Position numbers and translations under genes: made by a program. Source: an uncultured Solirubrobacterales bacterium (GTDB taxonomy: Bacteria; Actinomycetota; Thermoleophilia; Solirubrobacterales; Solirubrobacteraceae). Taken from it: a DNA stretch of 64,000 nucleotides. Shown in pieces: positions 1 through 64,000 of this stretch (the stretch's first letter is position 1; every line of letters starts with the position of its first letter). Below the pieces are notes generated by a model. That model was not told the origin of the DNA. It saw only the letters and a program-made list of their open reading frames with translations, and searched no databases. Location of the stretch: NCBI GenBank assembly GCA_963747875.1, contig CAVVGU010000002.1, positions 70,829-134,828 of the forward strand, written 5' to 3'.

Positions 1-32
1 GAGGCCTCGCACGCATTCCTCGGGCGTCGCCC

Positions 33-61
33 TTGACACATACTCAAAAGTAGATATACTC
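33..61 (+). promoter_or_regulatory. candidate promoter of the P450 gene (TTGACA-16 nt-TATACT) with a duplicated ATACTC hexamer
   Basis: TTGACA at 33-38 and TATACT at 55-60 lie in a locally AT-rich patch about 40 nt upstream of ATG 98. ATACTC occurs at 40-45 and 56-61. This is a motif match only. Confidence 0.35.
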
Positions 62-97
62 ATCGGTACGGTCATTCTAGTGCAAGGAGCGCTCCCC

Positions 98-1462
98 ATG
101 AAGAGCCAGCTTCCCCCGGGCCCACGCATGCCGAAGGCGTTGCAGACAATCGGTTTCTGGAACCGCCCCAACGCCTTCCCCGAGCGCTGCGCGGCGCGCT
201 ACGGCCGCCGCTTCACGCTGCGCATCCTCGGCCAGCCCCCGTTCGTAGTGCTCTCGGATCCGGATGAGATCAAGGAAGTCTTCCAGGCGCCCCCCGACGT
301 CCTGCACCCCGGCGAGGGGGCGCGGATCCTCGAACCGGTCCTGGGCCGCCACTCGGTGATCCTGCTCGACGAGGAGCCCCACCTGGCGCAGCGCAAGCTG
401 CTCTTGCCCGCCTTCCAGGGTGAGCGGATGCAGCGCCTCGCGGGGCTGATGGCGGAGCTCGCCGAGCGCGAGGTCGACTCGTGGCCGCGTGGGGAGGCGG
501 TCGCACTGCACCCGCGGCTGCAGCGGCTGACGCTCGAGATCGTGCTGCGCGCGGTCTTCGGCCTGGAGCAGGGCTCACAGCTGGACGAGCTGCGGGAACT
601 GCTCACGGGGATCCTCGCGTTCGCCGAGAACCCGCTGTCGATGCTGCCCCGCCCCCCGCGCCCGTTGACACTTCGTGGGCCGATCGCGCGCCAGGATCGA
701 CTGCACGCGCGCACCGACGAACTGATCTATGCGCTGATCGACGAGCGCCGGCGCGCGGGCGCGGAGGGCGAGGACGTGCTCGCGCTGTTACTTGGCGCCG
801 AACACGAGGACGGCTCGCCGATGAGCCCCGAGGAGCTGCGCGACGAGCTGATGACCGCGCTGGTGGCGGGCCACGAGACGACCGCCTCGGAGCTCGCGTG
901 GGGGTTCGAGCGGCTCGCCCGCGAGCCGGCGGTGCTGCAGCGCCTCTACCGAGAGCTTGGGGATGCGGACTCCGACGAGGCGTATCTCACGGCGACCGTC
1001 CAGGAGATCCTGCGCCTGCGCCCGGTGCTGCCCAACGCCGAGCCCCGCCTGGTCAAGCGCCCCGTGGAGATCGGCGGCTTTCGCTACCAGCCGGGAGCGG
1101 TGCTGTTCGCGCACATCCACCTGCTCCACCACAACCCCGAGCTCTACCCCGAGCCCCGCGCGTTCCGACCCGAGCGGTTCATCGAGGCCGAGGGCGGCAA
1201 GGCGCCGGGCACGTATACGTGGATCCCCTTCGGGGGCGGGCGGCGGCGCTGCCTGGGCGCGAGCTTCGCGCTGCTGGAGATGAAGCTCGTGCTGCGCGCG
1301 GTGCTGGAGCGTTGCGAGCTGAGCCCCGCGGGCGTGCGCCCCGAGCGCACGCGCCGGCGCAACATCACGGTCAGCCCAGCCGGCGGCTGCAAGGTGATCC
1401 TGCGCGAGCGCCCCGCCGCAAAGGCGCCCGCCGCGCCGCCGCCGGTGCTCGCCGCGGCCTGA
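98..1462 (+). CDS. cytochrome P450 monooxygenase
   Basis: The track ORF is 80-1462. I prefer ATG 98 because AAGGAG lies at 84-89. The I-helix AGHETT, an ExxR motif (EILRLR) and the Cys-ligand loop FGGGRRRCLGASFA are all present. Confidence 0.9.
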   Translation: MKSQLPPGPRMPKALQTIGFWNRPNAFPERCAARYGRRFTLRILGQPPFVVLSDPDEIKEVFQAPPDVLHPGEGARILEPVLGRHSVILLDEEPHLAQRKLLLPAFQGERMQRLAGLMAELAEREVDSWPRGEAVALHPRLQRLTLEIVLRAVFGLEQGSQLDELRELLTGILAFAENPLSMLPRPPRPLTLRGPIARQDRLHARTDELIYALIDERRRAGAEGEDVLALLLGAEHEDGSPMSPEELRDELMTALVAGHETTASELAWGFERLAREPAVLQRLYRELGDADSDEAYLTATVQEILRLRPVLPNAEPRLVKRPVEIGGFRYQPGAVLFAHIHLLHHNPELYPEPRAFRPERFIEAEGGKAPGTYTWIPFGGGRRRCLGASFALLEMKLVLRAVLERCELSPAGVRPERTRRRNITVSPAGGCKVILRERPAAKAPAAPPPVLAAA

Positions 1463-1465
1463 GCC

Positions 1466-1831
1466 CTACTCCACCACCCGCGAGGGTGCCTCGCCCCACA
1501 GTTGCTCGAGGCGGTAGAACTCGCGCGTGACCGGCGTGAAGATGTGCAGCACGACGTCGAGGTAGTCCATCAGGACCCACTGGCCGCGCCCCAGCCCTTC
1601 CACCCGCCGGGGGAAGATGCCGTGCTCGCGCTTGCATCCCTCGTGGACGCCATCGTGGATCGCCTTCACCTGGCGGTCGGTGTTTCCAGAGCAGACCAGG
1701 AAGAAGTCGGTGTACCCCACCAGGCCGCGCATGTCGAGCTCCAGAACCTCGTGCGCCTTCTTGTCCAGGGCGTAGCGGGCGATCTCACCGGCGAGCTCCT
1801 TGGGCGTGAGAGCTTGGACCGTGGCGCTCAC
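1466..1831 (-). CDS. rsfS: ribosomal silencing factor RsfS (iojap family)
   Basis: Contains GYTDFFLVCSGNTDRQVKAI and WVLMDYLDVVLHIF, typical of RsfS. The GTG start overlaps the nadD stop (GTGA, 1828-1831). The nadD-rsfS pairing is the classic arrangement. Confidence 0.85.
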   Translation of the reverse strand: MSATVQALTPKELAGEIARYALDKKAHEVLELDMRGLVGYTDFFLVCSGNTDRQVKAIHDGVHEGCKREHGIFPRRVEGLGRGQWVLMDYLDVVLHIFTPVTREFYRLEQLWGEAPSRVVE

Positions 1832-2487
1832 GATACTCCCGCTCCGGCGGGCGCGCGATAGAGATGGTGCTCGGCGATGTAGGCGGCGACCGCGGGCCCC
1901 ACGAGCTCCCCGACGGGTAGGCGGCGGCCGACGCGCTCGCGCACCAGGGAGGAGGAGACGTCATCGACGGGCATGCTCAGGAACATGATTGGAAAGCCGC
2001 TCGGCTCAGCCGCTCCGGGACGCAGCGCGACGGCGAAATCGGCAAGCGCCGGCAGCTTGTCGGACTCCTGCCAGGCGGACAGGGTGCGAGCGGCGTCGGC
2101 TCCGAGGATGAATGTGATTTCGATATCGGGATGCGCAGCATGGAGTGCTCTCAGAGTATCCACCGTGTAAGACGGGCCGTCCCGCTCGATCTCCAGCGCG
2201 CAGACCTCCACCCCCTCGACGCCGGCGACCGCGAGACGGCACATCTCCAGACGACGGACCGGTCCGGGATCATCCTCGGCGGGCTTGCCGGGGGAGCGGC
2301 GGGCCGGCATCAGCAGCACGCGATCGAGCTCGAGCTCCGCACGGGCGTGGCGCGCGAGCGCGAGGTGCCCGAGGTGGGGCGGGTTGAAGGTGCCGCCGAG
2401 GATGCCGAGGCGGGCGGGGTGCGACTCGCGGGCAACGGCGGGTGTGCTGCCGGCGCCGGGGCGCGAGGCGTCGTGGGAGTCCGCCAT
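1828..2487 (-). CDS. nadD: nicotinate-nucleotide adenylyltransferase
   Basis: GILGGTFNPPHLGHL carries the HxGH nucleotidyltransferase motif. The gene sits between proA and rsfS. Confidence 0.85.
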   Translation of the reverse strand: MADSHDASRPGAGSTPAVARESHPARLGILGGTFNPPHLGHLALARHARAELELDRVLLMPARRSPGKPAEDDPGPVRRLEMCRLAVAGVEGVEVCALEIERDGPSYTVDTLRALHAAHPDIEITFILGADAARTLSAWQESDKLPALADFAVALRPGAAEPSGFPIMFLSMPVDDVSSSLVRERVGRRLPVGELVGPAVAAYIAEHHLYRAPAGAGVS

Positions 2488-2494
2488 GGGCGCC

Positions 2495-3856
2495 TCAGGC
2501 GCGGACGTGCCCGTCGCCCTCGACGAGGTACTTGAAGGTGCACAGCTCGCGGAGCCCGATCGGGCCGCGGGCGTGGAGCTTCTGGGTGGAGTTGCCGATC
2601 TCCGCCCCCATCCCGAACTCGCCCCCGTCGGTGAAGCGGGTGGAGGCGTTGACGTACACGCACGCGGCGTCCACCCCGCGCTGGAAGGCGCGCGCGGCGG
2701 CGGTGTCGCGCGTGAGGATCGCCTCGGAGTGCCCCGAGCCGTAGCGGCCGATGTGCTCGATCGCCTCGTGCACCGAGTCCACCACGCCCACCGCGAGCGT
2801 CAGCGCGAGGTACTCCGTGGCCCAATCCTCCTCGGTTGCGGGCTCCGGTAGCGGCCCCGCGCCGGGCAGCCCCCCGGTCGCGAGACCCGCGTTCCCGCCG
2901 GAGGCCCCCGTTGAGCCCTCGCCGCGAGTGCCATTGCTCGACGCGCCGCCGGCCAAGGCCAGCGCGAGCGTGCGCTCGTCCCCGCGCACGAGCACCCCCG
3001 CTTCATGCAGCGCGCGCACGATGCGGGGGATGAACTCCTCCGCGGCGTCGCGGTGCACGAGCAGGGTCTCGGCGGCGTTGCACACGCCGGGGCGCTGGAC
3101 CTTCGCGTTGAGCACGATCCGCTCCGCGGCGTCGAGGTCCGCGGTGGCGTCGACGTAGACGTGGCAGTTGCCCGAGGCGGCGTAGATCACGGGCACCGTC
3201 GCGACCTCTTTGAGCGCCGCCTTCAGTCCCTCTCCCCCGCGCGGGATGATCAGATCGAGGGTGTCGGTCTGCGTGGCGAGCTCGGCGAGCTCCTCGCGCC
3301 CGCCGCCCGCGACGAGGCTCACGCAGCCCGCGGGCAGCCCTGCGGCGACGGCGGCCTCGGCGGCGATCGCGGCGAGCACCGCGTTGGAGTGCGCGGCGGT
3401 CGAGGAGCCCCGCAGCACGATCGCGTTGCCGGCCTTCAGGCAGAGCGCGGCGGCGTCGATCGTGACGTTGGGCCGCGCCTCGTAGACGACCGCGATCACG
3501 CCGAGCGGCACGCGCACCTTGCGCACGTCGAGGCCGTTGGGCAGCCGCCGCCCGTCGATCGCCTCCCCCACGGGGTCGGGCAGCGCCGCGATCTGGCGCA
3601 CCGCGGCGGCGATCGCGCCGATCCGCGTGGGGTCCAGGGCGAGGCGGTCGAGCAGCGCGTCGCCGATCCCCGTCTCCCGCCCGGCCTGCACGTCGAGCGC
3701 GTTGGCTGCCAGGATCTCCGGCGTGCGCGCGATCAGCGCGTCGGCGATCGCCTCCAGCGCGGCGTCCTTGACCGCGGTATCGACCGCGGCGAGTCGGCGC
3801 GCGGCGCGCTTCGCTGCGGCGCAGAGCTCGGGGATGGAGGTGGTTGCGAGGGCCAT
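2495..3856 (-). CDS. proA: gamma-glutamyl phosphate reductase
   Basis: Aldehyde-dehydrogenase-type core with NCHVYVD and the catalytic-Cys region RPGVCNAAETLLVH. I moved the start to ATG 3856 (MALATTSIPEL, GGAGGAA immediately upstream). The 559-aa track ORF extends into a non-coding-looking AT-rich spacer. Confidence 0.9.
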   Translation of the reverse strand: MALATTSIPELCAAAKRAARRLAAVDTAVKDAALEAIADALIARTPEILAANALDVQAGRETGIGDALLDRLALDPTRIGAIAAAVRQIAALPDPVGEAIDGRRLPNGLDVRKVRVPLGVIAVVYEARPNVTIDAAALCLKAGNAIVLRGSSTAAHSNAVLAAIAAEAAVAAGLPAGCVSLVAGGGREELAELATQTDTLDLIIPRGGEGLKAALKEVATVPVIYAASGNCHVYVDATADLDAAERIVLNAKVQRPGVCNAAETLLVHRDAAEEFIPRIVRALHEAGVLVRGDERTLALALAGGASSNGTRGEGSTGASGGNAGLATGGLPGAGPLPEPATEEDWATEYLALTLAVGVVDSVHEAIEHIGRYGSGHSEAILTRDTAAARAFQRGVDAACVYVNASTRFTDGGEFGMGAEIGNSTQKLHARGPIGLRELCTFKYLVEGDGHVRA

Positions 3857-3914
3857 TTCCTCCACACAGGGTACGACAGCGGGCGCGGCCCCGAGCGCGG
3901 AGAGGTCCGCACAC

Positions 3915-3960
3915 AGTAAACAAAAAACAGAGTTGCGTCTGACCATCGTTACACGCAACT
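3915..3960 (-). terminator. terminator/attenuator-like hairpin plus T-tract between proB and proA
   Basis: On the minus strand, AGTTGCGT (3960-3953) pairs with ACGCAACT (3938-3931) around a 14-nt loop and is followed by CTGTTTTTTGTTTAC. The region is AT-rich in a very GC-rich genome. The loop is large, so this is weak. Confidence 0.3.
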
Positions 3961-4166
3961 TCAAAAAAGATATATGTACATGCACCTCCCCCACCCCCCA
4001 AGCCGCCAAGCCCCAAGTCCCAAGTCCCCCCACCTCCCGATCACCCCGCCTCCGCCCTACCCGCAGCGCCGAGGCGCTGCGGGTCCACACCGCCCGGGCA
4101 CGGGCCACGAACGCCGCGGGCAGCCGGAGGCTGCTCATCATCAAAAAATTGGCGGCGACGCCCCGG

Positions 4167-5261
4167 TTAGGCAAGCACGAGCTGGTCGCGGTGCACAGCC
4201 TCCTCGGTAGCGTGCGGGAGGATCTGGCGGACTGCCTCGGACTGGAGGCCCTGCGCGCGGCGGAGCTCCGCGGCGGTGTAGTTGCAGAGGCCCTTGGCGA
4301 TCACGGGGCCGTCGCGCTCGGCGATCTCGACGGCCTCGCCGGCGTCGAAGTCCCCGCGGACCTCGACGACGCCGACGGGCAGGAGGCTGGTGCCGCGCTC
4401 GCGCAGCGCCCTGGCTGCCCCGGCGTCGACGAGCAGGGTGCCGCGCGCGGGCTTGGCGTAGCGCAGCCACAGCTTGAACGAGTTGTGGCGCGCGCCCCCG
4501 GGGTGAAAGCGGGTGCCCTCGGGCGCGCCCGCGAGCGCGGCCTCCAGGGCCCCGGGGCGCACGCCGTTACAGATCACCGCCGCGATCCCCGCCGCGCCGG
4601 CGACCTCCGCGGCGAGCACCTTCGAGCGCATCCCCCCCGAGCCCAGCGGCGAGGTGGAGTCGCCGATGGTGAGACCGTCGAGCTCCGCGAGGTCGTGCAC
4701 GTCGCGGATCAGCTGCGCCCCGGGGTCGATCCGCGGGTCGGCGCTGTGCAGCCCGTCGATGTCGGTGAGCAGCACCAGCAGCTGCGCCCCCACCAGCACC
4801 GCCACGTGCGCGGCGAGGAAGTCGTTGTCCCCGAAGGAGATCTCGTCGGTCGCGGTGGTGTCGTTCTCGTTGGCCACCGCGACGACCCCCCAGTCGAGCA
4901 GCTGGCGCAGGGTGTGGCGCGCGTTGAGGTACTGCGCGCGCCCCGCGATGTCCCCGACCGTGAGCAGCACCTGCGCCGAGGTCACCCCCCGCGCGCGCAG
5001 CAGCTCGTCGTACGCGCGGTACAGCTTCCCCTGCCCCACCGCGGAGGCCGCCTGCAACTCCGGGATCGCGGTCGGGCGCGCGGGCAGCCCCAAGATCTGC
5101 ACCCCCCGCGCGATCGCCCCCGAGGAGACCAGCACGCACTCCTCCCCCGCCCCCCGCAGCGCCGCCACCGTGTCGCAGATCCGCTCGAGGACGTCCACGC
5201 GCAGCTCCCCGTCCGCGCGGGCCACGATCGACGAGCCGAGCTTGATGACCACCGTTCGCAT
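4167..5261 (-). CDS. proB: glutamate 5-kinase with C-terminal PUA-like domain
   Basis: The N-terminus MRTVVIKLGSSIV, the amino-acid-kinase motifs (VLVSSGAIA) and the C-terminal LLPVGVVEVRGDF are typical. The start is set at ATG 5261, which is shorter than the 406-aa track ORF. Confidence 0.9.
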   Translation of the reverse strand: MRTVVIKLGSSIVARADGELRVDVLERICDTVAALRGAGEECVLVSSGAIARGVQILGLPARPTAIPELQAASAVGQGKLYRAYDELLRARGVTSAQVLLTVGDIAGRAQYLNARHTLRQLLDWGVVAVANENDTTATDEISFGDNDFLAAHVAVLVGAQLLVLLTDIDGLHSADPRIDPGAQLIRDVHDLAELDGLTIGDSTSPLGSGGMRSKVLAAEVAGAAGIAAVICNGVRPGALEAALAGAPEGTRFHPGGARHNSFKLWLRYAKPARGTLLVDAGAARALRERGTSLLPVGVVEVRGDFDAGEAVEIAERDGPVIAKGLCNYTAAELRRAQGLQSEAVRQILPHATEEAVHRDQLVLA

Positions 5262-5511
5262 CAGTGGGCTGGAGGGTAGATGCCGCGCGCGCCGGCTGCC
5301 CTCTCGGGGCCGTCCGCCCCGGGGCCGTCCTCGATGTTTTTTGGATGAGGACCCCTCCGGGGTCCCCGCGGCGTGCGTGGCCCGCACCCGCGCGGTGCGT
5401 CAGGACTAGCCACGGCACCTGGAGCCATCACCGAAGTCGTGTTATAAACGCCAATCATTACAGGGTCTCCGTAATGACCCAAAATTCGGGCAAGGAGCTC
5501 GGCGCGGGGAC

Positions 5512-6582
5512 TCAGCCCTCCACGATGCCGCCCTGCGCGTGGATCGTGCGCTGCAACTGCTCCCCGCGCAGCGTGAGCCGCCACGCGTTCGGCCCCCCAC
5601 GGCCGACCTCGCCGTCGCCGCCGTTGAGGATCAGCCCCAGGTGCAGCAGGCGCTGCAGCAGCTTCGAGGTCTGGCCCTGGTCCGCGATCCCCGCAGCGTC
5701 ACCCACCTGACGGTTCGACGCCCCCGGCCGCGCGGCGATCGCCAGCAGCACCCGCACCGTACGGTAGGTCAGGCGCATGTCCAGGCCCCTCAGCGGGTCC
5801 TCGCGCACACCGGGCCTCGCCGCCCGGACCTTCGGCGCGGGCCGCGCAAGCTCCCGAGCCGCCGCCGCCGACCCCAGGTAGGGCAGCACGACCATCCCCA
5901 TCAGCGGGCTCGCCAGGCTCGTCAACGGGAGTCCGTTGCGGGCCGGCGCCGCACCGCGCGTCCGCGCACCAGCACGCGTAGGCGCCCCGTCCGAGACCGA
6001 CTCAGAGCCCCGCGCCATCCCCGCGCCCCGCTCGGACAGGCGCGTGTGCAGCACCGCGAGCACCGCGCCGACGACACCCTCTCCCGTCAGCGGCGCCACC
6101 TCCCCGCGTCTGGCTTCCCCGCGGCCCTCCTCGACCACGGCGACGAGCACCCGCACCACCTCCGCACGGCGCTCCAACGCCCGCGGGCCCGCGCCGAGCG
6201 CATGCACCACACAAAGCGCGCCGAGATCGGGCTCCTCGTCGAAGAACCCCAGCAGCGCCACCAGCGCGCCGCGCACCCGCTCGCGCCAGCGCCCCGCGCC
6301 CTCCCACGCAGGCAGCACCCGCGCCGCTGCGCGCTCCACCGCCTGATCGAACGCCGCCAGAAAACACTCCTCGCGGTCCGCGAACAGTTCGTAGAACGTC
6401 CGGCGCGAAACGCCCGCGCGGGCGACAATGTGCGCGACCGTCGCGCCCCCGGCGCCGCGCTCGGCCACCACCTCACAGAGTGCGCCGAGGACCCGCGTGC
6501 GCTGGATCTCATCGACCTGCTCGCGCGCGAAGGAGACACCCTCCTCCCCGACCCGCAGCCGGGTGACGCTTTTCCTCGACAC
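5512..6582 (-). CDS. type R1: dual-HTH regulator (TetR-type N-terminal HTH plus C-terminal MarR-like winged helix)
   Basis: The N-terminus TVAHIVARAGVSRRTFYELFADREECFLAAF is a TetR_N signature. The C-terminus LTYRTVRVLLAIAARPGASNRQVGDAAGIADQGQTSKLLQRLLHLGLI looks like a MarR/ArsR-type wHTH. A Gly/Arg/Ala-rich linker joins them. The GTG start lies 28 nt downstream of the A1 stop. Confidence 0.8.
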   Translation of the reverse strand: MSRKSVTRLRVGEEGVSFAREQVDEIQRTRVLGALCEVVAERGAGGATVAHIVARAGVSRRTFYELFADREECFLAAFDQAVERAAARVLPAWEGAGRWRERVRGALVALLGFFDEEPDLGALCVVHALGAGPRALERRAEVVRVLVAVVEEGRGEARRGEVAPLTGEGVVGAVLAVLHTRLSERGAGMARGSESVSDGAPTRAGARTRGAAPARNGLPLTSLASPLMGMVVLPYLGSAAAARELARPAPKVRAARPGVREDPLRGLDMRLTYRTVRVLLAIAARPGASNRQVGDAAGIADQGQTSKLLQRLLHLGLILNGGDGEVGRGGPNAWRLTLRGEQLQRTIHAQGGIVEG

Positions 6583-6610
6583 GCCGTTGGCGACCCGTGC
6601 GATGGCTCAC

Positions 6611-9547
6611 TCACCCCCCCCGCTTCCCGCGACGGGCACCGGCCTTCCCGCCCTTACCGCGCCTGTGCGCAGCCTTCTTCTTGGACGCCTTCTTTGCCTT
6701 CGGGCAGCCGGTGACCGCGATCTTCGTGCTCTCCCGTATCAGATCCCCGTTCTGCGCAAGGAATTCCGTCGGCATCGCCAGCGCGCCCTTGCAGAGGTTC
6801 CCGTTCGCCGCCAGCGCCGAGTAGGGGCCCTGCGGCAGCGTCAGTTCGAAGCTGCCGATCGGGTCGTCGGGGACCGTGTGAAACGTGCTGCTCGTGATCC
6901 CGGTCTTTTCGTTGATGAACGTTTCCCCGTGCAGGTCGAGTGTCACGCCGTAGCCCTGGAGGACCATCACAAGTTCGGGGAACTTCGCGCCACCGTAGGA
7001 GACGAAGTACGCCGGGCCCGTCAACGGCACGGGCAGGATTGGAGTGGTCGCCGTGGCGTGCCCGACCGCGGAGTCCGCAGGGCACGATGCCGGGTTCGCC
7101 TCGAATGTCGCCGCGAGGCAGGCCTTGCGCAGTGTCGTCAGCCGGGAGGGTAGACGCTTGGGGAGTTCGACTTTGACGAGTTTGATGTTCGTCTGCGTGC
7201 CCTGCGGCGCATCCGGGTACGCCAGGTGCACCGTGAGGCTCGCCCCGTTCGCTTTGCTGGTCTTCCCCGAGCTCGAGACCTTGAACTGGGGTTTGAACTG
7301 CAGGTTCTGGCAGTTCGCCATCTGGAAGGAGTTCGTGACCGTCGCGAAATCCTGGTCGGCTGGGTTCGCCGGTTCGGCGCCCCCACCACCGACGGTCGCG
7401 GCGAAGCTCTCGGGGTCGCAGTTGGTCGGGTTGATCATGAAGTTCGGCCGGTCGATGTAGACGCGGATGTCACGGACATGGATCACGATCCCGTCGATGA
7501 TGTGCGGGATCGGGTCGGACGCTTTCGCGTCGACCGTCACAATCGCGGTTTCGGGGTTGATGACCAGCGCCTCCCTGACGACGACCGTCCCGAGGTCGAA
7601 CGGGCCGACCTTCGCGCTCGTGATCGCGACGATCGAGAACGGCGCACCGTTGTACGGGCCCGCCATGTAGACCTTCCCCGGCGTGTAGGCGAGCACCGAG
7701 CCGACCCCGGCGCCGACGAGGGAGTGCCCGATTTCGCTCGCCGCGGGACACGACGGTTCGGCCTCCTCCTGCGCCCCGCTCACGTGCTTGGCCGCTTCGA
7801 TGTCCGCGTCCGGGCAGAACGGGACCCCGGTCAGTTTCGCGGTCAACCCGGCGGGTAGGATCGAAGTGAACCTGGTGATCTCCTGTTCGCCGTCGTTGCG
7901 GGTGATGCGGATATCCATCGGGCTGTACGCTCCGGCGCTGTTATTCAACGTGCCAGCGACGATCCCCGGATGAAACGGCGGGACGCCACCCGCCGGGCAG
8001 GGGCCGCCGCCGATCCCGTTTTCGATCTGGAAGGAGCTCAGCAGGTGGCGCGCTTCAAGCGGCGCCGACCACGGCGAGAGCTCCGCTTCGGTCGTGTACG
8101 TCCCGCACGCCGCCGGGCTGATCAGCGGCGAGGCCGCTCCCTGGCGCAGCTTCAGCGTGAACTTGCTGAACGGGACCTGCGGGCTTTCATCGAACGTCGT
8201 GACGAGCTGGCCGGTCACGGGGTTCGGTTCGATATGCCCCTGCAGCCTGACGACGATCCCGCGGAACGGGTCCTTCACGACGACATACAGCGCGAGCAGC
8301 GACCCGAACTTATTATCGAACGGCGTCGCGATATAGATGTTGCCCGTCAGCTTTTCCGCGAGCACCGGTGTTTCCACTTCCACGGTGCCGATCTTCGATT
8401 CCGCCGGACAACCAGTGCCGGGCAGCGAGGAGAAGGTTTCCGCTTCAAGCTGCTGTGGCGTGCATGTGCCGAGACCGACGGCCAGCGAGGGGTTGGCGGT
8501 GTAGCCCACGGGCAGCACGACCGTTGTGTCCTTCAGGTTCGACGCCGCCACCACTTCCGGGAACGCCCAGTTCTGCGGCACCACAAGCGAGATGTTCAGG
8601 CCGCTTGAGGATTCCGCCGAGCCGGTCGTGGGCGCGACTTCGATCGATGGGTGAAACGGGACGCGTTCGCATTCCACGATCGGACCGACCTGGGTTTCAG
8701 CTTCGGAGTAGCGCCCCGGTTCCTCCCACGAGTCGGCCCGCATCCTCGCGGTGAACGGGCCACAGCTCGTCGGGTTCGCCAGAAACGGCAGGTGCGGGAT
8801 ATCGACCGCGTTTCCGCCCCCGAAGCATTCCACGGTTTCGCTGCTAGTCGTCGTCTGGCAGACCAGTCCGCGTTCGGCGTCGTGCACGTGCGAGGCGGGA
8901 ATGCCCCATGTCGTGACTGAGATTTCGTGGGGTTCGGTGAGCGAAGCGATATCGGGGGCTGTGACCGTCAGCCCGGAGTCCCCCGGGCGGACCGTGATCG
9001 GCAGCACCTGGACAAACCCGAGTGCCTTGAAGCCGAGCTCGGCCACGATCCCGGGCGAATTGACTTCCATGTTATACACCGGGAAGATCATCCTCACGGG
9101 GTGCTTGGTCCCGAACGTCAGAGCCAGCGCGATCGTCCCAACCTGCGTATCCGGCGGACAGCTCGAAGTCCCCGAGCCCCCACCACCAGACGCCACAGCA
9201 GTCAGCAGCGCAGACGTGCACGTTGGTAGGGCGGTGTTATTGCCAACAAAGCCGGCGGGCAGTTCGACGATCGTTTCACGGACGTCGCCCAACGGCTTAC
9301 CCAGCGCGTCATGCGTGAAATTGAAGGCGACCGTGAGATCCTCATTGGCGCCCGCCTGGCTCGTCGAGGTGCTCACGTGAAAGCTTCCCGGTTCTATTTC
9401 GAATGGCTGTTCGCTCGGCGCCGCCGCTGCCGATCCCACGAACAGAAGGCCCACCACAAGCGCAAGCATCGCAAACATACCCATGCGCCACCTGCCAGCA
9501 CCGACGCGCGCCACCCCAGCCCGATACCTGCCGTCAAGGGCGATCAT
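6611..9547 (-). CDS. type A1: large secreted Cys-motif repeat protein with polybasic C-terminal tail (unknown family)
   Basis: 978-codon ORF with a signal-peptide-like MGMFAMLALVVGLLFVGSAAAAP. It has four modules, each with C-x(9-23)-C-P-x(4)-[IV]-G (CPPDTQVG, CPAESKIG, CPAASEIG, CPADSAVG). It ends in VTGCPK plus a K/R tail finishing KRGG. The ATG overlaps the B1 stop (ATGA 9544-9547). Confidence 0.85.
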   Translation of the reverse strand: MIALDGRYRAGVARVGAGRWRMGMFAMLALVVGLLFVGSAAAAPSEQPFEIEPGSFHVSTSTSQAGANEDLTVAFNFTHDALGKPLGDVRETIVELPAGFVGNNTALPTCTSALLTAVASGGGGSGTSSCPPDTQVGTIALALTFGTKHPVRMIFPVYNMEVNSPGIVAELGFKALGFVQVLPITVRPGDSGLTVTAPDIASLTEPHEISVTTWGIPASHVHDAERGLVCQTTTSSETVECFGGGNAVDIPHLPFLANPTSCGPFTARMRADSWEEPGRYSEAETQVGPIVECERVPFHPSIEVAPTTGSAESSSGLNISLVVPQNWAFPEVVAASNLKDTTVVLPVGYTANPSLAVGLGTCTPQQLEAETFSSLPGTGCPAESKIGTVEVETPVLAEKLTGNIYIATPFDNKFGSLLALYVVVKDPFRGIVVRLQGHIEPNPVTGQLVTTFDESPQVPFSKFTLKLRQGAASPLISPAACGTYTTEAELSPWSAPLEARHLLSSFQIENGIGGGPCPAGGVPPFHPGIVAGTLNNSAGAYSPMDIRITRNDGEQEITRFTSILPAGLTAKLTGVPFCPDADIEAAKHVSGAQEEAEPSCPAASEIGHSLVGAGVGSVLAYTPGKVYMAGPYNGAPFSIVAITSAKVGPFDLGTVVVREALVINPETAIVTVDAKASDPIPHIIDGIVIHVRDIRVYIDRPNFMINPTNCDPESFAATVGGGGAEPANPADQDFATVTNSFQMANCQNLQFKPQFKVSSSGKTSKANGASLTVHLAYPDAPQGTQTNIKLVKVELPKRLPSRLTTLRKACLAATFEANPASCPADSAVGHATATTPILPVPLTGPAYFVSYGGAKFPELVMVLQGYGVTLDLHGETFINEKTGITSSTFHTVPDDPIGSFELTLPQGPYSALAANGNLCKGALAMPTEFLAQNGDLIRESTKIAVTGCPKAKKASKKKAAHRRGKGGKAGARRGKRGG

Positions 9548-12500
9548 TTCGCACCTCCCGGCCGCCGCACAGACCGTTTCACGCCGGCAGCCTTCCTTCG
9601 TCTCTTGACGGCGCGCCTCTGCCTCTGCTGCTTCTTCCTTTTCTTCGTTTTCGGCGTCGCCTTCTTGATCGTCTCACTGGATTCTGGGGCGCTGGCCACG
9701 ACGTCTCCGGCGCCCTGGAAGCTCGCGCTCGACGGCGTCAGATCGTTCGGGGCCACGAACGGCACCGCGCAGGAATCCCCTTCGCATTCCACCGCAGCAG
9801 GCGGCGGCGGCGGGAAGCCGCCATCGATCCGCGCGTCATAGACATCACCTGCCGTGTCCGTATCCTGGGGAACAAGCGATTCGTGGGTCGCAAAGAACAC
9901 GTCCCGGCCCGACGGACTCGCACCGACCAACTCGCTCAGATAACCACCGCCCCGGCCACCGGATATCAGCGCGAGACAGCCCTCCACAGCCGCACAGCCA
10001 TCGACACCCTCACGGCGCCACTCATACACATCGCTCGACCTCGACCGGAAGAATTCTTCAGGTTCGGCGCCAGGTTCGGTGGAAGGGCCTATTTCGCCGT
10101 CGCTGTCCTGCGGCACCAGAGCGTCCGGTGTTTCAAAGAAGACGAAGTCGCCGTTTTCCGACGCGAACACCTGACTCGGCGTGCCGTCGAAGCCATAGAT
10201 CGCATAGAGGGCGGTGGAGGCGAACCTCGGCCGCGGGTCGAATGGCGATGCGCACGAAATACACTCAATGACGTTTTCGCTGCTGTCGTAACGATAGATC
10301 TGCTTGCCCACTTCGTCTCGACCGAGGCCGCCGGGGACGCCGGGAAAGCCTCCCGAAGTTCCTTCGAAAACAAGGTAGCGCCCGTCGGCGCTCACGTTCA
10401 CTATTTCACTGAAATATAGGGGAACGTAGTGAAGGGTTTTGCTTGACACATCATACCGGTAAAGCGCTGACTGGCCTGTCCCAGCCTGACCTTCGGGCGT
10501 CAGGGCCGCTTGAGTCGAAATGTAGATCGTCGAAAAATCGGCTGAGACCTTGACGAAGAACTGTCCTGGCACAGTGAAGAGGTGTTCAGCCGTTTGCGTC
10601 CCGGTGTCATACAGGAAGGCTTCGTGAGCCCCTCCGTTGACGTGTTCGAGCAGGAGCGAGCTGCCCTGGGAATTCGCGGCCAGAAACTTGTATTCGCCGA
10701 TGTCGACGGTTTCCACACCATTGACGCGCTCATAAAGATGCGTCTGCGGTCCGCCGTTTTCCAGTTCGCTTTCAAGTTGTTCATGTGCGGGGCATTGACT
10801 GCCCGACACAGCGTAAAAGAAGACACGGGCGCCATCGGACGAGACGGAGTGCGCGCTGCTCGTCGGCGCACCGCCACCGCGCGGACGGATCGCGAGCCCT
10901 TCGATGCCCCGCGTCATCGCGGCACCACACGTACCGATCGGCGCACCCGGGGTCCCACTCTGCACATTGACCTGGCGCAACTGTCCTTCGGAGTATTCGT
11001 AGAGATCGTTCCCGCTCTTGGTCGCACTCACGTGCCCGGGCACCAGCGCACGATCTTCGGTGCCGATGATCAGCTTGCCTAGATCGGGGGACGCCGCAAC
11101 CAGGAGCGGATTGGAGGTCACGTACTTTCTCGGGATCGACGCGATCGACAGGTAGGGACCAGCGGGAGGACCGACCTGGAGCTCGACCGTCGGCGATGCG
11201 GACACTGGACTATCGTCCCATCCGACCTGCATACCGGCTTCGGTCAGGTCCGGATTGAACACCACCGGAACATAGGAGTCGATCGCGGCCTGCGGCTGCG
11301 GAGTCGCGGAGGTCATCTGCCACCCTCCGGATGTCCGCGAGAAGAAGTAGTTCGACTTGCTGGCGTCAGGACTCGACCCCCACTGCGTGCCCGGCGCATG
11401 CAACATGAAATGTTCACCATCTTCACTCACGCGAAATTCATCGGTGATACCAATGCCTGTATCCGTGTCCTGCGCTCCGTTCTTTTCGGCGGGCGTGACC
11501 TGCTCATAGGCACGACAGTCCGGCAACGCAGCCGACGGGCCAATGCGGAGCGCTTCATTGGGACAGCCTTCGCTCACACCTACCTCCGGCAAGACCGGCA
11601 CCGTCAAGGTCTGCTCACCGCTGTGAACACCCTGCGGGGCGGCTTCGTTGCTTGCAATCAGCCGGTAGCGGTAGGTGACGCCAGGCTGAAGTTCGGGGAG
11701 ATCCCCACCTGCGCCGACGTAAGCGTAGCCCGAGCCCGCATCCATTTCGGAGGTGGTGGCAGCCCCGGCAAACCCCTGTTCTTCGAAATGCTGCTGCGAT
11801 ACGTATTCAAAATGGTAGTGCGAATCGGCGCCGTGGGGGTCGACAGCCCCCAGCGCCACCATATCTTCGCCGCTCACAGAGTGCACCGCATACGTGGTGG
11901 CGGTGGGCGGCCCCGCCGTTTCAAAGCTCTTTACAGGCGAGGTGGCGCCCTTATGAACACCAGGTGCCGGTTCGGATTCTGCGAAGAGCCGGACATAGTA
12001 GGTGGTGGCAGGACTCAGGCCACTGAGATCCCCCGAGACAGAACTAAAGCCCGCTTCGTTTTCTTCCCCCGCAGGAGTGGTGCCACTCACTCCGGGCGCG
12101 ACATGGAATTCTCCATTTTCGCTGTTCGCGTATTCGAACTGCCAGTGGACTTCCTCGCCGTGAGGCTTGAAGAAGCCCTTCAATTCAGCAGCAGTTCCCT
12201 TGATGCCAGTAAATTCTTGTACCCTGACAAAGGTCGGATAAAACGGCACGGCTTCACAACGATAATCCCGCTTTTCGCCCGTAGATTCTTCGGTTTCGAA
12301 CGGGGCCGTTCTGGTGCCCGAGGCGTTGGTGGCAGTCAGACGCACGTAGTAGACAACTTCAGCTGTCAGTCCCGCAAACGTGGCAGCAAGAGGCACGTCC
12401 ATCGGATGGGCTTCCATTTCGGCCTGGGTCACCGTGCCGCTGGCGCCCGGAACCAGCGTCCAGGGACCGGCTTCGCTACCGGCATATTCAAAGGCCCAGC

Positions 12501-12819
12501 TTACAGGCTGATTTTCGGTGCTGAAATGCCCGAGCTCGCCTGTAAGTTTCATTGACATGTGAGTTACTCCCACACACATGGCTCCGTTAGGTTCTGGCGG
12601 CGAGCTAGCGAGAGCAGAGCCCGGTACAACCCAGAGGAAAAGCCCCACCAGTGATAAGGCCGAAAAGAGAGATACGCGATAAACGATGGGCGCTCCCCTC
12701 CTTTGGCTGCCCAGGAGGACACGGAGCATGGCGAAGCGACCGGTCTCCGGTGTGGAAGTGGACTTCGCGTAGTGCTCTGTGGTTTTCACGATCGTGCCTT
12801 TCTCGGTTTCAATGTTCAT
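9544..12819 (-). CDS. type B1: secreted Fn3-like repeats plus TolB/PD40-like beta-propeller protein with polybasic tail
   Basis: About four repeats have the pattern W.FEY...G.W....L.GL.P.T.YY.R (Fn3-like). These are followed by CPNEALR...LPDCRAYEQVTP, then repeated DG..VFF / SADGRYLVFE propeller-like blades. The C-terminus is ECEGDSC...SFQGAGDV plus a 40-aa K/R tail. The start is uncertain: ATG 12819 or ATG 12729, the latter directly preceding the signal-like LFSALSLVGLFLWVVPGSALA. Confidence 0.8.
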   Translation of the reverse strand: MNIETEKGTIVKTTEHYAKSTSTPETGRFAMLRVLLGSQRRGAPIVYRVSLFSALSLVGLFLWVVPGSALASSPPEPNGAMCVGVTHMSMKLTGELGHFSTENQPVSWAFEYAGSEAGPWTLVPGASGTVTQAEMEAHPMDVPLAATFAGLTAEVVYYVRLTATNASGTRTAPFETEESTGEKRDYRCEAVPFYPTFVRVQEFTGIKGTAAELKGFFKPHGEEVHWQFEYANSENGEFHVAPGVSGTTPAGEENEAGFSSVSGDLSGLSPATTYYVRLFAESEPAPGVHKGATSPVKSFETAGPPTATTYAVHSVSGEDMVALGAVDPHGADSHYHFEYVSQQHFEEQGFAGAATTSEMDAGSGYAYVGAGGDLPELQPGVTYRYRLIASNEAAPQGVHSGEQTLTVPVLPEVGVSEGCPNEALRIGPSAALPDCRAYEQVTPAEKNGAQDTDTGIGITDEFRVSEDGEHFMLHAPGTQWGSSPDASKSNYFFSRTSGGWQMTSATPQPQAAIDSYVPVVFNPDLTEAGMQVGWDDSPVSASPTVELQVGPPAGPYLSIASIPRKYVTSNPLLVAASPDLGKLIIGTEDRALVPGHVSATKSGNDLYEYSEGQLRQVNVQSGTPGAPIGTCGAAMTRGIEGLAIRPRGGGAPTSSAHSVSSDGARVFFYAVSGSQCPAHEQLESELENGGPQTHLYERVNGVETVDIGEYKFLAANSQGSSLLLEHVNGGAHEAFLYDTGTQTAEHLFTVPGQFFVKVSADFSTIYISTQAALTPEGQAGTGQSALYRYDVSSKTLHYVPLYFSEIVNVSADGRYLVFEGTSGGFPGVPGGLGRDEVGKQIYRYDSSENVIECISCASPFDPRPRFASTALYAIYGFDGTPSQVFASENGDFVFFETPDALVPQDSDGEIGPSTEPGAEPEEFFRSRSSDVYEWRREGVDGCAAVEGCLALISGGRGGGYLSELVGASPSGRDVFFATHESLVPQDTDTAGDVYDARIDGGFPPPPPAAVECEGDSCAVPFVAPNDLTPSSASFQGAGDVVASAPESSETIKKATPKTKKRKKQQRQRRAVKRRRKAAGVKRSVRRPGGAK

Positions 12820-12907
12820 CTATGCGTGGTGGCGTCGATGCTCCCGATGCTCTCCTTACATCGAGGAGTCACACAGCGGGTGGCAAGCTGCACTTAGACG
12901 ATTGGCG

Positions 12908-13705
12908 CTACCCAGCGCTCACCGCCCAGGTGCCGTCATAGCCCTCGTTTTCTCCAGCGGTCTGATGGGTCACGACGGCGCCGGTCGTTCCTGCCCCTGT
13001 TTCGGACACCCCGGGATGTTGGATGAAACCGATGCCTTCGCTGAAGCCGCCCGAGGCTCCACCTTCGAATAGACAGAGATTGCCTGGGTCCGCCTTCGGT
13101 TCGACCGGCGTCCCACCGCAACCGGCGGGGATTTCATTTTTCGCGACCTGTTCGGCGGTGACAAAGTGCGCTTCCGCCGTCGCGATCGGGGCAGCGAGCG
13201 GGATCGCGAAGGAGACCGCGAAGTGAATCACCTTCGAGGCGCCGGATTCGGCGAACCAGGCCCCCGTCTCCGTCTTGCCTCCAGGCAGGGTTTCGGTGAA
13301 GCCGGTCTGGCCGTTGCAGGCGTACGTCGCGCTCCCCGCCCCCGCCTTGAATTCCGCGCCGCCGCGTTCTTCGCACTTCGACACACCGACCGGCACAGCC
13401 GTGTTCGTGACGCTCGTACCCGGGGTGCCGTTCGTGCCGGCTTTGCCTTCCGGTCCCTGAGGACCCGGGGCACCCTTTTCGCCTGGGGCACCGTTGCTCC
13501 CGTTCGTCCCGTTGGTCCCATTCGCGCCCGCCGCGCCGGCCTTGCCCTGCAGCGCCTTCAGCACCTTCGGGCTGATCTGCTTCGTCGAGGTGATCACATA
13601 CCGGCTCGCGGCATACGCCCCACCGCTCATCGCGAACACCACAGCGACTGTCACCGCGACGTTCGCGTACGTGACGCGCCTACGTATCCCAGAGAACATC
13701 AGCAC
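12908..13705 (-). CDS. type C1: secreted collagen-like (GXY repeat) protein with C-terminal globular domain
   Basis: The signal peptide ends AYA/AS. About 15 uninterrupted G-X-Y triplets (GKAGAAGANGTNGTNGSNGAPGEKGAPGPQGPEGKAGTNGTPGTS) are encoded at about 13412-13546. A domain of about 165 aa follows. GAGGAGG lies just upstream of the GTG/ATG start. Confidence 0.85.
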   Translation of the reverse strand: MLMFSGIRRRVTYANVAVTVAVVFAMSGGAYAASRYVITSTKQISPKVLKALQGKAGAAGANGTNGTNGSNGAPGEKGAPGPQGPEGKAGTNGTPGTSVTNTAVPVGVSKCEERGGAEFKAGAGSATYACNGQTGFTETLPGGKTETGAWFAESGASKVIHFAVSFAIPLAAPIATAEAHFVTAEQVAKNEIPAGCGGTPVEPKADPGNLCLFEGGASGGFSEGIGFIQHPGVSETGAGTTGAVVTHQTAGENEGYDGTWAVSAG

Positions 13706-13862
13706 AGAACCTCCTCGACGGTCGTGTTAAGACATAGGGCCGCCCTCCCCCCGGGGAGGCCGGCAGATACCCGCCCGCGCGCGGGCAGCAGAAGACCGCC
13801 GCGGGCACGCGCCCCGCGGCGGTCGCAGAAAAGGGGGCCTCAGCGGCTAGCTGAGGCGCACA

Positions 13863-13882
13863 AGAGAGAGAGAGAGAGAGAG
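13863..13882. repeat. (AG)10 / (CT)10 microsatellite in leader copy 1
   Basis: Counted directly as 10 AG units, immediately adjacent to the hairpin GATGCGGCAG-gctg-CTGCCGCATC. Confidence 0.9.
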
Positions 13883-14121
13883 ATGCGGCAGGCTGCTGCC
13901 GCATCTAGCTACGCTCCCCTGACGGGGCGCGAGAACTCTCATCACGTCTGTCCCTCCAGAACTCACGCGTAAACAACTCCCTCGAGCAATTCGACCCAGG
14001 CTCCCTCTCCCAAGGGCTCCCATTTACAAGTGCTTCAGCGGGCCGGCCGCGAGGGCCCGGACCCAAACCTGATCTATGTTGAAAAACACCCGGCGACCCA
14101 AAAGACCACCGTGTGTTGCCC

Positions 14122-14151
14122 ATCATATACACGTTCGTAGGTCCGCGTCAA
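14122..14151 (-). promoter_or_regulatory. near-consensus promoter TTGACG-18 nt-TATGAT (minus strand), copy 1
   Basis: On the plus strand, cgtcaa lies at 14146-14151 and atcata at 14122-14127. The sequence is identical in all three repeat copies. This is a motif match only, with no TSS data. Confidence 0.5.
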
Positions 14152-14209
14152 GCCCCCAACCACGAACACCTCCGGAGGCCGCCCTCGGAGGTCATCAAAC
14201 CGGGGGCAA

Positions 14210-14627
14210 GGCGCCGATGCGCGCCGACTCAGAGTCGCCCGCCAACCCCCCACCACGCGTCCGCGCCCCACCACGCGCCGGCGCCCCACCCCCAACCAAC
14301 TCAGAGCCCAGCGCCGGCCCCGCACCACGCTCCGACAGCCGTGTGTGCAGCACCGCGAGCACCGCACCGACGACACCCTCACCGCTCAGCGGCGCCACCT
14401 CGCCACGCCTCGCTTCCCCGCGGCCCTCCTCGACCGCGACGACGAGCACACCCACCACCGCCGCCCGGCGCTCCAGCGCCCGCGGACCCGCGCCGAGCGC
14501 ATGCACCACACAGCGCACCGAGATCCGGCTCCTCATCGAAGAACCCCAGTAGCGCCACCAACGCCCCCCGCACCCGCTCCCGCCAACGACCACCGCCCGC
14601 GAACACCGGCACCACCCGCGCCGCCGC
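14210..14627 (-). pseudogene. type R2 remnant: internal fragment of the dual-HTH regulator
   Basis: Only the central part is present (SAAARVVPVF...GALVALLGFFDEEPDLGAL / CVVHALGAGPRALERR...GDSESARIG). The TetR HTH and the C-terminal wHTH are both missing. Relative to R4 there is also a 2-nt loss in a CA run near 14510, which splits the frame across track ORFs 14379-14615 and 14195-14593. Confidence 0.8.
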
Positions 14628-14633
14628 GCTTAC

Positions 14634-17600
14634 TCACCCCCTCCGCTTCTTAGCACGCGGATGGGCATGCCGGTTCTTCGGCTTCTTGTGCACCGCCTTC
14701 TTGGCCTTCGGACAGCCGGTGACCGCGATCTTCGTACTCGTATGGATCTGCGCGCCGTTCTGCCCCACGAATTCCGTCGGCATCGCCAGCGACGTTTTGC
14801 AGAGATTGCGGTTCGCCGCAAGCGCCGAGAACTGGCCCTGGGGCAGTGTCAATTCAAACGTACCGACCGGAACGTCGGGGATCGCCTTGAACGTACTACT
14901 CGTAATCCCCGTCTTTTCATTGATGAATGTCGAACCGACCAGATGCACCGTCGCGCCATAGCCCTGCAACACGATCACCAGGCTCGGGAACTGTTCCCCA
15001 CCGTGCGAAACGAAGTACGCCGGACCCGTCAACGGCACCGGCAACACCGGTGTGCTCGCAGTCGCGTGGCCGACGATCGACGCCGCGGGGCACCCCGCGG
15101 GGTTCGCTTCGAACGTTTCCGCCTTGCACGCCTTCTGCAGCGTCGTCAACCGCGAGGGCAGCGCCTTCGGCAGTTCCACTTTGACCCTGGCGATGTTCGC
15201 ATCGTACGGCCCCGCCGGGTAGCCCAGTTTGACGGTCAGGCTCGCGCCGCCCGCCCTGGTGGTTTTCCCCGACGTCGAAGCAGTCAGCTTCGGCTTGAAC
15301 GCGAGCACCGCGCAGTTCGTGATCTGAAACGGCACCGAGAGCGCCGAGGTGGACCCTTCGCTCGAACCGAGGTTCCCGGTGATCGCGAGCGGGCTGCAGT
15401 TCGTCGGGTTGAACGTGAAATCGGGCCGGTCGATCGACACGTTCACGTGCTTGATCTGCAGGGGGATCCCGTCGATGATGTGCGGGATCGCGTACGGACC
15501 CGAGGGGTCCGTCGTGATCGTCAACTGCGCGGTCGTCGGATCGACTTCGATCTTCGCGCGGACGATCACCTTCCCCAGGTCGAACGGGCCCGCCTTCGCC
15601 GGGTTCACGATCGACAGACCATACGGCGCGCCGTCGTACGGGCCGGTGATGAACACTTCGCCGCCTGTCACGGTGTACGGGTTCCCCCCGAGGCCGACAC
15701 TGACGATCGTATGCCCGATCAGGCTTTCCGCCCCGCAGGTGCCCTGGTCGGCCTGCGGTTCCCCGCACAGCTTCACGGTGGAGAGCGTGCCGAGCAGCCC
15801 CGGGGGCATCTTCAGCTGGATCGCCTGCAGGTTCTGCTCCCCGTCCCCGCGGGACATCGTCATCCGGAACGGGCTGAACCCGCCGGCCTGGATACTCGTC
15901 GTACCCGCCGTCAGGCTCGGCTCGAACGGCAACGGGTCAGAGCACGCCGCGCCGTTCGGACCCGAGGCGATCTGGAACTCCGAGGAGGATTCCACCGGTG
16001 CGTTCCCCGACCACGGCGTGATTGACGCCGTCGTCGTATATGTGCCGCACAGAGCCGGAGTACCCAACGGCGCCCGCGACCCACCGAAGAAATGCAGACT
16101 TAGATCTTCGAACGGAAGCTGCGGGGTGTTTTCGAACGTCGAGACCAACTGCCCGGTCACCGGGCTCGGCGTGACCTGCCCCGCGAGCTTCACCAGCACA
16201 CCCGACACGGGGTCCCGCGCGACGACGTACAGCGCGATCAGCGACCCGAACGGGTTCGCGTCCTGCTGCGCCAGATACACCGCGCCGACCAGCGGATTCG
16301 GCAGTAGCGGCGTATGGATTTCCACCGTCCCGACCTTCGCCGATTCCGGGCACGTCTGTTCAGCTGAGCTTTCGAGGCCGATTTCGCCCAGGCCACATGC
16401 GGACAGGTCATCCGCGCCGGCCGGATTCAACGCCACGCCCGCCGGCAGCGTCACCGTGGTGTTCCTCACGTTCGCCTCCCCGTCACCGGCCGGGTTCAAA
16501 TCGGCAGCCTGGGGAACGTGCACGCCGACAGTCAAACCCGTCGGCGAACTGCCGGCCTGCCCATCCGGCGCGACCTCGATCGACGGTTCGAAGCTCAAGC
16601 GGTTGCACCCGTCCAGCCCGTACGGTTCACCGGCGACATTCGCAGAGGTGTATTCCGTGGTCGCGAACTTCCCGGGCTGCTCCCACGAATCGGCTTCCAT
16701 ACTGGTCCGCAACGGGCCCGTACACGACGTCGGCAGCACCAGGAACGGCTGCCCGTTCGCCTGCCCCGGACAGGAGACTTCCTGAAGTCCGCTTTCTCCG
16801 AAGCTGAACTCATCCAGGCATCCACCGCGCACAGTGTCGTGCCGGGTTTCGCTCGGGTCGCCCCAAAACGTAACCTGGCTGCCGATGAAGGCGACGTCCT
16901 GGAGGATATTGGGCACCGTGACGACAACGCCATAGTCTCCCCCGGTGCGCACCGATGTGTCGAGCACCACCGGTCCGGCAAGCGTCGTGAAGCCGAACTT
17001 CGCGGGCTCTCCCACCGATGGTGTGAGGTTGTACAGAGGCTTCGATTCGGCCCACGGCACCTGTGTGCCTGCGCGTACATTGGTGACTATCACCGTGGCG
17101 ACGCCGATGGCTGAGTCGGCAGGGCATTCGACCTGTTCTTCGCTGGTCAGAGTCGACTGGTGCGTGAAGACGTATGTGCTGCACTGCGGCAGCACAGTTG
17201 GGTTACCGACCAGCCCAGGCGGCAGATTGAAGCGCAGGTCCTTGGTCAGTCCGAGCGGCTCGACTTCCGCGAGAGCTTCGTTGGCCCCTGAACCGGACTG
17301 GCGAGGCACCGACTGCGCGCTCAGCCCGAACGTCGTCGTGAACTGAAACGGATGCGATCCAGCCTGGGTATCCAGCGCGCCGCCCTCTTCTTCGGGAGTC
17401 AATTCATAGTTTTCGACCCCGTACGGTGCCGGCGCGCCCCCGAGCGCCAGCGGCCGCCGCTGGACGACCGGGGACGTCCCGCCGCCAGACACGCTCACTT
17501 CGTTCTCGCCACGGCCCGCACCGGGCGCCACCGTGACCGTCATCGCGATCATCAACCGTTCGTAAGGCAGCAGCGGCCCGCTGTAGGTGCACGTCAGCGT

Positions 17601-17939
17601 CGCCAGCGTGCAGCTCGTGAAGGCCGCCGCGTTCGTCCTGTTCAGTTCGCTGCCTCCCCCTTCTCCGTAGATATTGGTCGCAGTCACGCCCGCGGGCAAC
17701 CTGTCCACAACAGTCACAGGCTGTTCGAACCCGTTGGCCATCGCGTCGCCCAGATTGCTCACTTCCACCACCACCCGGTCTTCGATAGCCGCAGTGTTCG
17801 CCGGCGCGGAGACGGTATCGACATGCCACCACGGCGTCGCCGCAGACGCCCGGCCCGCACCGCATGACGCGACCAACACCACCGCGACAGCCGACAGGCC
17901 CGCCCTCACGACAACTCTCCTGAGCGTATATCCACTCAT
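14634..17939 (-). CDS. type A2: large secreted Cys-motif repeat protein with polybasic tail
   Basis: The start is set at ATG 17939 (MSGYTLRRVVVRAGLSAVAVVLVASCGAGRASA), overlapping the B2 stop as ATGA 17936-17939. The mature N-terminus is TPWWHV, followed by a DUF11/CARDB-like first domain (VEVSNLGDAMANG...VVDRLPAGV). Further motifs are AGSHPFQFTTTF, CPADSAIG, CPESAKVG, CGAESLIG and CPAASIVG. The C-terminus is VTGCPKAKKAVHKKPKNRHAHPRAKKRRG. Confidence 0.85.
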   Translation of the reverse strand: MSGYTLRRVVVRAGLSAVAVVLVASCGAGRASAATPWWHVDTVSAPANTAAIEDRVVVEVSNLGDAMANGFEQPVTVVDRLPAGVTATNIYGEGGGSELNRTNAAAFTSCTLATLTCTYSGPLLPYERLMIAMTVTVAPGAGRGENEVSVSGGGTSPVVQRRPLALGGAPAPYGVENYELTPEEEGGALDTQAGSHPFQFTTTFGLSAQSVPRQSGSGANEALAEVEPLGLTKDLRFNLPPGLVGNPTVLPQCSTYVFTHQSTLTSEEQVECPADSAIGVATVIVTNVRAGTQVPWAESKPLYNLTPSVGEPAKFGFTTLAGPVVLDTSVRTGGDYGVVVTVPNILQDVAFIGSQVTFWGDPSETRHDTVRGGCLDEFSFGESGLQEVSCPGQANGQPFLVLPTSCTGPLRTSMEADSWEQPGKFATTEYTSANVAGEPYGLDGCNRLSFEPSIEVAPDGQAGSSPTGLTVGVHVPQAADLNPAGDGEANVRNTTVTLPAGVALNPAGADDLSACGLGEIGLESSAEQTCPESAKVGTVEIHTPLLPNPLVGAVYLAQQDANPFGSLIALYVVARDPVSGVLVKLAGQVTPSPVTGQLVSTFENTPQLPFEDLSLHFFGGSRAPLGTPALCGTYTTTASITPWSGNAPVESSSEFQIASGPNGAACSDPLPFEPSLTAGTTSIQAGGFSPFRMTMSRGDGEQNLQAIQLKMPPGLLGTLSTVKLCGEPQADQGTCGAESLIGHTIVSVGLGGNPYTVTGGEVFITGPYDGAPYGLSIVNPAKAGPFDLGKVIVRAKIEVDPTTAQLTITTDPSGPYAIPHIIDGIPLQIKHVNVSIDRPDFTFNPTNCSPLAITGNLGSSEGSTSALSVPFQITNCAVLAFKPKLTASTSGKTTRAGGASLTVKLGYPAGPYDANIARVKVELPKALPSRLTTLQKACKAETFEANPAGCPAASIVGHATASTPVLPVPLTGPAYFVSHGGEQFPSLVIVLQGYGATVHLVGSTFINEKTGITSSTFKAIPDVPVGTFELTLPQGQFSALAANRNLCKTSLAMPTEFVGQNGAQIHTSTKIAVTGCPKAKKAVHKKPKNRHAHPRAKKRRG

Positions 17940-20900
17940 CGCCCGCCCCCCTTTCCACTCGTTCTCGTAGCGCGAGCCCGTCGCGCTCGCCTGACCTCGT
18001 GTCCTCTCGCTTTCCCTCTGCGCCTCTTCCCTTTCGCCCTGCGCTTCGTCTTTTTTTTGCGCTTGGAAACGTGCGGCTTGACCACTTCCGGCTTGGCTTC
18101 TTCGAGTATGTTGCCGGCCCCCGAGAACGTCCCGCTCGGCGGAGCTCCGAACACTTCGGGCTGCGGGGACGGTGCGGCCTTGCACGAATCCCCAGAAGTG
18201 CACGGTGGCGGCGCCACCGGAGCGGTCGTACACGGCACGCTCGTCGTGCAGACGTGGGCGTCATACACGTCAAGGCTGTTGTCGTAGTCCGCGGCGCTCA
18301 GTCGGCTCGCGGTCAGGAAGAACACGTCGTTCCCCGTTTCGCTGGCATCCACAAACGCCGATTCCTGATCGGACGTACCCGAGGAGATCAGGCTCACACA
18401 GCCCCCGGAACGCGTGCTGAACGTAGCGCTCCCCATTTCGCAGCTGCCGATACCCGCGGGCTCATACTCGTATGCGTCCAGCAGCCCGTTCGTGTCCTGC
18501 GGCACGAGCGCGTCGGGGCTATCGAAGAACAGCCGGCCGCTGTCCGATAGATACCGCGGCTGATACAGCGAGCGTTCAAAGCGAACTTCGACCCAGCCCG
18601 GGACGAAGCCAGCGACCCACTGACCCTTCAGGGCGGCGTCGGTCCTGAGATTGCGGTCCCCGAGCACGTTTGTCGCCGTGTCGAGCACCCCCACGGGCCG
18701 TGCCCCCGTCGGATCGCACGACGCGCACACCAGATGCCCGGTGAGCGCGTCGTACAGGTACACCTCGTCGTCGGGCTGTCCACTGCCCGCGTCGATGTTG
18801 TCATAGCCGGTCAGCGACCTGCTCGACATGAACGCCAGGTAGCGGCCGCCCGGCGAGACCCTCGATCTCACGCCGTTGAGATTCACCGGCCCCCCGAACG
18901 CCTTGCTGTACCAGTCATGTTCGTCGGCGCTCGACAGCGTGGCGATATAGCCGATCGTCCATTCGCCGCCGTGCTCGTGCGCCACATAGAGGTTGTCTTC
19001 GCCCGCCACCGCGGCGCTCCCGCTTGCCAGGACGCCCGTCGCCACGAAATACACGTACGAACCGTCTTCGCTTGCGCCGAGCACGGCGTCCTTCACGCCC
19101 GCGCTGGCTTCGCCGGCGAGGTGGTCGACCGTGAGATCCATCTGTGTAGCGGTTCCTGTGTCGAACTCGTACAATTCACCATCTTCCAGAAAGAAGATCC
19201 GTGACCCGTCACTGCTCATCGTCTGCAGGATCGGATTATGACGGGCGCCGATCTGCGTGGTCTTCCCGGCGGTCATGTCGCGGACGTACAGCGTCGCGTG
19301 TTCCCGTTCAGAGTAGTACGGGTTACCCCCCAACGACCAGACCACCCAGCGGCCGTCGCTCGATACCGCGCGTCGGGCCGAGCCGAACCCATTCCCTTCG
19401 CCACCCAGCTGCGCCCCGGCCGTCGCTTCTTCGTCGGGCAGGACGCTCACCAGCTGCGGTCGCCCGGCGCTCCACTCATATAAATATTGATCCACGTTTT
19501 CTGTCCTGACTTCCGGGATTCCGGGGGTCAGCGCCAACTCGGACTTGATGATCACGTGACTCAAATCCGGTGTCGCTGCGACGAATTCCACCGCGGATTC
19601 ACGGTTTTTTAGCGATTCCCCCACTTCCCCTTCGAGTTTTGTGCCCGCTGGGACATTCGCCGCCGTGAGGAGCGGCCTATAGCTCCCATCGGTATCGTTG
19701 CGCAGGTACAGTTTTCCTTCCGTCGCTTCAGGCGAAAGAGGCGTCCGTGCGGTCCCCTCCTGCCGGACCGCGGCAAGCGACAGGTCCGGGGAGAATACCC
19801 GATATTCAGGGCCCTCGACGTCGATTTCCTGCTGTGTTCCAAGGCTGTGCGGCGGCGTGATGTCCTGCGACTCCCAGCCGGCGGGGCCGCGCCTGGAGAG
19901 GATCTGCGAGATCGGGGTCTTGCCCACCGGGTTTTCCCCGATCGCTTCGGTCGCCGCATAGGCGATCCCGCTGCCATCGTCCGCCGCCTGCACCGGGGTA
20001 CCGCCGAAGACTTCGATCAGGGCGCCGCTCTTGTTTGGCGGCGACACGAGTTCCCAGGCGCGCCCATCCGCCAGAGCCGCCCCCTGTCCGGCGACCACCT
20101 GCGTGCTGAACGTACGATCGGCGCCTGCGACGGTCCCGACTGCGCTGACCGTCACGACCCGGTAGTGATAGACCGTGCCCGCCTGCAGTCCCTGCACGTG
20201 ATAGCCGACCGGCACATAGCCCATACCGCTACCCACACTCCCGGACAGGGCGTGTCCGTAGGAGGTGTCCGTCCCGTATTCGAGCCGGTATTCCGTGCTC
20301 GCGCCCAACGGGTCTACCCGCGCTGACAGCGTCGCGCTCGTGCCCGCAACATTCGTCGCCCACGGGCCTTCGATCAGCGCCGGCGGCGTCGTTTCGAGCA
20401 CCCGGTCCGGGCCGACGGTCGCATGGCCGGCCGAATCGTCGGCCACGAGCCGGTAGTGGTAGGTCCCTCCCGGGACCAGGCCCGTCAATTCGACGACGGC
20501 CGTGTGATCTTCGAAGAGGCCGGACGCGGCCGTGGCGCTGGGCGTGCTCGTTGCGCTCGCGAAGCCCCCGCTCAGATATTGAGTCTCACCGACGTATTCG
20601 AAATGGTAGGTCGTTGCGTTGCCCTCAGGGTCGACCTGGGCTTCGAGCGTCGCGGCGCCCCGCAGCCCGGACACGGATGACTCGCTATCGATCAACGGCC
20701 CCGGCGGGGGCGCCGCCAACACCCATACCCTGTTCTGTTCAAAGGCTGACGCATACAGCCGTTGCGTGACCGCCGAGAACGCCAGGCCCCCGTTGCCGCC
20801 AGCGACGGTGCCAGACCCGAAGTTCGCAAGCTCCCCGCCGGCCGAGTCGTACTCCAGCACATGGAAGCCGCCGCCGGAATCGCCGACATACACATCGCCC

Positions 20901-21766
20901 GCGGCATCGAGCGCCAGCGCCGTCACCGACGTGCTGCCCGGATCGAGCTGAAAGCCGGCTTCGATCCCTCCCGGTTCGAACTCCCGCACCCCTGGGACGC
21001 CCCGGTCATACACATACACGTCCCCCGTCGCGTTCACCGCCAACGCCTTCACAGCGGCCGTGCTGGAGAGACCAGACAGCGAGATGCTTTCCTTCCAGGC
21101 GCCCGCGGCTGTGAACACCTGCACACGCGCCATATCGCCGACGTACACGTCGCCGCCCGGACCGACAGCGACGAAGCCGCCGCCCGACCAGCTGAATTCC
21201 CCGTCCCCGGCCCCTTCAGTCCCAAAGCCGCATTCTTCTGTGGCGAGACACACATCCCCGCTCGTGCGCCGGTTCACATGCCCGCCGAACATCAATAGAA
21301 ATTCCCCGTTCGGCCCGTACTTCTCCACGCGTTCGCGCGGGTAATCGGCCACATACACATCCCCGAGGGAGGGGCTTCCAAGTTCGTCGTCGACCGCCAC
21401 TCCGCTGGGGTATCCACCGAATGGACCACCGACCGTCGAGCGTTCCTTCTGTTCACGCCCTTCTTCACATACGCTCGTGCAGATCTGAAATTCTTCGAGC
21501 CCGCTCAGCACCCCTTCGCCCCACGCCAGCGCGAAGGGGCCCCCCGCTTCGAACTTGTCGACGCGATGGTTTCCAGAATCCCCGACATACACGTCACCGG
21601 CCGCGTCGACCGCGACACCGGTCGGAGATAGGAGCTGTCCCGCGCCGTTACCGGTGCTGCCGAACTGGGTCGCCGCCCCCGCGCAATCCACGGAGAGCGT
21701 GAAGACACCACCAAACGCACACACCGATACCAACAGAGGCACGACAAGCCGGCGCACACCCCACAT
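17936..21766 (-). CDS. type B2: secreted NHL-repeat plus Fn3-like plus PD40-like beta-propeller protein with polybasic tail
   Basis: The start is set at ATG 21766 (MWGVRRLVVPLLVSVCAFGGVFTLSVDCAGA). NHL-type blades include GDVYVGDSGNHRVDKF, GDVYVADYPRERVEKY and GDVYVGDMARVQVF. Two Fn3-like units carry TYHYRLVA and TVYHYRVV. Propeller blades include SSDGRWVVW and SPGGRYLAFMSSRSLTGYDN. The C-terminus is CTSGDSC...TFSGAGNI plus a K/R tail. Confidence 0.85.
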   Translation of the reverse strand: MWGVRRLVVPLLVSVCAFGGVFTLSVDCAGAATQFGSTGNGAGQLLSPTGVAVDAAGDVYVGDSGNHRVDKFEAGGPFALAWGEGVLSGLEEFQICTSVCEEGREQKERSTVGGPFGGYPSGVAVDDELGSPSLGDVYVADYPRERVEKYGPNGEFLLMFGGHVNRRTSGDVCLATEECGFGTEGAGDGEFSWSGGGFVAVGPGGDVYVGDMARVQVFTAAGAWKESISLSGLSSTAAVKALAVNATGDVYVYDRGVPGVREFEPGGIEAGFQLDPGSTSVTALALDAAGDVYVGDSGGGFHVLEYDSAGGELANFGSGTVAGGNGGLAFSAVTQRLYASAFEQNRVWVLAAPPPGPLIDSESSVSGLRGAATLEAQVDPEGNATTYHFEYVGETQYLSGGFASATSTPSATAASGLFEDHTAVVELTGLVPGGTYHYRLVADDSAGHATVGPDRVLETTPPALIEGPWATNVAGTSATLSARVDPLGASTEYRLEYGTDTSYGHALSGSVGSGMGYVPVGYHVQGLQAGTVYHYRVVTVSAVGTVAGADRTFSTQVVAGQGAALADGRAWELVSPPNKSGALIEVFGGTPVQAADDGSGIAYAATEAIGENPVGKTPISQILSRRGPAGWESQDITPPHSLGTQQEIDVEGPEYRVFSPDLSLAAVRQEGTARTPLSPEATEGKLYLRNDTDGSYRPLLTAANVPAGTKLEGEVGESLKNRESAVEFVAATPDLSHVIIKSELALTPGIPEVRTENVDQYLYEWSAGRPQLVSVLPDEEATAGAQLGGEGNGFGSARRAVSSDGRWVVWSLGGNPYYSEREHATLYVRDMTAGKTTQIGARHNPILQTMSSDGSRIFFLEDGELYEFDTGTATQMDLTVDHLAGEASAGVKDAVLGASEDGSYVYFVATGVLASGSAAVAGEDNLYVAHEHGGEWTIGYIATLSSADEHDWYSKAFGGPVNLNGVRSRVSPGGRYLAFMSSRSLTGYDNIDAGSGQPDDEVYLYDALTGHLVCASCDPTGARPVGVLDTATNVLGDRNLRTDAALKGQWVAGFVPGWVEVRFERSLYQPRYLSDSGRLFFDSPDALVPQDTNGLLDAYEYEPAGIGSCEMGSATFSTRSGGCVSLISSGTSDQESAFVDASETGNDVFFLTASRLSAADYDNSLDVYDAHVCTTSVPCTTAPVAPPPCTSGDSCKAAPSPQPEVFGAPPSGTFSGAGNILEEAKPEVVKPHVSKRKKKTKRRAKGKRRRGKARGHEVRRARRARATRTSGKGGGR

Positions 21767-21895
21767 CCCATCCCCCTCTCCTCTAGTAAAGACACGACCA
21801 CCGCCCGAAGCCCGGACGGCGGCAGAAGCACAAGCGACGAGACCGAGCTCGTCCCACGAGCGCGGGATCACGGCGGGTGGCGCCCCCAGTTCATC

Positions 21896-22762
21896 TCAGC
21901 GGCCCCCCTTCATATCGGCCGGCCCGTGCTCCGCGCGCGTCTGCGCATGGATCGTGCGCTGCAGTTGCTCCCCGCGCAGCGTGAGCTGCCACGCGTTCGG
22001 CCCCCCGCGACCGACCTCGCCGTCGCCCGCGTTGAGGATCAACCCGAGGTGCAGCAGGCGCTGCAGCAGCTTCGAGGTCTGACCCTGGTCGGCGATCCCC
22101 GCCGCGTTCCCGACCTGACGGTTCGACGCCCCCGGCCGCGCCGCGATCGCCAACAGCACCCGCACCGTGCGGTAGGTCAGGCGCATGTCGAGACCCTTCA
22201 GGGGGTCCTCGCGCGCACTGGACCGCACCGCCATGACCTTCGGCGCGGGCCGCGCCAGCTCCCGCGCCGCCGCCGCAGGGCCCAGGTAGGGCAGCACGAT
22301 CATCCCCATCAGCGGGCCCGCCAGGCTTGTCAAGGGCGGGCCATTACGCGTCGACTCCCTGTCGAGGTCGGATAGGCGCGTGTGCAGCACCGCGAGCACC
22401 GCGCCGACGACGCCCTCTCCGCTGAGCGGCGCCACCTCGCCCCGCCTCGCTTCCTCGCAACCCTCCTCGACCGCTGCGACGAGCACGCGCACCATCTCCG
22501 CTCGGCGCTCCAGCGCTCGCGGGCCCGCGCCGAGCGCATGCACCACACAGAGCGCGCCGAGATCGGGCTCCTCGTCGAAGAGCCCCAGCAGCGCCACCAA
22601 AGCACCCCGCATCCGCTCCCGCCAGCGCCCCGCGCCCTCGAACACGGGGACCACCCTGGCCGCCGAGCGCTCCACCGCGTGATCGAACGCCGCCAAGAAG
22701 CAGTCCTCGCGGTCCGCGAACAGTTCGTAGAACGTCCGGCGCGATACGCCCGCCCGGGCCAC
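21896..22762 (-). CDS. type R3: dual-HTH regulator paralog lacking a canonical start upstream of its TetR HTH (possibly defective)
   Basis: Homology to R1/R4 continues upstream of the GTG at 22762 (ISDGVSFAREQVDEIQRTRVLGALCEVVAERGASGATVAHI) up to an in-frame TGA at 22904-22906. That stretch contains no ATG, GTG, TTG or CTG, so translation from 22762 would start inside the HTH. The C-terminal wHTH is intact and the linker is short. Confidence 0.6.
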   Translation of the reverse strand: MARAGVSRRTFYELFADREDCFLAAFDHAVERSAARVVPVFEGAGRWRERMRGALVALLGLFDEEPDLGALCVVHALGAGPRALERRAEMVRVLVAAVEEGCEEARRGEVAPLSGEGVVGAVLAVLHTRLSDLDRESTRNGPPLTSLAGPLMGMIVLPYLGPAAAARELARPAPKVMAVRSSAREDPLKGLDMRLTYRTVRVLLAIAARPGASNRQVGNAAGIADQGQTSKLLQRLLHLGLILNAGDGEVGRGGPNAWQLTLRGEQLQRTIHAQTRAEHGPADMKGGR

Positions 22763-22907
22763 GATGTGCGCGACTGTCGCACCAGACGCACCCCGTTCGG
22801 CGACGACCTCGCAGAGCGCACCGAGAACCCTGGTGCGCTGGATCTCGTCGACCTGCTCGCGCGCGAAGGAAACCCCGTCGCTGATAGCGGCACGTGGGAT
22901 GACTCAC

Positions 22908-25900
22908 TCACCCTCTCCGCTTCTTGGCACGCGTATGGGCATGCCGGTTCTTCCGCTTCTTGTGCGACGCCTTCTTGACCTTCGGACAGCCCGTGACCGC
23001 GATCTTCGTGCTCGTGTGGATCTGCGCGCCGTTCTGCCCGGTGAATTCGGTCGGCATCGCCAGCGACGTCTTGCAGAGGTTGCGGTTCGCCGCCAGCGCC
23101 GAGTACTGGCCCTGGGGCAGCGTCAATTCGAACGTCCCCACCGGCACATCCGGGATCGTCTTGAACGTGCTGCTCGTGATCCCCGTCTTTTCGTTGATGA
23201 ACGTCGAGCCCACCAGGTGCACTGTCGCGCCGTAGCCCTGCAGCACGATGATCAGGCTGGGGAACTGTTCCCCACCATGCGAAACGAAGTACGCCGGGCC
23301 CGTCAACGGCACCGGGATCACCGGCGTCGACGCGGTCGCGTGACCGACGATCGACGCCGCCGGGCATTCCGCGGGGTTCGCTTCGAAGGTGGCCGCCTTG
23401 CACGCCTTCTGCAACGTCGTCAACCGCGACGGCAGCGCCTTCGGCAGTTCCACTTTGACTCTGGCGATGTTCGCGTCGTACGGCCCCGCGGGGTAGCCCA
23501 ATTTGACCGTCAGGCTCGCGCCGCCCGCCCTGGTTGTCTTCCCCGACGTGGACGCGGTCAGCTTCGGCTTGAATGCGAGCACCGCGCAGTTCGTGATCTG
23601 GAACGGCACCGCGAGCGCCGATGTGGACCCTTCGCTCGAGCCGAGGCTGCCGGTGAGCGCCAGCGGGCTGCAGTCCGTCGGGTTGAACGTGAACTGCGGC
23701 CGGTCGATCGAGACGTTCACGTGCTTGATCTGCAACGGGATTCCGTCGAGGATGTGCGGGATCGCGTACGGACCCGATGGGTCGGTCGTGATCGTCAATG
23801 CAGCCGTCGTCTGGTCCACTTCGATCTTCGCACGGACGATCACTTTCCCCAGGTCGAACGGCCCGGCCTTCGCCGGGTTCACGATCGACAGGCCGTACGG
23901 CGCTCCCTCGTACGGCCCAGTGATGAATACTTCACCGCCGGTTACGCTATACGGGTTCCCACCCAAGCCAACACTGACCGTCGTGTGCCCGATCAGGCTT
24001 TCCGGGCCGCACGTCCCCTGGTCGGCCTGGGGTTCCCCACACAGCTTTACGGTGGAGAGCGTGCCGAGCAGTCCCGGGGGCATGTGCAACTGGATCGACT
24101 GCAGGTTCTGTTCGCCGTCTTCGCGGCCCATGGTCATCGTGAAGGGGCTGAAGCCCCCCGCCTGGATACTCGTCGTACCCGCCGTCAGGTTCGGCTTGAA
24201 CGGCAGCGGGCTGCTGCACGGTGTGCCATTCGGCCCGCTCGTGATCCCGAATTCCGAGGAGGAGTCGATCGGTTCGGTCCCCGACCACGGTTCGATCGAC
24301 GCCGTCGTCGTATAGCCACCGCACAACGCCGGGGTCCCCAGTGGCGCGCGGGAGCCGCCGAAGAAGTTCACGTTCAGGTCTTCGAAGGGCAGTTGCGGCG
24401 TTTCCTTGAACGTCGAGACGAGCTGGCCCGTCACCGGATCTGGGGTGACCTGTCCAGCGAGCTTCACCAGGACGCCGGACACCGGGTCCCGCGCGACGAT
24501 ATACAGAGCGACGAGCGACCCGAACGGGTTCGCGTCCTGGTCGGCGAGGTACACCGCGCCGACCAGCGGGTTAGGCAGCAGCGGCGAGCGGATTTCCACG
24601 GTCCCGACCTTCGAGGATTCCGGGCAGGTCACTTCTTCGGGGGAGTTCAGGCCGACCTCGCTCTCCCCACACGCGGACAGCCCATCCGCCCCGGCTGGGT
24701 TCAACACGACGCCCGCCGGCAGCGTGACCGTGGTGTTCCGCACAGTCGCCTGGGCATCCCCCGTCGGGTTCAACCCAGCTGTCTGCGGCACGTGGATGCC
24801 GACCGTCAACCCCGTCGGCGTGCTTCCCGCCTGCCCATCCGGCGTCAAACTCACCGATGGATCGAACGTCAAACGGTTACACCCGGTCAACTCCAGCGGA
24901 TGTTCAAATTCGTCGTGCAGCCTGTATTCCCCCGCGGCCTGCACGGTCGGCTCCGCCCATGAATCCACGGTGACCGTTGGGCTCCATGGCGTCGTGCAGG
25001 ATGTCGGGAGCGTCAGCAGTGGCTGGTAGCCGGTTTCGTTGGACGCTATACACGGGAAGCTGTTGAGGAGTCCGCCGGCGAGGCAGCCCCAACCCCGGGC
25101 CCGGTTGTGCCGCGGATCGCCCGGGGCGCCCCAGAACGTCACCTGGCTACCCAAGAGCTCCGTCAGCTCCGGGATGTCGCTGACGGTGACGACGACGCCA
25201 TAGTCCCCGCCGGTCCGCACCGAGGTATCGAGGATCACCGGGACACCGAGCACCTCGAACCCGAAGCGCGCCGGCTCACCGGGATTCGGCACCAGATTGA
25301 ACAGCGGCGTCGGGAACGTGAACGGCCGCGGCACCAAACCGGGAAACAGCACGGTCGTGTTCGCAACACCAACCGCCGTGGCCGGCGGGCACTCATTCGC
25401 ATAGCCGACTATCGTGGAGAACTCCCCGCTCGTGCACTGCGGGACCGCCTGCGGATTTCCGACCATGCCCGCGGGGAGATAGAACCGCAGGTCCTTCGCC
25501 AACGCCGGGGTCTCCGCGATACCCGACAGTTGACCGGATTCTTTGATCCGCTGGTTGAGATTCAGCGTCGTCGTAAACTGAAAGGGATGTGACCCGGCCT
25601 GCGTATCGACCAAGCCGCCGACACCCTCCGGGGCCTCTTCGAACCATTCCACACCAAACGGCGTCGCTTTTTCACCGATCGTAAACGGCTGGCGCTTGGC
25701 GACCGCTGTCGCGCCGCCGCCTTCAACAACCGCTTCATTCACACCCGACTGCGCGTCCGCTTCGACGCGCACCTTCAATTCGATCACGACCTGTTCATAC
25801 GGGCGGATGCTCTGACGGAACGTGCAGCTCACCGCTTCAAGGGAGCATTCCCCTTCACCGGAGAACCCGACCGGGCCAGCCTCGCCGACGATACCGATCG

Positions 25901-26168
25901 GCACGACCCCCGCCGGCAGGTCATCGGTGAGCGTGATCGGCAGACTGGAGCCATTCGCTTCGTCGTCCCCGAGATTGCTCGCCGCCACCACCACCTTACC
26001 GATGCCCCCGTGCACGAGGTCGGCGGGCGCGACCGTCGCCAGCACATGCCACCACGGCGTTTCGCCTTCGGCGAACGCCGACGCGACACCCACACCAGCT
26101 GTCACACACACCAGCACCAGCGCCAGGACCACCTTTAGAACAGCCAGCTTACCGACTCTTATCATCAT
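22908..26168 (-). CDS. type A3: large secreted Cys-motif repeat protein with polybasic tail
   Basis: The signal-like N-terminus MMIRVGKLAVLKVVLALVLVCVTAGVGVASAFA is followed by TPWWHV. The C-terminal half is about nine-tenths identical to A2 by eye and ends VTGCPKVKKASHKKRKNRHAHTRAKKRRG. The gene starts 5 nt after the B3 stop, with GGAGGA overlapping that stop. Confidence 0.85.
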   Translation of the reverse strand: MMIRVGKLAVLKVVLALVLVCVTAGVGVASAFAEGETPWWHVLATVAPADLVHGGIGKVVVAASNLGDDEANGSSLPITLTDDLPAGVVPIGIVGEAGPVGFSGEGECSLEAVSCTFRQSIRPYEQVVIELKVRVEADAQSGVNEAVVEGGGATAVAKRQPFTIGEKATPFGVEWFEEAPEGVGGLVDTQAGSHPFQFTTTLNLNQRIKESGQLSGIAETPALAKDLRFYLPAGMVGNPQAVPQCTSGEFSTIVGYANECPPATAVGVANTTVLFPGLVPRPFTFPTPLFNLVPNPGEPARFGFEVLGVPVILDTSVRTGGDYGVVVTVSDIPELTELLGSQVTFWGAPGDPRHNRARGWGCLAGGLLNSFPCIASNETGYQPLLTLPTSCTTPWSPTVTVDSWAEPTVQAAGEYRLHDEFEHPLELTGCNRLTFDPSVSLTPDGQAGSTPTGLTVGIHVPQTAGLNPTGDAQATVRNTTVTLPAGVVLNPAGADGLSACGESEVGLNSPEEVTCPESSKVGTVEIRSPLLPNPLVGAVYLADQDANPFGSLVALYIVARDPVSGVLVKLAGQVTPDPVTGQLVSTFKETPQLPFEDLNVNFFGGSRAPLGTPALCGGYTTTASIEPWSGTEPIDSSSEFGITSGPNGTPCSSPLPFKPNLTAGTTSIQAGGFSPFTMTMGREDGEQNLQSIQLHMPPGLLGTLSTVKLCGEPQADQGTCGPESLIGHTTVSVGLGGNPYSVTGGEVFITGPYEGAPYGLSIVNPAKAGPFDLGKVIVRAKIEVDQTTAALTITTDPSGPYAIPHILDGIPLQIKHVNVSIDRPQFTFNPTDCSPLALTGSLGSSEGSTSALAVPFQITNCAVLAFKPKLTASTSGKTTRAGGASLTVKLGYPAGPYDANIARVKVELPKALPSRLTTLQKACKAATFEANPAECPAASIVGHATASTPVIPVPLTGPAYFVSHGGEQFPSLIIVLQGYGATVHLVGSTFINEKTGITSSTFKTIPDVPVGTFELTLPQGQYSALAANRNLCKTSLAMPTEFTGQNGAQIHTSTKIAVTGCPKVKKASHKKRKNRHAHTRAKKRRG

Positions 26169-26173
26169 TCCTC

Positions 26174-29100
26174 CTAGCGCCTGGTCCCGGCGGACAAGCT
26201 CCTGCGCGCCCGCGAACTCTTACCCTTACCCCTGCCCCTACCCCTGCTTCTGCCCTTCGGTTTGGGTTTGCGCTTTGCGTGAGAGGGCTTCCGCTTCGCG
26301 CCCCGCTTCGGCATGCTTACGCTTTCCGCCGCCACGGACGGCGCGACGTTGCCCGCCCCCGCGAACGTCGCACTCGACGGCGCACCGAAGATCGCCGGCT
26401 GCGGCGAAGGCGCCGCCTTGCACGCATCCCCACTGGTGCATGGCGGCGGCGAAACCGGCTCGCTCACACACGGCACCGCCTGCGAGCAGATATGCGCGTC
26501 ATACACATCATACGAGCTATCGACATCCTGCCGCACGAGCCTCGCCGCCGTCAGGAAGAACACATCGTCGCCGTTTTCGCTCGCATCCAGGAACGCCGAT
26601 TCTTCACCCGAGGTCCCCGACGAGATCAATGCGACACAGCCGCCCGGGCGCGCACAGCCGACTCCCTCGGGCTCGTACTCGTACACATCCGCCTTCCCGT
26701 TCGTATCCTGCGCCACCAGCGAATCGAAGCTGTTGAAGAACAGTCGCCCTTCGTCGGAAACCACACGCGACGGATAGCCGGTCTCCACTTCGCCGCCGGG
26801 ATTGCTCACATGCGTCCACTCGGGGATATTCCCCGCCAGCCAGCGACCTACCCAGAGCTGGGACTTGTCCGCGAGCGGCTGGTTCTGTTCTCTCCCCACG
26901 AGGAGACCGTCGGGTCGCGCTCCCGTCGGATCGCATGACACGCACTTCAGCTGACCGGTCTGCTCGTCGTAGAGGAAGACCTCCTCGTCCGGCTGTCCGC
27001 TGATCGCGTCACGATTGTCATACCCCGTCAAGCTGCGATCCGACATGAACGCCAGGTACCGCCCATTCCTCGATACCCTCGACGTGAGATCCACAAGGCT
27101 GTTCACGGCATTGGCTCCCCAGTCGTTGCTGTCTTCTTCAGAGAGAACCCCGATAAGCCGTGGCGCCGACCAAGACGAGCTCGTCTCGGACTCCACATAC
27201 AGGTTGTCCGCGCCCGCTTCCGCACCGCCGGCCAGCACACCCCTGGCCACAAAGTATACAACCGTGCCATCTCCATTCGTGCCCACGACCTGACGCTGAA
27301 CACTCGCCTGTTCCCCCGTATTCCGGGTAACCGACAGATCCGTCAACGAACCCGTATCGGTGTCATACACATACAGGTCGCTGGGACCTCCCTGCCCTGG
27401 CGGCAGAGGGTTCAGCTTCGAATCGAGCGTCAGAGGCTCTTCGTCGGTGAAGAACACCATCGAGCCATCCGCGCTCGCGATCTGAAACGCCGCGTCGTGG
27501 AAAGGGGGCGGCGAGACTCCTGGCGCCGGTTCATCCACCTCAACCATCTCACCCGTCACCATATCGCGGGAATAGAGACGCACACCACCGTTGTTACTTT
27601 CGAAGGCGACCCGCGAACCGTCACTCGACAACATACCCCGCTCAAAATACCGATCCCGTCCAGCGATGGCGCCTTCACGGACAGTGCCACCCGGGACATT
27701 TACGAGCTGCAACCGGCCCGCAGACCACTCGTAGAGATTTTTATGGGCGGGTTCGAGCGGGAGTCCCGTAGTGGTCAGCGCGTCGTTGGACAGGATAAGC
27801 TCGTGCGATAGATCCGGCGTTGCGGCAATGACAAGAAGGCTTTCGGCGTCACCGAATTTGGTTCCCGGCGCCACGTCGTTGGGCTCCACCAGCGGCAAAT
27901 AGGTCCCGCTGGCATTTTCGCGCAGATATGGGGTGCGTTCCGTCGCTTCGGGCGAGAGCGGCGCTTCGGCGGTCGGATCCACCAGGCCTAAAGAGAGGTC
28001 GGACGAAAAGAACTGGTATTCATTCTCCCCGACTTCGCCAGCCGCCCTGTGCGGTGGCGAGATGTCTTCCGAGGACCAGCCGTCCGCGCCGCGCCGCGAG
28101 AGCACCTGCGTCGGCGCGAGTGGAGCCGGATTACCGAGCACGTTGCTCCCGACCGGGCCGCTCGCGACATAGCTGATCGCGCTGCCGTCGACCGAGGACT
28201 CGATCAACCCTCCACCACTCAAGGTGTATGGCCCGATCGGTTCGATGCTCGCGCCGTCCTTGACGGGCGGTGAGACCAGTTCCCACTCCCGGCCATCGGG
28301 CAGCGAGAACGCGCCACCACCGGTCTGCGTCGTGAACGTCTCATCCGGCCCATACACCGTGCCGAGCACGTTGCTCGCGACGACACGGACGTGATACGTC
28401 GTCTCGTCCGGCAGATCCTCGGCGCGCACAGCGACCGCCTCGCTGCTCGTCTCCGGGCCGAGATCCCCGGCTGGGATGGGCACACTCTGTCCGTAGGAGA
28501 CGCTCGTCCCGTATTCGAAGGCGTACGTCGTGTCCGAGCCCCCCGGGTCGACTGACGCCTGGAACAGCGCGCTCGTCGAGGAGACGTCTGTCACGCCCTC
28601 TTCGCTGAGCACGACCGGCTCGGGCGTCAGGAACGTGCGGTCGCTACCGATGTTGGCGCCGTTTGCGTTGGATGCCTTCAGCCGGAAGTGGTACTTGGTC
28701 AACGGTTCCAGGCCGGTCAGGTTCGCGCTCACATCGACCGGGCCGCTGCCGGAGCCCGGACTGGGGGAACATGCCGCACTCTGCCCGTATGCCGTGGTTG
28801 TGCCGTATTCGAACACGCATTCGGTGACGGGCAGCCCGTCGGGGTTCACGACGCCGCTTACCGTCATCGATGTTTCGGCGAAGTTCGACGCCGAGCCCGT
28901 ACTCACGTCCGGGACGACGAATGCCGAGAACACATCGACCGCATCCCCCGACGCGCTGGAGACGTAGACGATCCCCGTCGCCGAGTCGACCGCGATGCCT
29001 TCACTGGCCTGCATCTGCGGCGAGCCGAACCGCTCGATCAGCGAGTTCGACGGGCCGTAGGCCGCGACGCTCGTTTCGTGATCGACGTACACGTCGTCGC

Positions 29101-29941
29101 TCGACAGATCGACGGCGAGACCGCTCGTTTCTTCGCCGTCCAGTTCTTGATCGAGCACTTCGCCTGCCTTCGAGAACTTAGCCGGGGTCGCGAACCGAGA
29201 GAGATCAAACGGGCGATACCCGATATAGAAGTTGTCTTCCGATTCAAGCGCGAAACCGAACAATGCCGGCGCGCTTTCCGCGCTCAGACCCTTGAAGTTC
29301 GACTTGACCTCGGTCGACGAAAGGAATGCGTTCGTCACGGCATCGTTGAAAACGTACATCCTCGAGGCCAGTTCGCCGACCTGCACCCACAGCTCACCGC
29401 TGGGGTCGACCGCGATTGCAGCCAGGTGGATTGCACCTGGCCTAGGCTGGGCGGGAAAGGGAGCGGTTGGGGATGAGCCCGTCACCTGTCCCAAATATTC
29501 GCCGCTCGCGCTGAACTTATCGACCACGCCTCGGCCCTGATCGGCCACGTACACGTCGCCTCTCGAAGGATCGCTAGGGTTCATCGAGCTGTCGACGGCC
29601 ACCGAGCCCCCCTCCCCTTCCCTGGAATCTTCAACCAACCACGAGAATCGCCCGGTCGGCGATCCTTCACCATTGAACTGCCCCACATACGCCCCCGTCG
29701 AGCTGAAGATCTCCACGCGCTCGTTACCCCGGTCGACCACGTACACATCGCCGGTCGCTTCGTTCACCGCCACCGCGCCGGGCTGCGCCAGCTCCCCGTC
29801 GCCCGAGCCTTCGCTCCCGAACGATTTGCTGAACACGTGCTCGCGCTGCGCCAGCGCCGGCGCGCTCCACACGAACAGCAACCCGCCGACCACGGCGCAC
29901 AACACAACGAGCGTTCTCGACAGCGACCGGCGAGCAATCAT
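26174..29941 (-). CDS. type B3: secreted NHL-repeat plus Fn3-like plus PD40-like beta-propeller protein with polybasic tail
   Basis: The start is set at ATG 29941 (MIARRSLSRTLVVLCAVVGGLLFVWSAPALA, with GGGAGGGGA upstream). NHL blades include GDVYVVDRGNERVEIF and GDVYVADQGRGVVDKF. Fn3-like units carry TKYHFRLKA and TTYHVRVVA. The C-terminus is CTSGDAC...TFAGAGNV plus a K/R tail. Confidence 0.85.
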   Translation of the reverse strand: MIARRSLSRTLVVLCAVVGGLLFVWSAPALAQREHVFSKSFGSEGSGDGELAQPGAVAVNEATGDVYVVDRGNERVEIFSSTGAYVGQFNGEGSPTGRFSWLVEDSREGEGGSVAVDSSMNPSDPSRGDVYVADQGRGVVDKFSASGEYLGQVTGSSPTAPFPAQPRPGAIHLAAIAVDPSGELWVQVGELASRMYVFNDAVTNAFLSSTEVKSNFKGLSAESAPALFGFALESEDNFYIGYRPFDLSRFATPAKFSKAGEVLDQELDGEETSGLAVDLSSDDVYVDHETSVAAYGPSNSLIERFGSPQMQASEGIAVDSATGIVYVSSASGDAVDVFSAFVVPDVSTGSASNFAETSMTVSGVVNPDGLPVTECVFEYGTTTAYGQSAACSPSPGSGSGPVDVSANLTGLEPLTKYHFRLKASNANGANIGSDRTFLTPEPVVLSEEGVTDVSSTSALFQASVDPGGSDTTYAFEYGTSVSYGQSVPIPAGDLGPETSSEAVAVRAEDLPDETTYHVRVVASNVLGTVYGPDETFTTQTGGGAFSLPDGREWELVSPPVKDGASIEPIGPYTLSGGGLIESSVDGSAISYVASGPVGSNVLGNPAPLAPTQVLSRRGADGWSSEDISPPHRAAGEVGENEYQFFSSDLSLGLVDPTAEAPLSPEATERTPYLRENASGTYLPLVEPNDVAPGTKFGDAESLLVIAATPDLSHELILSNDALTTTGLPLEPAHKNLYEWSAGRLQLVNVPGGTVREGAIAGRDRYFERGMLSSDGSRVAFESNNGGVRLYSRDMVTGEMVEVDEPAPGVSPPPFHDAAFQIASADGSMVFFTDEEPLTLDSKLNPLPPGQGGPSDLYVYDTDTGSLTDLSVTRNTGEQASVQRQVVGTNGDGTVVYFVARGVLAGGAEAGADNLYVESETSSSWSAPRLIGVLSEEDSNDWGANAVNSLVDLTSRVSRNGRYLAFMSDRSLTGYDNRDAISGQPDEEVFLYDEQTGQLKCVSCDPTGARPDGLLVGREQNQPLADKSQLWVGRWLAGNIPEWTHVSNPGGEVETGYPSRVVSDEGRLFFNSFDSLVAQDTNGKADVYEYEPEGVGCARPGGCVALISSGTSGEESAFLDASENGDDVFFLTAARLVRQDVDSSYDVYDAHICSQAVPCVSEPVSPPPCTSGDACKAAPSPQPAIFGAPSSATFAGAGNVAPSVAAESVSMPKRGAKRKPSHAKRKPKPKGRSRGRGRGKGKSSRARRSLSAGTRR

Positions 29942-30188
29942 CACACCATCCCCTCCCAGAAGGAATCCATACAAAACCCACCCGCACGCGGGCAGCACAA
30001 GGCCACCGCGCACGGGCGGCCCGCGGCGGCGAAGAAGTTAGATGCACGCACGCGTTGCGTGAAAGACAGGCTGCGGACCATCAAAAACAGCCAGCGAAGC
30101 GCAGGTCTACCCCACCCCCCCGGGGGGGATACCGGACGGCCCGCCAGGACCGGCCGCAGAGGGCTCTCAGCGGCTAGCCGAGAGGCAC

Positions 30189-30210
30189 AAGAGAGAGAGA
30201 GAGAGAGAGA
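30189..30210. repeat. (AG)11 / (CT)11 microsatellite in leader copy 2
   Basis: Counted directly as 11 AG units. Confidence 0.9.
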
Positions 30211-30449
30211 GATGCGGCAGGCTGCTGCCGCATCTAGCTACGCCCCCCTGACGGGGCGCGAGAACTCTCATCACGTCTGTCCCTCCAGAACTCACGCGTA
30301 AACAACTCCCTCGAGCAATTCGACCCAGGCTCCCTCTCCCAAGGGCTCCCATTTACAAGCGCTTCAGCGGGCCGGCCGCGAGGGCCCGGACCCAAACCTG
30401 ATCTATGTTGAAAAACACCCGGCGACCCAAAAGACCACCGTGTGTTGCC

Positions 30450-30479
30450 CATCATATACACGTTCGTAGGCCCGCGTCA
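30450..30479 (-). promoter_or_regulatory. near-consensus promoter TTGACG-18 nt-TATGAT (minus strand), copy 2
   Basis: On the plus strand, atcata lies at 30450-30455 and cgtcaa at 30474-30479. On the minus strand it is preceded by the hairpin ACCTCCG-n11-CGGAGGT (plus-strand coordinates about 30496-30520), which could terminate the R4 transcript. Confidence 0.5.
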
Positions 30480-30579
30480 AGCCCCCAACCACGAACACCT
30501 CCGGAGGCCGCCCTCGGAGGTCGTCAAACCAGGGGCAAACCCCCGTTTCCTCATCGCTATGCCGTTCGCACCCAGGCGC

Positions 30580-31746
30580 TCAGCGACCCTCCTCCGCGCC
30601 GGCCGGCCCGTCATCCGCGCGGGCCTGGGCGTGGATCGTACGCTGCAACTGCTCCCCACGGAGCGTGAGCCGCCACGCGTTCGGCCCCCCGCGACGGACC
30701 TCGCCGTCGCCCGCGTTGAGGATCAACCCGAGGTGCAGCAGGCGCTGCAGCAACTTCGAGGTCTGGCCCTGGTCCGCGATCCCCGCCGCGTCGCCCACCT
30801 GCCGGTTCGACGCCCCTGGCGCCGCGGCGATCGCCAACAACACTCGCACCGTGCGGTAGGTCAAGCGCATGTCTAGCCCCCTCAGCGGGTCCTCGCGCAC
30901 ACTGGGTCCCGCCGCCGTGACCTTCGGTACCGGCCGCGCCAGCTCCCGCGCCGCCGCCGCCGACCCCAGGTAGGGCAGCACGACCATCCCCATCAAGGGA
31001 CCCGCCAAGCTCGTCAGCGGCCCCCCGTTACGCGCCCGCACCCTGCCGCGCGCCCGAGCGCTGATGCGCGCCGACTCGGAGTCGCCCCCCGACCCCCCAC
31101 CACGCGTCCGCCCCCCACCACGCGCCGACGCCCCACCGCGCACCGGCGCCCCACCCCCGACCAACTCGGAGCCCCGCGCCGGCCCCGCGCCACGCTCCGA
31201 CAGCCGTGTGTGCAGCACCGCGAGCACCGCACCGACGACACCCTCACCACTGAGCGGCGCCGCCTCGCCGCGCCTCGCTTCCCCGCGGCCCTCCTCGACC
31301 GCGGCGACGAGCACACGCACCACCGCCGTGCGGCGCTCCAGCGCCCGCGGACCCGCGCCGAGCGCATGCACCACACACAACGCTCCCAGATCCGGCTCCT
31401 CATCGAAGAACCCCAGCAGCGCCACCAGCGCACCGCGGACCCGCTCGCGCCAGCGCCCCGCACCCTCGAACACGGGCACTACCCTGGCCGCCGCGCGCTC
31501 CACCGCCTGGTCGAACGCCGCCAGGAAGCACTCCTCGCGATCCGCGAACAGTTCATAGAACGTCCTGCGCGAGACGCCCGCCCGGGCGACTATATGCGCG
31601 ACCGTCGCCCCCGTTGCGCCACGTTCCGCTACGACCTCGCAGAGCGCCCCCAGCACCCTGCTGCGCTGGATCTCATCGACCTGCTCGCGCGCGAAGGAGA
31701 CACCCTGCTCCCCGACCCGCAGCCGAATGACGCTCTTGCGCGACAC
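30580..31746 (-). CDS. type R4: dual-HTH regulator (TetR-type HTH plus MarR-like wHTH) with a long RGG-rich linker
   Basis: The start is set at GTG 31746 (VSRKSVIRLRVGEQGVSFAREQ), homologous to the R1 start and again 28 nt after the A stop. The linker is GGGAPVRGGASARGGGRTRGGGSGGDSESARISARARGRVRARNGG. The C-terminal wHTH matches that of R1. Confidence 0.8.
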   Translation of the reverse strand: MSRKSVIRLRVGEQGVSFAREQVDEIQRSRVLGALCEVVAERGATGATVAHIVARAGVSRRTFYELFADREECFLAAFDQAVERAAARVVPVFEGAGRWRERVRGALVALLGFFDEEPDLGALCVVHALGAGPRALERRTAVVRVLVAAVEEGRGEARRGEAAPLSGEGVVGAVLAVLHTRLSERGAGPARGSELVGGGAPVRGGASARGGGRTRGGGSGGDSESARISARARGRVRARNGGPLTSLAGPLMGMVVLPYLGSAAAARELARPVPKVTAAGPSVREDPLRGLDMRLTYRTVRVLLAIAAAPGASNRQVGDAAGIADQGQTSKLLQRLLHLGLILNAGDGEVRRGGPNAWRLTLRGEQLQRTIHAQARADDGPAGAEEGR

Positions 31747-31774
31747 GCCGTTGGCGACCCGGGCGATGGCCCAC

Positions 31775-34645
31775 TCACCCTCTCCGCTTCCCATCGCGAG
31801 CACTGGCCTTCCTGCCCCTCTTGCGCTTGTGCGTGGCCCTCTTCGCCTTGGCCTTGTGCTTGGGGCAGCCCGTGACCGCGATCTTCATGCTCTGGCGGAT
31901 CTCCGCGCCGTTCTGCGCGAGGAATTCCGTCGGCATCGACAACGCCTTGCCGGTGCAGAGGTTGCGGTTCGCCGCGAGTGCGGAGAACGGCCCCTGGGGC
32001 AGCGTCAATTCGAACGTGCCGACCGGGACGTCCGGGACGGTCTTGAACGTGCTGCTCGTAATCCCCGTCTTTTCGTCGATGAACGTCGATCCGACGAGGT
32101 CGACGGTGATGCCGTAGCCCTGCAGCACAATGATCAGGCTCGGGAACGCTTCCCCGCCGTGGGAGACGAAGTACGCCGGCCCCGTGAGCGGCACCGGCAC
32201 GATCGGCGTGCTCGCGACCGCGTGCCCGACGATCGACTCCGCGGGGCAGTCCGCCGGGTTCGCTTCGAACGTCGCCGCGACGCACGCCTTGCGCAGCGTC
32301 GTCAACCGCGAGGGCAGCGCCTTGGGGAGTTCGACTTTGACCTTCGCGATGTTCGCCTGGGTGCCGAGCACGCCCGGAACGGTGAGCTTCACGCTGAGGC
32401 TCGCCCCGTTCGCTCTACTCGTCTTCCCCGCCGTGGAGACCTTGAACCCGGGTTTGAACGCGAGGCTCGAGCAGTCCGCGGCCTGAAACGGCGCAGTCGC
32501 ACCAACCGGAACCTGGTCGGCGGGGTTCGCGGGGTCCGCGCCGGCGCCGCTGATCGTCTCGGAGATCGACATCGGGTCACAGTTCGTGGGGTTCAGAATG
32601 AACTTTTCGCGGTCCACGTACACCCGGATTTCGCGGACATGCACGACGATCCCGTCGATGATGTGCGGGATCGGATCCGAGCCGTTCGCGCTGACTTCGA
32701 CCTGCGCGGTGCTCGGGTTGATGTGCAGCGCGAAGCGAATCACGACGGTCCCCAGATCGAACGGGCCGACCTTCGCGCTCGTGACCGACACAAGCGACAG
32801 CGCCGAGCCGTTGTAGGGCCCGGCGAGGTAAAGCTTGCCGGGAGTCTGCGCGAGCACCGTGCCGACGCCGGCGCTGACGATCGTGTGTCCGATTTCGCTC
32901 GCGGCGGGACACGAGGGGTTTTCGATCTCCTGCTGGCCGGTAGCCGTGCGGGCGGCTTCGATGTCCGCCTCGGAGCAGAACGGGATCCCCGAGAGGTTCC
33001 CCGACAGACCCGGCGGCAGCACAGTCGTGAACCGCGTGATCTCCTGTTCACCGTCCTGGCGCAGGATCCGCAGGTAGAGCGGGCTGTAGGAGCCGGCATC
33101 GTTGTTCTGCGTCCCCGAAATCACCTGCGGATCGAACGGCGGGACGCCGCCCGCGGGGCAGGATCCTTCATGCACACCCTGCGTCACTTCGAAGGCGCTC
33201 TGCACCAGCCGTGGTTCGGTCGGCGCGGACCACGGCGTCAGTGCCGCCAGCGTCGTGTACGTCCCGCACGCCGGCGGGGAGACCAGCGGCGCGGTCGCAC
33301 CCGGACGGAACTTCAGGGTGAAGCGGCTGAACGGCTGTTGGGGATTGTCGTCGAACGTAGTCGTGAGCTGTCCGGTAACCGGGTTCGGTTCGATCTTGCC
33401 GGCGACTTTGACGAGGATCCCGCGCGCGGGATCCTTCGCGACGACATACAGCACGAGCAGAGAATCGAAGGGGTTCTCGTAGGGCTTGGCGACGTAGATC
33501 GCCCCAGGGATCTTTTCCGCGAGGACCGGCGTTTCGATTTCGATCGAGCCGATCTTCGATTCCGCCGGGCACCCTTCGCCGGGCAGCGAGGAACTCGTTT
33601 CCGCGGCGTACTGTGCCGGCGTGCAGGCCGCCAGCCCCGAACCCGCCGACGGATTGACCGTGACGCCTTCCGGCAATGTCACTGTCGCGTCCTTCAGGTT
33701 CGCCGTCGCGAGCGTTTCTGGATTTTCCCAGGTCTGCGAGACCACCAGCGAGACATCCATCCCGGTGGGAGATTCCGCGGAGCGCGTCGAGGGCTGCACT
33801 TCGATCGCGGGGTCGAAGTGCAACCGTTCGCAGCCCGCGATCGGGCCCGTTTCGCTCTCGCCTTCGCTCCATGCTTCCGGCGTCTCCCACGAGTCGGCCT
33901 CCATCGTCGGGGTGAACACGCCGCAGCTCGTCGGGTTCGACAGGAACGGCTTCACCGGGACGGTGACCTGCTCATCGCCCAGGATGCACTCTTCCCTGCC
34001 GCTCCCGACGACTTCTTCGCAGATACGGCCACGCTGAGCGTCGTGCGCCGGGGAGTCCGGGACACCCCATACGGTGACCGACACGGCGTGTGGTTCGGCG
34101 GCTTTTTCGACTGGGCTCGCGATGCTCAGGCCCTCATCGCCGGGGCGGACGTGCACGATCAGAGTCCCGGTGATCAGAAACTTGTAGCCGAGCTCCGCCG
34201 TCACTCCGAAGCTCGTCGTTTCCAAGTTGAAGAGCGGAGTCGTCGCCTTCAGCAACTCGCCCGACGGCGCCGTCAGCGTGAACGTGATCTGGCCGACCTG
34301 GCTCGCCGGCGGGCATTCCGGTTCTGTGACGGTCGTGCCGAGCAGTTCCGCCTCCGTGCAGGTCGGCACGGCCGTGTTGTTCGCCGTGAACCCGGCGGGC
34401 AGGTTGACCACCACTTCTCGCAGATCGTCGTTCGTCTGCCCCCTGGCGTTGTGGGCTAAGTCGAACTCAGTCGTGAGGTCCTCGTGCGCACCGGCCTGCG
34501 CGGTCGAGGAGAGCACGTGAAAGCTGCCGGGGATCACTTCGAAGGGCTCTTCAGGTGTGGGCTTGGCCCAGGCCCCGGCCGGCCACGGACCGCCCACCGC
34601 CACGCACACACCGACCACGAACAGCGCAATTGATCTGAGTCTCAT
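31775..34645 (-). CDS. type A4: large secreted Cys-motif repeat protein with polybasic tail
   Basis: The start is set at ATG 34645 (MRLRSIALFVVGVCVAVGGPWPAGAWA), overlapping the B4 stop as ATGA 34642-34645. PFEVIPGSFHV matches the A1 pattern. The protein ends VTGCPKHKAKAKRATHKRKRGRKASARDGKRRG. The track ORF extension to 35419 is an out-of-frame read through the 3' end of B4. Confidence 0.85.
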   Translation of the reverse strand: MRLRSIALFVVGVCVAVGGPWPAGAWAKPTPEEPFEVIPGSFHVLSSTAQAGAHEDLTTEFDLAHNARGQTNDDLREVVVNLPAGFTANNTAVPTCTEAELLGTTVTEPECPPASQVGQITFTLTAPSGELLKATTPLFNLETTSFGVTAELGYKFLITGTLIVHVRPGDEGLSIASPVEKAAEPHAVSVTVWGVPDSPAHDAQRGRICEEVVGSGREECILGDEQVTVPVKPFLSNPTSCGVFTPTMEADSWETPEAWSEGESETGPIAGCERLHFDPAIEVQPSTRSAESPTGMDVSLVVSQTWENPETLATANLKDATVTLPEGVTVNPSAGSGLAACTPAQYAAETSSSLPGEGCPAESKIGSIEIETPVLAEKIPGAIYVAKPYENPFDSLLVLYVVAKDPARGILVKVAGKIEPNPVTGQLTTTFDDNPQQPFSRFTLKFRPGATAPLVSPPACGTYTTLAALTPWSAPTEPRLVQSAFEVTQGVHEGSCPAGGVPPFDPQVISGTQNNDAGSYSPLYLRILRQDGEQEITRFTTVLPPGLSGNLSGIPFCSEADIEAARTATGQQEIENPSCPAASEIGHTIVSAGVGTVLAQTPGKLYLAGPYNGSALSLVSVTSAKVGPFDLGTVVIRFALHINPSTAQVEVSANGSDPIPHIIDGIVVHVREIRVYVDREKFILNPTNCDPMSISETISGAGADPANPADQVPVGATAPFQAADCSSLAFKPGFKVSTAGKTSRANGASLSVKLTVPGVLGTQANIAKVKVELPKALPSRLTTLRKACVAATFEANPADCPAESIVGHAVASTPIVPVPLTGPAYFVSHGGEAFPSLIIVLQGYGITVDLVGSTFIDEKTGITSSTFKTVPDVPVGTFELTLPQGPFSALAANRNLCTGKALSMPTEFLAQNGAEIRQSMKIAVTGCPKHKAKAKRATHKRKRGRKASARDGKRRG

Positions 34646-37600
34646 CGCCCGCTCCTTCCCGAACCGACACCTCGCCGCCCTGCGGCGGCCCGCACCGCAC
34701 CATTCGCTCCGCGGCCTGCCGGCGCTTTGCGTCGTCGCGCCCTGCGCCCCCGCTTCGCTCTCGGCCGTTTCGATTTGGGCCTGTGCTTCACCTTCTTCGT
34801 CTTTGCCGCTCTCGGCGCTGCCAGCGCGGGCGATGTGAGATCGCCCGCACCGGAGAACGTGAAGCTCGCGGGCGTCGCGTCGACCGGCGGGCTCGCCGGC
34901 GTCGAGCATGCATCCCCTTCGCATTCGACCGGACGCGCCGCTTCCGGGAACCCGCCGTCGATCCGCACGTCGTAGATATCGCCCGCGCTGTCTTGATCGG
35001 AGGGCACGAGCTGGGAGTCCGTCTCGATGAACACGTCCCGACCCGACGCGTCTGTCCCCAGCAGCAGGTTCGCGACGCCGCCGGTGCCGGGCGTGATCAG
35101 GCTCAGGCAGCCCTCGACGCGGGTGCACCCGTCGAGCCCGGCGCGCCGCCACTCGTAGATATCGCTCGACAGCGAGACGGTGGTGCTGTTGTGTTTTCCC
35201 GTCCCCCCAAGACTCGATTCGGGTTCGATTTCGCCGTCGACGTCTTCGGGCACGAGCGCCGCCGGTGTCGTGAAGAACACGTAGTCGCCGCCCGCGGAGA
35301 CGAATTTCGTCCGTGGGAGACCGTCGATCGCCGGCTCGATTCCCCCAAACCCGTCGGGTTCGGGGAACGTGGCCAGCAGCCGCGGTTCCGGGTCGAACGG
35401 CGACGCGCACGAGATGCACTCCAGCGCTTTTTCGACGCTGTCGTACCGCAGGATCTGCGGCACCAGATCCTGCTTGGTCCCGAAGACAGCGGCGAAGTTC
35501 GCCACCGGGCTGATGTAGTTCAACGCGTTCCAGTTGAGGTAGGGAGTGAGTTCCGCCGGGACGCCGTAGGAGTAGCGTCTGGCGATCCCGACCTGTTCCT
35601 CCGCGATTGCCACCTCGGCTTCGGAGGCGAGGCGAGCTACGGCTCCCCGTTGCGGTTCATAGAGGAAATCTCCGTCGGTACTGTCTTGCACCAGCACCTT
35701 AGAGCCGGCGCTGTCCGCGGCGACGAACTTGTACGCGCCGATATCGACCGTTTCCGCACCGTTCACCCGCATGAAGAGGTGCGAGGCCCCACCGCAGCTT
35801 TCCCCGGGGACCGCTTCGAAGAAGACACGCGACCCATCCGCGGAGACAGCATGATGATCGTACTCTTCGCGGCCGCCTTCTCCGTCGATGCTGTAGAAAT
35901 TTCGGACTGCCTGGCCTTCGGGAAGCACCGCACCGCACCGCCCGACGCCGACGTTGACCTGCCGCAGCTGCCCCCCCGAGTATTCATAGAGATCAAAGCC
36001 GCTCACGGTACTCGTCTGCGGCTCGACGAGCCTGCGATCTTCGACCATCAGGATCAGCTTGGAGAAATCTTCGGAGGCGCCGACCCAGCCTCCATCTTGA
36101 CCCAACTCGTTGCGCGGGACGACCGCGACGGTCGCATACGGCCCTCCGGCGGGACCGACCCTGAATTCGATGTTCGCCGACTGGCCGCCCTGGGCCTGGT
36201 TGAGGTTCACTTCCGAGCGCAGCCCGAACTGCGTGAGATCTGGGCTGTACACTTCGGGAAGGTATCTGCTGACACCCGCTTCGGGCTCCGGCGTACCGGG
36301 AGTCAGCTGCCAGCCGGAGGAGCCACGAGCGAAGAAGTACGGCGCCTGACCGGTAAGGCCCCAGTTCGTAAACGGCGCCTGCTCCATCACGTGTTCGCCG
36401 TCTTCTCCGATCATCGCACCGCCGTTCGTGCTGGTGCCGTACGAGAAGAGTTCCTCGGCGCCGCGCTTCTGCGTCGGTGTGATCTGCTCGTACGCCCGGC
36501 AATCCGGCAGGTGACTGGAGAGGCTGCCGCGGAAGCGTCCGTTGGGGCACGGTTGCGCGGGCGCCGCGGGCGCCACCACAGGCACCCTCAGGCTCTCAGC
36601 TTCGCCGTAGGCGACATGCTGCCCGCCGCTTTCGCCTTCGCCGGTCGCTACCGCGCGGAAGCGGTATTCCACCCCCGGCTGCAGGCTGGGCAGATCCGCG
36701 CCGACGACGCACGGGCTCCCCTGGCATTTGGAGGGCGCGAGCTCAGGGGTGACCGACGCCCCCGCGAACCCTTTGGCCGCGAAGCGTTCGGCGGTGACGT
36801 ATTCGAAGTGGTAGTCGGTCGGACGGCCGTGGCTGTAGATCAGGCCGAGGGCCCGCATCGCTTCCCCATCGACGACGTGCGTCGCGAATGTGCTCGCACT
36901 CGGCGGGCCCTCCGTTTCAAAGGAGCGGATGCCCGTGGCGGTGCCTTCGGGCCTGGAGGGGCCAAACACATTTTCAGCGCTCGTCCGGAAGTAGTAGACG
37001 GAGTCGGGACTCAGCCCGGTGATCTCAGCGAGCGGAAAATGATGGCGTTCGTCGGCTTCCGCGGCCGCAATCACGCCTTCAGAGCCCGGGACCACCGTCC
37101 ACGGGCCGCCTTCGGACCGCGCGACTTCGAAGCGATAGTGCGTTTCACTGCTGTGCGGCGCGATGTTCCCCAAGAGACGCGCAGATGTTTCCGTAACCGC
37201 TTCGGTTTTATCGCCGCTGGCGAAGGGGTAGAGTGGTGCGGTTGTGAATGAAAGCGGTTCTGTGCTGAATTCGCCCTGTTCGTTCCTGGTAAGGATGCGG
37301 ATATAGTATTGCCGTTCAGGAGCGAGACCGGTTATATGCGCGGCGACTCGAACGGAATCTTCGACTGCAGTGACTACGCCTTCGGCCCCATGCACGGGCG
37401 TCCATGGGCCACCTGCCGATTCAGCCGTTTCGAAGACATAGTGGGTTTCAGCCCCGTTGGTCTGAATACCTGGTGTTGGGCCGCCGGTTTCGAAGTCCGC
37501 ATAGTCGGTCCCGATCGCGTTATCTTCTCCGCTCAGCCTAACGCCGCCGGGGACTTCGGGCGCTGCCACAGGGTGTGTGGTGAATTGGAGATTTGCTTCG

Positions 37601-37989
37601 GCGAAGCCCTTCGACCCCTGGGCCTGGATGCGGGCGAAGTAGTGGGTGTCGGGGACGAGATGCTGAATCAAGACGGCACCAGGTGATTCTCCACAGCAAT
37701 TCAGCCCGTGGGCCACGAGCACGCCCGTTCCGTTGTCGAGGGCAGCTTCGGTGGTGGCGTATTCCACCTTCCAGGTTGTGGCCGGAGGTGCCCCTTCCTC
37801 GCCGTAAGCGATCTCATTGGTGGCGAGGATGACCCGGGTGGAGAAGGGCCCTTCCGCAACTGCGAAGCCCCTGACTTCAAGTGAAGCGGCGGCCGCTGTC
37901 GCAGCGCCGCAGGCAAGACAGAGTAACAGCACGATCGGAAGAGTCATCGACGGTTTCTGAGCACTGCGTTTGATGCTGTTCACTGTCAT
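34642..37989 (-). CDS. type B4: secreted Fn3-like repeats plus PD40-like beta-propeller protein with polybasic tail
   Basis: The start is set at ATG 37989 (MTVNSIKRSAQKPSMTLPIVLLLCLACGAATAAAA). Fn3-like units carry THYFARIQA, RQYYIRILT and SVYYFRTSA. CPNGRFRGSLSSHLPDCRAYEQITP follows, then propeller blades. The C-terminus is ECEGDAC...FTFSGAGDL plus a K/R tail of about 50 aa. Confidence 0.85.
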   Translation of the reverse strand: MTVNSIKRSAQKPSMTLPIVLLLCLACGAATAAAASLEVRGFAVAEGPFSTRVILATNEIAYGEEGAPPATTWKVEYATTEAALDNGTGVLVAHGLNCCGESPGAVLIQHLVPDTHYFARIQAQGSKGFAEANLQFTTHPVAAPEVPGGVRLSGEDNAIGTDYADFETGGPTPGIQTNGAETHYVFETAESAGGPWTPVHGAEGVVTAVEDSVRVAAHITGLAPERQYYIRILTRNEQGEFSTEPLSFTTAPLYPFASGDKTEAVTETSARLLGNIAPHSSETHYRFEVARSEGGPWTVVPGSEGVIAAAEADERHHFPLAEITGLSPDSVYYFRTSAENVFGPSRPEGTATGIRSFETEGPPSASTFATHVVDGEAMRALGLIYSHGRPTDYHFEYVTAERFAAKGFAGASVTPELAPSKCQGSPCVVGADLPSLQPGVEYRFRAVATGEGESGGQHVAYGEAESLRVPVVAPAAPAQPCPNGRFRGSLSSHLPDCRAYEQITPTQKRGAEELFSYGTSTNGGAMIGEDGEHVMEQAPFTNWGLTGQAPYFFARGSSGWQLTPGTPEPEAGVSRYLPEVYSPDLTQFGLRSEVNLNQAQGGQSANIEFRVGPAGGPYATVAVVPRNELGQDGGWVGASEDFSKLILMVEDRRLVEPQTSTVSGFDLYEYSGGQLRQVNVGVGRCGAVLPEGQAVRNFYSIDGEGGREEYDHHAVSADGSRVFFEAVPGESCGGASHLFMRVNGAETVDIGAYKFVAADSAGSKVLVQDSTDGDFLYEPQRGAVARLASEAEVAIAEEQVGIARRYSYGVPAELTPYLNWNALNYISPVANFAAVFGTKQDLVPQILRYDSVEKALECISCASPFDPEPRLLATFPEPDGFGGIEPAIDGLPRTKFVSAGGDYVFFTTPAALVPEDVDGEIEPESSLGGTGKHNSTTVSLSSDIYEWRRAGLDGCTRVEGCLSLITPGTGGVANLLLGTDASGRDVFIETDSQLVPSDQDSAGDIYDVRIDGGFPEAARPVECEGDACSTPASPPVDATPASFTFSGAGDLTSPALAAPRAAKTKKVKHRPKSKRPRAKRGRRARRRKAPAGRGANGAVRAAAGRRGVGSGRSGR

Positions 37990-38144
37990 GCCTTTCCTAT
38001 CTCGGGTGGAGCACTGCCTCGATCCTCGCTGTGGCACCGGCCTCATCCTCGGATGTGGCGCTAGTCATCCTTGGTATCGCCGTCGCCGGGCTCCCCGAAG
38101 GCGCAGCTGTGGGCCTCGGGGAGCCGCATGTGCAGGCGTGGGGT

Positions 38145-38864
38145 TTATTCAGCGGTCACCGCCCAGGTACCATACGCGAGGCCGCCGCTTTCTTCAAAAG
38201 GTGATAGGAGCCCGGCCCCGGTCGTGCCAGCGCCCAATTCGCCACCCAACAGCGGCGGCTCCGCATTGGGTGAGAAGATCTCGAACGCTTCCTTGAGGCC
38301 GCTCGCGAGCTTGGCGTACACACAGAGATTCCCTTCCTCGGCCTGCGGTTCGGCAACACTGCCCGGACACGCCGCCGGCGGAGCGGCGGCCCCGGGTTCG
38401 ACGTAGTGCACCTGCGGGGCGCCCAGCGCTTCGGCGAGCGGGATGTCGAAGGAGATCGCGGCCATCCCGAAGGGGTCCTTTTCAGAGGCCCGCATGATCC
38501 ACGCGCCCGTCTCGGTGGCCCCCTTGGGCAGGGTCTTGGTGAAGCCCGTCGTGCCGTTTTTGCCGTTTTCTCCGTTTTTGCCCGCTGGCCCCTGTGGGCC
38601 CACGGCGCCGGTTTCGCCCTTCCCACCGGCCGGTCCCTGCGGACCAGCGGGACCAGCGGGCCCCGCCGGACCCTGGGCGCCGCCCGTCCCCGCCTTGCCC
38701 TTCAGCTGCGCGAGCACGCTCGGCTTGATCTGCTTCGTCGAGGTGATCACGTACCGGCTCGCGGCATACGCCCCTCCGCTCATTGCGAACACCAGCGCAA
38801 GCGTGGCGATCACCGTCGCGGGACTAACATGGACGCGCCTACGTATCCCTGAGAACATCAGCAC
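38145..38864 (-). CDS. type C2: secreted collagen-like (GXY repeat) protein
   Basis: The N-terminus matches C1 ([10 protein letters not shown]..., [18 protein letters not shown]). About 18 G-X-Y triplets ([54 protein letters not shown]) are encoded at about 38538-38699. The C-terminal domain is paralogous to that of C1. Confidence 0.85.
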
Positions 38865-39022
38865 AGAACCTCCTCGACGGTCGTGTTGAAGACATAAGGC
38901 CGCCCTCCCCCCAGGGAGGCCGGCGAATACCCGCCCGCGCGCGGGCAGCAGAAGACCGCCGCGGGCACGCGCCCCGCGACGGTCGCAGAAAAGGGAGCCT
39001 CAGCGGTTAGCCAAGGCACACA

Positions 39023-39044
39023 AGAGAGAGAGAGAGAGAGAGAG
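39023..39044. repeat. (AG)11 / (CT)11 microsatellite in leader copy 3
   Basis: Counted directly as 11 AG units. Confidence 0.9.
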
Positions 39045-39280
39045 ATGCGGCAGGCTGCTGCCGCATCTAGCTACGCCCCCCTGATGGGGCGCGAGAACTC
39101 TCATCACGTCTGTCCCTCCAGAACTCACGCGTAAACAACTCCCTCGAGCAATTCGACCCAGGCTCCCTCTCCCAAGGGCTCCCATTTAGCGCTTCAGCGG
39201 GCCGGCCAAGAGGGCTCGGACCCAAACCTGATCTATGTTGAAAAACACCCGGCGACCCAAAAGACCACCGTGTGTTGCCC

Positions 39281-39310
39281 ATCATATACACGTTCGTAGG
39301 CCCGCGTCAA
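39281..39310 (-). promoter_or_regulatory. near-consensus promoter TTGACG-18 nt-TATGAT (minus strand), copy 3
   Basis: On the plus strand, atcata lies at 39281-39286 and cgtcaa at 39305-39310. Confidence 0.5.
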
Positions 39311-39357
39311 GCCCCCTGCGGGAACGGACTCCGGGGAATGGGCTCCGGAGGCCGGCC

Positions 39358-39390
39358 GAGCGTCCCGTCCCAAGCGGCGCGTAGCTTGGC
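39358..39390. repeat. left copy of a ~30-nt imperfect direct repeat bracketing the TA-SDR module
   Basis: GAGCGTCCCGTCCCAAGCGGCGCGTAGCTTGG here matches GAGCGTACCGTCCCAAGTCCGGCGTAGCCTGA at 40752-40785. Confidence 0.7.
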
Positions 39391-39405
39391 CTGCGTGCCC
39401 CCAAC

Positions 39406-39744
39406 ATGTACCGAGAAACCCGCATGAGCCGCCGTAGCGCAGAGCGCCCGGTGGCGATCCACGACCTGCTCGGCACCGAGACCGCGGCCGAGAAGCTCGA
39501 TGCGCGCGGGATCTCAGTCGAGGAAGCCCAGCAACTCATTGACAACCGCTACAGGATCCTTCCCAACAAGGGACGTGCCCGCCACGGGCGCCGCAAGCTC
39601 CGAGCGCGACGGCTGCTGATCGGCAACACCGACGGCGGGCGCACCCTCACCGTAGTCATTGAACGTACCAATGACCCCACCACCTGGCTGATCGTCACCG
39701 GATGGACCGCGACAGACAATCAGCGTAGAATCCTCGAGGACTGA
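39406..39744 (+). CDS. putative type II toxin, BrnT/DUF497-like (tentative)
   Basis: A small basic protein. The pattern ...RGISVEEAQQLI... LLIGNTDGGRTLTVVIERTNDPTTWLIVTGWTATDNQRR resembles the BrnT fold pattern (..IG....GR.L.VV......IIS.R.A...E). A small acidic ORF follows 4 nt downstream, giving the toxin-first order of brnTA. This is a weak, memory-based match. Confidence 0.4.
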   Translation: MYRETRMSRRSAERPVAIHDLLGTETAAEKLDARGISVEEAQQLIDNRYRILPNKGRARHGRRKLRARRLLIGNTDGGRTLTVVIERTNDPTTWLIVTGWTATDNQRRILED

Positions 39745-39747
39745 ACA

Positions 39748-39990
39748 ATGACCAAGGATCCCTGGACAGACCCAGACCCCCAGCCCGAGGACTTCGACGA
39801 CTTCTTCTCGTCGTTGGATCCGAGTGAGATTCAGGTAGTCGAGGCGGGTTCCGGCGCTAAGGTCACAATCGTCTCAGAGGCCACTGGCGAGGAAGCCAAG
39901 CGCCTGGAACGCCTCGCGCTCGAATCCGACCCTCCCCTCTACGACGTCCTCGCCGACCTCCGCCGCGCCGCGAAGCGCAACGCAGCCTAG
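39748..39990 (+). CDS. putative cognate antitoxin (small acidic protein)
   Basis: An 80-aa protein with an acidic N-terminus and a helical C-terminus (EEAKRLERLALESD...LADLRRAAKR), tightly coupled to the upstream ORF. The call rests on context only. Confidence 0.35.
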   Translation: MTKDPWTDPDPQPEDFDDFFSSLDPSEIQVVEAGSGAKVTIVSEATGEEAKRLERLALESDPPLYDVLADLRRAAKRNAA

Positions 39991-40694
39991 TGGCCACCAC
40001 ACCCTCACAGGAGCAGCCCGTCTTCCTGATCACCGGCGCCTCGACTGGGATCGGAGCGGCGACCGCGCGCCTCGCCGCGCAGGACGGTTACCGGCTGGTG
40101 CTGGCGGCTCGCTCTGAGAACCGTCTGCAGGAGCTCGCCGCCGAGCTGGGCGGCCCTGAGCGCGCGCTGGCCATCCCCTGCGACGTGACCGAGTGGGAGC
40201 AGCAGGAGCAGATGGTGACGCGGGCGCTGGGGGCCTTCGGGCGCATCGACGTGGCGTTCGCGAACGCCGGCTTCGGCGCGACGCGGGGCTTTCTCAACGA
40301 GACGCCCGAGCACTGGCGCGAGATGGTGCTCACCAATGTGTACGGGGCGGCGCTGACCCTGCGCGCCACGATCCCCGCGCTCACCGAGTCCCGCGGACAC
40401 CTGCTGCTGACCTCGAGCGTCGCCGGGCGTCGCGTGCTCCCCGGCTCGCTGTACTCGTGCACCAAGCACGCCGTCACCGCGATGGGCGAGGCCGTGCGCC
40501 AGGAGCTGCACGGCAGCGGCATCCGCGTCACCGTGATCGAGCCCGGCATGACCGACACCCCCTTCTTCGAGAACCGCCCCACCAACCCCCTCGAGGCCGA
40601 GGACATCGCCCGTGGTGTCCTCTACGCCGTCTCCCAGCCCGCGCACGTCAACGTCAACGAGATCCTGATCCGCCCCACCGCGCAGCAGGGGTGA
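39990..40694 (+). CDS. short-chain dehydrogenase/reductase (SDR)
   Basis: Contains TGASTGIG (the TGxxxGxG Rossmann motif), NAG, and the YxxxK region (YSCTKHAV). The GTG start shares base 39990 with the TAG stop of the upstream ORF. Confidence 0.85.
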   Translation: MATTPSQEQPVFLITGASTGIGAATARLAAQDGYRLVLAARSENRLQELAAELGGPERALAIPCDVTEWEQQEQMVTRALGAFGRIDVAFANAGFGATRGFLNETPEHWREMVLTNVYGAALTLRATIPALTESRGHLLLTSSVAGRRVLPGSLYSCTKHAVTAMGEAVRQELHGSGIRVTVIEPGMTDTPFFENRPTNPLEAEDIARGVLYAVSQPAHVNVNEILIRPTAQQG

Positions 40695-40751
40695 GCAGGT
40701 CCATCACCAGATCCGCCCGACGGCGCCGGGCCGTCGCGACCAGTCCGGGAC

Positions 40752-40785
40752 GAGCGTACCGTCCCAAGTCCGGCGTAGCCTGAGC
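40752..40785. repeat. right copy of the ~30-nt imperfect direct repeat bracketing the TA-SDR module
   Basis: See 39358-39390. It lies in the convergent spacer between the SDR stop (40694) and the obg stop (40825). Confidence 0.7.
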
Positions 40786-40824
40786 TCTACCCGGCTGACG
40801 CAAACAGGCCACCCCGCAGTGCAC

Positions 40825-42426
40825 CTACTCCGCCGGGTCAAGCTCCAGCGCGACCCCTGCGATCTGCAGCTCATCTCCGGGCTGGAAGCCCTCGGCCTCC
40901 AGGGCTTTCAAGACGCCGAGGCGGCGCAGGCGGCTCTCGACGTGGGCCATCGCCTCCTCGTTCTCCACATCGAAGCGCGCGAGCAAACGCTCGACCGCGC
41001 GACCGCGGACGGCGAAGGCGCCGGGGCGGAGTTGCTCGACGGTGAAGCCGGTGCGCTCCGCGGGGCGGAAGACCATGTGCTCGGCCAGATCCTCCGCGCC
41101 AGGGCCCGCCGCGCTGCGGCCGGCAGGATTCGCGCCTGCGGTTGCCGCGCCACGACCGGCAAGACCCCCGCCCACGGCCGCGGCCCCACTGCTAGCCCCG
41201 AGCAGGTCCCCACCCCGATCGCCGGCCGCACCGAGGTCGCCCCCCGCTCCCAGCGCGGGGATACGCCGCATCAGCTCCCCCGCCAGCTCCGCGAGGCCCG
41301 CGCGGGTGGCGCTCGAGGTCGCGATCACCGGGACCTCGGGACCGAGGCGCTCTGCCCACTGCGCCACCGCCTCCGCCACGCGCTCCGGCGGGACGAGGTC
41401 GGCCTTCGAGAGCGCGAGCACCCGCGGCAGGGCCGCCAGGCGCGGGTCGTGGGCGGCGAGCTCCTGCTCGATCGTCGCGTGGTTCGCTACCGCATCCGCT
41501 GGGTTGGCCGGGTCCAGATCGCCGGTCAGCTCAGGGGCGATGTCGAGCACGTGTACCAGCAGGCGCGTGCGCTCCACGTGCGCGAGGAACTCGTGGCCCA
41601 GACCCGCCCCCTCGCTCGCGCCCTCGATCAGGCCCGGGATGTCCGCCACGATCAGCTGGCGCTCGTCGTTTTCGAGCACCCCCAACACCGGCTCGAGCGT
41701 CGTGAACGGGTAGGCCGCCACCTTCGGAGCCGCGCGCGTGAGGCGCGCCAGCAGCGAGGACTTGCCCGCGTTCGGCAGGCCCACCAGGCCCACGTCCGCG
41801 AGCAGCCGCAGGCGCAGCTCCAGCCACCCCGCCTCGCCCGGCACGCCCCGCTCGGCGAAGCGCGGGGCCTGGCGCGTGGGGGTCGTGAAGCGCTTGTTGC
41901 CGCGCCCGCCCCCGCCGCCGCGGGCGACCGGCGCGCGCTGGCCGTGACGCATCAGCTCCCAGCGGCGGCCCGCGAGGTCGTCCTCCCCGTCGACGCCGGA
42001 ATCGCCCTCGCCGCCTGTCCGCTTCCCCAAAGCCTCGCCGCCTGTCCGCTTCCCCAAACCCTCACCGCCCGTCCCCAACCCCTGACCCTCGCCGCCAGCC
42101 ACCCCGGCAAGAGCGCCCGTTGGGCCCCCCATGCCGATCACCTCGGTCCCCGGGGGGACCCGCAGCACCAGCTCCCCCCCGTCGGCGCCGTGGCGCTGCG
42201 AGCCTTCCCCGTTGCCCCCCCGCGGGGCGCGGTAGTGGGTGCGCCGCGTGAAGCTCTGCAGGTCGCGCAGCGAGTCGTCGCACAGCAGCACCACCTCCCC
42301 CCCACGGCCCCCGTCGCCGCCGTCCGGGCCACCGCGCGGGACGTGCGCTTCGCGGCGGAAGCTCGAGCAGCCATCGCCGCCAGCGCCAGCCTGGACATAA
42401 ATGCGTGCGCGGTCGTGGAGCATCAC
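40825..42426 (-). CDS. obg: GTPase Obg, with in-frame Gly-rich insertion
   Basis: The Obg-fold Gly repeats (GGDGG, GGNGEG, GGGGGRGN), G1 GLPNAGKSSLL, G3 DIPGLIEGA and the C-terminal OCT-like domain (FTVEQL...FQPGDELQIAGVALELD) are present. At 533 aa it is longer than usual. Confidence 0.9.
   Translation of the reverse strand: MMLHDRARIYVQAGAGGDGCSSFRREAHVPRGGPDGGDGGRGGEVVLLCDDSLRDLQSFTRRTHYRAPRGGNGEGSQRHGADGGELVLRVPPGTEVIGMGGPTGALAGVAGGEGQGLGTGGEGLGKRTGGEALGKRTGGEGDSGVDGEDDLAGRRWELMRHGQRAPVARGGGGGRGNKRFTTPTRQAPRFAERGVPGEAGWLELRLRLLADVGLVGLPNAGKSSLLARLTRAAPKVAAYPFTTLEPVLGVLENDERQLIVADIPGLIEGASEGAGLGHEFLAHVERTRLLVHVLDIAPELTGDLDPANPADAVANHATIEQELAAHDPRLAALPRVLALSKADLVPPERVAEAVAQWAERLGPEVPVIATSSATRAGLAELAGELMRRIPALGAGGDLGAAGDRGGDLLGASSGAAAVGGGLAGRGAATAGANPAGRSAAGPGAEDLAEHMVFRPAERTGFTVEQLRPGAFAVRGRAVERLLARFDVENEEAMAHVESRLRRLGVLKALEAEGFQPGDELQIAGVALELDPAE
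42007..42060 (-). repeat. 27-nt in-frame tandem duplication inside obg (encodes [AG]LGKRTGGE twice)
   Basis: ctcgccgcctgtccgcttccccaaagc (42007-42033) and ctcgccgcctgtccgcttccccaaacc (42034-60) are adjacent. A degenerate third unit follows. Confidence 0.85.
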
Positions 42427-42466
42427 CGCATCCTGACACGCGGAGCGCGCCGCGCTGGAGAGGAGC

Positions 42467-42727
42467 TTAGGACTGCTCGCCCGGCAGCACGTTCACCACG
42501 CGACCACGTCTGCCCGTGGTGAACTGCACGGTACCCGCCGCACGCGCGTACAGCGTGTCGTCCTTGCCGATCCCCACACCATCGCCCGGCTTGAAGCGCG
42601 TGCCGCGCTGGCGCACGATGATCTCGCCGCCCGTCACGGTCTGGCCCGCGAACGTCTTCACGCCCAGGCGTTTGGCGTTGGAGTCGCGGCCGTTGCGGCT
42701 GGAGCCCAGCCCCTTCTTATGCGCCAT
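42467..42727 (-). CDS. rpmA: 50S ribosomal protein L27
   Basis: [24 protein letters not shown]... is the canonical L27 N-terminus. Confidence 0.95.
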
Positions 42728-43184
42728 CCTCGCTCGCCTCCTTCGCGGCCGCGGCCGGTGTCGCGGGTTTGTGCGCCGCCGCCGGCTTGACTGGCGGCGC
42801 GGGGGAGGCCGCGGCCGCCGACTCGGGATGCTGGCTCGCCGCAGTCGGTTTCGCCGTCTTGTGCGCCGCCTTGGCCGCGCCCATGCCGATCTCCGTGATT
42901 TCGATCCGGGTCAGCTCCTGGCGGTGGCCGGTGCGGCGTTTGTAGCCGCGCTTGGGCTTGAACTTCACGACGCGCAGCTTCTCCCCGCGCTCGTGCGCGA
43001 GGATCTTCGCGGTGACGTGCACCTGCTCGAGGCCCTGCGCGTCGAAGACCGCCTCATCGGAGCGGTACATCAGCGGCTTCAGCGCCACGCTCGCGCCCAC
43101 CTCCTCCGGCAGGCGCTCGACCAGCAGGTACTGGCCGCGCTCCACGCGGTACTGCTTGCCACCTGTCTTCACGATCGCGTACAT
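42717..43184 (-). CDS. rplU: 50S ribosomal protein L21 with Ala/Pro/Lys-rich C-terminal extension
   Basis: [18 protein letters not shown]... is a canonical L21 core of about 100 aa. A low-complexity tail of about 50 aa follows. The gene overlaps rpmA by 11 nt. Confidence 0.9.
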
Positions 43185-43193
43185 GGTCCTCTT

Positions 43194-45344
43194 CTACTCC
43201 GTGCTCGCCTCTGCCTTAGCAGCCGAACGGCGCCGTCCGCCCCTGCGGCCTCGGCGCCGAGGTTTGGATTGTACGGCATCCTCCTCGCCGACCTCCACCG
43301 ACGCCTCCCCGTGCTCGCCCGGCGGCTCGGAATGCTCCGAGGCCCCGTTCGCCGAGGGCTCGCCTGCGGGAGCGCCCGCCAGCACCAGCGCAGGCGCCCC
43401 AGGGCTCGGCTGCTCGATCGCCGGCGCCTGCACCTCCGCCTGCTCTGGCTCCTGCACGGCCGCGGTCGGTTTCGGTTTCGGCGCGGTCCGCGGTTTGCGC
43501 TGGCCGATCTTCGATCGGTCACGGCGCCGTGGCGACGCGGCCGGACGGGGCGCGGGGCGCACCACCTCGCCGTGCTCGTCCAGCAGCAGCGCGCTCGCCG
43601 CGGTCCGGCCCACCTGCTCGATGCGCACCATCCGCTTCTCCCCCACGTGCGGAGAGGCACCCGCGATCGAGATTATGTAGCCGTCGATCTTCGCCACCGC
43701 GTCGTCCACGTCGTACATGTGCGGCTCCACGATCTCCACCAGCACCTCGTCGCCCACGTGGAAGGGCAGCGCGCGCTCCTCCACCTCCTCGCGGGTCCCC
43801 TGGAAGGTGATCGCGAAGTGGTCGAGCGCGAGGCCTTCGGAGCCCTCGAAGTGAAACGAGCGCCCCGTGTCGTGCTCCAGCGCGTGCAGCACCCGTGAGT
43901 GCTGGCCGGTGAACTGAGCCGTCACCCGCGGGTTGATTTGCACCAGGAACGCCTCCACGTCGGGGCTCTCAGCGGCGATCTCGCGCAGGCGGCGCTCGAA
44001 GTCGATCGCGAACGTCTCCTCCGAGCGGATCACCCCGTCCCCGTCGCACGTCGGGCAGGGGCGGCTCATGATCTCGCGCACCCCCTCCGTCACGTTCTGG
44101 CGGGTCATCTCCACCAGACCGAGCTTTGAGATCTCCGCCGTGAACGTCTTCGTGCGGTCCTCGTCGAGCGATTTTCTGAGGGTCTTCATCACCGCGTCGC
44201 GGTTGCGCGCCCGCGCCATGTCGATGAAGTCGATCACGATGATCCCCCCGATGTCGCGCAGGCGCAGCTGGTTGACCACCGCCTCCGCCGCCTCCAGGTT
44301 CGTGCGCGTGATCGTCTCCTCCAGGCCCGCGCTGCGCCCCCGACCCGTGAAGCTGCCGGAGTTCACGTCGATCACCGTCAGCGCCTCCGCGTAGTCGATC
44401 ATCAGGTACCCCCCGCTCGGCAGGTCCACGCGCCGGGACATCACCCCCTCGATCGCCTGCTCCACCCCGTAGACCTCGAACAGCGGGCGCTCCTCCTCCC
44501 ACAGCTCCACCCGCTCCACGAGCTCCGGCGCGGTGCGCGTGAAGAACGACACCAGCCGGCGGTACTGCTGCTCGTCATCCACGATCGCGCGCTCGAAGTG
44601 TTCGGAGAAGATGTCCCGCACCACCCGCACCGAGAGGTCGGCCTCCTGGAAGACCATCTCCGGCGCCGCCGTCTCCTCCACGCGTTTGACCAGCACCTCG
44701 TGGAGCTTGTGCAAGTAGAGCAACTCCCGCTCGAAGTCCTCGCGCTTGGCGCCGTGCGCTGCGGTGCGGATGATCGCCCCGCCGCTACCCAAGTCGAGTT
44801 TCGCGGTCTGCTTGCGTAGGCGCTCGCGCTCCTTGTCCTCCAGGCGCCGGGAGACCCCCACGCCCTCGCCCGTGGGCTGGTAGACCATGTAGCGGCCTGC
44901 GATCGTCAGATCCATCGACAGGCGCGCCCCCTTCGTCTTCAGGGGGTCCTTGATCACCTGCACCACAACCTCCTGGCCCGGCTTCAGGAGCTCTGAGATC
45001 TTGCGCCCCCCACCGCGCCCGCGGCGCGGGGCCTCCACGCCCGGGAGCACGATCTCATCGACGTGCAGGAAGCCGTTCTTCTCCAGGCCGATATCCACGA
45101 ACGCCGCCTCCAGCCCCGGCAGCACGTTGTCGACCTTGCCCTTGTAGATGTTGCCCACGATCGAGCGCGCCCCCCGGCGCTCGATGTAGAGCTCAGCGAT
45201 CCGGTAAGCCGCGCCCGGGGGAGCGCTCCCGCGCCGCCGGCGCCGGCCCGAGGGTGTGCGTGCGGCGACCGGCGTGCCGGTCGCCTCCATGAGCGCCACG
45301 CGCGTCTCCGCGCGATCGACGCTGACGAGTACTTGCTTTTTCAA
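43194..45344 (-). CDS. rne: ribonuclease E/G family endoribonuclease
   Basis: An S1-like N-terminus (GNIYKGKVDNVLPGLEAAFVDIG), a catalytic core (GGIIVIDFIDM) and a basic/Pro-rich C-terminal tail are present. The start is uncertain. I propose TTG 45344 (LKKQVLVSVDRAETRVALME) rather than the track start at 45470. Confidence 0.8.
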   Translation of the reverse strand: MKKQVLVSVDRAETRVALMEATGTPVAARTPSGRRRRRGSAPPGAAYRIAELYIERRGARSIVGNIYKGKVDNVLPGLEAAFVDIGLEKNGFLHVDEIVLPGVEAPRRGRGGGRKISELLKPGQEVVVQVIKDPLKTKGARLSMDLTIAGRYMVYQPTGEGVGVSRRLEDKERERLRKQTAKLDLGSGGAIIRTAAHGAKREDFERELLYLHKLHEVLVKRVEETAAPEMVFQEADLSVRVVRDIFSEHFERAIVDDEQQYRRLVSFFTRTAPELVERVELWEEERPLFEVYGVEQAIEGVMSRRVDLPSGGYLMIDYAEALTVIDVNSGSFTGRGRSAGLEETITRTNLEAAEAVVNQLRLRDIGGIIVIDFIDMARARNRDAVMKTLRKSLDEDRTKTFTAEISKLGLVEMTRQNVTEGVREIMSRPCPTCDGDGVIRSEETFAIDFERRLREIAAESPDVEAFLVQINPRVTAQFTGQHSRVLHALEHDTGRSFHFEGSEGLALDHFAITFQGTREEVEERALPFHVGDEVLVEIVEPHMYDVDDAVAKIDGYIISIAGASPHVGEKRMVRIEQVGRTAASALLLDEHGEVVRPAPRPAASPRRRDRSKIGQRKPRTAPKPKPTAAVQEPEQAEVQAPAIEQPSPGAPALVLAGAPAGEPSANGASEHSEPPGEHGEASVEVGEEDAVQSKPRRRGRRGGRRRSAAKAEASTE

Positions 45345-45599
45345 GGTGTTCCAGTCTTTCGGTATCGGTATGGACCGAGGCCCAGGGGGCTGTCCCGCAG
45401 CGCAACCCGGTGGAGCGGCCAATGGGCGGCCGACGCACGGGCGGCGGGGACCCCTCGTCCGCGGAGGCACCTGGCGGTGCGAAGTTCACGCGGGCATCTC
45501 GTCTGGGGGTTTCGGTAAGCATCGCTTCAGGACTTCTGGGTGCTCTCTTGTCTGTCTCTTCTCGGAAAGCGTTGGCTCTCCTCTACGAATCTTGTCCTG

Positions 45600-46823
45600 C
45601 TAGGGCCGCAAGACGCGACCCTTCAAAGCCTCTGCGGTGCGCGCCTGAACGTAGATCGACTGCAGCAGGCCGATAGCCAGCAGCGTGGCGATCACCGACG
45701 AGCCGCCATAGCTCATGAGCGGCAGCGTAACGCCGGTCACGGGCATGATGCCAATCGTCACGCCCACGTTGACGAACACCTGAAACATAAGCATAGCCAC
45801 CACCCCCCCGGCAACCAGCGCCCCGAACAGATCCTTCGACATCGTCATGATCCGCAGCGTGCGCCAGATCAACAGCGCATACAGCGAAAGCACCAGCGCC
45901 GCCCCGACAAAGCCATAGCGCGCGCCGATCGACGCGAACACGAAGTCGGTGTTGTTCTCCGGCACATAGTCGCCCTTGATCTGGGTGTCATTCACGGCGC
46001 TGCCGGTCTTCTGCCCCGCGCCAATCGCGATCTTCGACTGCTGCTGCTGGTAGCCGGCCTGTTCGGAGCTGTAGTCCTTCGAGGGGTTCAGGAAGTCCGT
46101 CAGGCGTTCCACCTCGTAGGGCTTGAGCACGTGCACCCCCACCGCCGGGGCGCCACCGAGCACGAGCGCGAACGCCACCGCGCCGAGCGCCGCCAGCCCC
46201 GCCAGGTGGCGCCACGGGACACCCGCCACGAACAGCACCGTCAGCGCGATCGTCACGTAGACCAGGCCCGAGCCGAGGTCCGGCTGGGCGATCACGAACA
46301 TCGCCGGCACCAGCGCCGCGAGCATCACGCGGGCCGTGGTCTCGCGCTCGGCCAGCTGGCGTGAGCGGTCCACCAGCAGCGCCGCCAGCGCGAGGATCAG
46401 CAGCACCTTGCCGAGCTCGGAGGCCTGGAAGGAGAACAGCGGGAAGCTGATCGCCCGCACCGACCCCTTCCCATCCTGGTGCCCCAGGCCCAGCACCGCG
46501 AGGATGCTCAGCATCAGCGCCCCGTAGGTCCAGTTTTTGAGGTTGCGCAGGCGCGCGTAGTCGAGCCGCGCGACCACCAGCATCAGCACCGCGCCGATCA
46601 GCAGATAGACCCCTTGGCGCTCGGAGTAGTAGTCCGGCCGGCCCGCCACCGCTTCGGAGGTGGTCGTCGTCAGGATCTTCACCGAGCACAGCCCCAGCCC
46701 CAGCACCGCGAGCGTCAGCAGCGGGTCCAGCATCAGCCGCGGGCCCGTGCGCGGCTCCGGCTGCGCCGTCTGCGCGCGGCGGCTCGGCTCGGGGGCGGTG
46801 ATCGGGCTCAGCGGCGGGGGCAT
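45600..46823 (-). CDS. rodA: SEDS-family peptidoglycan polymerase RodA
   Basis: A multi-TM protein carrying NTDFVFASIG and MPVTGVTLPLMSYGGSS, the FtsW/RodA signatures. It is adjacent to pbp2. The start may be the internal ATG at 46733. Confidence 0.85.
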   Translation of the reverse strand: MPPPLSPITAPEPSRRAQTAQPEPRTGPRLMLDPLLTLAVLGLGLCSVKILTTTTSEAVAGRPDYYSERQGVYLLIGAVLMLVVARLDYARLRNLKNWTYGALMLSILAVLGLGHQDGKGSVRAISFPLFSFQASELGKVLLILALAALLVDRSRQLAERETTARVMLAALVPAMFVIAQPDLGSGLVYVTIALTVLFVAGVPWRHLAGLAALGAVAFALVLGGAPAVGVHVLKPYEVERLTDFLNPSKDYSSEQAGYQQQQSKIAIGAGQKTGSAVNDTQIKGDYVPENNTDFVFASIGARYGFVGAALVLSLYALLIWRTLRIMTMSKDLFGALVAGGVVAMLMFQVFVNVGVTIGIMPVTGVTLPLMSYGGSSVIATLLAIGLLQSIYVQARTAEALKGRVLRP

Positions 46824-46935
46824 CGCGCCTTCAGGATCGCGGGTTCGGGTTCGCTTCGGCCTCGCAGCTCGGCGGCGCCGGGCGCAACGCGCGGGGCGAG
46901 GCGCACGGAGGCGCGGATCGGACCCAGTGGCGCCA

Positions 46936-48963
46936 TCAGTGATCCGGGTTCGATCCGCTCATCAGCTTCAGCGGCTGGTTGAACCACTTCGAGGCGATCA
47001 GCCGCGCCACCGGGGCCGCCGCCTGGTCGCCGAAACCGCCCTGTTCGACCGTCACCGCGATCACGATCGGCCGGCCCGCGTCCGGCAGGATGCACATGTA
47101 CCACGCCTGTTCGATCTGGCCCGCGCGTTCGGCCGTGCCCGTCTTGCCGTAGACCGGGTACTTCGCCTGGTTCCACCCCGACCACACGTCCGCCGAGGTA
47201 CCCCCCGTCTCGGAGGTCGCGTCGTGGATGCCTTCCATCACCAGGTTCAGGTTGGCGGCGTCGAAGCGCACCTTGCGCCGCGTGGGGAAGTTGAGCGTCT
47301 GCAAGATCCCCCCGCCCGGGTTTTCGATCGCCATCCCCAGGTGCGGAGTCGGGACGGTGCCTTCGCCGCCGTTCATGAACGCGTTCGCGAGCGCCGAGTA
47401 GGCCACCGCCATCTGCAGCGGGTCGGTCTGCAGGTCGCCCTGGCCGACCGCGAGGTTCATGTTGTCGCCCGGCTCCCACGGGCGGATTTCGGCCACGTAG
47501 CCGCATCCCACGCGGGGGGGATGGCGCAGGCACTTGGCCTGCTTACGATTCTGCGCTTCGCGCCACTGCGGCGAGGGCAGCACACCTTCGGATTCGTTGG
47601 GCAGGTCGATCCCCGTCGGGCGCCCGATCCCCAGCTTGTGGGCCATCGTCTGGATCACCGGGGGTTCGTGGCCGTTGTCGTGCTCGCCCACTTCGAAGAA
47701 GTACGTGTCCGAGGAGACCTTGAGCGCTTCCACCAGCCCCAGGGAGCCGTAATCCGTTTTGCCGGCGTTGCAGAATTCCCTGCCGCCCTGCGCCACGATG
47801 CAGCTGCCCCCACCCATCCCCACGCTGGGGTCCAGGAGGCCCGCTTCGAGGCTCCCGATCGCGGTGATCGGCTTGAACGTCGAGCCCGTCGGGTAGTGGC
47901 CTTCGGTCGCGCGGTCGAGCAGCGGATCGGGCGGGTTGGCGCCTTCTGGTCCCTGGCCGATCTGCTCGACTTCCTTCAGTTCGCGTTCCGTCAGCGGCTT
48001 GGTGAAGCGGTTGGGGTCGAAGCTCGGGTAGGAGCCCAACGCGAGAATCCCCCCGCTGCGCGGTTCCATCGCCAGGAACGCCCCCCCGTTGCCCGGGTGC
48101 CCGAGCGCGCGGGCCAGTTCCATGCCCTTGCGCAACGCGATTTCGCCCTCGCGCTGCAGCGGCAGGTTCAGCGTCAAGCGCAGGCTGTAGCCCGTGCGCG
48201 GCTTCGTGACCGGCTGGTTGGCCGAGACCACCTGGTTTTCGGAGTTGACCTCCACCGGGCGCACCCCCGGGGTGCCGCGCAGATAGCGGTCGTACCGGTA
48301 CTCGAGGCCCTCCTGGCCGACCATCGTCCCCGCTTCGACGCCCTTGAAATGAGGGTGCAGGGGGCTCTTTGGTTCCACCTCTTCTTTGGTCACCTGGCTG
48401 ACGTAGCCGAACACCTGCGCAGCCATTTCGCCGTGCGGGTAATCGCGCACCGAGACCTGTTCCTGCTTGACCCCCGGGAATTCGTTCTGGCGCTCCCCCA
48501 GCACCGTCAGCACACCCCGGCCGGCGTCGGAGGCGATCGTCACGGGGGCGTAGGACACTTCCCTGTGCCCCTTTTCCTCGATTTCCACGATCCGCCGCGG
48601 GCTCATCCCGATCAGCTTCCCGAGGCGCCTGTACAGCGCCCTGCGGCGAGGCCCCGCCGGGGGCAGTTCGGAGGGGACGATCTCGACCGCGTTGGTGACC
48701 TTGCTCGTGACCAGCACATTGCCTTCGCTGTCGAGGATCTGCCCGCGCGGCGCGGCGATCGGCAGGTCGCGCAGCGTGTTCGCCGCCGCCTGCTGGACAT
48801 ACTGTTCGCCGCTCAAAATCTGCAGATACCACAGGCGGAAGAAGATGATCCCGAACACGATCAACGCCACCCCCCCCAGGATCGCCACCCGCAGCCCCAA
48901 CTGCGAGGCGCCCGGCGGGGGCACCCGCGGATCGGGGGTGCGTACGCGTTCCAGGGAGCTCAT
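46936..48963 (-). CDS. mrdA: penicillin-binding protein 2 (elongation transpeptidase)
   Basis: An N-terminal TM segment, a PBP dimerisation region and the active-site STFK are present. The gene sits in the mreBCD-pbp2-rodA context and overlaps mreD by 4 nt. Confidence 0.85.
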   Translation of the reverse strand: MSSLERVRTPDPRVPPPGASQLGLRVAILGGVALIVFGIIFFRLWYLQILSGEQYVQQAAANTLRDLPIAAPRGQILDSEGNVLVTSKVTNAVEIVPSELPPAGPRRRALYRRLGKLIGMSPRRIVEIEEKGHREVSYAPVTIASDAGRGVLTVLGERQNEFPGVKQEQVSVRDYPHGEMAAQVFGYVSQVTKEEVEPKSPLHPHFKGVEAGTMVGQEGLEYRYDRYLRGTPGVRPVEVNSENQVVSANQPVTKPRTGYSLRLTLNLPLQREGEIALRKGMELARALGHPGNGGAFLAMEPRSGGILALGSYPSFDPNRFTKPLTERELKEVEQIGQGPEGANPPDPLLDRATEGHYPTGSTFKPITAIGSLEAGLLDPSVGMGGGSCIVAQGGREFCNAGKTDYGSLGLVEALKVSSDTYFFEVGEHDNGHEPPVIQTMAHKLGIGRPTGIDLPNESEGVLPSPQWREAQNRKQAKCLRHPPRVGCGYVAEIRPWEPGDNMNLAVGQGDLQTDPLQMAVAYSALANAFMNGGEGTVPTPHLGMAIENPGGGILQTLNFPTRRKVRFDAANLNLVMEGIHDATSETGGTSADVWSGWNQAKYPVYGKTGTAERAGQIEQAWYMCILPDAGRPIVIAVTVEQGGFGDQAAAPVARLIASKWFNQPLKLMSGSNPDH

Positions 48964-49535
48964 GCTCTTGACAGGGGGCTCAACCCACCCGTGGTGTAGG
49001 CCCGCCGCCGGCGGCGGCGGGGGTCATCGGGGAGGCTCGGCTCGAGCCAACGGCGCGTGAGCGCCCACACCGGCAGCGCCACCAGCGTATCCAGCGCCAC
49101 CCCCACCAGGATCTGGCGCAGCAGCTCGAAGCTCACCGGGGCATCCACCCCGAGCATGAACTCCATCATCGAGTAGCCCACCAGCGAGGCCGCCGCCGCC
49201 GCCGCGCCCACCAACAGCGGGGTGATCACCCCCTGCGGATCGCGCAGCTCACGTAGGCGCCCCGCCGCGTAGCCGATCACCGTGAAGATCAGCGAGGTCA
49301 AGCCGAGCGTCTGGACCAGCGTCAAGTCCACCAGCAGCCCGATCGCAAAGCCCGCGCACGCCCCCGCCAGCGAGCCGCACAGCAGGCCCACGAAGGCCAC
49401 CACCAAGGGAGACAGGTCGATGGCCACGCCGAAGACCGGTACCTCCGAGACCACCCCCGTCTGCAGGAACACGACCACCGCCGCGAGCGCCGCCACCCGC
49501 GCCACCATTGCCCCCGGGATTCCGCTCCCCTCCAT
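48960..49535 (-). CDS. mreD: rod shape-determining protein MreD
   Basis: A small polytopic membrane protein between mreC and pbp2. The call rests on context and hydrophobicity. Confidence 0.65.
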   Translation of the reverse strand: MEGSGIPGAMVARVAALAAVVVFLQTGVVSEVPVFGVAIDLSPLVVAFVGLLCGSLAGACAGFAIGLLVDLTLVQTLGLTSLIFTVIGYAAGRLRELRDPQGVITPLLVGAAAAAASLVGYSMMEFMLGVDAPVSFELLRQILVGVALDTLVALPVWALTRRWLEPSLPDDPRRRRRRAYTTGGLSPLSRA

Positions 49536-50497
49536 CAGCCCCCGCTCCCCGTCGAGGCCAGCTGGGCTTCGGCGGAGCCGCCGCCGCCCGCGGGGGCCGA
49601 TTTTCCGGGGGGCAGGCTTTCAGCGATGCGGCTCGCCTGGGCCTGCGCCGAGGCCGTCGTGTAGGTGAGCACCTGCACGTTTTCCAAGCCGTGCAGGTTC
49701 GCCAGCGGGCTCACTTCCACCGATTTGTACGGGCCTTCTTCGCCTACCGAGCTGACCTGGCCGATGCCGATACCCCGTGGGTACAGCGATTCTCCCGGTC
49801 CCGCGATCGTGCCCGACGTGACCACGTAGTCGCCCACGTTCACCGAGGTGTTCGCCGGTAGGTACTCCATCACCAGGGTGCTCGGGTCGCCCACCTTCGG
49901 CAGCACCATCCCCGGCGCGCCCGTGCGATTGATCATCGCCGTGACCGCCATCGAGCTGTCCGTGATCAGGCTCACCTGCGCCCCATCCGGGTCCGCCGTC
50001 GTGACCCTCCCGACCAGGCCTTCCCCGTCGATCACCGGGTCGTTGACCTGCACGCCCGCTCCGGTCCCCTTGTCGATGTCCACCGTCGAGTACCACAGGT
50101 TCGGGCTCTGCCCGAACACCGTCGCGTTCACCGGGCGGTAGGCCGAGATCCCCAGGCCGCGATCGAGGTTGGCGAGCTGCAGCAACCGTTTGTGCGTCCG
50201 TTCTTCGCCTTCTCGTGCGATCAGATCGGCCTGCAGCCGGTCGTAGCGCTTGCGCAGCTCGCTGAGGCGGCTTTTCGCGTGCAGCGTGTTCCCAAACCAC
50301 CCGAACAGGTTGCGCACCGGTTTCAGTGCCGCGTTCGCGCCCTCCTGGATCGGCGAGACGACCGTCAGGAAACCACGCTGCACCGAGTGCAGGCGTCCAC
50401 TCTGGGCCTCGCCAAAGTAGGCAGTCAGCAGGATCAGTGAGAGCGCCACGAGGACGACGAGCACAGCTCGCCGCCGCCTGGCCGTCTTGTCGGACAC
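49535..50497 (-). CDS. mreC: rod shape-determining protein MreC
   Basis: An N-terminal TM segment, a coiled-coil (LSELRKRYDRLQADL) and beta-rich domains (GLVGRVTTA..., VVTSG) are present, directly downstream of mreB. Confidence 0.8.
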   Translation of the reverse strand: MSDKTARRRRAVLVVLVALSLILLTAYFGEAQSGRLHSVQRGFLTVVSPIQEGANAALKPVRNLFGWFGNTLHAKSRLSELRKRYDRLQADLIAREGEERTHKRLLQLANLDRGLGISAYRPVNATVFGQSPNLWYSTVDIDKGTGAGVQVNDPVIDGEGLVGRVTTADPDGAQVSLITDSSMAVTAMINRTGAPGMVLPKVGDPSTLVMEYLPANTSVNVGDYVVTSGTIAGPGESLYPRGIGIGQVSSVGEEGPYKSVEVSPLANLHGLENVQVLTYTTASAQAQASRIAESLPPGKSAPAGGGGSAEAQLASTGSGG

Positions 50498-50576
50498 GCG
50501 GGGGGACCCTTCCGGAGCTTTTTGTCAAAGAGTACGCGCCGCCCCCCCGCCGCCGCGGCGCCGTAGCTCACGTCCA

Positions 50577-51782
<1,206 letters not shown>

Positions 51783-51835
51783 TCATCCGTCTACGAACGC
51801 CGCGCGGCGCCGCAGGCGCCTATCCTCTCTGAAGC

Positions 51836-52414
51836 TCAGTGCCCAAGCAGCTCTGGGCACATGTCCAGCAGGATTGCCAGCGGCAGCCCCACCACATTCT
51901 CGTAGTCCCCCCGCACCGCCCGCACGAGCGCCGCCCCAGCGCCCTGGATCGCGTAGCCGCCGGCCCGCCCACGCCACTCGCCAGTGCCAACGTACCAATC
52001 GATCAACCGCTCGTCGAGCGGGCGGAATGTGACCTCCGTGGCGGCCAGCGCCGTGCGCTCCCGCCCGCCCGCAAGCAGCGCCACGCCGCTCATGACCGTG
52101 TGCGTCGCGCCGCTCAGCGCGCCCAACGTCTCCCGCGCATGGCGCTCGTCCGCCGGCTTGCCGTAGATCCCCCCCTCGAGCGCCACCAGTGTGTCGACGC
52201 CCAACACCGTCGCCCGAGCGTCCACATCCGCCACCGCGCGCGCCTTGCGCAGGGCGTTCTCCACCGCCACCTCCGTCGGGTCCCCCGCGTCCAGCTCCGC
52301 TATGTCCGCCGGACACACCGTGAACGCAACACCCACACGCTCGAGGATCGCCCGGCGCTGGGGCGAGCGCGAGGCGAGGACCAGCGCCGGTATACCTCCC
52401 ACTCCCTGTGTCAT
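51836..52414 (-). CDS. maf: Maf-like nucleotide pyrophosphatase
   Basis: LVLASRSPQRRAILERVGVAF and GAYAIQG-type motifs (GGYAIQGAGAALV) are present. Confidence 0.8.
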   Translation of the reverse strand: MTQGVGGIPALVLASRSPQRRAILERVGVAFTVCPADIAELDAGDPTEVAVENALRKARAVADVDARATVLGVDTLVALEGGIYGKPADERHARETLGALSGATHTVMSGVALLAGGRERTALAATEVTFRPLDERLIDWYVGTGEWRGRAGGYAIQGAGAALVRAVRGDYENVVGLPLAILLDMCPELLGH

Positions 52415-52480
52415 GGCTCCTCGCGCCCTGCAGCTCTCCCTATCTCGCTCGCTCTCTCTCTCTGGGCCCCCGGCGCTCCG

Positions 52481-52888
52481 TCAACTCAGCTCCCCGAAGA
52501 ACAGCGCCGTCTCGCGCGCCGCCGACTCTGGCGAGTCCGAGCCGTGCACCAGGTTCTGGCCCGTCTCGATCGCGAAGTCACCCCGGATCGAGCCCGTTGC
52601 GGCCTCCAGCGGGTTTGTCGCCCCGATCGCCTGCCGCGCCGCCCGCACCGCGTCCGTGCCCTCCAACACCATCGCCACCAGCGGGCCCGACGTGATGAAC
52701 TCCACCAACTCCCCGAAGAACGGCCGCTCCGCGTGCTCCGCGTAGTGGCGTTCCGCCAGCTCCCGCCCCATCGTCATCTGGCGCAGCGCCACAATGCGCA
52801 GGCCCTTGCGCTCGAAGCGAGCGATGATCTCACCCGTCAACGAGCGGGCGAAGGCGTCCGGCTTCACGAGGATAAGCGTACGGTCCAT
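52481..52888 (-). CDS. ndk: nucleoside diphosphate kinase
   Basis: Contains [13 protein letters not shown] and the active-site NLVHGSDS. Confidence 0.95.
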
Positions 52889-53023
52889 GGGTTCCTTTAC
52901 GGTCGGGATTTACGGTCGGGATTGCTCAGGGTCGCGCTCTGCGGCCCCGTATTCAGGGCCGCAGCCCTCGTACTCCGGTCGCGATCGGATGAGCATCGCC
53001 CACTGCCTCCGTGGGGCAGCACA

Positions 53024-53695
53024 CTAAACGAGGTCTTCGGTGCGTTCGCTGCCCGCCCGCGGACGACCGACCGGAGAGCGCCCACCACGGTCCGTGCCGC
53101 GTGCGCGCGACGCCGGCTCCGGAGCCGCACCCGCCGTCCGACTGTCCTCGGGTGCCACCACCGCCACCCCTTCCGCCTCGGGCTCCTCCGTCGCCGTGCT
53201 CCGACGGCGACTGCGACGGCGCGACGGGGCCATCTCCGGGGGGACGTCCGTCTCGCAGTACGGGCAGATCGTCCACGCCCTGTCCAACGGCTTCCCGCAG
53301 CTCCCACAGCGCTCCTTCAGCTTGCGCAGACAGCTCGGGCAGCGGATGAAATCGCGCTCCACCGGGTAGTCGCAGTGCGGACACAGGCCCTGCTCCTGAC
53401 CCCGCAGCCGCGCTTCCGCAGCCCGCACCTCCAGTTCACGCTCATGCACATCCTCCAAGTACTCCGGCGGGCGCAGGATGATGTACACCAGCGTCCCCAC
53501 AAACGGGATCATCGACGCCACCACCGCGCACCCCACCAACATCGGGTCCAGGATCCGTCGCCGTGCGTCCCCGTAGGTCCAGTAGATCAGCGAGAAGTAC
53601 AGCACCACCGCAAACACGATCAACAGGTCGATCACCAGGTTGAACGCGTTGCTTTCGATTCCAAAGTACGCAACGGGCGGCATCGCTCGCCTCAC
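53024..53695 (-). CDS. membrane protein with PLDc_N-like N-terminal domain and double zinc ribbon
   Basis: Two TM helices flank IYWTYGDARRR. Two CxxC pairs appear twice (CPHCDYP...CPSC and CGSCGKP...CPYC). Confidence 0.6.
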   Translation of the reverse strand: MRRAMPPVAYFGIESNAFNLVIDLLIVFAVVLYFSLIYWTYGDARRRILDPMLVGCAVVASMIPFVGTLVYIILRPPEYLEDVHERELEVRAAEARLRGQEQGLCPHCDYPVERDFIRCPSCLRKLKERCGSCGKPLDRAWTICPYCETDVPPEMAPSRRRSRRRSTATEEPEAEGVAVVAPEDSRTAGAAPEPASRARGTDRGGRSPVGRPRAGSERTEDLV

Positions 53696-53849
53696 ACGGG
53701 TCCCGGGACGGACATAGGGTGGCGGAGTTTAGTCGCTCCCGCGCGAGAACCCGCAATTTGCACGCAAAACGCCACCCCACCCACGCTCCCGCGAGCGCCC
53801 CCGCACGAGCGCTCCCCAATCCCTCGGGAGCTCAACGATCGCCCGCCGC

Positions 53850-53966
53850 TCACAGGAACAGCCTCCCCACCGCGTAGCCCCCCGCGAAGAACACCAGGAT
53901 CACCAGCGCCACAATCAGCGCCACCGCCCCCACCATCGCGAGCACCGAAGGACCCTCCTCGTTCAC
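53850..53966 (-). CDS. putative 38-aa single-TM membrane peptide translationally coupled to folC
   Basis: The GTG at 53966 overlaps the folC TGA (GTGA), and GGAGGGAGG lies just upstream. The product is VNEEGPSVLAMVGAVALIVALVILVFFAGGYAVGRLFL. There is no homology evidence. Confidence 0.4.
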   Translation of the reverse strand: MNEEGPSVLAMVGAVALIVALVILVFFAGGYAVGRLFL

Positions 53967-55270
53967 GCCTCCCTCCGTCCCACGTGCGATGAGTGCGTCA
54001 CCCCTCCCAGTATGTCGCCCACGAGGTAGATCGAACCCGTCGCGAGCACCACCGCCGGCTCTGACCCGCAACCCTGCGCCAAAGCCCACTCCTGCGCCAA
54101 TTGCACCGCCCGCCGTGGTTGGGGCTCGCAGACCGCCCGCTCGAAGCCCATCTGGCGCGCCAGCGACTGCAGCGCCGCCGGTGAGAGCGCCCGGCTGCTC
54201 GGCGGAGCCGTGAACCACGCCCGCGCGCACCGCGGCAGCAGCGTCGTCAACATGCTCGCCGCATCCTTGTCCTCCAACACCCCCATCACCAGCCCTAGCT
54301 CCCGATCTCCGACCAGCTCGGGCAGCGACTCCACGAGCGCGCCGACCGCATCCGGGTTGTGAGCCCCGTCGAGTACCGTCAGCGGCTCCTCCGAGAACAC
54401 CTGCAGGCGACCCGGCACCGTCGCCGCCAGCGCCGCCTCACGGACCGCGTCCTCGCGCAGCGCAATCCCCACGCTCGCCAGATACGCCTCCGCCGCCGCC
54501 CGGGCCAGGGCGAAATTGCGTCGCTGAAAGGCCACCGACAGCGGCACGCCCGCCACCTCCTCGGCGGTGACCTGGACGATCCGCGCCCCACACTCCGTCG
54601 CCACTCCCCCCGCCACCTCCAGCGCCTCCGCGTGCAGATCCGCCCCCAGCGCCAGCGTCGTGCCCGCCCGCAGCACCGCCAGCTTCTCCGCCGCGATATC
54701 CCGCACCGTTGGGCCCAGCCAGCGCGTGTGCTCCAAGCCCACGTTCGTCAGCGCCGTCACCGTCGACTCCACCACCGCCGTCGCGTCGTAGCGGCCCCCC
54801 AGGCCCGCCTCCACCGCCGCCACCTCCACGCCCCGCTCCGCCAGCGTCCACAACGCCGCCGCCGTCAGCAGTTCGAACTGCGTCACATGGTCATCCTCCG
54901 CAAGCGTCCGGTTCACCCGTTCCGCCGCCCACGCCGCGCGCGCCACCGCCGCCGCAAACGCCGAGCTCGAAAGGTCCCGCTCGCGCACCTGCACCCGTTC
55001 GGTGTAGGACACCAAGTGCGGCGAGAGATACGCCCCCGTACGCAGGCCATGACGCTCCAGGATCGCCGCCACCATGCGTGTCGTCGATGTCTTGCCGTTG
55101 GTCCCCACCACGTGCACCGCGCGCAGGCGCCGTTGCGGCGAACCCAGCACGGTCATCATCCGCCGCATCCGGTCCAACCCAAAGCGCATCCCAAACAGCT
55201 CCAGCGAGCGCAAGTGGCGCTCCGCCCGCTCCCCACTCCACGCGCGCTCCTCGCCGCGACGCGCGTTCAC
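53963..55270 (-). CDS. folC: folylpolyglutamate synthase / dihydrofolate synthase
   Basis: Contains the Mur-ligase P-loop VVGTNGKTSTTRM, in the folC-ndk context. The start is set at GTG 55270 (GGAGG 5 nt upstream). The 572-aa track ORF runs into the upstream gene. Confidence 0.85.
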   Translation of the reverse strand: MNARRGEERAWSGERAERHLRSLELFGMRFGLDRMRRMMTVLGSPQRRLRAVHVVGTNGKTSTTRMVAAILERHGLRTGAYLSPHLVSYTERVQVRERDLSSSAFAAAVARAAWAAERVNRTLAEDDHVTQFELLTAAALWTLAERGVEVAAVEAGLGGRYDATAVVESTVTALTNVGLEHTRWLGPTVRDIAAEKLAVLRAGTTLALGADLHAEALEVAGGVATECGARIVQVTAEEVAGVPLSVAFQRRNFALARAAAEAYLASVGIALREDAVREAALAATVPGRLQVFSEEPLTVLDGAHNPDAVGALVESLPELVGDRELGLVMGVLEDKDAASMLTTLLPRCARAWFTAPPSSRALSPAALQSLARQMGFERAVCEPQPRRAVQLAQEWALAQGCGSEPAVVLATGSIYLVGDILGGVTHSSHVGRREA

Positions 55271-55367
55271 AGCGCCTCCGATTGTCGCGAGCCCGTGCGG
55301 TGCTTGCCCATTGAGCTGAGTGTAGGGGCCGCAACGGCCGTCTTTAGAAGTCGGCGGCGCCCGCGCG

Positions 55368-55997
55368 TCAGTTCGCGAGGCCGCCCAGGTAGGCGTAGGG
55401 GTGCAGCAGTTTCCAGTACTCCAAGCCGTTGCCCTCCGCCAGGATCTCGCTGCCCTCCGGGGCCTCCACGCGAATCCGCTCCGCGAGCGCCTTCGCGTCA
55501 TCCTCGTCGTTGGCCCCCACCAGCAGGTGTCGCCAGCGCTGGTTGACCGGGATGCCCTCCTCGCGCAGGCGCTCCGCGAATGCCCGCGCGTCGTGGTGCG
55601 TGGGCAGCGTGACCCGCACCTCCCATTCCGCGTGGCCCGCGTGCAGCGACTCTTCGGTCTCGAGCTCCTCCAGGCGCGCATGCTCGGTCGCGCGCTCGGT
55701 CTCCGTCGCCGGCAACGGCTGCGCAGCGTCCTCCCAGCGCTCCTCCAGCGGATGCCAGCGCGAGAGCACCACCTCGCCCTTCAGGCCGCGACCCGCCATC
55801 GCCTCCTGCGCCATCTCCCGCCCCCGTTGGGCCGCCTCCAACGAGTCCGCGTACATGAAGATGTGGTGCCCCTCGTGCGTCACGGCAAACCGCGGCAACT
55901 CCCGGTTCGCGCCGTCGCTCAACTTGACCGTCTTCAGTGCGTCGAGCAGCTCGCCCGGCGCCTGCACCTCGACCTGCACGCGAAACTCATCGTGCAT
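55368..55997 (-). CDS. hypothetical acidic protein with two similar halves
   Basis: A clean ORF with host-like codon usage. I recognise no motif. Confidence 0.6.
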   Translation of the reverse strand: MHDEFRVQVEVQAPGELLDALKTVKLSDGANRELPRFAVTHEGHHIFMYADSLEAAQRGREMAQEAMAGRGLKGEVVLSRWHPLEERWEDAAQPLPATETERATEHARLEELETEESLHAGHAEWEVRVTLPTHHDARAFAERLREEGIPVNQRWRHLLVGANDEDDAKALAERIRVEAPEGSEILAEGNGLEYWKLLHPYAYLGGLAN

Positions 55998-56076
55998 CGC
56001 TGGCTACTGTCCTCTCGACTCGGGCACGGCCGTGGATGGTAGCGGCGCTCCCCCCACCGCGGCGCGCCCGGTGCGG

Positions 56077-56179
56077 CGCCGACACCGGACACCAGGCCCC
56101 CAGCGCCGCCACCGGACACTGGGCGCGCCGCCACCAGACACCAGGCTCCCAGCGTCGCCACCGGACGCCAGGCCCCACG
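56077..56179. repeat. four imperfect ~25-nt tandem repeats in the clpX-downstream spacer
   Basis: The units are cgccgacaccggacaccaggcccccag, cgccgccaccggacactgggcgcg, ccgccaccagacaccaggctcccag and cgtcgccaccggacgccaggccccacg. Confidence 0.7.
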
Positions 56180-56185
56180 GGAGCG

Positions 56186-57484
<1,299 letters not shown>

Positions 57485-57520
57485 GTTTTCTACCTCAACG
57501 CGCCCGCAGTCCCTGAGCTT

Positions 57521-58105
57521 TCAGTGCTCAGAGATGACGCGGTCGATGATTCCGTACTCCTTCGCCTCCTCCGAGCTCATGAAGTAGTCCCGCTCGGTGT
57601 CCCTACCAACCTGCTCCAGCTCTTTGCCCGTGTGCTTGGCGATGATCTCATCCAAGCGCTGGCGCACATCGATGATCTCTTTGGCGTGGATCTCGATGTC
57701 GGTCGCCTGCCCCTGGAAGCTCGAGGAGACCTGATGGATCAGGATCTTCGCGTTGGGCAGCGCCATGCGCTTGCCTTTCGCTCCCCCCGCCAGCAGCAGC
57801 GCGCCCATCGACATCGCGATCCCCACGCAGATCGTCTGCACGTCCGGCTTGATGAACTGCATCGTGTCGTAGATCGCAAGGCCCGCATAGACCGAGCCCC
57901 CCGGTGAGTTGACGTACAGCGAGACATCCTTCTCCGGGTCCTCCGACTCCAGATGCAACAGCTGAGCGACCACCAGGTTCGCGATCTGATCGTCCACCGG
58001 GGTCCCCAGGAAGATGATTCGCTCGTTCAGCAGGCGGCTGTAGATGTCGAACGCACGCTCTCCGCGAGAGGTCTGCTCGACGACCATCGGTACAAGTGGG
58101 CTCAT
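57521..58105 (-). CDS. clpP: ATP-dependent Clp protease proteolytic subunit
   Basis: Contains [12 protein letters not shown], the active-site Ser context GIAMSMGA, and IHQ. Confidence 0.95.
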
Positions 58106-58163
58106 AGTCCTCGCTTCTGTTTCGCCTCGCCGACCGGATTCCTTCCACGCCTCACCATAGAGG

Positions 58164-59606
58164 CTACCGATCCGGCGTCCACAGACCGCTCCCCGCGGCG
58201 GCCTCGCTCTGCGTCTGATCCTCTAGTGCGCGCTCCGCGCGCTCCTTCTCGGGCGTCCACAGCTGCTCGCGCGCACGCGCCTGCTCGATCGGGATCGGCT
58301 TTGCCGCCGTCGCGATCAGCTCCATCGCCTCACGCGCCGCGAGATCCTCACGCACCTCATCCAAGCGCCCCGCCTCGCGCAGACGTCCCAGCAGTTGCTC
58401 CGGTGGCGTCTCCTCGCGCTCGGCCGCCGGACGGATCGCCTCCAGCAGCTCCTGCTCGCCCGGCTCGATCTCCTCCGCCGCCACCACCGCCGTGAGCACC
58501 GCCTCCCTGCGCAGCGCCCGCTCCGCCGCCGGGGCGGTGTCGGCGAGGATCTCCTCCTCGCCTCGGCCCGTGAGCTGCAGGTAGGTCTCACGGGAGATCC
58601 CCTGGTGTGAGAGAGAGTGCAGCACCCGCTCCCACATCTCCTGCGCACGCGCCTGAATCAGCCCCGTCGGCACCTCTACCGTCGCCTGCTCCACCGCCGC
58701 GTCCAACGCCGCTTCGCGGAAGACTCCCTCCAACCGTCGCTCCTCCACCTCGAGCAGGCGTCCATGGATGTCATCGCGCAACTGCGCCAGCGTGTCGAAG
58801 CCGGTGTCGATCGCCAGGTCGTCGTCGAGCGCCGGCAGCTCCTTGCGCTTGACCTGCTTGATCGTCACCTCGAACACCGCCTCGCGGTCGGCGAGCTCCG
58901 CGCGGTCATAGTCACCCGGGAATCGCAACTCGATTGTGCGGCTCTCCCCCGCGGCACCCCCCGCGAGTCCCTCTTCCAGGCCCTCGATCAAGTTGCCCGC
59001 GCCCAGCTCCACCAGCTGGTCGCGCCCCTCCCCCTCCGCGAGCGGCTCACGTTCGCCGGACTCCCCCACCAGCGCCCCCACGTAGTCGATCACCACGAAG
59101 TCACCCGTGCCCGCCGCCCGCTCCACCGTCTCCAGGCGCGCCAAGCGCTCGCGCAAGCCATCCAGCTCACGCTGCACCGCCTCCTCCTCCACCTCCGGCT
59201 CGGCGCGAGGAACCTCGAGGCCCCGGTACTCGCCAAGGGTCGCCTGTGGGAGCACGCCGATCTCGAAAAAGAACTCCAGAGACTCCCCCCGCGGGGGGAG
59301 CTCGCCGAGGTCCACCTTGGGGTCTCCCACCGGAACGATCCCGCTGCTCTCCAGCGCATCCACGTACCAGCTGCTCAACGTGTCGCGCACCGCCTCCTCC
59401 AGCACCGCCTCGCGACCAATCCGCTGGATCACCAGTGGAGCTGGAACCTTGCCGCGGCGAAAGCCCGGCAGTTTCAGCTCCCGGCCCAGCTCGAGCGCCT
59501 TGCCTTCGATACTCCGCTCGACCTCGCTCGCAGGTACCTGCACCTGCACCCGCACCCGCGACTCGGGCAGCTCCGTGATGGTGGTCGAGAGGGCGTCGCT
59601 CGGCAT
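58164..59606 (-). CDS. tig: trigger factor
   Basis: The start is set at ATG 59606 ([20 protein letters not shown]). The ribosome-binding motif context GFRRGKVP is present. The tig-clpP-clpX order is the usual one. Confidence 0.9.
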
Positions 59607-59890
59607 GAGCTCGCCACGATACCGTGCTACCCCATGCGCGCGACGCGACGGTTTGAGACGTGGCTGTGGACCGGACCAGTCGGGCACCTCCTCGGCGTCG
59701 GCCTGGATTTCACGCAGGCGCTAGTGCGCTATCTGCTTGCACGTCGCGCCAGCCGATCCCCGCTACGTTGAGGTCCGCCCGACGAGGCCCTATCCGACGA
59801 TCTCCGGTACGACGGCAATTGGCTTGAGTCGAGCCATCGCAGCATTTCGCATGGCCCACGGATTGGGCCACGTCCCGAGGATGGAAAATA

Positions 59891-59931
59891 GCGGCGCCCG
59901 CCGGGAGCGGGGGGCAACGAGCGGGCGCCGC
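59891..59931 (-). terminator. candidate intrinsic terminator downstream of the USP gene
   Basis: An 11-bp GC stem (gcggcgcccgc / gcgggcgccgc) is followed on the minus strand by TATTTTCC. Confidence 0.35.
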
Positions 59932-59967
59932 CGGAAAGGGTATCCAACCGAGGTGCGTCGCGCCCCT

Positions 59968-60672
59968 TTAGGCGACCGTCGCGTGGGCCGGGACCCCGAA
60001 CGTCAGGGCTACGCCACGCGGCAGCACCAGCACCGCCCCGGCATCGTCCTCGACCAGGTTCAATGCCGCTGCGCTGAGCGCTACCTGGCCCTGCCCCGCC
60101 TCCGGGCGGGAGCCGAGCACCAGCAGATCGGCGTCGTGGCCTCGCTCCGCAGCGACCACGCTCGCCCCGAACACGCCCGCGAGCGCGTCCGCCGTGCTGC
60201 GTGCACTGGTATCCGTCGGGTCCTCCAGAGCCGCGATGCGGCCCACGGCATCCCCTGCGAGCTCCGCCAGGCCCGCACCCGCAATCGCGATCGCGAAGCG
60301 TCCCCCGTCCAGCAGGCGCTGGGCCGAGTTGCCCACCGTCACATGGCGAGGCGCCGTGTGGGAGTCCGAGCAGAACACGATCACATCGGCCTGCTCGCGC
60401 TCGGCCAGAGCGCGCAGCCCCTCAGGCGTCGAGCGGTCTGAGACCACATGAAGGGCCGCTTCAGAGTCCCCGAGCAGCGCCGCGCCGCGCTCCAGCAGCT
60501 CCCGCGCCTCATGCTGAGCGAGAACCTCGCGCTCCGGCTCCGGCTCCTGTGTGTGACGTACATAAGCAAGCGCAACCTCCGCGCCCGCGCGTGCGAACAG
60601 GCGGCCCAACGCCACCGCGTCGTCCTCATTGTTCGTGCCGTCGTAAGAAACGATGATCTTGATGGCTGACAT
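59968..60672 (-). CDS. universal stress protein family protein
   Basis: The start is set at ATG 60672 (MSAIKIIVSYDG, AGGAGA upstream). The layout is Usp-like (IIVSYDG...ADVIVFCS...LVLGS). Confidence 0.7.
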   Translation of the reverse strand: MSAIKIIVSYDGTNNEDDAVALGRLFARAGAEVALAYVRHTQEPEPEREVLAQHEARELLERGAALLGDSEAALHVVSDRSTPEGLRALAEREQADVIVFCSDSHTAPRHVTVGNSAQRLLDGGRFAIAIAGAGLAELAGDAVGRIAALEDPTDTSARSTADALAGVFGASVVAAERGHDADLLVLGSRPEAGQGQVALSAAALNLVEDDAGAVLVLPRGVALTFGVPAHATVA

Positions 60673-60773
60673 GGCCTCTATCTCCTGTGTCGTCAATAAC
60701 CGATGCTCTCAGCTTGCCAACTCTCTGCCATCAGTGCAAGTAAAGTTTATGATAGATGCGATAAGCTGTACTT

Positions 60774-61715
60774 ATGCTAAGCGTCGCTCGTCTACGGGTC
60801 CTCAGGGAGGTCGCGTCGCGGGGCTCGTTCTCCGCTGCCGCCGAGGCGCTCTCCTACACCCAGTCCGCCGTCTCGCAGCAGATCGCCGCACTGGAGGCCC
60901 AGACCGGCGTGATGCTCCTCGAACGTCGCCCGCGCGGGGTCCGTCTGACGGGGGCGGGCCAGACGCTCGTGGAGCACGCCGAGGGAATCCTCGCGCGCCT
61001 CGACGCCGCCGAGGAGGAGCTCGCAGCGATCGCGGGCCTGCGCGGAGGTGAACTGAGGATGGCCTCCTTCCCCACCGCGGGCTCCACCCTCATGCCCCTC
61101 GCCATCGCGCGCTTCCGCGCCAGCTACCCCGAGGTCGAGCTGACCCTCGCGGAGGGCGAACCCGAGCAGATCGCTCCCCGGCTGCACGCCGGCGAGTTCG
61201 ATCTCGCCCTCCTGTTCGAGTTCGACGGCGCCGAGGAGCCCGCAAGCCTCAAGCGGGTGAAGCTGCTGGAGGATCCCATGTACCTTGCGCTCCCCCATGG
61301 GCACCCGCTGGCGCACAAGTCCACGCTGCGCCTGGAGGATCTGCGCGGCGAGGCGTGGGTACAGACCTCACGGTCGAGCACCTGCGCCCGACACGTTGTG
61401 CGCTGCTGCCACGCCGCGGGCTTCGAGCCCAACGTCTCCTTCGAGAGCGACGACTACCAGACCGTCCAGGGACTCGTCGCCGCGGGTGTTGGCGTGGCCC
61501 TGATCCCCGAGCTTGCCCTCTCCGTCGTACGCGAGGACATCGTCGTGCGAGCCCTCTCCCCCGGTCCGCCCGTGCGCACCGTGATCGCTGCCCTGCCCGG
61601 CAGTGTGGGCGCTCACACACGTATGATTCCCGCCGCATCCGCGATGCTGCGGATCCTCGAAGAGGCCGCCGCCACGCACGATCGGCCCCTCGGGACCGAG
61701 CACGCGGCAGCTTGA
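60774..61715 (+). CDS. LysR-family transcriptional regulator
   Basis: The N-terminal HTH LRVLREVASRGSFSAAAEALSYTQSAVSQQIAALE is followed by a LysR substrate-binding domain. The gene is divergent from the USP gene. Confidence 0.9.
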   Translation: MLSVARLRVLREVASRGSFSAAAEALSYTQSAVSQQIAALEAQTGVMLLERRPRGVRLTGAGQTLVEHAEGILARLDAAEEELAAIAGLRGGELRMASFPTAGSTLMPLAIARFRASYPEVELTLAEGEPEQIAPRLHAGEFDLALLFEFDGAEEPASLKRVKLLEDPMYLALPHGHPLAHKSTLRLEDLRGEAWVQTSRSSTCARHVVRCCHAAGFEPNVSFESDDYQTVQGLVAAGVGVALIPELALSVVREDIVVRALSPGPPVRTVIAALPGSVGAHTRMIPAASAMLRILEEAAATHDRPLGTEHAAA

Positions 61716-61829
61716 GCCCTGCGTCGAAGGCCGCCGCCCCGCCGGGCGCGTGCCGCACGCTCCTGCCAGCGAGCGACCCCGACGCACGATAAGACGGGCA
61801 ATCCGATCAGCGCACGAGTACGGCGACCT

Positions 61830-62837
61830 CTACCGGACCAACCCCCAAGCCGCGGCATGAAACCTCTGCATCGGCCACCGCGCGAACGGTGGCAGGCCGA
61901 GCACGTACTGGCGTAGGATCAGCCCCCCCAACACGGCGTAGCCCAGGTCGGTGGGGTGAATGTCCACGAGCGGGGTGCACATGTTGGTCAGCAGGCAGAT
62001 CGTCGGCCGTTCACGTGGCCCCGGGGGGTTGAAGACCGGCAGCGGATCGGCGAAGCGGGCCCCCACCCCAGCGGCCACCGAGGCGATCACTTCGTTGAGC
62101 TCCCCCGTGAGCAGGTTCCCCCCGGAAATCGTTTCCCCAAACGGGTTGTAGAGACCGAGCACGATGATCTGCGCGTGCGGGGCCGCGGCGCGCAGCTCGC
62201 CCAGGATCAGACCCAGGTTGGCCCCGATGTGTGCGAACGTCGCCGGGGCGCCCGCAGCGATGCAGGCCGGTTCCAGTTTGCAGGTGCCCTCGATCAGACC
62301 CAGTGCGTCGTTGGCACCGATGTCGATCGTGATCGGATTCACGCTCCCCGGGTGCGCACCCAGGTAGCTCAAGGCATCCGCGAGCTGCGAGGTGCTCGGC
62401 CCACCGCTGTAGGGGTGGTGCAGGGGAAAGCCCTCCGCCACATATGGGCAGGGCCCTTCGATGAACGATTCCGTCGTCTCCCCCGGACAGCCGTCGTTGA
62501 CGGTCTGCAAACTCGGGTCGAACAGTTTCAGGACCTTCCCGAAGTCATCCACGTAGCCCGTGTCGTACTGCGAGGGTTCCTCGTTCGGGTAGAGGCTGTT
62601 GAACTTCGCCTGCGAGTACCCAAACGCGAGCGAGTCCCCCAGCGCGAGGTATGTCGTGGGCGGCGCCATGTGCCGGGCAACCGGCCGTGGCGGACCGTGC
62701 CACGACCCCGTCGCCCCCGCGGAGGGCACGAGCAGTACGAGTAACAGGGCGGACAGCGCCGTCAAGACGGACAGCGCCATCGCGAGTGCCACGCGGCGCC
62801 CCCTCAGACGTAAGTCAGAACGGAACCGGGCAGCCAT
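61830..62837 (-). CDS. secreted SGNH/GDSL-family hydrolase
   Basis: A signal/TM segment is followed by block I YLALGDSLAFGY and by GAND-type and terminal D..H (HPTDLGY) blocks. Confidence 0.8.
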   Translation of the reverse strand: MAARFRSDLRLRGRRVALAMALSVLTALSALLLVLLVPSAGATGSWHGPPRPVARHMAPPTTYLALGDSLAFGYSQAKFNSLYPNEEPSQYDTGYVDDFGKVLKLFDPSLQTVNDGCPGETTESFIEGPCPYVAEGFPLHHPYSGGPSTSQLADALSYLGAHPGSVNPITIDIGANDALGLIEGTCKLEPACIAAGAPATFAHIGANLGLILGELRAAAPHAQIIVLGLYNPFGETISGGNLLTGELNEVIASVAAGVGARFADPLPVFNPPGPRERPTICLLTNMCTPLVDIHPTDLGYAVLGGLILRQYVLGLPPFARWPMQRFHAAAWGLVR

Positions 62838-63156
62838 CGCATCCTCCCTCAGGCAGGTATGTCATCCACCGGACGAGCCAAGTCTCTGCACCCGCCCGGA
62901 GACCTGCACCCACCGTAGCTCGCCCCCATCAGCTTGTCAAACGGAAACTCGCGGTTCCCGTGAGCGCCCAATGGTCTCGCGGCTGCCCCGCGTCCAAGTT
63001 GCTTCGCGACTACTCCGCGTAAAACCCGAGCCCGCCGGCCCCTCCCAATCCGAGAGACGGCCGGCGCTGAACCCTCCACTGCGATCAAGCCTGCAACCCT
63101 TCCGAACGGCCCGGCCACCGGGGACGCGTGCCCCCGGTGGCCCACCGCCGCCGCGA

Positions 63157-63549
63157 TCAGCCGCGCTGGACGATCATGAAGTTGTTCCCGTCGGGGTCGC
63201 GGAAGAACAGCATCGGCGGCACAGGGTCTCCCATGCGCATCACGTCATCCACGTCGACTCCCTGGGCGCTGAGACTCGCATGGTCGGCATCCACGTCGTC
63301 CGTCGCGAAGCCCACCCGCGTCTGGATCCCAACCGGCTCCCCCTCGCGTGGGGGCACCAGCGCGATCGTCGTCGCCGCGCCCGGCGCGGCCACTTCTACC
63401 CAGCGTTCGCCACGTCCATATGGGATGTCCGCGCGCTTCTCGAAGCCGAGCTTCTGGATGTAGAACTCCAGTGCTCGATCCTGGTCGCTGACGGGGACCA
63501 TCACCGTCCCCACCTGGGTTATGCGGGTGCCAGTTGTCTTCTCGGGCAT
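63157..63549 (-). CDS. VOC (glyoxalase/bleomycin-resistance/dioxygenase) family protein
   Basis: The start is set at ATG 63549 (AGGAGG 6 nt upstream). VMVPVSDQDRALEFYIQKLGFE and FFRDPDGN are typical of the family. Confidence 0.8.
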   Translation of the reverse strand: MPEKTTGTRITQVGTVMVPVSDQDRALEFYIQKLGFEKRADIPYGRGERWVEVAAPGAATTIALVPPREGEPVGIQTRVGFATDDVDADHASLSAQGVDVDDVMRMGDPVPPMLFFRDPDGNNFMIVQRG

Positions 63550-63674
63550 ATCAATCCTCCTGTTCGTAGATCTCCGACAGTCCATTGCATTCTGCAACCA
63601 AAAAGATCGCGGGAGGCCACGAGCTCATCGGTCGCGATCGATGCGCCTGGGCACGGGCTCAGGATCGTGTCATC

Positions 63675-64000
63675 TCAGCTTGCTGGGACCGTGCTTCTCG
63701 CGTAGGACTCGATCATCTCGAGCACAGTCTCTTCGGCCTGGGGGCGGCTGAGCTGCATGTCGAGTCGCAGGAGCTTCCACACGAGCACGTCCGTGGCGAT
63801 GACGACGGCCGCGAGCCGGCGCTCTCTGGATGCCCGCCGCAGGCCGACGAGCAGCGGCTGGAAGACCCTGCTCGCCCAATCGCGGTGGTAGTCCCTGCCC
63901 CTGTCGGTGAGGTAGCGGACCGCGGGGATGCGGTCCTCCTGGGAGAGCATGCGCAGAATCGCCGTTCCGTGCGCCTCGTAGTGATCGAACACGTTGGCGA
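63675..64000 (-). CDS. TetR/AcrR-family regulator, C-terminal part only (5' end beyond the window)
   Basis: The helical C-terminal domain looks like a TetR ligand-binding domain. The HTH would lie outside the window, so this is tentative. Confidence 0.45.
   Translation of the reverse strand, partial: ANVFDHYEAHGTAILRMLSQEDRIPAVRYLTDRGRDYHRDWASRVFQPLLVGLRRASRERRLAAVVIATDVLVWKLLRLDMQLSRPQAEETVLEMIESYARSTVPAS

Follow-up and report, generated by a model that had tools for sequence, protein, structure and literature searches.

Four tandem paralogous operons in the obg-proB gap of a Solirubrobacterales bacterium, probably assembled by recombination

The locus analysed here raises the question of how about 35.5 kb of DNA came to lie between obg and proB, two housekeeping genes on the minus strand of a 64,000-nucleotide stretch (the window) from an uncultured member of the Solirubrobacterales, abundant soil actinobacteria with almost no genetics. 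The first-pass annotation had described this DNA as accessory and as splitting a conserved rne-rplU-rpmA-obg / proB-proA-nadD-rsfS block; the flanking genes were verified by Pfam and tblastn, and the obg stop (40825) and the proB start (5261) lie where it had placed them. The adjacency of obg and proB which it gave for M. tuberculosis is likewise in agreement with the literature, where obg is flanked by proB and rpmA (PMC3056739). Between the two genes are found four cassettes on the minus strand and, on the plus strand, a small gene pair and a short-chain dehydrogenase (SDR) gene (Table 1). We read the cassettes as an array of paralogous operons of a dispersed family, which would occupy a permissive hotspot, have been built by recombination and be gated by a leader, and not as a site-specifically integrated mobile element; to this reading we give a probability of roughly 0.7.

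Table 1. Features of the obg-proB locus, in positions of the window.
Feature	Position	Strand	Remarks
rsfS	1466-1831	minus	Pfam and tblastn
nadD	1828-2487	minus	Pfam and tblastn
proA	2495-3856	minus	Pfam and tblastn
proB (glutamate 5-kinase)	4167-5261	minus	Pfam AA_kinase and PUA; right-hand conserved flank
R1-proB spacer	5262-5511	minus	compared with L001, L004, L007, L008 and L034
R1	5512-6582	minus	intact regulator; Pfam TetR_N 2e-9, MarR_2 5e-6; 88-90% identical to R3 and R4
A1 (type I)	6611-9547	minus	predicted secreted all-beta multidomain protein, basic C-terminal tail; ATGA overlap with B1 stop
B1 (type I)	9544-12729	minus	FN3-like repeats and beta-propeller-like C-terminal half; Pfam Pur_ac_phosph_N, fn3; predicted secreted
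C1	12908-13705	minus	collagen-like; N-terminal TM or signal helix, GXY stalk, C-terminal beta-sandwich head
Leader copy 1	13706-14151	minus	promoter TTGACG-N18-TATGAT 14151-14122; SD GAGGGAG 13983-13977
Leader copy 1, small ORF	13966-13847		39 aa; (TC)10 13883-13864; terminator-like hairpin 13857-13837, overlapping the ORF stop
R2'	14211-14629	minus	internal R fragment, both ends deleted; blastn to R4 31058-31496 at 87%
A2 (type II)	14634-17939	minus	ATGA overlap with B2 stop; 72% identical to A3
B2 (type II)	17936-21766	minus	NHL beta-propeller (Pfam NHL 4e-14), fn3
R3	21896-22879	minus	full-length homology; no canonical start before 22762
A3 (type II)	22908-26168	minus
B3 (type II)	26174-29941	minus	Pfam NHL propeller, FN3, PD40
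Leader copy 3	30014-30480	minus	promoter 30480-30451; small ORF 30295-30167 (42 aa); (TC)11 30212-30191
R4	30580-31746	minus	intact regulator (Pfam); GTG start at 31746
A4 (type I)	31775-34645	minus	ATGA overlap with B4 stop; 62% identical to A1
B4 (type I)	34642-37947	minus	FN3-rich; Pfam fn3 1e-11
C4	38145-38864	minus	collagen-like; 54% identical to C1
Leader copy 4	38865-39310	minus	promoter 39310-39281; small ORF 39128-39000 (42 aa); (TC)11 39045-39024
Small gene pair (112 aa and 80 aa)	39406-39744, 39748-39990	plus	putative BrnT-like toxin and antitoxin
SDR (short-chain dehydrogenase)	39990-40694	plus	Pfam adh_short 6e-45
obg (GTPase)	40825-42426	minus	Pfam GTP1_OBG, MMR_HSR1, DUF1967; left-hand conserved flank
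rpmA	42467-42727	minus	Pfam and tblastn
rplU	42717-43184	minus	Pfam and tblastn
rne	43194-45470	minus	Pfam and tblastn

The proB gene was compared across 80 relatives (65-88% identity). It has its own promoter-like TACCCT immediately 5' of the ATG, and the block CATCTACGCTCC upstream of it is conserved among relatives. The obg 3' end and proB are both visible in the locus of 73 Solirubrobacterales relatives. In 52 of these the two genes are less than 300 bp apart; in three further loci essentially the SDR gene alone intervenes, accompanied in one case by a small additional gene pair. Adjacency, or the order obg-SDR-proB, is the prevailing arrangement in this lineage, in keeping with the first-pass annotation. 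Cassettes occupy the site in just a few of the 80 relatives. None is present in L002, L003, L005, L007, L009-L013 and L016, one is present in L006 and in L034, and L008 and L014 carry arrays which extend beyond the locus compared. In L157, closest of the metagenomic relatives (rpmA 100%, SDR 92%), the site is likewise occupied by an array, the content of which differs. The suggestion that the site is variable among related genomes is borne out, and the same 35 kb with conserved content is not found in the close relatives, where the site is empty, holds one cassette or holds a differing array. Other cargo of the gap includes a PhD antitoxin, TacA/GNAT, DUF5615-DUF433, HTH-AbiEii, an AAA ATPase, an RHS protein and a holin-like phosphodiesterase, besides the cassette(s). 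Judged from these comparisons, the obg-proB gap is a hotspot for accessory genes, and the permissive interval would run from where the rne-rplU-rpmA-obg operon ends to the promoter of proB.

The borders of the variable part could be drawn more closely. On the proB side, the spacer following R1 contains a unique, AT-richer segment (about 110 nt, including an inverted repeat of 7 bp), followed by two GC hairpins common to the proB upstream regions of relatives; blastn homology to empty-site relatives restarts at about 5282-5313. A degenerate leader or promoter was considered for the AT-richer segment and rejected, since no match was found. On the obg side, the first-pass annotation had counted the gene pair, the SDR gene and four cassettes as the accessory content. 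All these genes are present, but the SDR gene does not belong to the insertion: the closest empty sites (L002, L005, L007) read obg-SDR-proB, and by this comparison the gene belongs to the near clade's backbone. It sits between rpmA and obg in 23 genomes that are more distant. Remnants of the small gene pair are retained in L004. The SDR gene is older than the array, and the small pair probably is as well. Given the SDR backbone and these remnants, the truly variable block is about 5290-39320, or up to 39997 if the small pair is included.

The small gene pair itself was present as described, and its "TA-like" label stems solely from gene order and a sub-threshold Pfam match of the toxin candidate (E 1e-4) to BrnT_toxin (23.1 bits, cut-off 34.5) and DUF4258 (23.1 bits, cut-off 25). 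Both genes are co-oriented, with stops and starts tightly spaced between them and towards the SDR gene. Searches of NCBIfam, PADLOC and PHROG gave no match for the pair, and the 80-aa partner matches no family in Pfam or NCBIfam.

A classical mobile island, i.e. an integrative element or prophage remnant integrated site-specifically between obg and proB, would account for the patchy occurrence among relatives, for the toxin-antitoxin-like pair at one edge and for a base composition below that of the flanks: G+C is 0.60-0.69 inside versus 0.70-0.75 outside, and GC3 is 0.75-0.83 in the A, B and C genes kept by the gene caller (B1, below its cut-off, is left out) versus 0.83-0.95 in the flanks. 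The low GC3 is, however, a trait of the cassette family in every genome examined, for example in L006, while the R genes have a host-like GC3, and the cassettes are paralogous to a chromosomal multi-copy family. Moreover, no integrase, transposase, phage or conjugation gene is present. After classification of all ORFs of at least 100 aa, the largest unassigned gap is at most about 550 bp, and R, A, B and C genes and leaders fill every stretch, leaving no space in which an integrase or transposase could lie. The earlier statement that the edges lack integrase, transposase and tRNA therefore holds by ORF classification, ARAGORN and Rfam; no direct repeats were found at the array edges either. 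Neither a tRNA nor any other Rfam family reached gathering thresholds in the whole window. The only ARAGORN call, a tRNA-His at 41115-41181, lies inside obg, has no Rfam support and was treated as a false positive. Annotators of such loci should be warned of this spurious tRNA and of the SDR gene, which is to be kept with the backbone and not with the island. A prophage was not supported by the PHROGs, which match solely the collagen GXY repeats (as in phage fibre proteins) and, marginally, FN3. PADLOC had no match for any island protein, and a known defence system was rejected on this ground. An integrated mobile island is in our view very improbable.

The array is composed of four tandem paralogous cassettes of the genes R, C (present in some), B and A, three of them preceded by a leader. 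The A proteins have about 960-1100 aa and the B proteins 1060-1280 aa, and in three of the four cassettes the A start overlaps the B stop (ATGA), an arrangement which suggests translational coupling of A to B in these cassettes. A1 has no sequence match in Pfam, NCBIfam, PHROG, PADLOC or the PDB. Its AF2 model (pLDDT 75) is an all-beta array of beta-sandwiches, for which Foldseek returned generic Ig-like arrays alone (TM at most 0.2). For B1, which is 44% identical to B4, the PDB sequence search was empty. B3 matches the NHL domains of TRIM71 and Thin in the PDB at 1e-22, and B2 has an additional C-terminal region without a Pfam family of its own, whose counterpart in B3 carries a PD40-type repeat. 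C1 and C4 match the collagen family PF01391 with 34.5 and 31.6 bits (cut-off 27.2; E 1.7e-8 and 1.4e-7). The head of C1 is modelled by AF2 as a beta-sandwich with pLDDT above 90; Foldseek found no match to the model below E 0.3 and none to C1q/TNF-like heads. With the signal-like segments seen at the N-termini, the A, B and C products are probably secreted, cell-envelope proteins.

The R product has an N-terminal HTH recognised by PF00440 (37.5 bits, cut-off 24) and by TetR-family matches in the PDB; no NCBIfam equivalog reached its cut-off for R. Not all copies are intact. R2' is, to go by its alignment, a pseudogene remnant produced by deletion. R3, whose 5' end is deleted relative to R1, is for this reason without a canonical start and is probably defective.

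Homologues of the cassette genes are numerous. At least 1317 homologues of A were found, all annotated as "hypothetical" and without a Pfam domain, at least nine of them on one 4.29-Mb contig, and there are at least 2873 homologues of C. In the literature search neither the family nor the leader was found described. The cassettes represent an undescribed large multi-copy family specific to the Solirubrobacterales. Most members elsewhere have the order leader-R-(C)-B-A, of which the succession of A and then R in the present array is a variant. An orthologue of cassette 1 (C 84%, A 84%) is found elsewhere in a relative, following a ParA-FtsZ-like gene and followed by PhD/PIN, in the order R-C-B-A, and L081 has a cassette in yet another context.

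Divergence is distributed very unevenly along the cassettes. Identity is 25-45% in the B pairs (dS about 0.9-2.2), 88-90% in the R pairs (dS about 0.4-0.5) and 95-97% in the leaders. Between A2 and A3 (70-72% identical) dS drops from 1.33 to 0.36 in the 5' to 3' direction. Hypervariable cores (dS above 1) are thus flanked by conserved segments, namely the leader, the A 3' end and R (dS about 0.4), and this arrangement points to homologous recombination as the mechanism by which the array was assembled; gain, loss and shuffling would make use of the leader at one border of the core and of the A 3' end with R at the other.

The two types of cassettes appear to have different histories. The next closest relatives of A2 and A3 are the proB-adjacent A genes of L006, L008, L014 and L034, and the type II cassettes (2 and 3) have probably been at the site for a long time and may have been duplicated in place. 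A1 and A4 are less similar to each other (62%) than to relatives in other genomes (P0003, 91%, and P0006, 76%, respectively), and the type I cassettes (1 and 4) would have been added later, the relative of cassette 1 being at a different locus.

Alternatively, the ancestor of the clade may already have carried the array, or its type II core at the least, and the empty sites would then have arisen by repeated deletions. R-A-B cassettes do lie directly upstream of proB in L006, L008 and L014 (proB 83-84% identical) and in L034 (71%), with A genes which group with A2 and A3, and R2' and R3 would fit ongoing decay. Against this explanation speak the adjacency of obg and proB in 52 of 73 genomes across the order, the differing content of L157 at the same site, the orthologue of cassette 1 at another locus and the R-proB junctions, which differ between genomes (L006 has 48 bp there, L008 about 140 bp including a hairpin and the present locus 250 bp). 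In a comparison of loci alone gains and losses look alike; some of the array may have been inherited from the ancestor of the near clade and not inserted. We consider this explanation unlikely for the array as a whole and correct only as regards the type II residents.

A different concern is that dispersed cassettes were misjoined between obg and proB during metagenome assembly. Stretches of about 380 bp are up to 97% identical, the R genes are 85-90% identical, and leader depth in soil runs is five to seven times that of the surroundings. The cores are, however, only 25-72% identical, too divergent for collapsed or chimeric copies, and the same R-proB and SDR-leader junctions recur in independent assemblies (L006, L008, L014, L034, L157). 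The organism was also detected in soil runs by contig matches, and a Logan contig of run X1 covers 39897-41081 with one mismatch. We regard a misassembly as scarcely credible. The window may stem from a metagenome-assembled genome, and the difference between (TC)10 and (TC)11 in the leaders and the sequence of the 95-97% identical repeats are open to assembly or read error.

The array has, besides its protein-coding genes, a leader of about 300 nt, consisting of a consensus promoter and a small ORF of about 40 codons which ends in a perfect (TC)10-11 repeat. Copies 3 and 4 are 97% and 95% identical to copy 1, and copy 4 forms the left edge of the array. In addition to the three copies in the window, the leader is found in L006, L008, L034 and L081 and at least 120 times in soil metagenomes. 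In a set of 112 leaders, from which eight fully identical duplicates had been collapsed, the promoter was found in 106, and an SD sequence GAGGGAG stands 9-12 nt ahead of an invariant GTG in 109/110. No family of Rfam was matched at gathering threshold, and with E up to 10 allowed the leader had only chance-level matches (E at least 0.97).

Whether the small ORF is translated can be approached through its frame. The GTG frame is open through the repeat in all 110 copies, while the other frames are open in 6-11 of 112, and differences in length keep the phase in 99 of the 110, including one of 24 nt in L034. In translation the repeat would give Leu and Ser in turn, from the common codon CUC and the rare codon UCU, the latter making up 4% of the Ser codons. 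A gain or loss of one repeat unit puts the tail of the small ORF into another frame. The number of units is held at 11 in 92 of the 112 leaders and differs in all four of four near-identical pairs, a count in which read error is possible and before which identical duplicates had been collapsed. A hairpin with a T-run follows the repeat in 29 of 108 leaders only.

From these features a scheme may be proposed. Transcription would start at the sigma-70-type consensus promoter inside the leader; translation of the small ORF, which ends in or before GC hairpins, would gate expression of the operon; the (CU)n tract could pair with the ORF's own ribosome-binding site; and slippage of the repeat could retune the leader. 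On a further-reaching reading the leader would be a new cis-regulatory type, both translational attenuator and contingency switch, of a large polymorphic family of surface operons, whose repeat slows ribosomes at UCU, pairs with the SD and slips in length. We hold this further-reaching reading tentatively, at rather less than even odds.

The leader may instead act as a non-coding RNA with a fold of its own, or at the level of the DNA, for instance through R operators or an H-DNA-forming (CT)n tract, with the open frame being incidental. What is conserved is the nucleotide sequence: six codons are available for Leu and six for Ser, yet the dinucleotide repeat is perfect, variability in the small ORF has no codon periodicity, and GA tracts complementary to (CU)n are present. 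There are also conserved hairpins with some compensatory changes, confined to a few pairs (300-316 GC/AU, 92-120 UA/CG and 301-309 CG/UA). RNAalifold on the MAFFT alignment of the 112 leaders gave only a GA/CU helix and a terminal hairpin; MI-APC was dominated by subfamily signal, and a naive scan for compatible pairs was swamped by G-U. The GTG frame, which never closes while the others are closed in about 90%, the phase kept despite differences in length and the strong SD argue against an incidental ORF. A purely non-coding leader, suggested by apparent non-triplet gaps, had also been entertained and was overturned by the GTG-to-repeat distances. We find a non-coding element a possible but somewhat unlikely explanation. 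The two views do not exclude each other, as a translated ORF in a structured leader resembles attenuators. Given the lack of codon periodicity, the peptide itself may be irrelevant.

The family as a whole has thousands of members, with up to at least nine copies per genome, but no name, and A, its largest conserved protein, has no Pfam domain. The family bears hallmarks of diversifying surface structures and is a candidate means of varying the envelope towards phages, predators or substrates. If the leader does work as attenuator and contingency switch, cells could each differ in which of a dozen alternative surface structures they express. The leader is in any case a compact, testable regulatory device absent from Rfam, with promoter, SD, 40-codon ORF and (TC)11 short enough for a single reporter of oligonucleotide size. 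For genome evolution, the locus suggests that a core housekeeping block can be split without mobile-element machinery, by recombination among dispersed paralogous operons where a junction is permissive.

Surface loci which are swapped by homologous recombination via conserved flanks are well known; the pneumococcal cps locus lies between dexB and aliA and the O-antigen clusters lie between galF and gnd. As in these, accessory genes for surface structures (here putative) are found at a fixed site between housekeeping genes, the content varies among close relatives, there is no integrase, and conserved segments bracket hypervariable cores. Unlike these, the unit here is a self-contained operon with promoter, leader and regulator, which occurs both in tandem and dispersed in the genome; its products are proteins of unknown function and not enzymes of polysaccharide synthesis, and the predicted homology arms are inside the cassettes (leader, A 3' end and R) and not in the housekeeping flanks.

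The C1 and C4 proteins resemble the bacterial collagen-like surface proteins, namely BclA of the Bacillus exosporium filaments, Streptococcus Scl1/Scl2 and Legionella Lcl, in having an N-terminal anchor or signal, a GXY stalk and a globular head, and through the GXY repeats they have weak NCBIfam matches to SclA, SclB and Lcl (26 bits versus a cut-off of 400). In distinction to those proteins, no LPXTG is found in the C1 and C4 sequences, the head is without a fold match and the gene is always in an operon with B and A. The R protein is similar to TetR- and MarR-family factors, with an N-terminal TetR_N HTH and a C-terminal MarR_2-like winged helix, but it fuses both DNA-binding domains in about 350 aa via a low-complexity linker.

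As to the leader, attenuation by leader peptides or regulatory upstream ORFs is known from the trp, his and leu operon leaders and from the erm and whiB7 leaders. With these it shares a short ORF with a strong SD between promoter and operon, a codon run near the end of this ORF and GC hairpins at or after the stop. It differs in that a perfect dinucleotide repeat, (CUC-UCU)n, makes up the codon run and is complementary to the ORF's own SD, in that the downstream genes are not for amino-acid biosynthesis or resistance, and in having a canonical terminator in a minority of copies. Contingency loci, in which simple-sequence repeats mediate phase variation in Neisseria, Haemophilus and Campylobacter, likewise have a short repeat upstream of surface-protein genes (here putative) with a count which varies between near-identical copies; in the present leader the length is strongly held at one value, and it is an upstream ORF, rather than the main gene or the spacer of the promoter, that contains the repeat.

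The window has a G+C content of ~70% and comes from a member of the Solirubrobacterales; in a search of 185,579 species genomes, the best matches of its proB were all from this order (identity 65-88%). The first-pass annotation gave the obg stop (40825) and the proB start (5261) exactly right, and the minus strand of the interval between them carries four groups of very large ORFs, the tandem paralogous operons named cassettes 1 to 4 from proB towards obg. G+C is 0.60-0.69 within this block versus 0.70-0.75 outside, and GC3 is 0.75-0.83 in the big block genes kept by the gene caller versus 0.83-0.95 in the flanks. Low GC3 was rejected as a mark of foreign origin, since it is a trait of the family in every genome examined and the R (regulator) genes are host-like. 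As noted at first pass, there is no integrase or transposase among the ORFs of the block, and an Rfam scan of the whole window returned zero families, tRNAs included. The tRNA-His called by ARAGORN falls within the coding sequence of obg, in the Gly/Ala-rich linker stretch not aligned with relatives, and is unsupported by Rfam; it is most likely a false positive and therefore unusable as an island attachment site.

Positions of the features discussed; cassette genes are in the direction of transcription, from high to low coordinates
Feature	Location	Strand	Remarks
proB-side flank: rsfS, nadD, proA, proB	window, proB 4167-5261	minus	Pfam
Mechanical ORF of proA	window 2495-4174	minus	homology-supported ATG 3856
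Mechanical ORF of proB	window 4167-5387	minus	homology-supported ATG 5261
Hairpin upstream of proB	window 5300-5345	minus	GACCCC(N4-6)GGGGTC, then A-rich run
Cassette 1		minus	leader 1, C1, B1, A1, R1, then proB
Second terminator-like hairpin	window 14111-14091	minus	CGGTGGTC-TTT-TGGGTCGCCG plus GGTGTTTTTC
Cassette 2		minus	B2, A2, R2'
Cassette 3		minus	leader 3, B3, A3, R3
Cassette 4		minus	leader 4, C4, B4, A4, R4
Leader and C 5' region	window 38574-39275
Two small genes	window 39406-39744, 39748-39990	plus
SDR gene	window 39990-40694	plus
obg-side flank: obg, rpmA, rplU, rne, rodA, PBP2	window, obg 40825-42426	minus	Pfam
ARAGORN tRNA-His call	window 41115-41181	minus	rejected
Membrane protein in gap	L018 3581-5734, L022 3473-5656		717-727 aa, holin-like 4-TMS and type I phosphodiesterase domain
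RHS-repeat protein in gap	L079 3974-8590		1538 aa, polymorphic-toxin-like
ParA-like ATPase and second FtsZ/tubulin-like genes	L202 5865-8202		directly upstream of cassette, 1.64-Mb contig
Toxin-antitoxin modules	L081 13000-13746, L202 17467-18080		beside cassettes

When the window is aligned at the nucleotide level with the empty-site genome L002, the break falls between 5290 and 39997. The short-chain dehydrogenase (SDR) gene, counted as part of the interruption at first pass, is therefore backbone of the near clade, the closest Solirubrobacterales relatives. What had been described as a toxin-antitoxin-like pair stands as a pair of small genes, the label itself coming down to a sub-threshold BrnT/DUF4258 match; short remnants of both genes beside the SDR gene in L004, one of the two closest genomes, suggest that the pair pre-dates the array.

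Some features of the flanks deserve mention. Obg has 533 aa, unusually long compared with the 450-490 aa of relatives, which differ from it in precisely two places, a low-complexity GGEG/GKRTGGE insert within the N-terminal Obg fold and the long Gly/Ala-rich linker preceding the C-terminal DUF1967 domain. The hairpin ~60-90 nt 5' of proB is conserved in the window, L001, L004, L007, L008 and L034, and a conserved CATCTACGCTCC block with a -10-like TACGCT is found 8-13 nt ahead of the proB ATG; the region may hold a short-leader or leaderless promoter preceded by an insulator or terminator. For both proA and proB the mechanical ORF runs far 5' of the homology-supported start, and comparison with relatives gives a proB-proA interval of ~310 bp of non-coding DNA; automatic annotation may over-extend both genes.

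The window proteins were mapped onto 80 proB-centred loci of relatives, 73 of which include the 3' end of obg as well as proB and were used for counting. The obg-proB gap is below 300 bp in 52 of the 73 and 300-1000 bp in seven; three have essentially only the SDR gene in it (L002, L005, L007), ten more than 1 kb of unrelated cargo, and two a single window-type cassette (L006, L034). Cassette arrays extend beyond the 10-kb flank in L008 and L014, and in the two closest genomes, L001 and L004, the SDR gene abuts proB with other genes beyond it. In M. tuberculosis obg is located between proB and rpmA (PMC3056739), the order given by the first-pass annotation, whose interpretation of the interval as accessory DNA interrupting obg-proB is upheld with corrected boundaries. 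The cargo of relatives includes a PhD antitoxin, TacA-GNAT, DUF5615/PIN-DUF433 and HTH-AbiEii pairs, an AAA ATPase, the membrane protein and the RHS-repeat protein, a variety which marks the gap as a hotspot for accessory genes in the Solirubrobacterales. In the soil metagenome contig L157, from the closest relative found (rpmA 100%, SDR 92%, rne 89%), the order after obg-SDR is a leader, then a B gene whose product is only 32% identical to any window B; array content varies even between close relatives.

The SDR gene itself occupies the rpmA-obg interval in 23 genomes that are more distant (including L015, L025, L030 and L041) and the obg-proB interval in the near clade (L002, L005, L007 and the window). 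In every case it is a neighbour of obg on the opposite strand, and the change of position represents a small local rearrangement of the backbone.

The cassettes are built from four kinds of gene. R (~350 aa) has an N-terminal TetR-type HTH and a C-terminal MarR-like winged helix; R2' is an internal piece of an R gene, and R3, its 5' end lost, lacks a canonical start codon. C (239-265 aa) consists of a hydrophobic N-terminal helix, a collagen GXY stalk and a beta-sandwich head, the confident structure model of which found no significant structural relative in a fold search. In B (1060-1280 aa) a signal-like N-terminus is combined with FN3-like domains, a Cys-rich end and a Lys/Arg-rich tail; the type II B proteins (cassettes 2 and 3) carry an NHL beta-propeller, B3 also a PD40-type repeat, and a second propeller is presumed in the others. 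A (~960-1100 aa), with a signal-like N-terminus and a basic tail, has no match in Pfam, NCBIfam, PHROG, PADLOC or PDB sequences; AlphaFold models it (pLDDT 75) as beta-sandwich domains strung in a chain, which resemble only generic Ig-like arrays (integrin legs, complement MG domains, MSCRAMMs; TM <=0.2). The A start and B stop overlap as ATGA in three of the four cassettes and GGAGGA separates the genes in the remaining one, an arrangement which suggests that B and A are translationally coupled and made as a stoichiometric pair.

Divergence is steeply graded within each of the cassettes. B pairs are 25-45% identical (dS ~0.9-2.2), whereas all R pairs are 88-90% identical (dS ~0.4-0.5) regardless of cassette type, and the window leaders, the ~300-nt elements upstream of C1, B3 and C4, are 95-97% identical. 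Along the A2-A3 comparison, dS is 1.33 for the first quarter and 0.36 for the last, with amino-acid identity climbing from 46% to 94%. Hypervariable cores are thus bracketed by segments of much more recent shared ancestry, a signature of gene conversion or recombination. The bracketing segments could serve as homology arms for unequal crossing-over and for gain, loss or exchange of cassettes with no recombinase of their own. Recombination through them would drive cassette turnover, a term covering both gain and loss. A2 and A3 are mutually closest (70-72%), followed by the proB-adjacent A genes of L006, L008, L014 and L034; A1 and A4 are 62% identical, with best relatives elsewhere at 91% and 76%, respectively. 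On these relationships the type II cassettes would be long-term residents duplicated in place, and the type I cassettes (1 and 4) later additions on both sides.

The family is large. A profile of the four window A proteins retrieved at least 1317 homologues, all "hypothetical" and free of Pfam domains, those with a named source being from Solirubrobacteraceae; at least nine are on a single 4.29-Mb contig. C has at least 2873 homologues. An orthologue of cassette 1 (C 84%, A 84%, order R-C-B-A) occurs in L202 at a wholly different locus, between a ParA/FtsZ-like pair, which looks like an unusual partition-like chromosomal pair, and a PhD-PIN pair; L081 has two cassettes downstream of ftsH-folP with a PIN-PhD pair in between. 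In 128 leader instances the first gene 3' is R in 72, B in 29 and C in eight. Leader-R-(C)-B-A is therefore the canonical order, and the proB-linked arrays, with R last, are a permutation of it. Sequence inspection, with Pfam support for L081 and L202, very often places small toxin-antitoxin-like genes upstream of leaders (many of L083-L198). The modules beside cassettes are PIN-PhD, AbrB-PIN, RHH-PIN, MazF-like and HTH-nucleotidyltransferase, and the window array likewise adjoins its small pair; such modules may stabilise variable loci or merely mark hotspots.

The leader, present also in L006, L008, L034 and L081 (identity 67-76%), starts with a near-consensus promoter (TTGACG-N18-TATGAT), followed by ~115 nt with a conserved hairpin, by the invariant blocks GGGAGAGGG and GAGGGAG, and by another conserved hairpin (GATGCG..CGCATC) with a perfect (TC)n repeat directly 3' of it. 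When JGI metagenomes were scanned for the pattern, at least 120 stretches were found in soil and peat samples; together with the window and the earlier loci these gave 112 unique full-length leaders, 106 with the promoter and 92 with exactly 11 repeat units. Rfam has no such family, and the leader belongs to none described. In soil contigs of the metagenome runs X1 and X2 the leader and C 5' region has 5-7x the depth of neighbouring unique sequence, a depth consistent with many near-identical copies of the leader in each genome or community. The hairpin at 14111-14091 begins a few nt past the predicted transcription start, making the first leader RNA stem terminator-like; other copies vary in sequence and keep the stem.

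GAGGGAG precedes an invariant GTG by 9-12 nt in 109 of 110 copies, and the frame from this GTG is open across the whole repeat in 110/110, compared with only 6-11 of 112 for the other two frames. The phase is common to 99/110 copies despite length differences, including one of 24 nt. The predicted peptide has 35-54 residues, ends ..ARCASLALSHLSLSLSL.., and its repeat codons alternate between CUC, which makes up 31% of Leu codons here, and UCU, which makes up 4% of Ser codons. Variability along the ORF has no codon periodicity, pointing to selection on nucleotides and frame openness, as expected of a regulatory upstream ORF and not of a functional peptide. In the RNAalifold structure (CU)n pairs with both GA tracts, one of them the Shine-Dalgarno of the ORF itself; a few further pairs covary. 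In leader 1 the ORF stops within a terminator-like hairpin, and a canonical hairpin with T-run is found in only 29/108 leaders. Leader 1 has (TC)10 versus (TC)11 in its 95-97% identical sisters, which shifts the ORF tail and stop codon, and repeat number differs in 4/4 near-identical leader pairs of the data set, sequencing error being possible in both cases. We hold with moderate confidence that the leader is translation-coupled and that the repeat adds a slippage-tunable element.

What makes the locus worth following up is its content, a very large operon family that has no name and a leader of undescribed type whose upstream ORF carries (CUC-UCU)n. The array fails the tests for an integrase-type island, and PADLOC and PHROG searches linked it to no known defence system or phage module. 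It shares with capsule and O-antigen loci the logic of a recombination hotspot with a polymorphic, probably cell-surface locus; unlike them, it is made of self-contained protein operons, which occur dispersed in many copies as well. C belongs to the bacterial collagen-like proteins by its GXY repeats, but has neither the sorting signal nor the head seen in characterised families. The leader would work like a leader-peptide attenuator, and its (TC)n looks like a contingency repeat.

Follow-up and report, generated by a model that had tools for sequence, protein, structure and literature searches.

The window, by which we mean the whole 64,000-nt stretch of DNA analysed here, derives from an uncultured Solirubrobacterales bacterium (GCA_963747875.1, CAVVGU010000002.1, positions 70,829–134,828 of the forward strand). 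Four tandem B–A gene pairs of this soil actinobacterium of the order Solirubrobacterales lie within it. An earlier note on this DNA had described 14 minus-strand ORFs belonging to four paralogous families, A, B, C and R; all were found at the coordinates it gave (Table 1), and pairwise identities place the paralogy of the copies far above chance. The stop codon of B overlaps the start codon of A (ATGA) in three of four units, including B4/A4 and B2/A2. The note had also counted four cassettes. Four B–A pairs are indeed present, but the promoter/leader elements number three, so the array probably comprises three operons. As claimed, no enzyme, transporter, sortase, ATPase or phage gene was found within 5512–39315. 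The array splits an obg / proB–proA housekeeping block, and GC and GC3 are lower there. Toxin–antitoxin pairs lie at the array ends, in the window and in two related loci, L076 and L077. All genomes carrying these loci are uncultured MAGs.

Table 1 Features of the B–A array, in order along the minus strand.
Feature	Position	Strand	Description
Leader 3	38865..39310	-	Upstream of C2
Leader 3 promoter	39281-39310	-	TTGACG-18-TATGAT
Leader 3 5' hairpin	39250-39270	-	
Leader 3 GA-rich boxes	from about 39173	-	
Leader 3 hairpin P2; (TC)11	39044-39067; 39024-39045	-	
Leader 3 terminator-like hairpin	38997-39017	-	
C2	38145..38864	-	Small secreted protein: collagen triple-helix repeat, ~130-aa C-terminal domain without family match
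B4	34642..37989	-	Signal, Fn3-type head domains, beta-propeller, polybasic tail
A4	31775..34645	-	Signal, PFEVIPGSFHV mature end, four ~230-aa beta-sandwich modules, polybasic tail
R4	30580..31746	-	TetR_N + probable MarR_2 dual-HTH regulator; begins 28 nt past A4 stop
Leader 2	29942..30480	-	Promoter 30451-30480, P2 30211-30234, (TC)11 30191-30212
B3	26174..29941	-	Signal, NHL propeller head, Fn3-type domains, PD40-like propeller, polybasic tail
A3	22908..26168	-	A protein of TPWWHV type; no family match
R3	21896..22903	-	Frame with full TetR_N + probable MarR_2; no canonical start before 22762; possibly defective
B2	17936..21766	-	NHL propeller head, Fn3 domains, propeller, polybasic tail; not preceded by a leader
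A2	14634..17939	-	TPWWHV-type A protein; DUF11-like first domain below threshold
R2 remnant	14210..14627	-	Pseudogene fragment, 3 in-frame stops
Leader 1	13706..14151	-	Promoter 14122-14151, P2 13882-13905, (TC)10 13864-13883
C1	12908..13705	-	Secreted collagen-like protein
B1	9544..12819	-	Four Fn3 domains, large beta-propeller, disordered polybasic tail (AF2 model)
A1	6611..9547	-	All-beta chain, four repeat modules, polybasic tail (AF2 model)
R1	5512..6582	-	TetR_N + probable MarR_2 regulator; final gene ahead of proB

The A proteins consist of four tandem repeats of an unnamed beta-sandwich module of ~230 aa, which matches 9,343 protein clusters. Identity is 62% for A1/A4 and 73% for A2/A3, and 46–50% between these two flavours. 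The claim that A fits no family was borne out by profile searches: Pfam, NCBIfam, PHROGs and PADLOC gave zero family matches, and against PDB sequences phmmer returned 0 hits and the best profile-search E was 0.42. A is outside every described family in the libraries searched. A DUF11/CARDB-like first domain, previously assigned to the inner proteins A2 and A3, is weakly supported, as A2 alone scored 16.5 bits (E 0.011) against a Pfam gathering threshold of 24.6, and A1, A3 and A4 had no DUF11 match in Pfam. The AF2 model of A1 is all-beta, with about nine sandwich domains (pLDDT 74). Its top Foldseek matches were the Nitrosopumilus S-layer protein, integrin legs, AgI/II C123 and Bap; with TM-scores near 0.1–0.15, these matches of a predicted model are a generic Ig-chain likeness. 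Each A carries 18–21 cysteines, of which 17 are invariant, and joins a variable N-terminal end to a strongly conserved C-terminal base. Members of the family reach 7,161 aa with 8–15 repeats, and NHL and Fn3 heads occur on A-type bodies too.

B has a bipartite layout, with an Fn3 or NHL head followed by a large beta-propeller, and is 45% identical for B1/B4, 46% for B2/B3 and 29–33% between flavours. Pfam agreed with the heads proposed earlier, Fn3-type in B1 and B4 and NHL in B2 and B3. NHL (PF01436, cut-off 20) scored 52.5 bits in B2 and 31.6 bits in B3, fn3 (cut-off 25) scored 45.4 in B4 and 28.4 in B2, and the B1 head was recognized by Pur_ac_phosph_N at 30.9 bits versus a cut-off of 30; PD40 matches were at or under threshold. 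The B2 head matched Pizza and TRIM71 NHL structures (E 1e-29 to 1e-24). The AF2 model of B1 contains four Fn3 domains and a propeller (pLDDT 80.5, pTM 0.73) and matched Fn3 arrays with probability 1.0. Since the hydrophobic segment of B1 begins at residue 51, its true start is probably further downstream. C1 and C2, 54% identical, both exceeded the Pfam threshold for the collagen repeat (PF01391, cut-off 27.2; 34.5 and 31.6 bits, respectively), in line with their description as collagen-like. We rejected C as an Scl or Lcl equivalog, given scores of 24–38 bits against NCBIfam cut-offs of 325–500. Matches of C to phage tail-fibre PHROGs cover the Gly-X-Y repeat only.

Judged by hydropathy only, all ten A, B and C products begin with a hydrophobic segment, consistent with the Sec-type signals attributed to them, and in the wider sets of A and B such a segment was present in 51/52 and 34/45, respectively. 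In both A and B, an acidic core (pI 4.1–4.9) gives way to an acid-free polybasic C-terminal tail; 43/52 A and 43/45 B tails have 40–50% K+R and a median of zero D or E. Their C-termini carry neither LPXTG nor a TM helix (18-residue hydropathy in the last 80 aa at most 1.2), and the loci encode no sortase. By these features A and B fall outside the sortase-anchored (LPXTG) proteins. Pfam recognized no SLH, LysM, CWB2 or LPXTG wall-binding domain in A, B or C. With their signals, invariant cysteines and all-beta folds (Ig, Fn3, propeller), the products are compatible with an exported role, in binding or as structural components.

R is a probable fusion of TetR and MarR domains, as its earlier description as a dual-HTH regulator implied, and its copies are 87–90% identical. 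TetR_N scored 36.5–39.1 bits (cut-off 24), and MarR_2 (threshold 27 bits) scored 27.0 in R1, 25.4 in R4 and 24.3 in R3; PF12802 is precomputed on most R homologues, which JGI names AcrR/MarR. The start previously given for R3, 22762, falls inside the TetR helix-turn-helix. The open frame extends back to 22903 and covers the whole HTH, yet no ATG, GTG or TTG occurs in that extension, so R3 either lacks a start or uses an unusual one. R, always linked to the leader, is presumably the regulator of the operon.

A near-consensus promoter heads each operon and is followed by a conserved leader, ~400 nt long in the window. The three leaders listed in the earlier note were all found, about 99% identical over roughly 400 nt. 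TTGACA-17/18-TAnnnT sits 243–273 nt upstream of (TC)n in 46/52 elements. Pairing in hairpin P2 reaches 94%, and 5/9 of its pairs show compensatory changes. The (TC)10–14 run is invariantly present, with a mode of 11 (29/52), and its length differs in 14/31 near-identical element pairs, a comparison between copies. Rfam gave no match to the whole window at gathering threshold and none at E<=1 on 38860–39330.

Across 75 Solirubrobacterales loci, A is immediately preceded by B in 90/91 cases. R and C usually accompany the pair, and leader (L) and genes recur in the strings LRCBA, LRBA, LCBAR and LBAR. The B–A core is therefore conserved in other genomes, with R and C travelling along. Two R homologues of ~60% identity, chosen from the match list, likewise adjoin B–A pairs, in B–A–R units with 4-nt B/A overlaps. 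In the flanks of the 75 loci, no accessory machinery and no enzyme, transporter or phage partner is conserved. The idea of a self-contained cassette ending in R needs amending: the operon begins at the leader, and R is the first gene past it, not the last, in 41/46 cases in relatives. The proposed two-flavour rule was examined from one side: PGSFH-type A has C upstream in 17/20 cases and an NHL-headed B never. Overall, A and B fell into no known system, B–A–R linkage recurred and the products bear predicted export signals, each the reverse of an outcome that the earlier note had named as refuting its proposal.

Identity rises along the cassette, from B (15–30%) through the A N-terminus (25–40%) and A C-terminus (75–83%) to R (87–90%) and the leader (99%), and the same gradient was observed in other genomes. 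Within one genome, R and leader are near-identical and B and C strongly divergent; the homogenized block is [3' end of A]–R–promoter/leader. Old cassette lineages are common to several genomes, each with many paralogues. dN/dS peaks in the heads but is <0.5 everywhere, so crude tests give no sign of positive selection.

These observations suggest that the giant exported, beta-rich A and B probably work together at the cell surface. As to their role there, the reading we favour, at about even odds, is that B and A are a pair of variable coat proteins or adhesins tethered to the wall. Transcription would run from the near-consensus promoter through a structured leader, in which GA-rich boxes, a covarying hairpin and a (CU)n tract are observed, under the putative control of R. 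The ATGA overlap in three of four units suggests translational coupling, by which B and A may be made in fixed proportion. Both would be exported by Sec and, as their invariant cysteines suggest, fold oxidatively. A would form a rod of four repeated ~230-aa modules, whereas in B a large conserved beta-propeller would bear a variable head, either an Fn3 array or an NHL propeller. Disordered, acid-free polybasic C-tails may hold A and B non-covalently on the anionic envelope with the variable heads facing outward as coat or adhesin, and C, where present, could contribute a trimeric collagen-like fibre. By retaining several old, divergent B–A cassettes and homogenizing R and leader among them, as is observed, a genome would gain a choice of surface proteins that all share one mode of control.

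The lack of a covalent or membrane anchor in A and B, together with their polybasic tails, could instead indicate proteins released from the cell, either matrix scaffolds whose tails bind eDNA or acidic polysaccharide, or proteins capturing substrate polymers through propeller and Fn3 heads. NHL, PD40 and Fn3 are common ligand-binding folds, and the TetR-type sensor domain of R would suit small-molecule induction. We consider release unlikely, however, as none of the 75 loci links the cassettes to a hydrolase, transporter or uptake gene, and the near-identical R copies of one genome mean that cassettes would not answer different ligands.

A true two-component S-layer, in which A and B, alone or together with C, build a regular 2-D lattice over the cell and the cassettes encode alternative types, is also rather unlikely. 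A near-consensus promoter and a long structured 5' UTR, as found here, are typical of S-layer genes. Moreover, A and B are large, acidic and secreted, the best structural match of A is an S-layer protein of Ig-like domains, and several paralogues with a conserved 5' region are likewise known from the Campylobacter fetus sap genes (PMC4232325). Against this, Pfam detected no SLH or other S-layer anchoring domain and no homology to a known S-layer protein, and members of up to 7,161 aa with 8–15 repeats suit fibres or adhesins better than lattice subunits. Classical S-layer proteins are also usually cysteine-poor, whereas these are cysteine-rich, with 18–21 in A.

Two polymorphic surface-type proteins from adjacent coupled genes, with variable heads on conserved bases, also recall self/non-self recognition pairs such as Myxococcus TraA/TraB and Dictyostelium TgrB1/TgrC1, and A and B might act as heterophilic or homophilic cell–cell receptors. 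Old lineages shared between genomes and the many paralogues per genome would accord with this role, but it is argued purely by analogy, several differing cassettes per genome are ill-suited to a single identity tag and a partner effector or exchange machinery is lacking; we regard it as improbable. Finally, the genes could be carried by a mobile element, prophage or defence island and encode, for example, tail-fibre-like or decoy proteins, which we regard as very improbable. In favour, the island splits the obg / proB–proA block at lower GC and GC3, toxin–antitoxin pairs flank arrays (window, L076, L077) and C resembles phage tail-fibre PHROGs in its collagen repeat. Against this, integrase, transposase and phage genes and a tRNA-type border are absent, IMG/VR, phage and plasmid collections hold no A relatives, PADLOC has no hits and the PHROG matches are confined to Gly-X-Y.

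Returning to the surface coat or adhesin pair, its components resemble several known systems. Like Scl1/Scl2, Lcl and BclA, C combines a signal and a Gly-X-Y region with a globular C-terminal domain, but that domain is unassigned in C, which also lacks LPXTG and scores far under the NCBIfam cut-offs. The NHL heads of B2/B3 and the large propeller body of B resemble TolB/PD40 and NHL propellers (PknD sensor, tricorn, acylaminoacyl-peptidase); unlike PknD, tricorn and acylaminoacyl-peptidase, B has no kinase or peptidase domain and joins its propeller to a stalk of Fn3 domains and to a polybasic tail. In Mycoplasma gallisepticum, the vlhA multigene family of surface proteins is controlled through a (GAA)n repeat. 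Like vlhA and sap, the cassettes form many divergent paralogues per genome with a conserved non-coding block ahead of each unit, which holds a mutable short repeat, (TC)n, varying between copies only. In contrast to such families, the (TC)n number is tightly held, the repeat lies within a transcribed structured leader, not a promoter spacer, and the hosts are free-living soil bacteria.

Ig-array or two-gene S-layers include those of Deinococcus (HPI) and Sulfolobus (SlaA/SlaB). The Ig-array S-layer protein of Nitrosopumilus maritimus (SLP, 8c8o), the best Foldseek hit of A, is like A/B a large, acidic, secreted beta-sandwich chain, and the strong promoter, long leader and paralogous variants add to the likeness. 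A and B differ in having no sequence homology or known anchoring domain, in being cysteine-rich and in comprising two giant partners that both have polybasic tails. Gram-positive adhesins offer a further parallel. Although A lacks LPXTG, a sortase and a C-terminal TM helix and is always paired with a propeller protein, it shares with antigen I/II C123, Bap and ClfA/MSCRAMM (probability 0.9–0.99) an elongated array of tandem Ig-like folds whose distal part varies, and its giant repeat-expanded relatives extend the resemblance.

Every ORF that an earlier note had called in the array was recovered, on the minus strand and with unchanged coordinates. The array encodes paired giant secreted-type proteins (A1–A4 and B1–B4), a collagen-like protein (C1 and C2) and a regulator (R1, R3, R4 and the remnant R2), in two flavours: outer units with C, and inner units with an NHL-headed B. 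A1 and A4 were 62% identical and A2 and A3 73%, with 46–50% between flavours; the corresponding values for B were 45% (B1/B4), 46% (B2/B3) and 29–33%. C1 and C2 shared 54% identity and the R copies 87–90%. By sequence comparison, these pairwise identities indicate four paralogous families in the array. The B stop and A start shared an ATGA overlap in three units and were separated by a 5-nt gap in the fourth, and R1 and R4 started 28 nt past A. R2 was a fragment with three in-frame stops (14210–14627). The R3 frame (21896–22903) was open to 22903 with both HTH domains intact, and no ATG, GTG or TTG was found before 22762; relative to R1, a deletion of ~13 codons took the canonical start. With the R3 start lost and R2 interrupted by stops, the inner two units are left without an intact R of their own.

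The GC content was 70–74% in the flanks and 61–68% between 6 and 40 kb of the window, and GC3 fell stepwise from 0.88–0.95 in the flanks to 0.87–0.90 in R, 0.82–0.86 in A, 0.77–0.78 in C and 0.67–0.77 in B. Housekeeping genes lay on both flanks (rplU, RNase E/G, rodA, PBP2, mreBCD, clpXP, tig and obg on one side; proB, proA and rsfS on the other), indicating that the ~34-kb array splits a conserved core block. Two small neighbouring genes that border the array on its upstream side probably encode a toxin and its antitoxin. Elsewhere in the window, ~1.6 kb (53729–55367) contained no ORF passing the GC3 filter, and the adjoining 211-aa ORF (55368–56003) had no Pfam match.

Coordinates of the leader elements and of genes bordering the array
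Feature	Position	Strand	Remark
Leaders	38865-39310, 29942-30480, 13706-14151	-	Three window copies; about 49 more in the 75 related loci (L001-L075)
Split housekeeping block (obg/rplU on one side, proB/proA/rsfS on the other)	2495-5387 and 40825-43193		
SDR gene	39990-40694		
Small gene bordering the array upstream	39406-39744	+	Weak BrnT-toxin and DUF4258 matches (E 1e-4, below threshold)
Second small gene, adjoining the first at the upstream edge	39748-39990	+	No family

A scan of species-representative genomes yielded 75 related loci, several per genome, all but one of them in Solirubrobacterales MAGs. The exception, L006 (CAVVGA010000024.1), is a C-B-A-R locus 70% identical to A1 from a MAG labelled Acidobacteriota; it was either misbinned or acquired by horizontal transfer. 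The proposal that B and A form a unit held beyond the window: at the 75 loci, 90 of 91 cases had B immediately upstream of A and on its strand, and the B-A unit is conserved and tightly coupled. The order was most often leader-R-C-B-A, with leader-R-B-A, leader-C-B-A-R and leader-B-A-R also found, the last two being the types represented in the window; more distant loci had the order BA or BAC. The gene following the leader element was R in 41 cases, C in 2 and B in 3. Two R proteins of ~60% identity, picked from the match list, were again located inside B-A-R units (L076 and L077), which PIN/PhdYeFM toxin-antitoxin pairs adjoined. When the complete set of flanking ORFs (10 kb, 75 loci) was clustered, no conserved extra gene family emerged, and the clusters comprised generic genes only (ABC ATPase, DegT aminotransferase, acetyltransferase, SDR and ParA), each at ≤10 loci. 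A merged A/B cluster probably represents fused stop-to-stop ORFs; homology between A and B was rejected, as BLASTP of A against B gave nothing below E 0.04. One MAG contained at least 9 A-type matches. These loci offer a limited test of the two flavours in relatives, having been retrieved with A1 patterns.

Type A, which the earlier note could not place in any family, likewise gave no match in Pfam, NCBIfam, PHROGs or PADLOC, nor in the PDB by sequence or by profile. The DUF11-like domain suggested for the inner-flavour A proteins appeared in A2, below threshold, and in no other A. The AF2 model of A1 (pLDDT 74) is all-beta with approximately nine sandwich domains, and Foldseek matched it to generic multi-Ig chains only, at TM-scores of about 0.1–0.15, including a Nitrosopumilus S-layer protein, integrin legs, AgI/II C123, Bap and macroglobulin domains; the viral structure library BFVD again returned generic Ig chains. 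A1 consists of four tandem modules of ~220–250 aa, each with one CPxx[ST]x[IV]G motif (residues 130, 380, 600 and 822), and 17 cysteines are invariant in A across the family. A word-indexed search with A1 found >1,342 relatives, all annotated as hypothetical, with the named ones from Solirubrobacteraceae MAGs, and an A profile matched 9,343 clusters (50% identity), of which 3,782 scored E ≤ 1e-30. Some family members are very large, at 3,400–7,161 aa with 8–15 A-type stretches (P0241–P0248). NHL or Fn3 heads also occur on A-type bodies in some members (P0250–P0384), indicating that heads have been shuffled between A and B scaffolds. One member is annotated as CusF on the basis of a single small domain match.

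The B1 model (pLDDT 80.5, pTM 0.73) comprises four Fn3 domains, a large beta-propeller and a disordered tail; in B2 and B3, an NHL propeller stands in for part of the head. We found >542 relatives of B, which diverged faster than A. C is composed of a signal, a collagen repeat and a ~130-aa C-terminal part without a family match, whereas R joins TetR_N to a MarR-type wHTH, and the top ones among its thousands of matches have the same dual architecture. As modelled, the A and B folds are purely binding or structural. Both proteins carry export-type termini. Across the family, a hydrophobic N-terminal signal was present in 51 of 52 A and 34 of 45 B proteins, and a polybasic tail in 43 of 52 and 43 of 45, respectively, with 40–50% K+R and a median of no D/E in the last 35 residues. 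The cores are acidic (pI 4.1–4.9), A and B each have many invariant cysteines, and neither a hydrophobic helix nor LPXTG was found at the C-termini. The family is multigene, modular and variable in its heads.

A strong promoter and a structured leader precede the operon. The three window leaders were ~99% identical across ~400 nt, whereas the genes downstream were just 30–55% identical. A leader core of ~160 nt recurred at 38 places in related loci (70–82% identity), on the operon strand and at the operon 5′ end in every case checked. A near-consensus promoter (TTGACA-17/18-TAnnnT) lay 243–273 nt upstream of a (TC)n tract in 46 of 52 elements; the window version is TTGACG-18-TATGAT. Leaders 2 and 3 of the window have a hairpin at the predicted RNA 5′ end. 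Three GA-rich Shine-Dalgarno-like boxes (GGGAGAGGG, GAGGGAG and GAGGGAGA) are followed by a variable GC hairpin and then by hairpin P2. Rfam gave zero matches to the leader. RNAalifold on the raw MAFFT alignment produced a poor consensus (−3.7 kcal/mol), after which pairing was scored on manually defined hairpins: P1 was just 66% paired in that alignment, and P2 was well supported, being paired in 94% of cells with compensatory substitutions at 5 of its 9 pairs, as good a result being reached by 0 of 500 shuffles. The (TC)n tract directly follows P2, with n = 10–14, most often 11 (29 of 52); of 53 (TC)≥8 runs counted across window and loci together, 52 were on the operon strand. Tract length differed in 14 of 31 element pairs with 120-nt upstream flanks ≥95% identical, indicating at the sequence level that it changes faster than its surroundings. 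In RNA, the (CU)n is complementary to the GA boxes if G-U pairs are allowed, a pairing that covariation cannot test because the tract sequence never varies. A putative uORF of 38–60 codons begins at an ATG or GTG downstream of the third GA box at many loci (~39110–39000 in the window) and reads the tract as (Leu-Ser)n, often stopping 9–24 nt past it; its frame across the hairpin is not kept between groups or lineages. Terminator-like hairpins with U-rich tails were also observed at 39250–39270 (minus strand) and 30420–30440, just past the predicted transcription start, and at 38997–39017 (minus strand), just past (TC)n; they may serve as 5′ stabiliser and attenuator. The leader, present in ~50 copies, is a candidate new cis-regulatory RNA.

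Within the window, identity rose from 15–30% in B to 25–40% at the A N-terminus, 75–83% at the A C-terminus, 87–90% in R and 99% in the leader. In other tandem arrays, R copies were 81–96% identical in 6 of 8 and 60–63% in the remaining two, and C copies 45–59%; B copies were 34–67% identical overall, and 45–62% where R identity was high and two B genes were present (five arrays). At five loci (L004, L009, L012, L023 and L044), R was 81–96% identical within the array, against 45–62% for C and B. Between genomes the pattern was reversed, unit 1 (C1-B1-A1-R1) and its counterpart L001 sharing 83% identity in A, 73% in B, 54% in R and 53% in C. These opposite trends suggest that R and the leader are homogenised within a genome and that B-A are old lineages common to genomes, from which we infer concerted evolution of an R/leader block beside old, divergent B-A cassettes. 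Positive selection found no support, omega being 0.08–0.5 (Nei-Gojobori windows, unit 1 versus L001) with nothing to suggest values above 1; dN/dS peaked in the heads, at a dS of 0.5–1.3 that is near saturation.

From sequence and models, we predict that A and B are a wall-tethered pair acting as a variable coat or adhesin, a reading with about an even chance of being correct. The two proteins would be exported via Sec, held on the anionic envelope by their polybasic tails and joined in a complex with the variable heads facing outward, and R would act on the leader or promoter. Alternatively, A and B might be released as matrix or substrate-binding proteins, which we regard as unlikely though the best placed of the rivals, or might build a true S-layer, likewise unlikely. 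That they constitute a recognition pair is quite improbable. Cargo of mobile elements or defence systems is very improbable, given that IMG/VR, PLSDB and GenBank phages contained no relatives of A, that PADLOC returned only one sub-threshold match, to B2, and that PHROG matches to C were confined to the collagen repeat.

The coat or adhesin reading has a bolder extension, which we consider rather improbable: an alternative surface-coat repertoire in free-living soil Actinobacteria, resembling antigenic variation, in which the leader chooses the cassette expressed. Here, (TC)n slippage would alter either the pairing of (CU)n with the upstream GA-rich boxes or the short uORF reading through the tract and, together with the dual-HTH R, turn individual operons on and off. 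A structured leader RNA of a new class would drive such a system, with selection presumably exerted by phages or predators. Should the repeat tract indeed switch expression, a free-living soil bacterium would be varying its surface in a programmed way.

The A module represents a large unnamed family without a Pfam or NCBIfam model or a solved relative; in Solirubrobacterales it takes up tens of kilobases per genome, as in the window. All carriers are uncultured MAGs, and the B-A(-C)-R unit offers an entry to the cell surface of this lineage. The acid-free polybasic tail common to two unrelated giant proteins is a possible non-covalent anchor. As a candidate cis-regulatory RNA, the leader with its covarying hairpin and invariant (CU)n tract is of wider interest, and the regulatory block beside old, divergent structural cassettes is a clear case of concerted evolution. 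Our literature search found nothing on the A/B family, Solirubrobacterales surface structures or Thermoleophilia S-layers. Within the libraries and literature searched, the A family, its obligatory propeller partner, the TetR-MarR fusion regulator, the (CU)n leader and the shared polybasic tail replacing known anchors had no counterpart. The system as a whole is of a known kind: giant beta-rich surface proteins encoded in paralogous arrays.

Follow-up and report, generated by a model that had tools for sequence, protein, structure and literature searches.

The window, by which we mean the whole stretch of 64,000 nucleotides analysed here from an uncultured Solirubrobacterales bacterium, contains four gene pairs (B1-A1 to B4-A4), all on the minus strand, and all eight reading frames are open to their stops. 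B1 (9544..12729, 1061 aa counted from MLRVLL) has a signal peptide followed by about four fn3-like domains and a PD40/TolB-like beta-propeller, with a body net charge of -72. Its stop overlaps (ATGA) the start of A1 (6611..9547, 978 aa), which has a signal peptide and an all-beta multi-domain body of net charge -31 belonging to no Pfam family. The second pair consists of B2 (17936..21766, 1276 aa, with NHL repeats, fn3 domains and a propeller, body net charge -85) and A2 (14634..17939, 1101 aa), whose true start, MSGYTL at 17939, again lies in an ATGA overlap with the B2 stop, a Shine-Dalgarno sequence being found within the last B2 codons. B3 (26174..29941; NHL, fn3 and a PD40 propeller) is separated from A3 (22908..26168, 1086 aa) by a 5-nt GGAGG spacer before the A3 start. 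The last pair comprises B4 (34642..38046, at most 1134 aa, with fn3 domains and a propeller) and A4 (31775..34645, 956 aa), which truly starts with MRLRS at 34645, in an ATGA overlap with the B4 stop. This overlap of B stop and A start is present in three of the four pairs.

Other genes accompany the pairs, all of them on the minus strand as well. Upstream of B1 lies a small collagen-like protein (12908..13705), in which G-X-Y repeats stand between a hydrophobic N-terminal signal or anchor and a globular C-terminal part that does not end in a basic tail; a second one is found upstream of B4 (38145..38864). A regulator that fuses TetR_N and MarR_2 domains is located downstream of A1 (5512..6582), another of the same family downstream of A3 (21896..22762) and a third downstream of A4 (30580..31803). 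This set of genes (regulator, collagen-like protein, B and A) is a cassette conserved in Solirubrobacterales, and the TetR_N + MarR_2 regulator family is its commonest neighbour (60 of 79 loci). Searches of the full proteins against Pfam gave NHL, fn3, Pur_ac_phosph_N and PD40 matches only in B and nothing at all in A, and the sole NCBIfam match was scyF_NHL_VPEP, in the N-terminal NHL part. The A3 model (AF2 pLDDT 81.7) is a string of Ig-like beta-sandwiches, and as modelled the A body looks like the stalks of PrgB and AgI/II. The fn3 and propeller body of B resembles receptor ectodomains, so that both bodies look like those of surface proteins. A phage origin of the cassette was discarded, since the PHROGs matches were due to the collagen repeats alone. 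The same applies to a defence system: PADLOC returned one weak sub-threshold match, of B2 to PD-T4-6 (E 7.9e-05), which was disregarded and in which no matched stretch passes by itself.

The most conspicuous feature of these proteins is their C-terminal end. The sequence-only reading had described long Lys/Arg tails behind conserved motifs in all eight, and the tails are indeed there, each with 12-25 K+R and 0-2 D+E, whereas the bodies contain 5-7% K+R. The C-terminal module of B1 (9544..9789, minus strand, like those that follow) runs from ECEGDSC through a P/S/T linker with SFQGAGDV and a 12-aa linker into a tail of 44 aa (11 K, 10 R, 1 D/E) and the stop. Those of the other B proteins are built likewise: B2 (17936..18205) with CTSGDSC, TFSGAGNI and a 52-aa tail (11 K, 14 R), B3 (26174..26443) with CTSGDAC, TFAGAGNV and a K/R tail, and B4 (34642..34926) with CEGDAC, TFSGAGDL and a 58-aa tail (8 K, 16 R, 0 D/E). 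The proposed order of elements (D[VI]YD, Cys pair, [ST]F.GAG[DN][VIL], linker, K/R block) therefore stands, but the spacing of the Cys pair holds only in part: C-T-S-G-D-[SA]-C in B2 and B3 fits it exactly, and C-E-G-D-[SA]-C in B1 and B4 is one residue short of it. The tail of A1 (6611..6715) consists of (IA)VTGCPK and a 28-aa K/R-rich stretch ending in GKRGG; counted from the Pro, it has 30 aa, with 9 K, 5 R and 0 D/E. IAVTGCPK is followed by a K/R/H-rich stretch ending in AKKRRG in A2 (14634..14723), by a K/R/H-rich stretch in A3 (22908..22997) and by a K/R-rich stretch ending in GKRRG in A4 (31775..31876). The pattern claimed for A (IAVTGCPK, a K/R/H-rich stretch, an end in KRRG or KRGG) was thus recovered, with a length of 26-30 residues instead of 23-28.

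The enrichment in K/R has binomial p values of 3e-10 to 5e-18 in seven of the window tails (all but B3), and the net tail charge is about +12 to +24 over about 25-55 residues. The bodies range from -31 to -85 in the window and from -45 to -100 among B homologues. Over 240 homologues, median tail charges are +21 (B) and +12 (A), and those of the bodies -72 and -33.5. Compensation of charge between tail and body was considered and rejected, being absent in B (rho 0.01) and weak in A (rho -0.28). The ratio of K to R in the tails is 14:7 in B and 10:3 in A against a background of 2.2% K and 9.6% R, i.e., lysine is selected in the tails of an otherwise arginine-rich proteome. AGR triplets make up 40% of arginine codons in the tails versus 20%, the doubling expected from single-step exchanges between K and R. 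The tails are translated and do not stem from mis-called stops, as the architecture is shared, and the tail kept, by 119 of the 120 best B homologues and about 115 of the 120 best A homologues. The tail sequence itself diverges, and in four of six paralogue pairs it is less identical than the adjacent body. In front of it, B has the motif TPSS.TF.GAGN, which is nearly invariant (P994, T998, P999, S1001, F1004, G1006 and G1008), and [ST]F.G.GN is kept even in distant B-like proteins. Between this motif and the basic block there is a P/A/V/L/S-rich linker with a median of 11 aa (4-26 aa) and a mean Kyte-Doolittle value of 0.58.

The tails are predicted to be intrinsically disordered. The AF2 model of B1 has pLDDT below 50 from residue 992 to the C-terminal end at 1061, which places the near-invariant residues inside a disordered stretch. 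The last strand of A3 spans residues 1049-1059 and is followed by Cys1061, the tail starting directly behind, with a mean pLDDT of 59 for residues 1061-1070 and values below 50 from residue 1068. The lack of a hydrophobic anchor, also noted from the sequence alone, was borne out: no hydrophobic span is present in the last 150 aa of the eight proteins, the maximal 19-residue Kyte-Doolittle mean is at most 1.57, and this peak falls in folded beta-strands upstream of the tail. An amphipathic-helix anchor of the PBP5/6 type was also rejected, the hydrophobic moment of the motif-1 helix (0.38) being reached by 24% of shuffles; that of plain KPK tails is 0.16.

No described sorting domain matched either, as had been surmised. 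Pfam and NCBIfam, which hold the LPXTG and -CTERM models, gave no known sorting or wall-binding domain on the full proteins and no match on the isolated tails at E<=1. An LPXTG-like pentapeptide is absent from the eight window tails and from 240 homologue tails. Signals of the PEP-CTERM, GlyGly-CTERM, PGF-CTERM and MYXO-CTERM types gave no model match (NCBIfam, E<=1) and there is no TM helix; the C-terminal domain of type IX secretion, a folded beta-sandwich of about 80-100 aa, gave no model match and the region is predicted to be disordered. Pfam found no SLH, LysM, GW/SH3b, CWB2, WxL or choline-binding module in full A or B proteins or in the tails. In the PDB, neither A nor motif 1 had a sequence match, and the only one of the B tail, with the basic ribosomal protein bL34c (E 0.0015), is due to composition. 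A and B are therefore devoid of any other anchor, be it a TM span, LPXTG or a wall-binding Pfam or NCBIfam domain, and the tail sub-modules described below are absent from Pfam, NCBIfam and the PDB. The literature searched yielded nothing relevant on Solirubrobacterales surface proteins or on such tails.

A and B belong to two uncharacterised families, whose homologues number over 4,000 and over 500, and there are multiple paralogous cassettes per genome. The survey of genomes covered 79 independent loci with 79 A and 26 B copies, scored as tailed when at least 8 K/R were found in the last 30 aa. By this measure 71 of 79 A and 24 of 26 B copies have the tail; in the remaining copies the basic tail is shorter or the protein seems truncated. 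Among all 105 copies there was none in which the tail had been swapped for LPXTG or a TM helix. The same 1.6 Mb contain 65 further signal-peptide-like ORFs, of which a single, dubious one had such a tail; the tail is thus no property of the whole secretome but belongs to one type of cassette and its large acidic proteins. Nor are the tails general to actinobacteria: the hosts are nearly all uncultured Solirubrobacterales MAGs from soil metagenomes.

The tails contain sub-modules of their own, among them a Cys-pair hairpin and a helix-loop-helix. One sub-module, RAQKLAKALKAC…CEKQARKKYGP, was found in 3,709 protein clusters and follows upon three different contexts. Motif 1 was also considered as a free-standing small protein and discarded, the 45-95-aa matches being fragments or internal-Met calls; the fragments come from short contigs and represent C-termini of A, B or split-B proteins. 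In three cassettes (L082, L083 and L072) B is split, and the propeller half and the NHL+fn3 half are tailed separately. The operon of L082 and L083 also has two small, near-neutral secreted proteins without tail. The tail thus behaves as a portable C-terminal tag, one per polypeptide. Cysteines come in pairs: B tails have none (72 cases) or two (43), and motif-1 modules have two in 102 cases and one in a single case. This pairing argues, from the sequence, that the tail is exported, and fits disulfides formed outside the cytoplasm; the point matters because electrostatic binding outside the cell requires an exported tail.

Our preferred interpretation, to which we would give an even chance, is that the tail is an exported, disordered polycationic tether holding acidic ectoproteins on a putative polyanion. 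The protein would be exported by Sec and its signal peptide cleaved, after which the acidic body (net -31 to -85) would be repelled by the anionic envelope. The tail would then bind a hypothetical polyanion by multivalent charge interactions, and the protein would thereby be retained at or near the cell surface. Candidate polyanions are anionic wall glycopolymers, the head groups of lipids or lipoglycans on the outer face, and extracellular DNA. The tail would play the part of motif, TM helix and short basic cluster together, or that of folded wall-binding repeats. What the sequences show is the composition of the tails, their conservation, predicted disorder, lack of a TM span and portability, with indirect signs of export; binding to a polyanion, the nature of the latter and surface retention are what we infer. 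Several things speak against such a tether. Positive charges slow translocation by Sec, and the export of a tail with some +20 charges has to work against the membrane potential, at a cost. Besides, a pure charge tether leaves the near-invariant TPSS.TF.GAGN of B unexplained, tail charge does not follow body charge in B and does so only weakly in A, and the Cys-pair sub-modules suggest more than bulk charge, with some structure and specificity.

The tail might also be part of a new TM-less sorting or processing signal, in which an enzyme would read the pre-tail motif and either remove the tail or join the protein covalently to the wall or to a partner, the tail serving for retention or recognition. 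The three-part layout (motif, 4-26 aa linker rich in P/A/V/L, basic block) recalls sortase-type signals, near-invariant residues in a segment with pLDDT below 50 are as expected of a linear recognition motif, and the retention of [ST]F.G.GN in distant B-like proteins points the same way. However, the pre-tail motifs of B ([ST]F.GAG[ND]), A (TGC[PA]K) and the split-B halves (LLATP.IAFP.E) have nothing in common, the A tail begins right behind the last folded strand and a Cys, and curated sorting models do not match. Moreover, when ORFs of the 79 neighbourhoods of 20 kb were clustered, no sortase-like, peptidase or transpeptidase gene was found to be conserved. The recurrent genes are just those of the cassette (regulator, A, B and collagen-like gene), the other clusters being unrelated housekeeping (ABC ATPase, P450, acyl-CoA dehydrogenase, enoyl-CoA hydratase, DUF4143 ATPase). 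A signal read by an enzyme is hence unlikely. Of the new anchoring or sorting signal originally proposed, what survives is that the tails are translated, conserved, TM-less, unmatched and portable; a cognate processing enzyme is missing from the 79 neighbourhoods. We think it unlikely, too, that the tails and their pre-tail motifs form a private Solirubrobacterales system without TM helix that processes or covalently cross-links the large ectoproteins into a wall-associated coat, by an enzyme or by a spontaneous reaction at the invariant G-[ND] beside the Lys-rich stretch, with the disulfide-closed RAQKLAKALKAC…CEKQARKKYGP as a recognisable domain.

The tails might instead be assembly elements that dock on acidic A, B or collagen-like subunits to build a surface layer or fibrillar coat, no polyanion other than protein being involved. 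The extremely acidic bodies would suit this, as would the translational coupling of B and A (ATGA in three of the four pairs), which suggests a fixed stoichiometry, the conservation of a collagen-like, fibre-type protein in the cassette and the many paralogous cassettes per genome. Yet tail and body charge are barely correlated, and the poorly conserved tail sequence is less in keeping with a defined interface than with non-specific charge binding, which makes this alternative doubtful. A basic tail that remains cytoplasmic, a stop-transfer or retention element by which the protein is tethered through the membrane, is exceedingly improbable. Positive charges do resist export (the positive-inside rule) and the short basic clusters of LPXTG signals act in this way, but there is no hydrophobic span fit for a bilayer, and the tail Cys are paired as in extracytoplasmic disulfides. 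Finally, the tail could be the working end of an adhesin, whose targets would be anionic and external to the cell, for instance polysaccharides, other cells, or the surfaces of clay and humic matter. The soil origin of the hosts and the preference for Lys over Arg are compatible with this, and a methylated Lys-rich C-terminal domain mediates adhesion in mycobacterial HBHA, as mentioned in PMC6632704. Such a role would, however, leave the proteins without a visible hold on the cell that produces them, and all the large proteins of the cassette are tailed, both split-B halves included, to which a retention tag is better suited; we consider an adhesin quite improbable.

To our knowledge, what is described of protein anchoring in monoderms comes nearly all from Firmicutes, together with a few cultured actinobacteria, and the known solutions comprise sortase signals, lipoproteins and folded wall-binding repeats. 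The lineage studied here, an abundant and uncultured one from soil, has thousands of its largest secreted proteins equipped with a long disordered polycationic tail with its own sub-modules, and the A and B families probably rank among the main envelope or matrix components of these bacteria. If the tether is true, charge-based anchoring, shown once (for ScpH and eDNA, see below), would turn out to be a strategy both widespread and stable in evolution. Surface proteins of Thermoleophilia could then be predicted by a simple sequence rule, and the tails (25-55 aa) would lend themselves as compact tags to surface display or to targeting of the matrix.

Among known systems, LPXTG/sortase, PEP-CTERM/exosortase, GlyGly-CTERM/rhombosortase and PGF-CTERM/archaeosortase share with the tails the extreme C-terminal position, the succession of motif, spacer and basic end, and portability. 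They differ in having a TM helix, which is absent in the tails, and in their basic part, 5-10 times longer in the tails (about 25-55 aa against the 5-10 aa of an LPXTG-type cluster); in addition, the tails have no model match and no cognate enzyme gene nearby. The basic wall-binding regions of Lactobacillus S-layer proteins, like other cases of charge-based wall association, attach secreted proteins non-covalently to anionic wall polymers. These regions are folded, at least 100 aa long and from unrelated organisms, in contrast to the disordered A and B tails of about 25-55 aa. HBHA of mycobacteria lacks a signal peptide and stays on the cell through its N-terminal part, its tail binding host sulphated glycans and not acting as an anchor. 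It resembles A and B in being an actinobacterial surface protein with a polyanion-binding, Lys/Ala/Pro-rich unstructured C-terminus of about 40 aa, without homology to them. By analogy, the closest tested counterpart is the tail of ScpH, a Streptococcus sanguinis homologue of C5a peptidase without LPXTG, whose Lys-rich disordered tail binds eDNA according to cryo-EM and EMSA (bioRxiv 10.64898/2026.05.25.726231); the concept of such a tail, presented as possibly new by the sequence-only reading, has therefore a precedent. Like A and B, this Gram-positive surface protein is large, exported by Sec and composed of several domains, fn3 and Ig among them, and its C-terminus is Lys-rich, of low confidence or disordered, and without TM helix. 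Its tail stands in place of the LPXTG signal of its orthologues and attaches non-covalently to the polyanion eDNA. The sequences are unrelated, the tail of ScpH acts jointly with a folded domain (FIVAR3), and LPXTG orthologues exist for ScpH, whereas none was found for A and B. The ScpH subfamily has been described only in streptococci, while the A and B type of tail, which has sub-modules of its own, is found on proteins by the thousand, spread over two or three families. A Lys-rich extreme C-terminus, predicted to be disordered, on an exported protein without other anchor makes the A and B tails candidates for the class of polyanion-binding tails to which those of ScpH and HBHA belong, a class defined by function and not by homology.

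All eight A and B proteins of the window, two families of large secreted proteins, end in long tails rich in Lys and Arg. Re-reading of the ORFs bore out the description of these C-termini (A1-A4 and B1-B4) in the sequence-only reading, which had proposed them as a possible new anchoring or sorting signal. In the B proteins D[VI]YD is followed by two paired cysteines (CEGD[SA]C or CTSGD[SA]C). A segment rich in P/S/T comes next and closes with [ST]F.GAG[DN][VIL]; behind it lie a short linker and a tail of 44-58 residues, 21-25 of them K+R. The A proteins have IAVTGCPK followed by 26-30 residues that include 12-15 K+R, plus His. There are 0-2 acidic residues per tail and K+R make up 5-7% of the bodies (the proteins minus their tails); for seven of the eight tails the binomial p of the K/R enrichment is between 3e-10 and 5e-18. 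The reported absence of a hydrophobic anchor also held, since the maximal hydropathy over 19 residues is at most 1.57 within the last 150 aa and peaks in folded strands upstream. Mis-called stops were ruled out, the tails being kept in homologues of both families. Judged from sequence, the tails are neither a product of chance nor of a mis-called stop.

The median net charge of the tails is +21 (B) and +12 (A), and that of the bodies -72 (B) and -33.5 (A), with a range of -31 to -85 for bodies in the window. The tails prefer Lys, with a mean K:R of 14:7 in B and 10:3 in A, while the adjoining ORFs contain 2.2% K and 9.6% R. AGR triplets account for 40% of the Arg codons in the tails of the window versus 20% in the bodies, an excess that fits exchange between K and R through single transitions, with selection acting on composition. 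Structure models predict that the tails are disordered: in B1 (pLDDT 82.3) all residues beyond 992 score below 50, and in A3 (pLDDT 81.7) the final strand ends at 1059, followed by Cys1061, with values below 50 from residue 1068.

Among the best 120 of at least 542 B homologues, 119 end in VECEGDACSTP..PND.TPSS.TF.GAGN, about 11 aa and some 40 K/R-rich residues; of at least 4,035 A homologues, about 115 of the best 120 close with ..NLC..MPTEF.GQNG..I..STKIAVTGC[PAG]K and 20-40 K/R/H-rich residues. A degenerate pattern for the B C-terminus, run against one-genome-per-species collections, gave 355 confirmed loci. Among the 80 best, 78 come from soil MAGs of uncultured Solirubrobacterales or Solirubrobacteraceae, often with at least six copies to a genome. 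The two exceptions, both with typical B-A pairs, are a 7-kb contig in a Gemmatimonadales bin (L015, DATBBZ010000230.1) and a 524-kb contig labelled Acidimicrobiaceae (L080, CAWILW010000003.1); mistakes in binning or labelling may explain them, as may rare transfer beyond the Solirubrobacterales. The gene order regulator, collagen-like gene, B, A (then regulator) recurs in related loci. At least eight K/R within the last 30 residues were found in 71 of 79 A and 24 of 26 B copies from independent loci; the copies below this cut-off have a shorter basic end or are apparently truncated, and none has an LPXTG motif or a TM helix. Among a further 65 signal-peptide-like ORFs of the same 1.6 Mb, a sample biased to cassette neighbourhoods and drawn with a crude signal-peptide predictor, one has a basic tail, itself dubious. 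The tail thus belongs with the cassette system rather than with the secretome at large.

The GC content of the window is 65-74%. On its minus strand, four tandem paralogous cassettes have obg (40825-42426) on one side and proB/proA (4167-5387 and 2495-4174) on the other, in a region (5512-38864) with a GC of 0.61-0.68, below the 0.70-0.74 of the flanks. In transcription order, cassette 4 comprises the collagen-like gene COL4 (38864-38145), B4, A4 and the regulator gene REG4; cassette 3, B3, A3 and REG3; cassette 2, B2, A2 and a truncated regulator fragment; and cassette 1, COL1 (13705-12908), B1, A1 and REG1. Translation of B and A is coupled. In three pairs (9544-9547, 17936-17939 and 34642-34645) one ATGA holds both the B stop and the A start, which places the starts of A2 and A4 at 17939 and 34645, and in the fourth pair (B3/A3, 26168-26176) the two are separated by a 5-nt GGAGG spacer; the final B-tail codons therefore double as the ribosome-binding site of A. 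The regulators (5512-6582, 21896-22762 and 30580-31803, minus strand) flank the cassettes and are unusual TetR_N and MarR_2 fusions of 288-407 aa; members of their family were seen in 60 of 79 related loci, and the fragment downstream of A2 (14195-14593, minus strand) has 132 aa. Long Arg-rich ORFs antisense to A and B (plus strand, 31727-34459, 14661-16025 and similar, up to 910 aa) are typical high-GC artefacts, with a high second-position GC and overlap with genes that have clear homologues.

The collagen-like proteins (minus strand, 12908-13705 and 38145-38864) have an N-terminal hydrophobic segment (signal or anchor), about 15 G-X-Y triplets and a globular C-terminal part (about 150 aa) in which the Cys are paired, a layout that recalls trimeric fibre proteins. 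Their genes are upstream in both fn3-type cassettes (B1/A1 and B4/A4); the NHL-type cassettes (B2/A2 and B3/A3) are without one and their A proteins have an extra N-terminal domain. B proteins begin with a signal peptide; B1 and B4 then have fn3-like domains, B2 and B3 NHL repeats together with fn3, and a PD40/TolB-like propeller follows in all four. Their tandem fn3 plus propeller resembles the ROS1/Sevenless ectodomains and peptidase propellers in structure. A proteins also have a signal peptide and matched no Pfam or NCBIfam family; in the models their body is a chain of Ig-like beta-sandwich domains, with PrgB Ig-like domains, Antigen I/II C123, mastigoneme and complement MG domains as the closest structural matches, all loose. 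Neither body has an enzymatic domain. A and B look like structural proteins of the surface or matrix. The A2 N-terminus (17850-17939) holds, in its signal peptide, a lipobox-like VASC, probably by chance, since neither A3 nor the family consensus keeps this Cys. Neither a phage nor a defence origin was retained: PHROGs matches arise from collagen repeats only, and PADLOC gave a single weak sub-threshold match, to B2.

Apart from plain tails of the KPK/KKK type there are two further recurrent forms. Motif 2 is hairpin-like (C.KG....HGKCVK). Motif 1 reads LTRAQKLAKALKAC-x8-10-CEKQARKKYGP and, as an undescribed C-terminal module (RAQKLAKALKAC-x8-10-CEKQARKKYGP), occurs among proteins outside the window (P0361-P0492 and P0241-P0360). 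Neither motif has a Pfam, NCBIfam or PDB match. An exhaustive profile search found motif 1 in 3,709 clusters at 50% identity, nearly always few residues from the C-terminus, sometimes as two copies in tandem, in host proteins of 200-1,600 aa; this module deserves its own family model. A reading of it as an in-plane amphipathic helix was computed and not supported. Motif 1 stands behind three pre-tail contexts, that of A (TGC.K), that of B (F.GAGN) and LLATP.IAFP.E, the last of which is a split B. In these variant cassettes (L082:2171-10292, L083:1535-9656 and L072:10384-16079) two B halves flank A, one with the propeller (808 aa in L082/L083) and one with NHL+fn3 (about 765 aa), encoded by separate genes, each with its own signal peptide and basic tail (+19 and +17). 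Small secreted proteins of 298-299 aa replace the collagen-like gene there; the two in the L082/L083 operon are near-neutral and without a tail.

The simplest account of the tail data, to which we give an even chance, is an electrostatic tether. The exported, flexible, polycationic tail would grip an envelope or matrix polyanion, candidates being wall polymers, lipid head groups and eDNA, and this contact would hold a strongly acidic ectoprotein in place. The concept has experimental precedent in ScpH of S. sanguinis, whose Lys-rich disordered C-terminal tail binds eDNA, as seen by cryo-EM and gel shift, and occupies the place of the LPXTG signal of its orthologues (10.64898/2026.05.25.726231). 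The mycobacterial HBHA is an older case of a Lys-rich C-terminal polyanion binder (PMC6632704). Retention of the tail in the cytoplasm is scarcely credible. The B tails contain no Cys (72 cases) or two (43), never one or three, the pair usually 7 or 10 residues apart, and 102 of 103 motif-1 modules have two; such strict pairing is to be expected of disulfides in an exported segment and argues against a cytoplasmic tail, as does the absent hydrophobic span.

Self-assembly through contacts of the tails with acidic bodies, which we consider unlikely, would agree with the charges, with the coupled translation and with the presence of a collagen-like partner. Tail charge is barely correlated with body charge. 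Rather more doubtful is a sorting or processing signal, suggested by almost invariant residues in the motif ahead of the B tail, which lie in a disordered stretch, and by an order of motif, linker and basic part reminiscent of sortase signals. However, A, B and the split-B halves have unrelated motifs before their tails, the A tail sets in directly where the folded part ends, and the neighbourhoods of the 79 loci contain no conserved candidate enzyme. That the tail is an outward-facing adhesin seems quite improbable.

Returning to the electrostatic tether, its mechanism is one that we infer, and the idea of charged tails in general already has precedent; the tails themselves are a large, clean and lineage-wide signal in an uncultured group that yields testable predictions. 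No description of the tails, the A family or motif 1 was found in the literature and the domain and structure libraries searched. The tails lack the features that define LPXTG signals, the -CTERM families, the T9SS CTD and folded wall-binding repeats, with no motif or model match to these and no TM helix; at the sequence level, they fit the functional class of disordered polycationic C-terminal tails.
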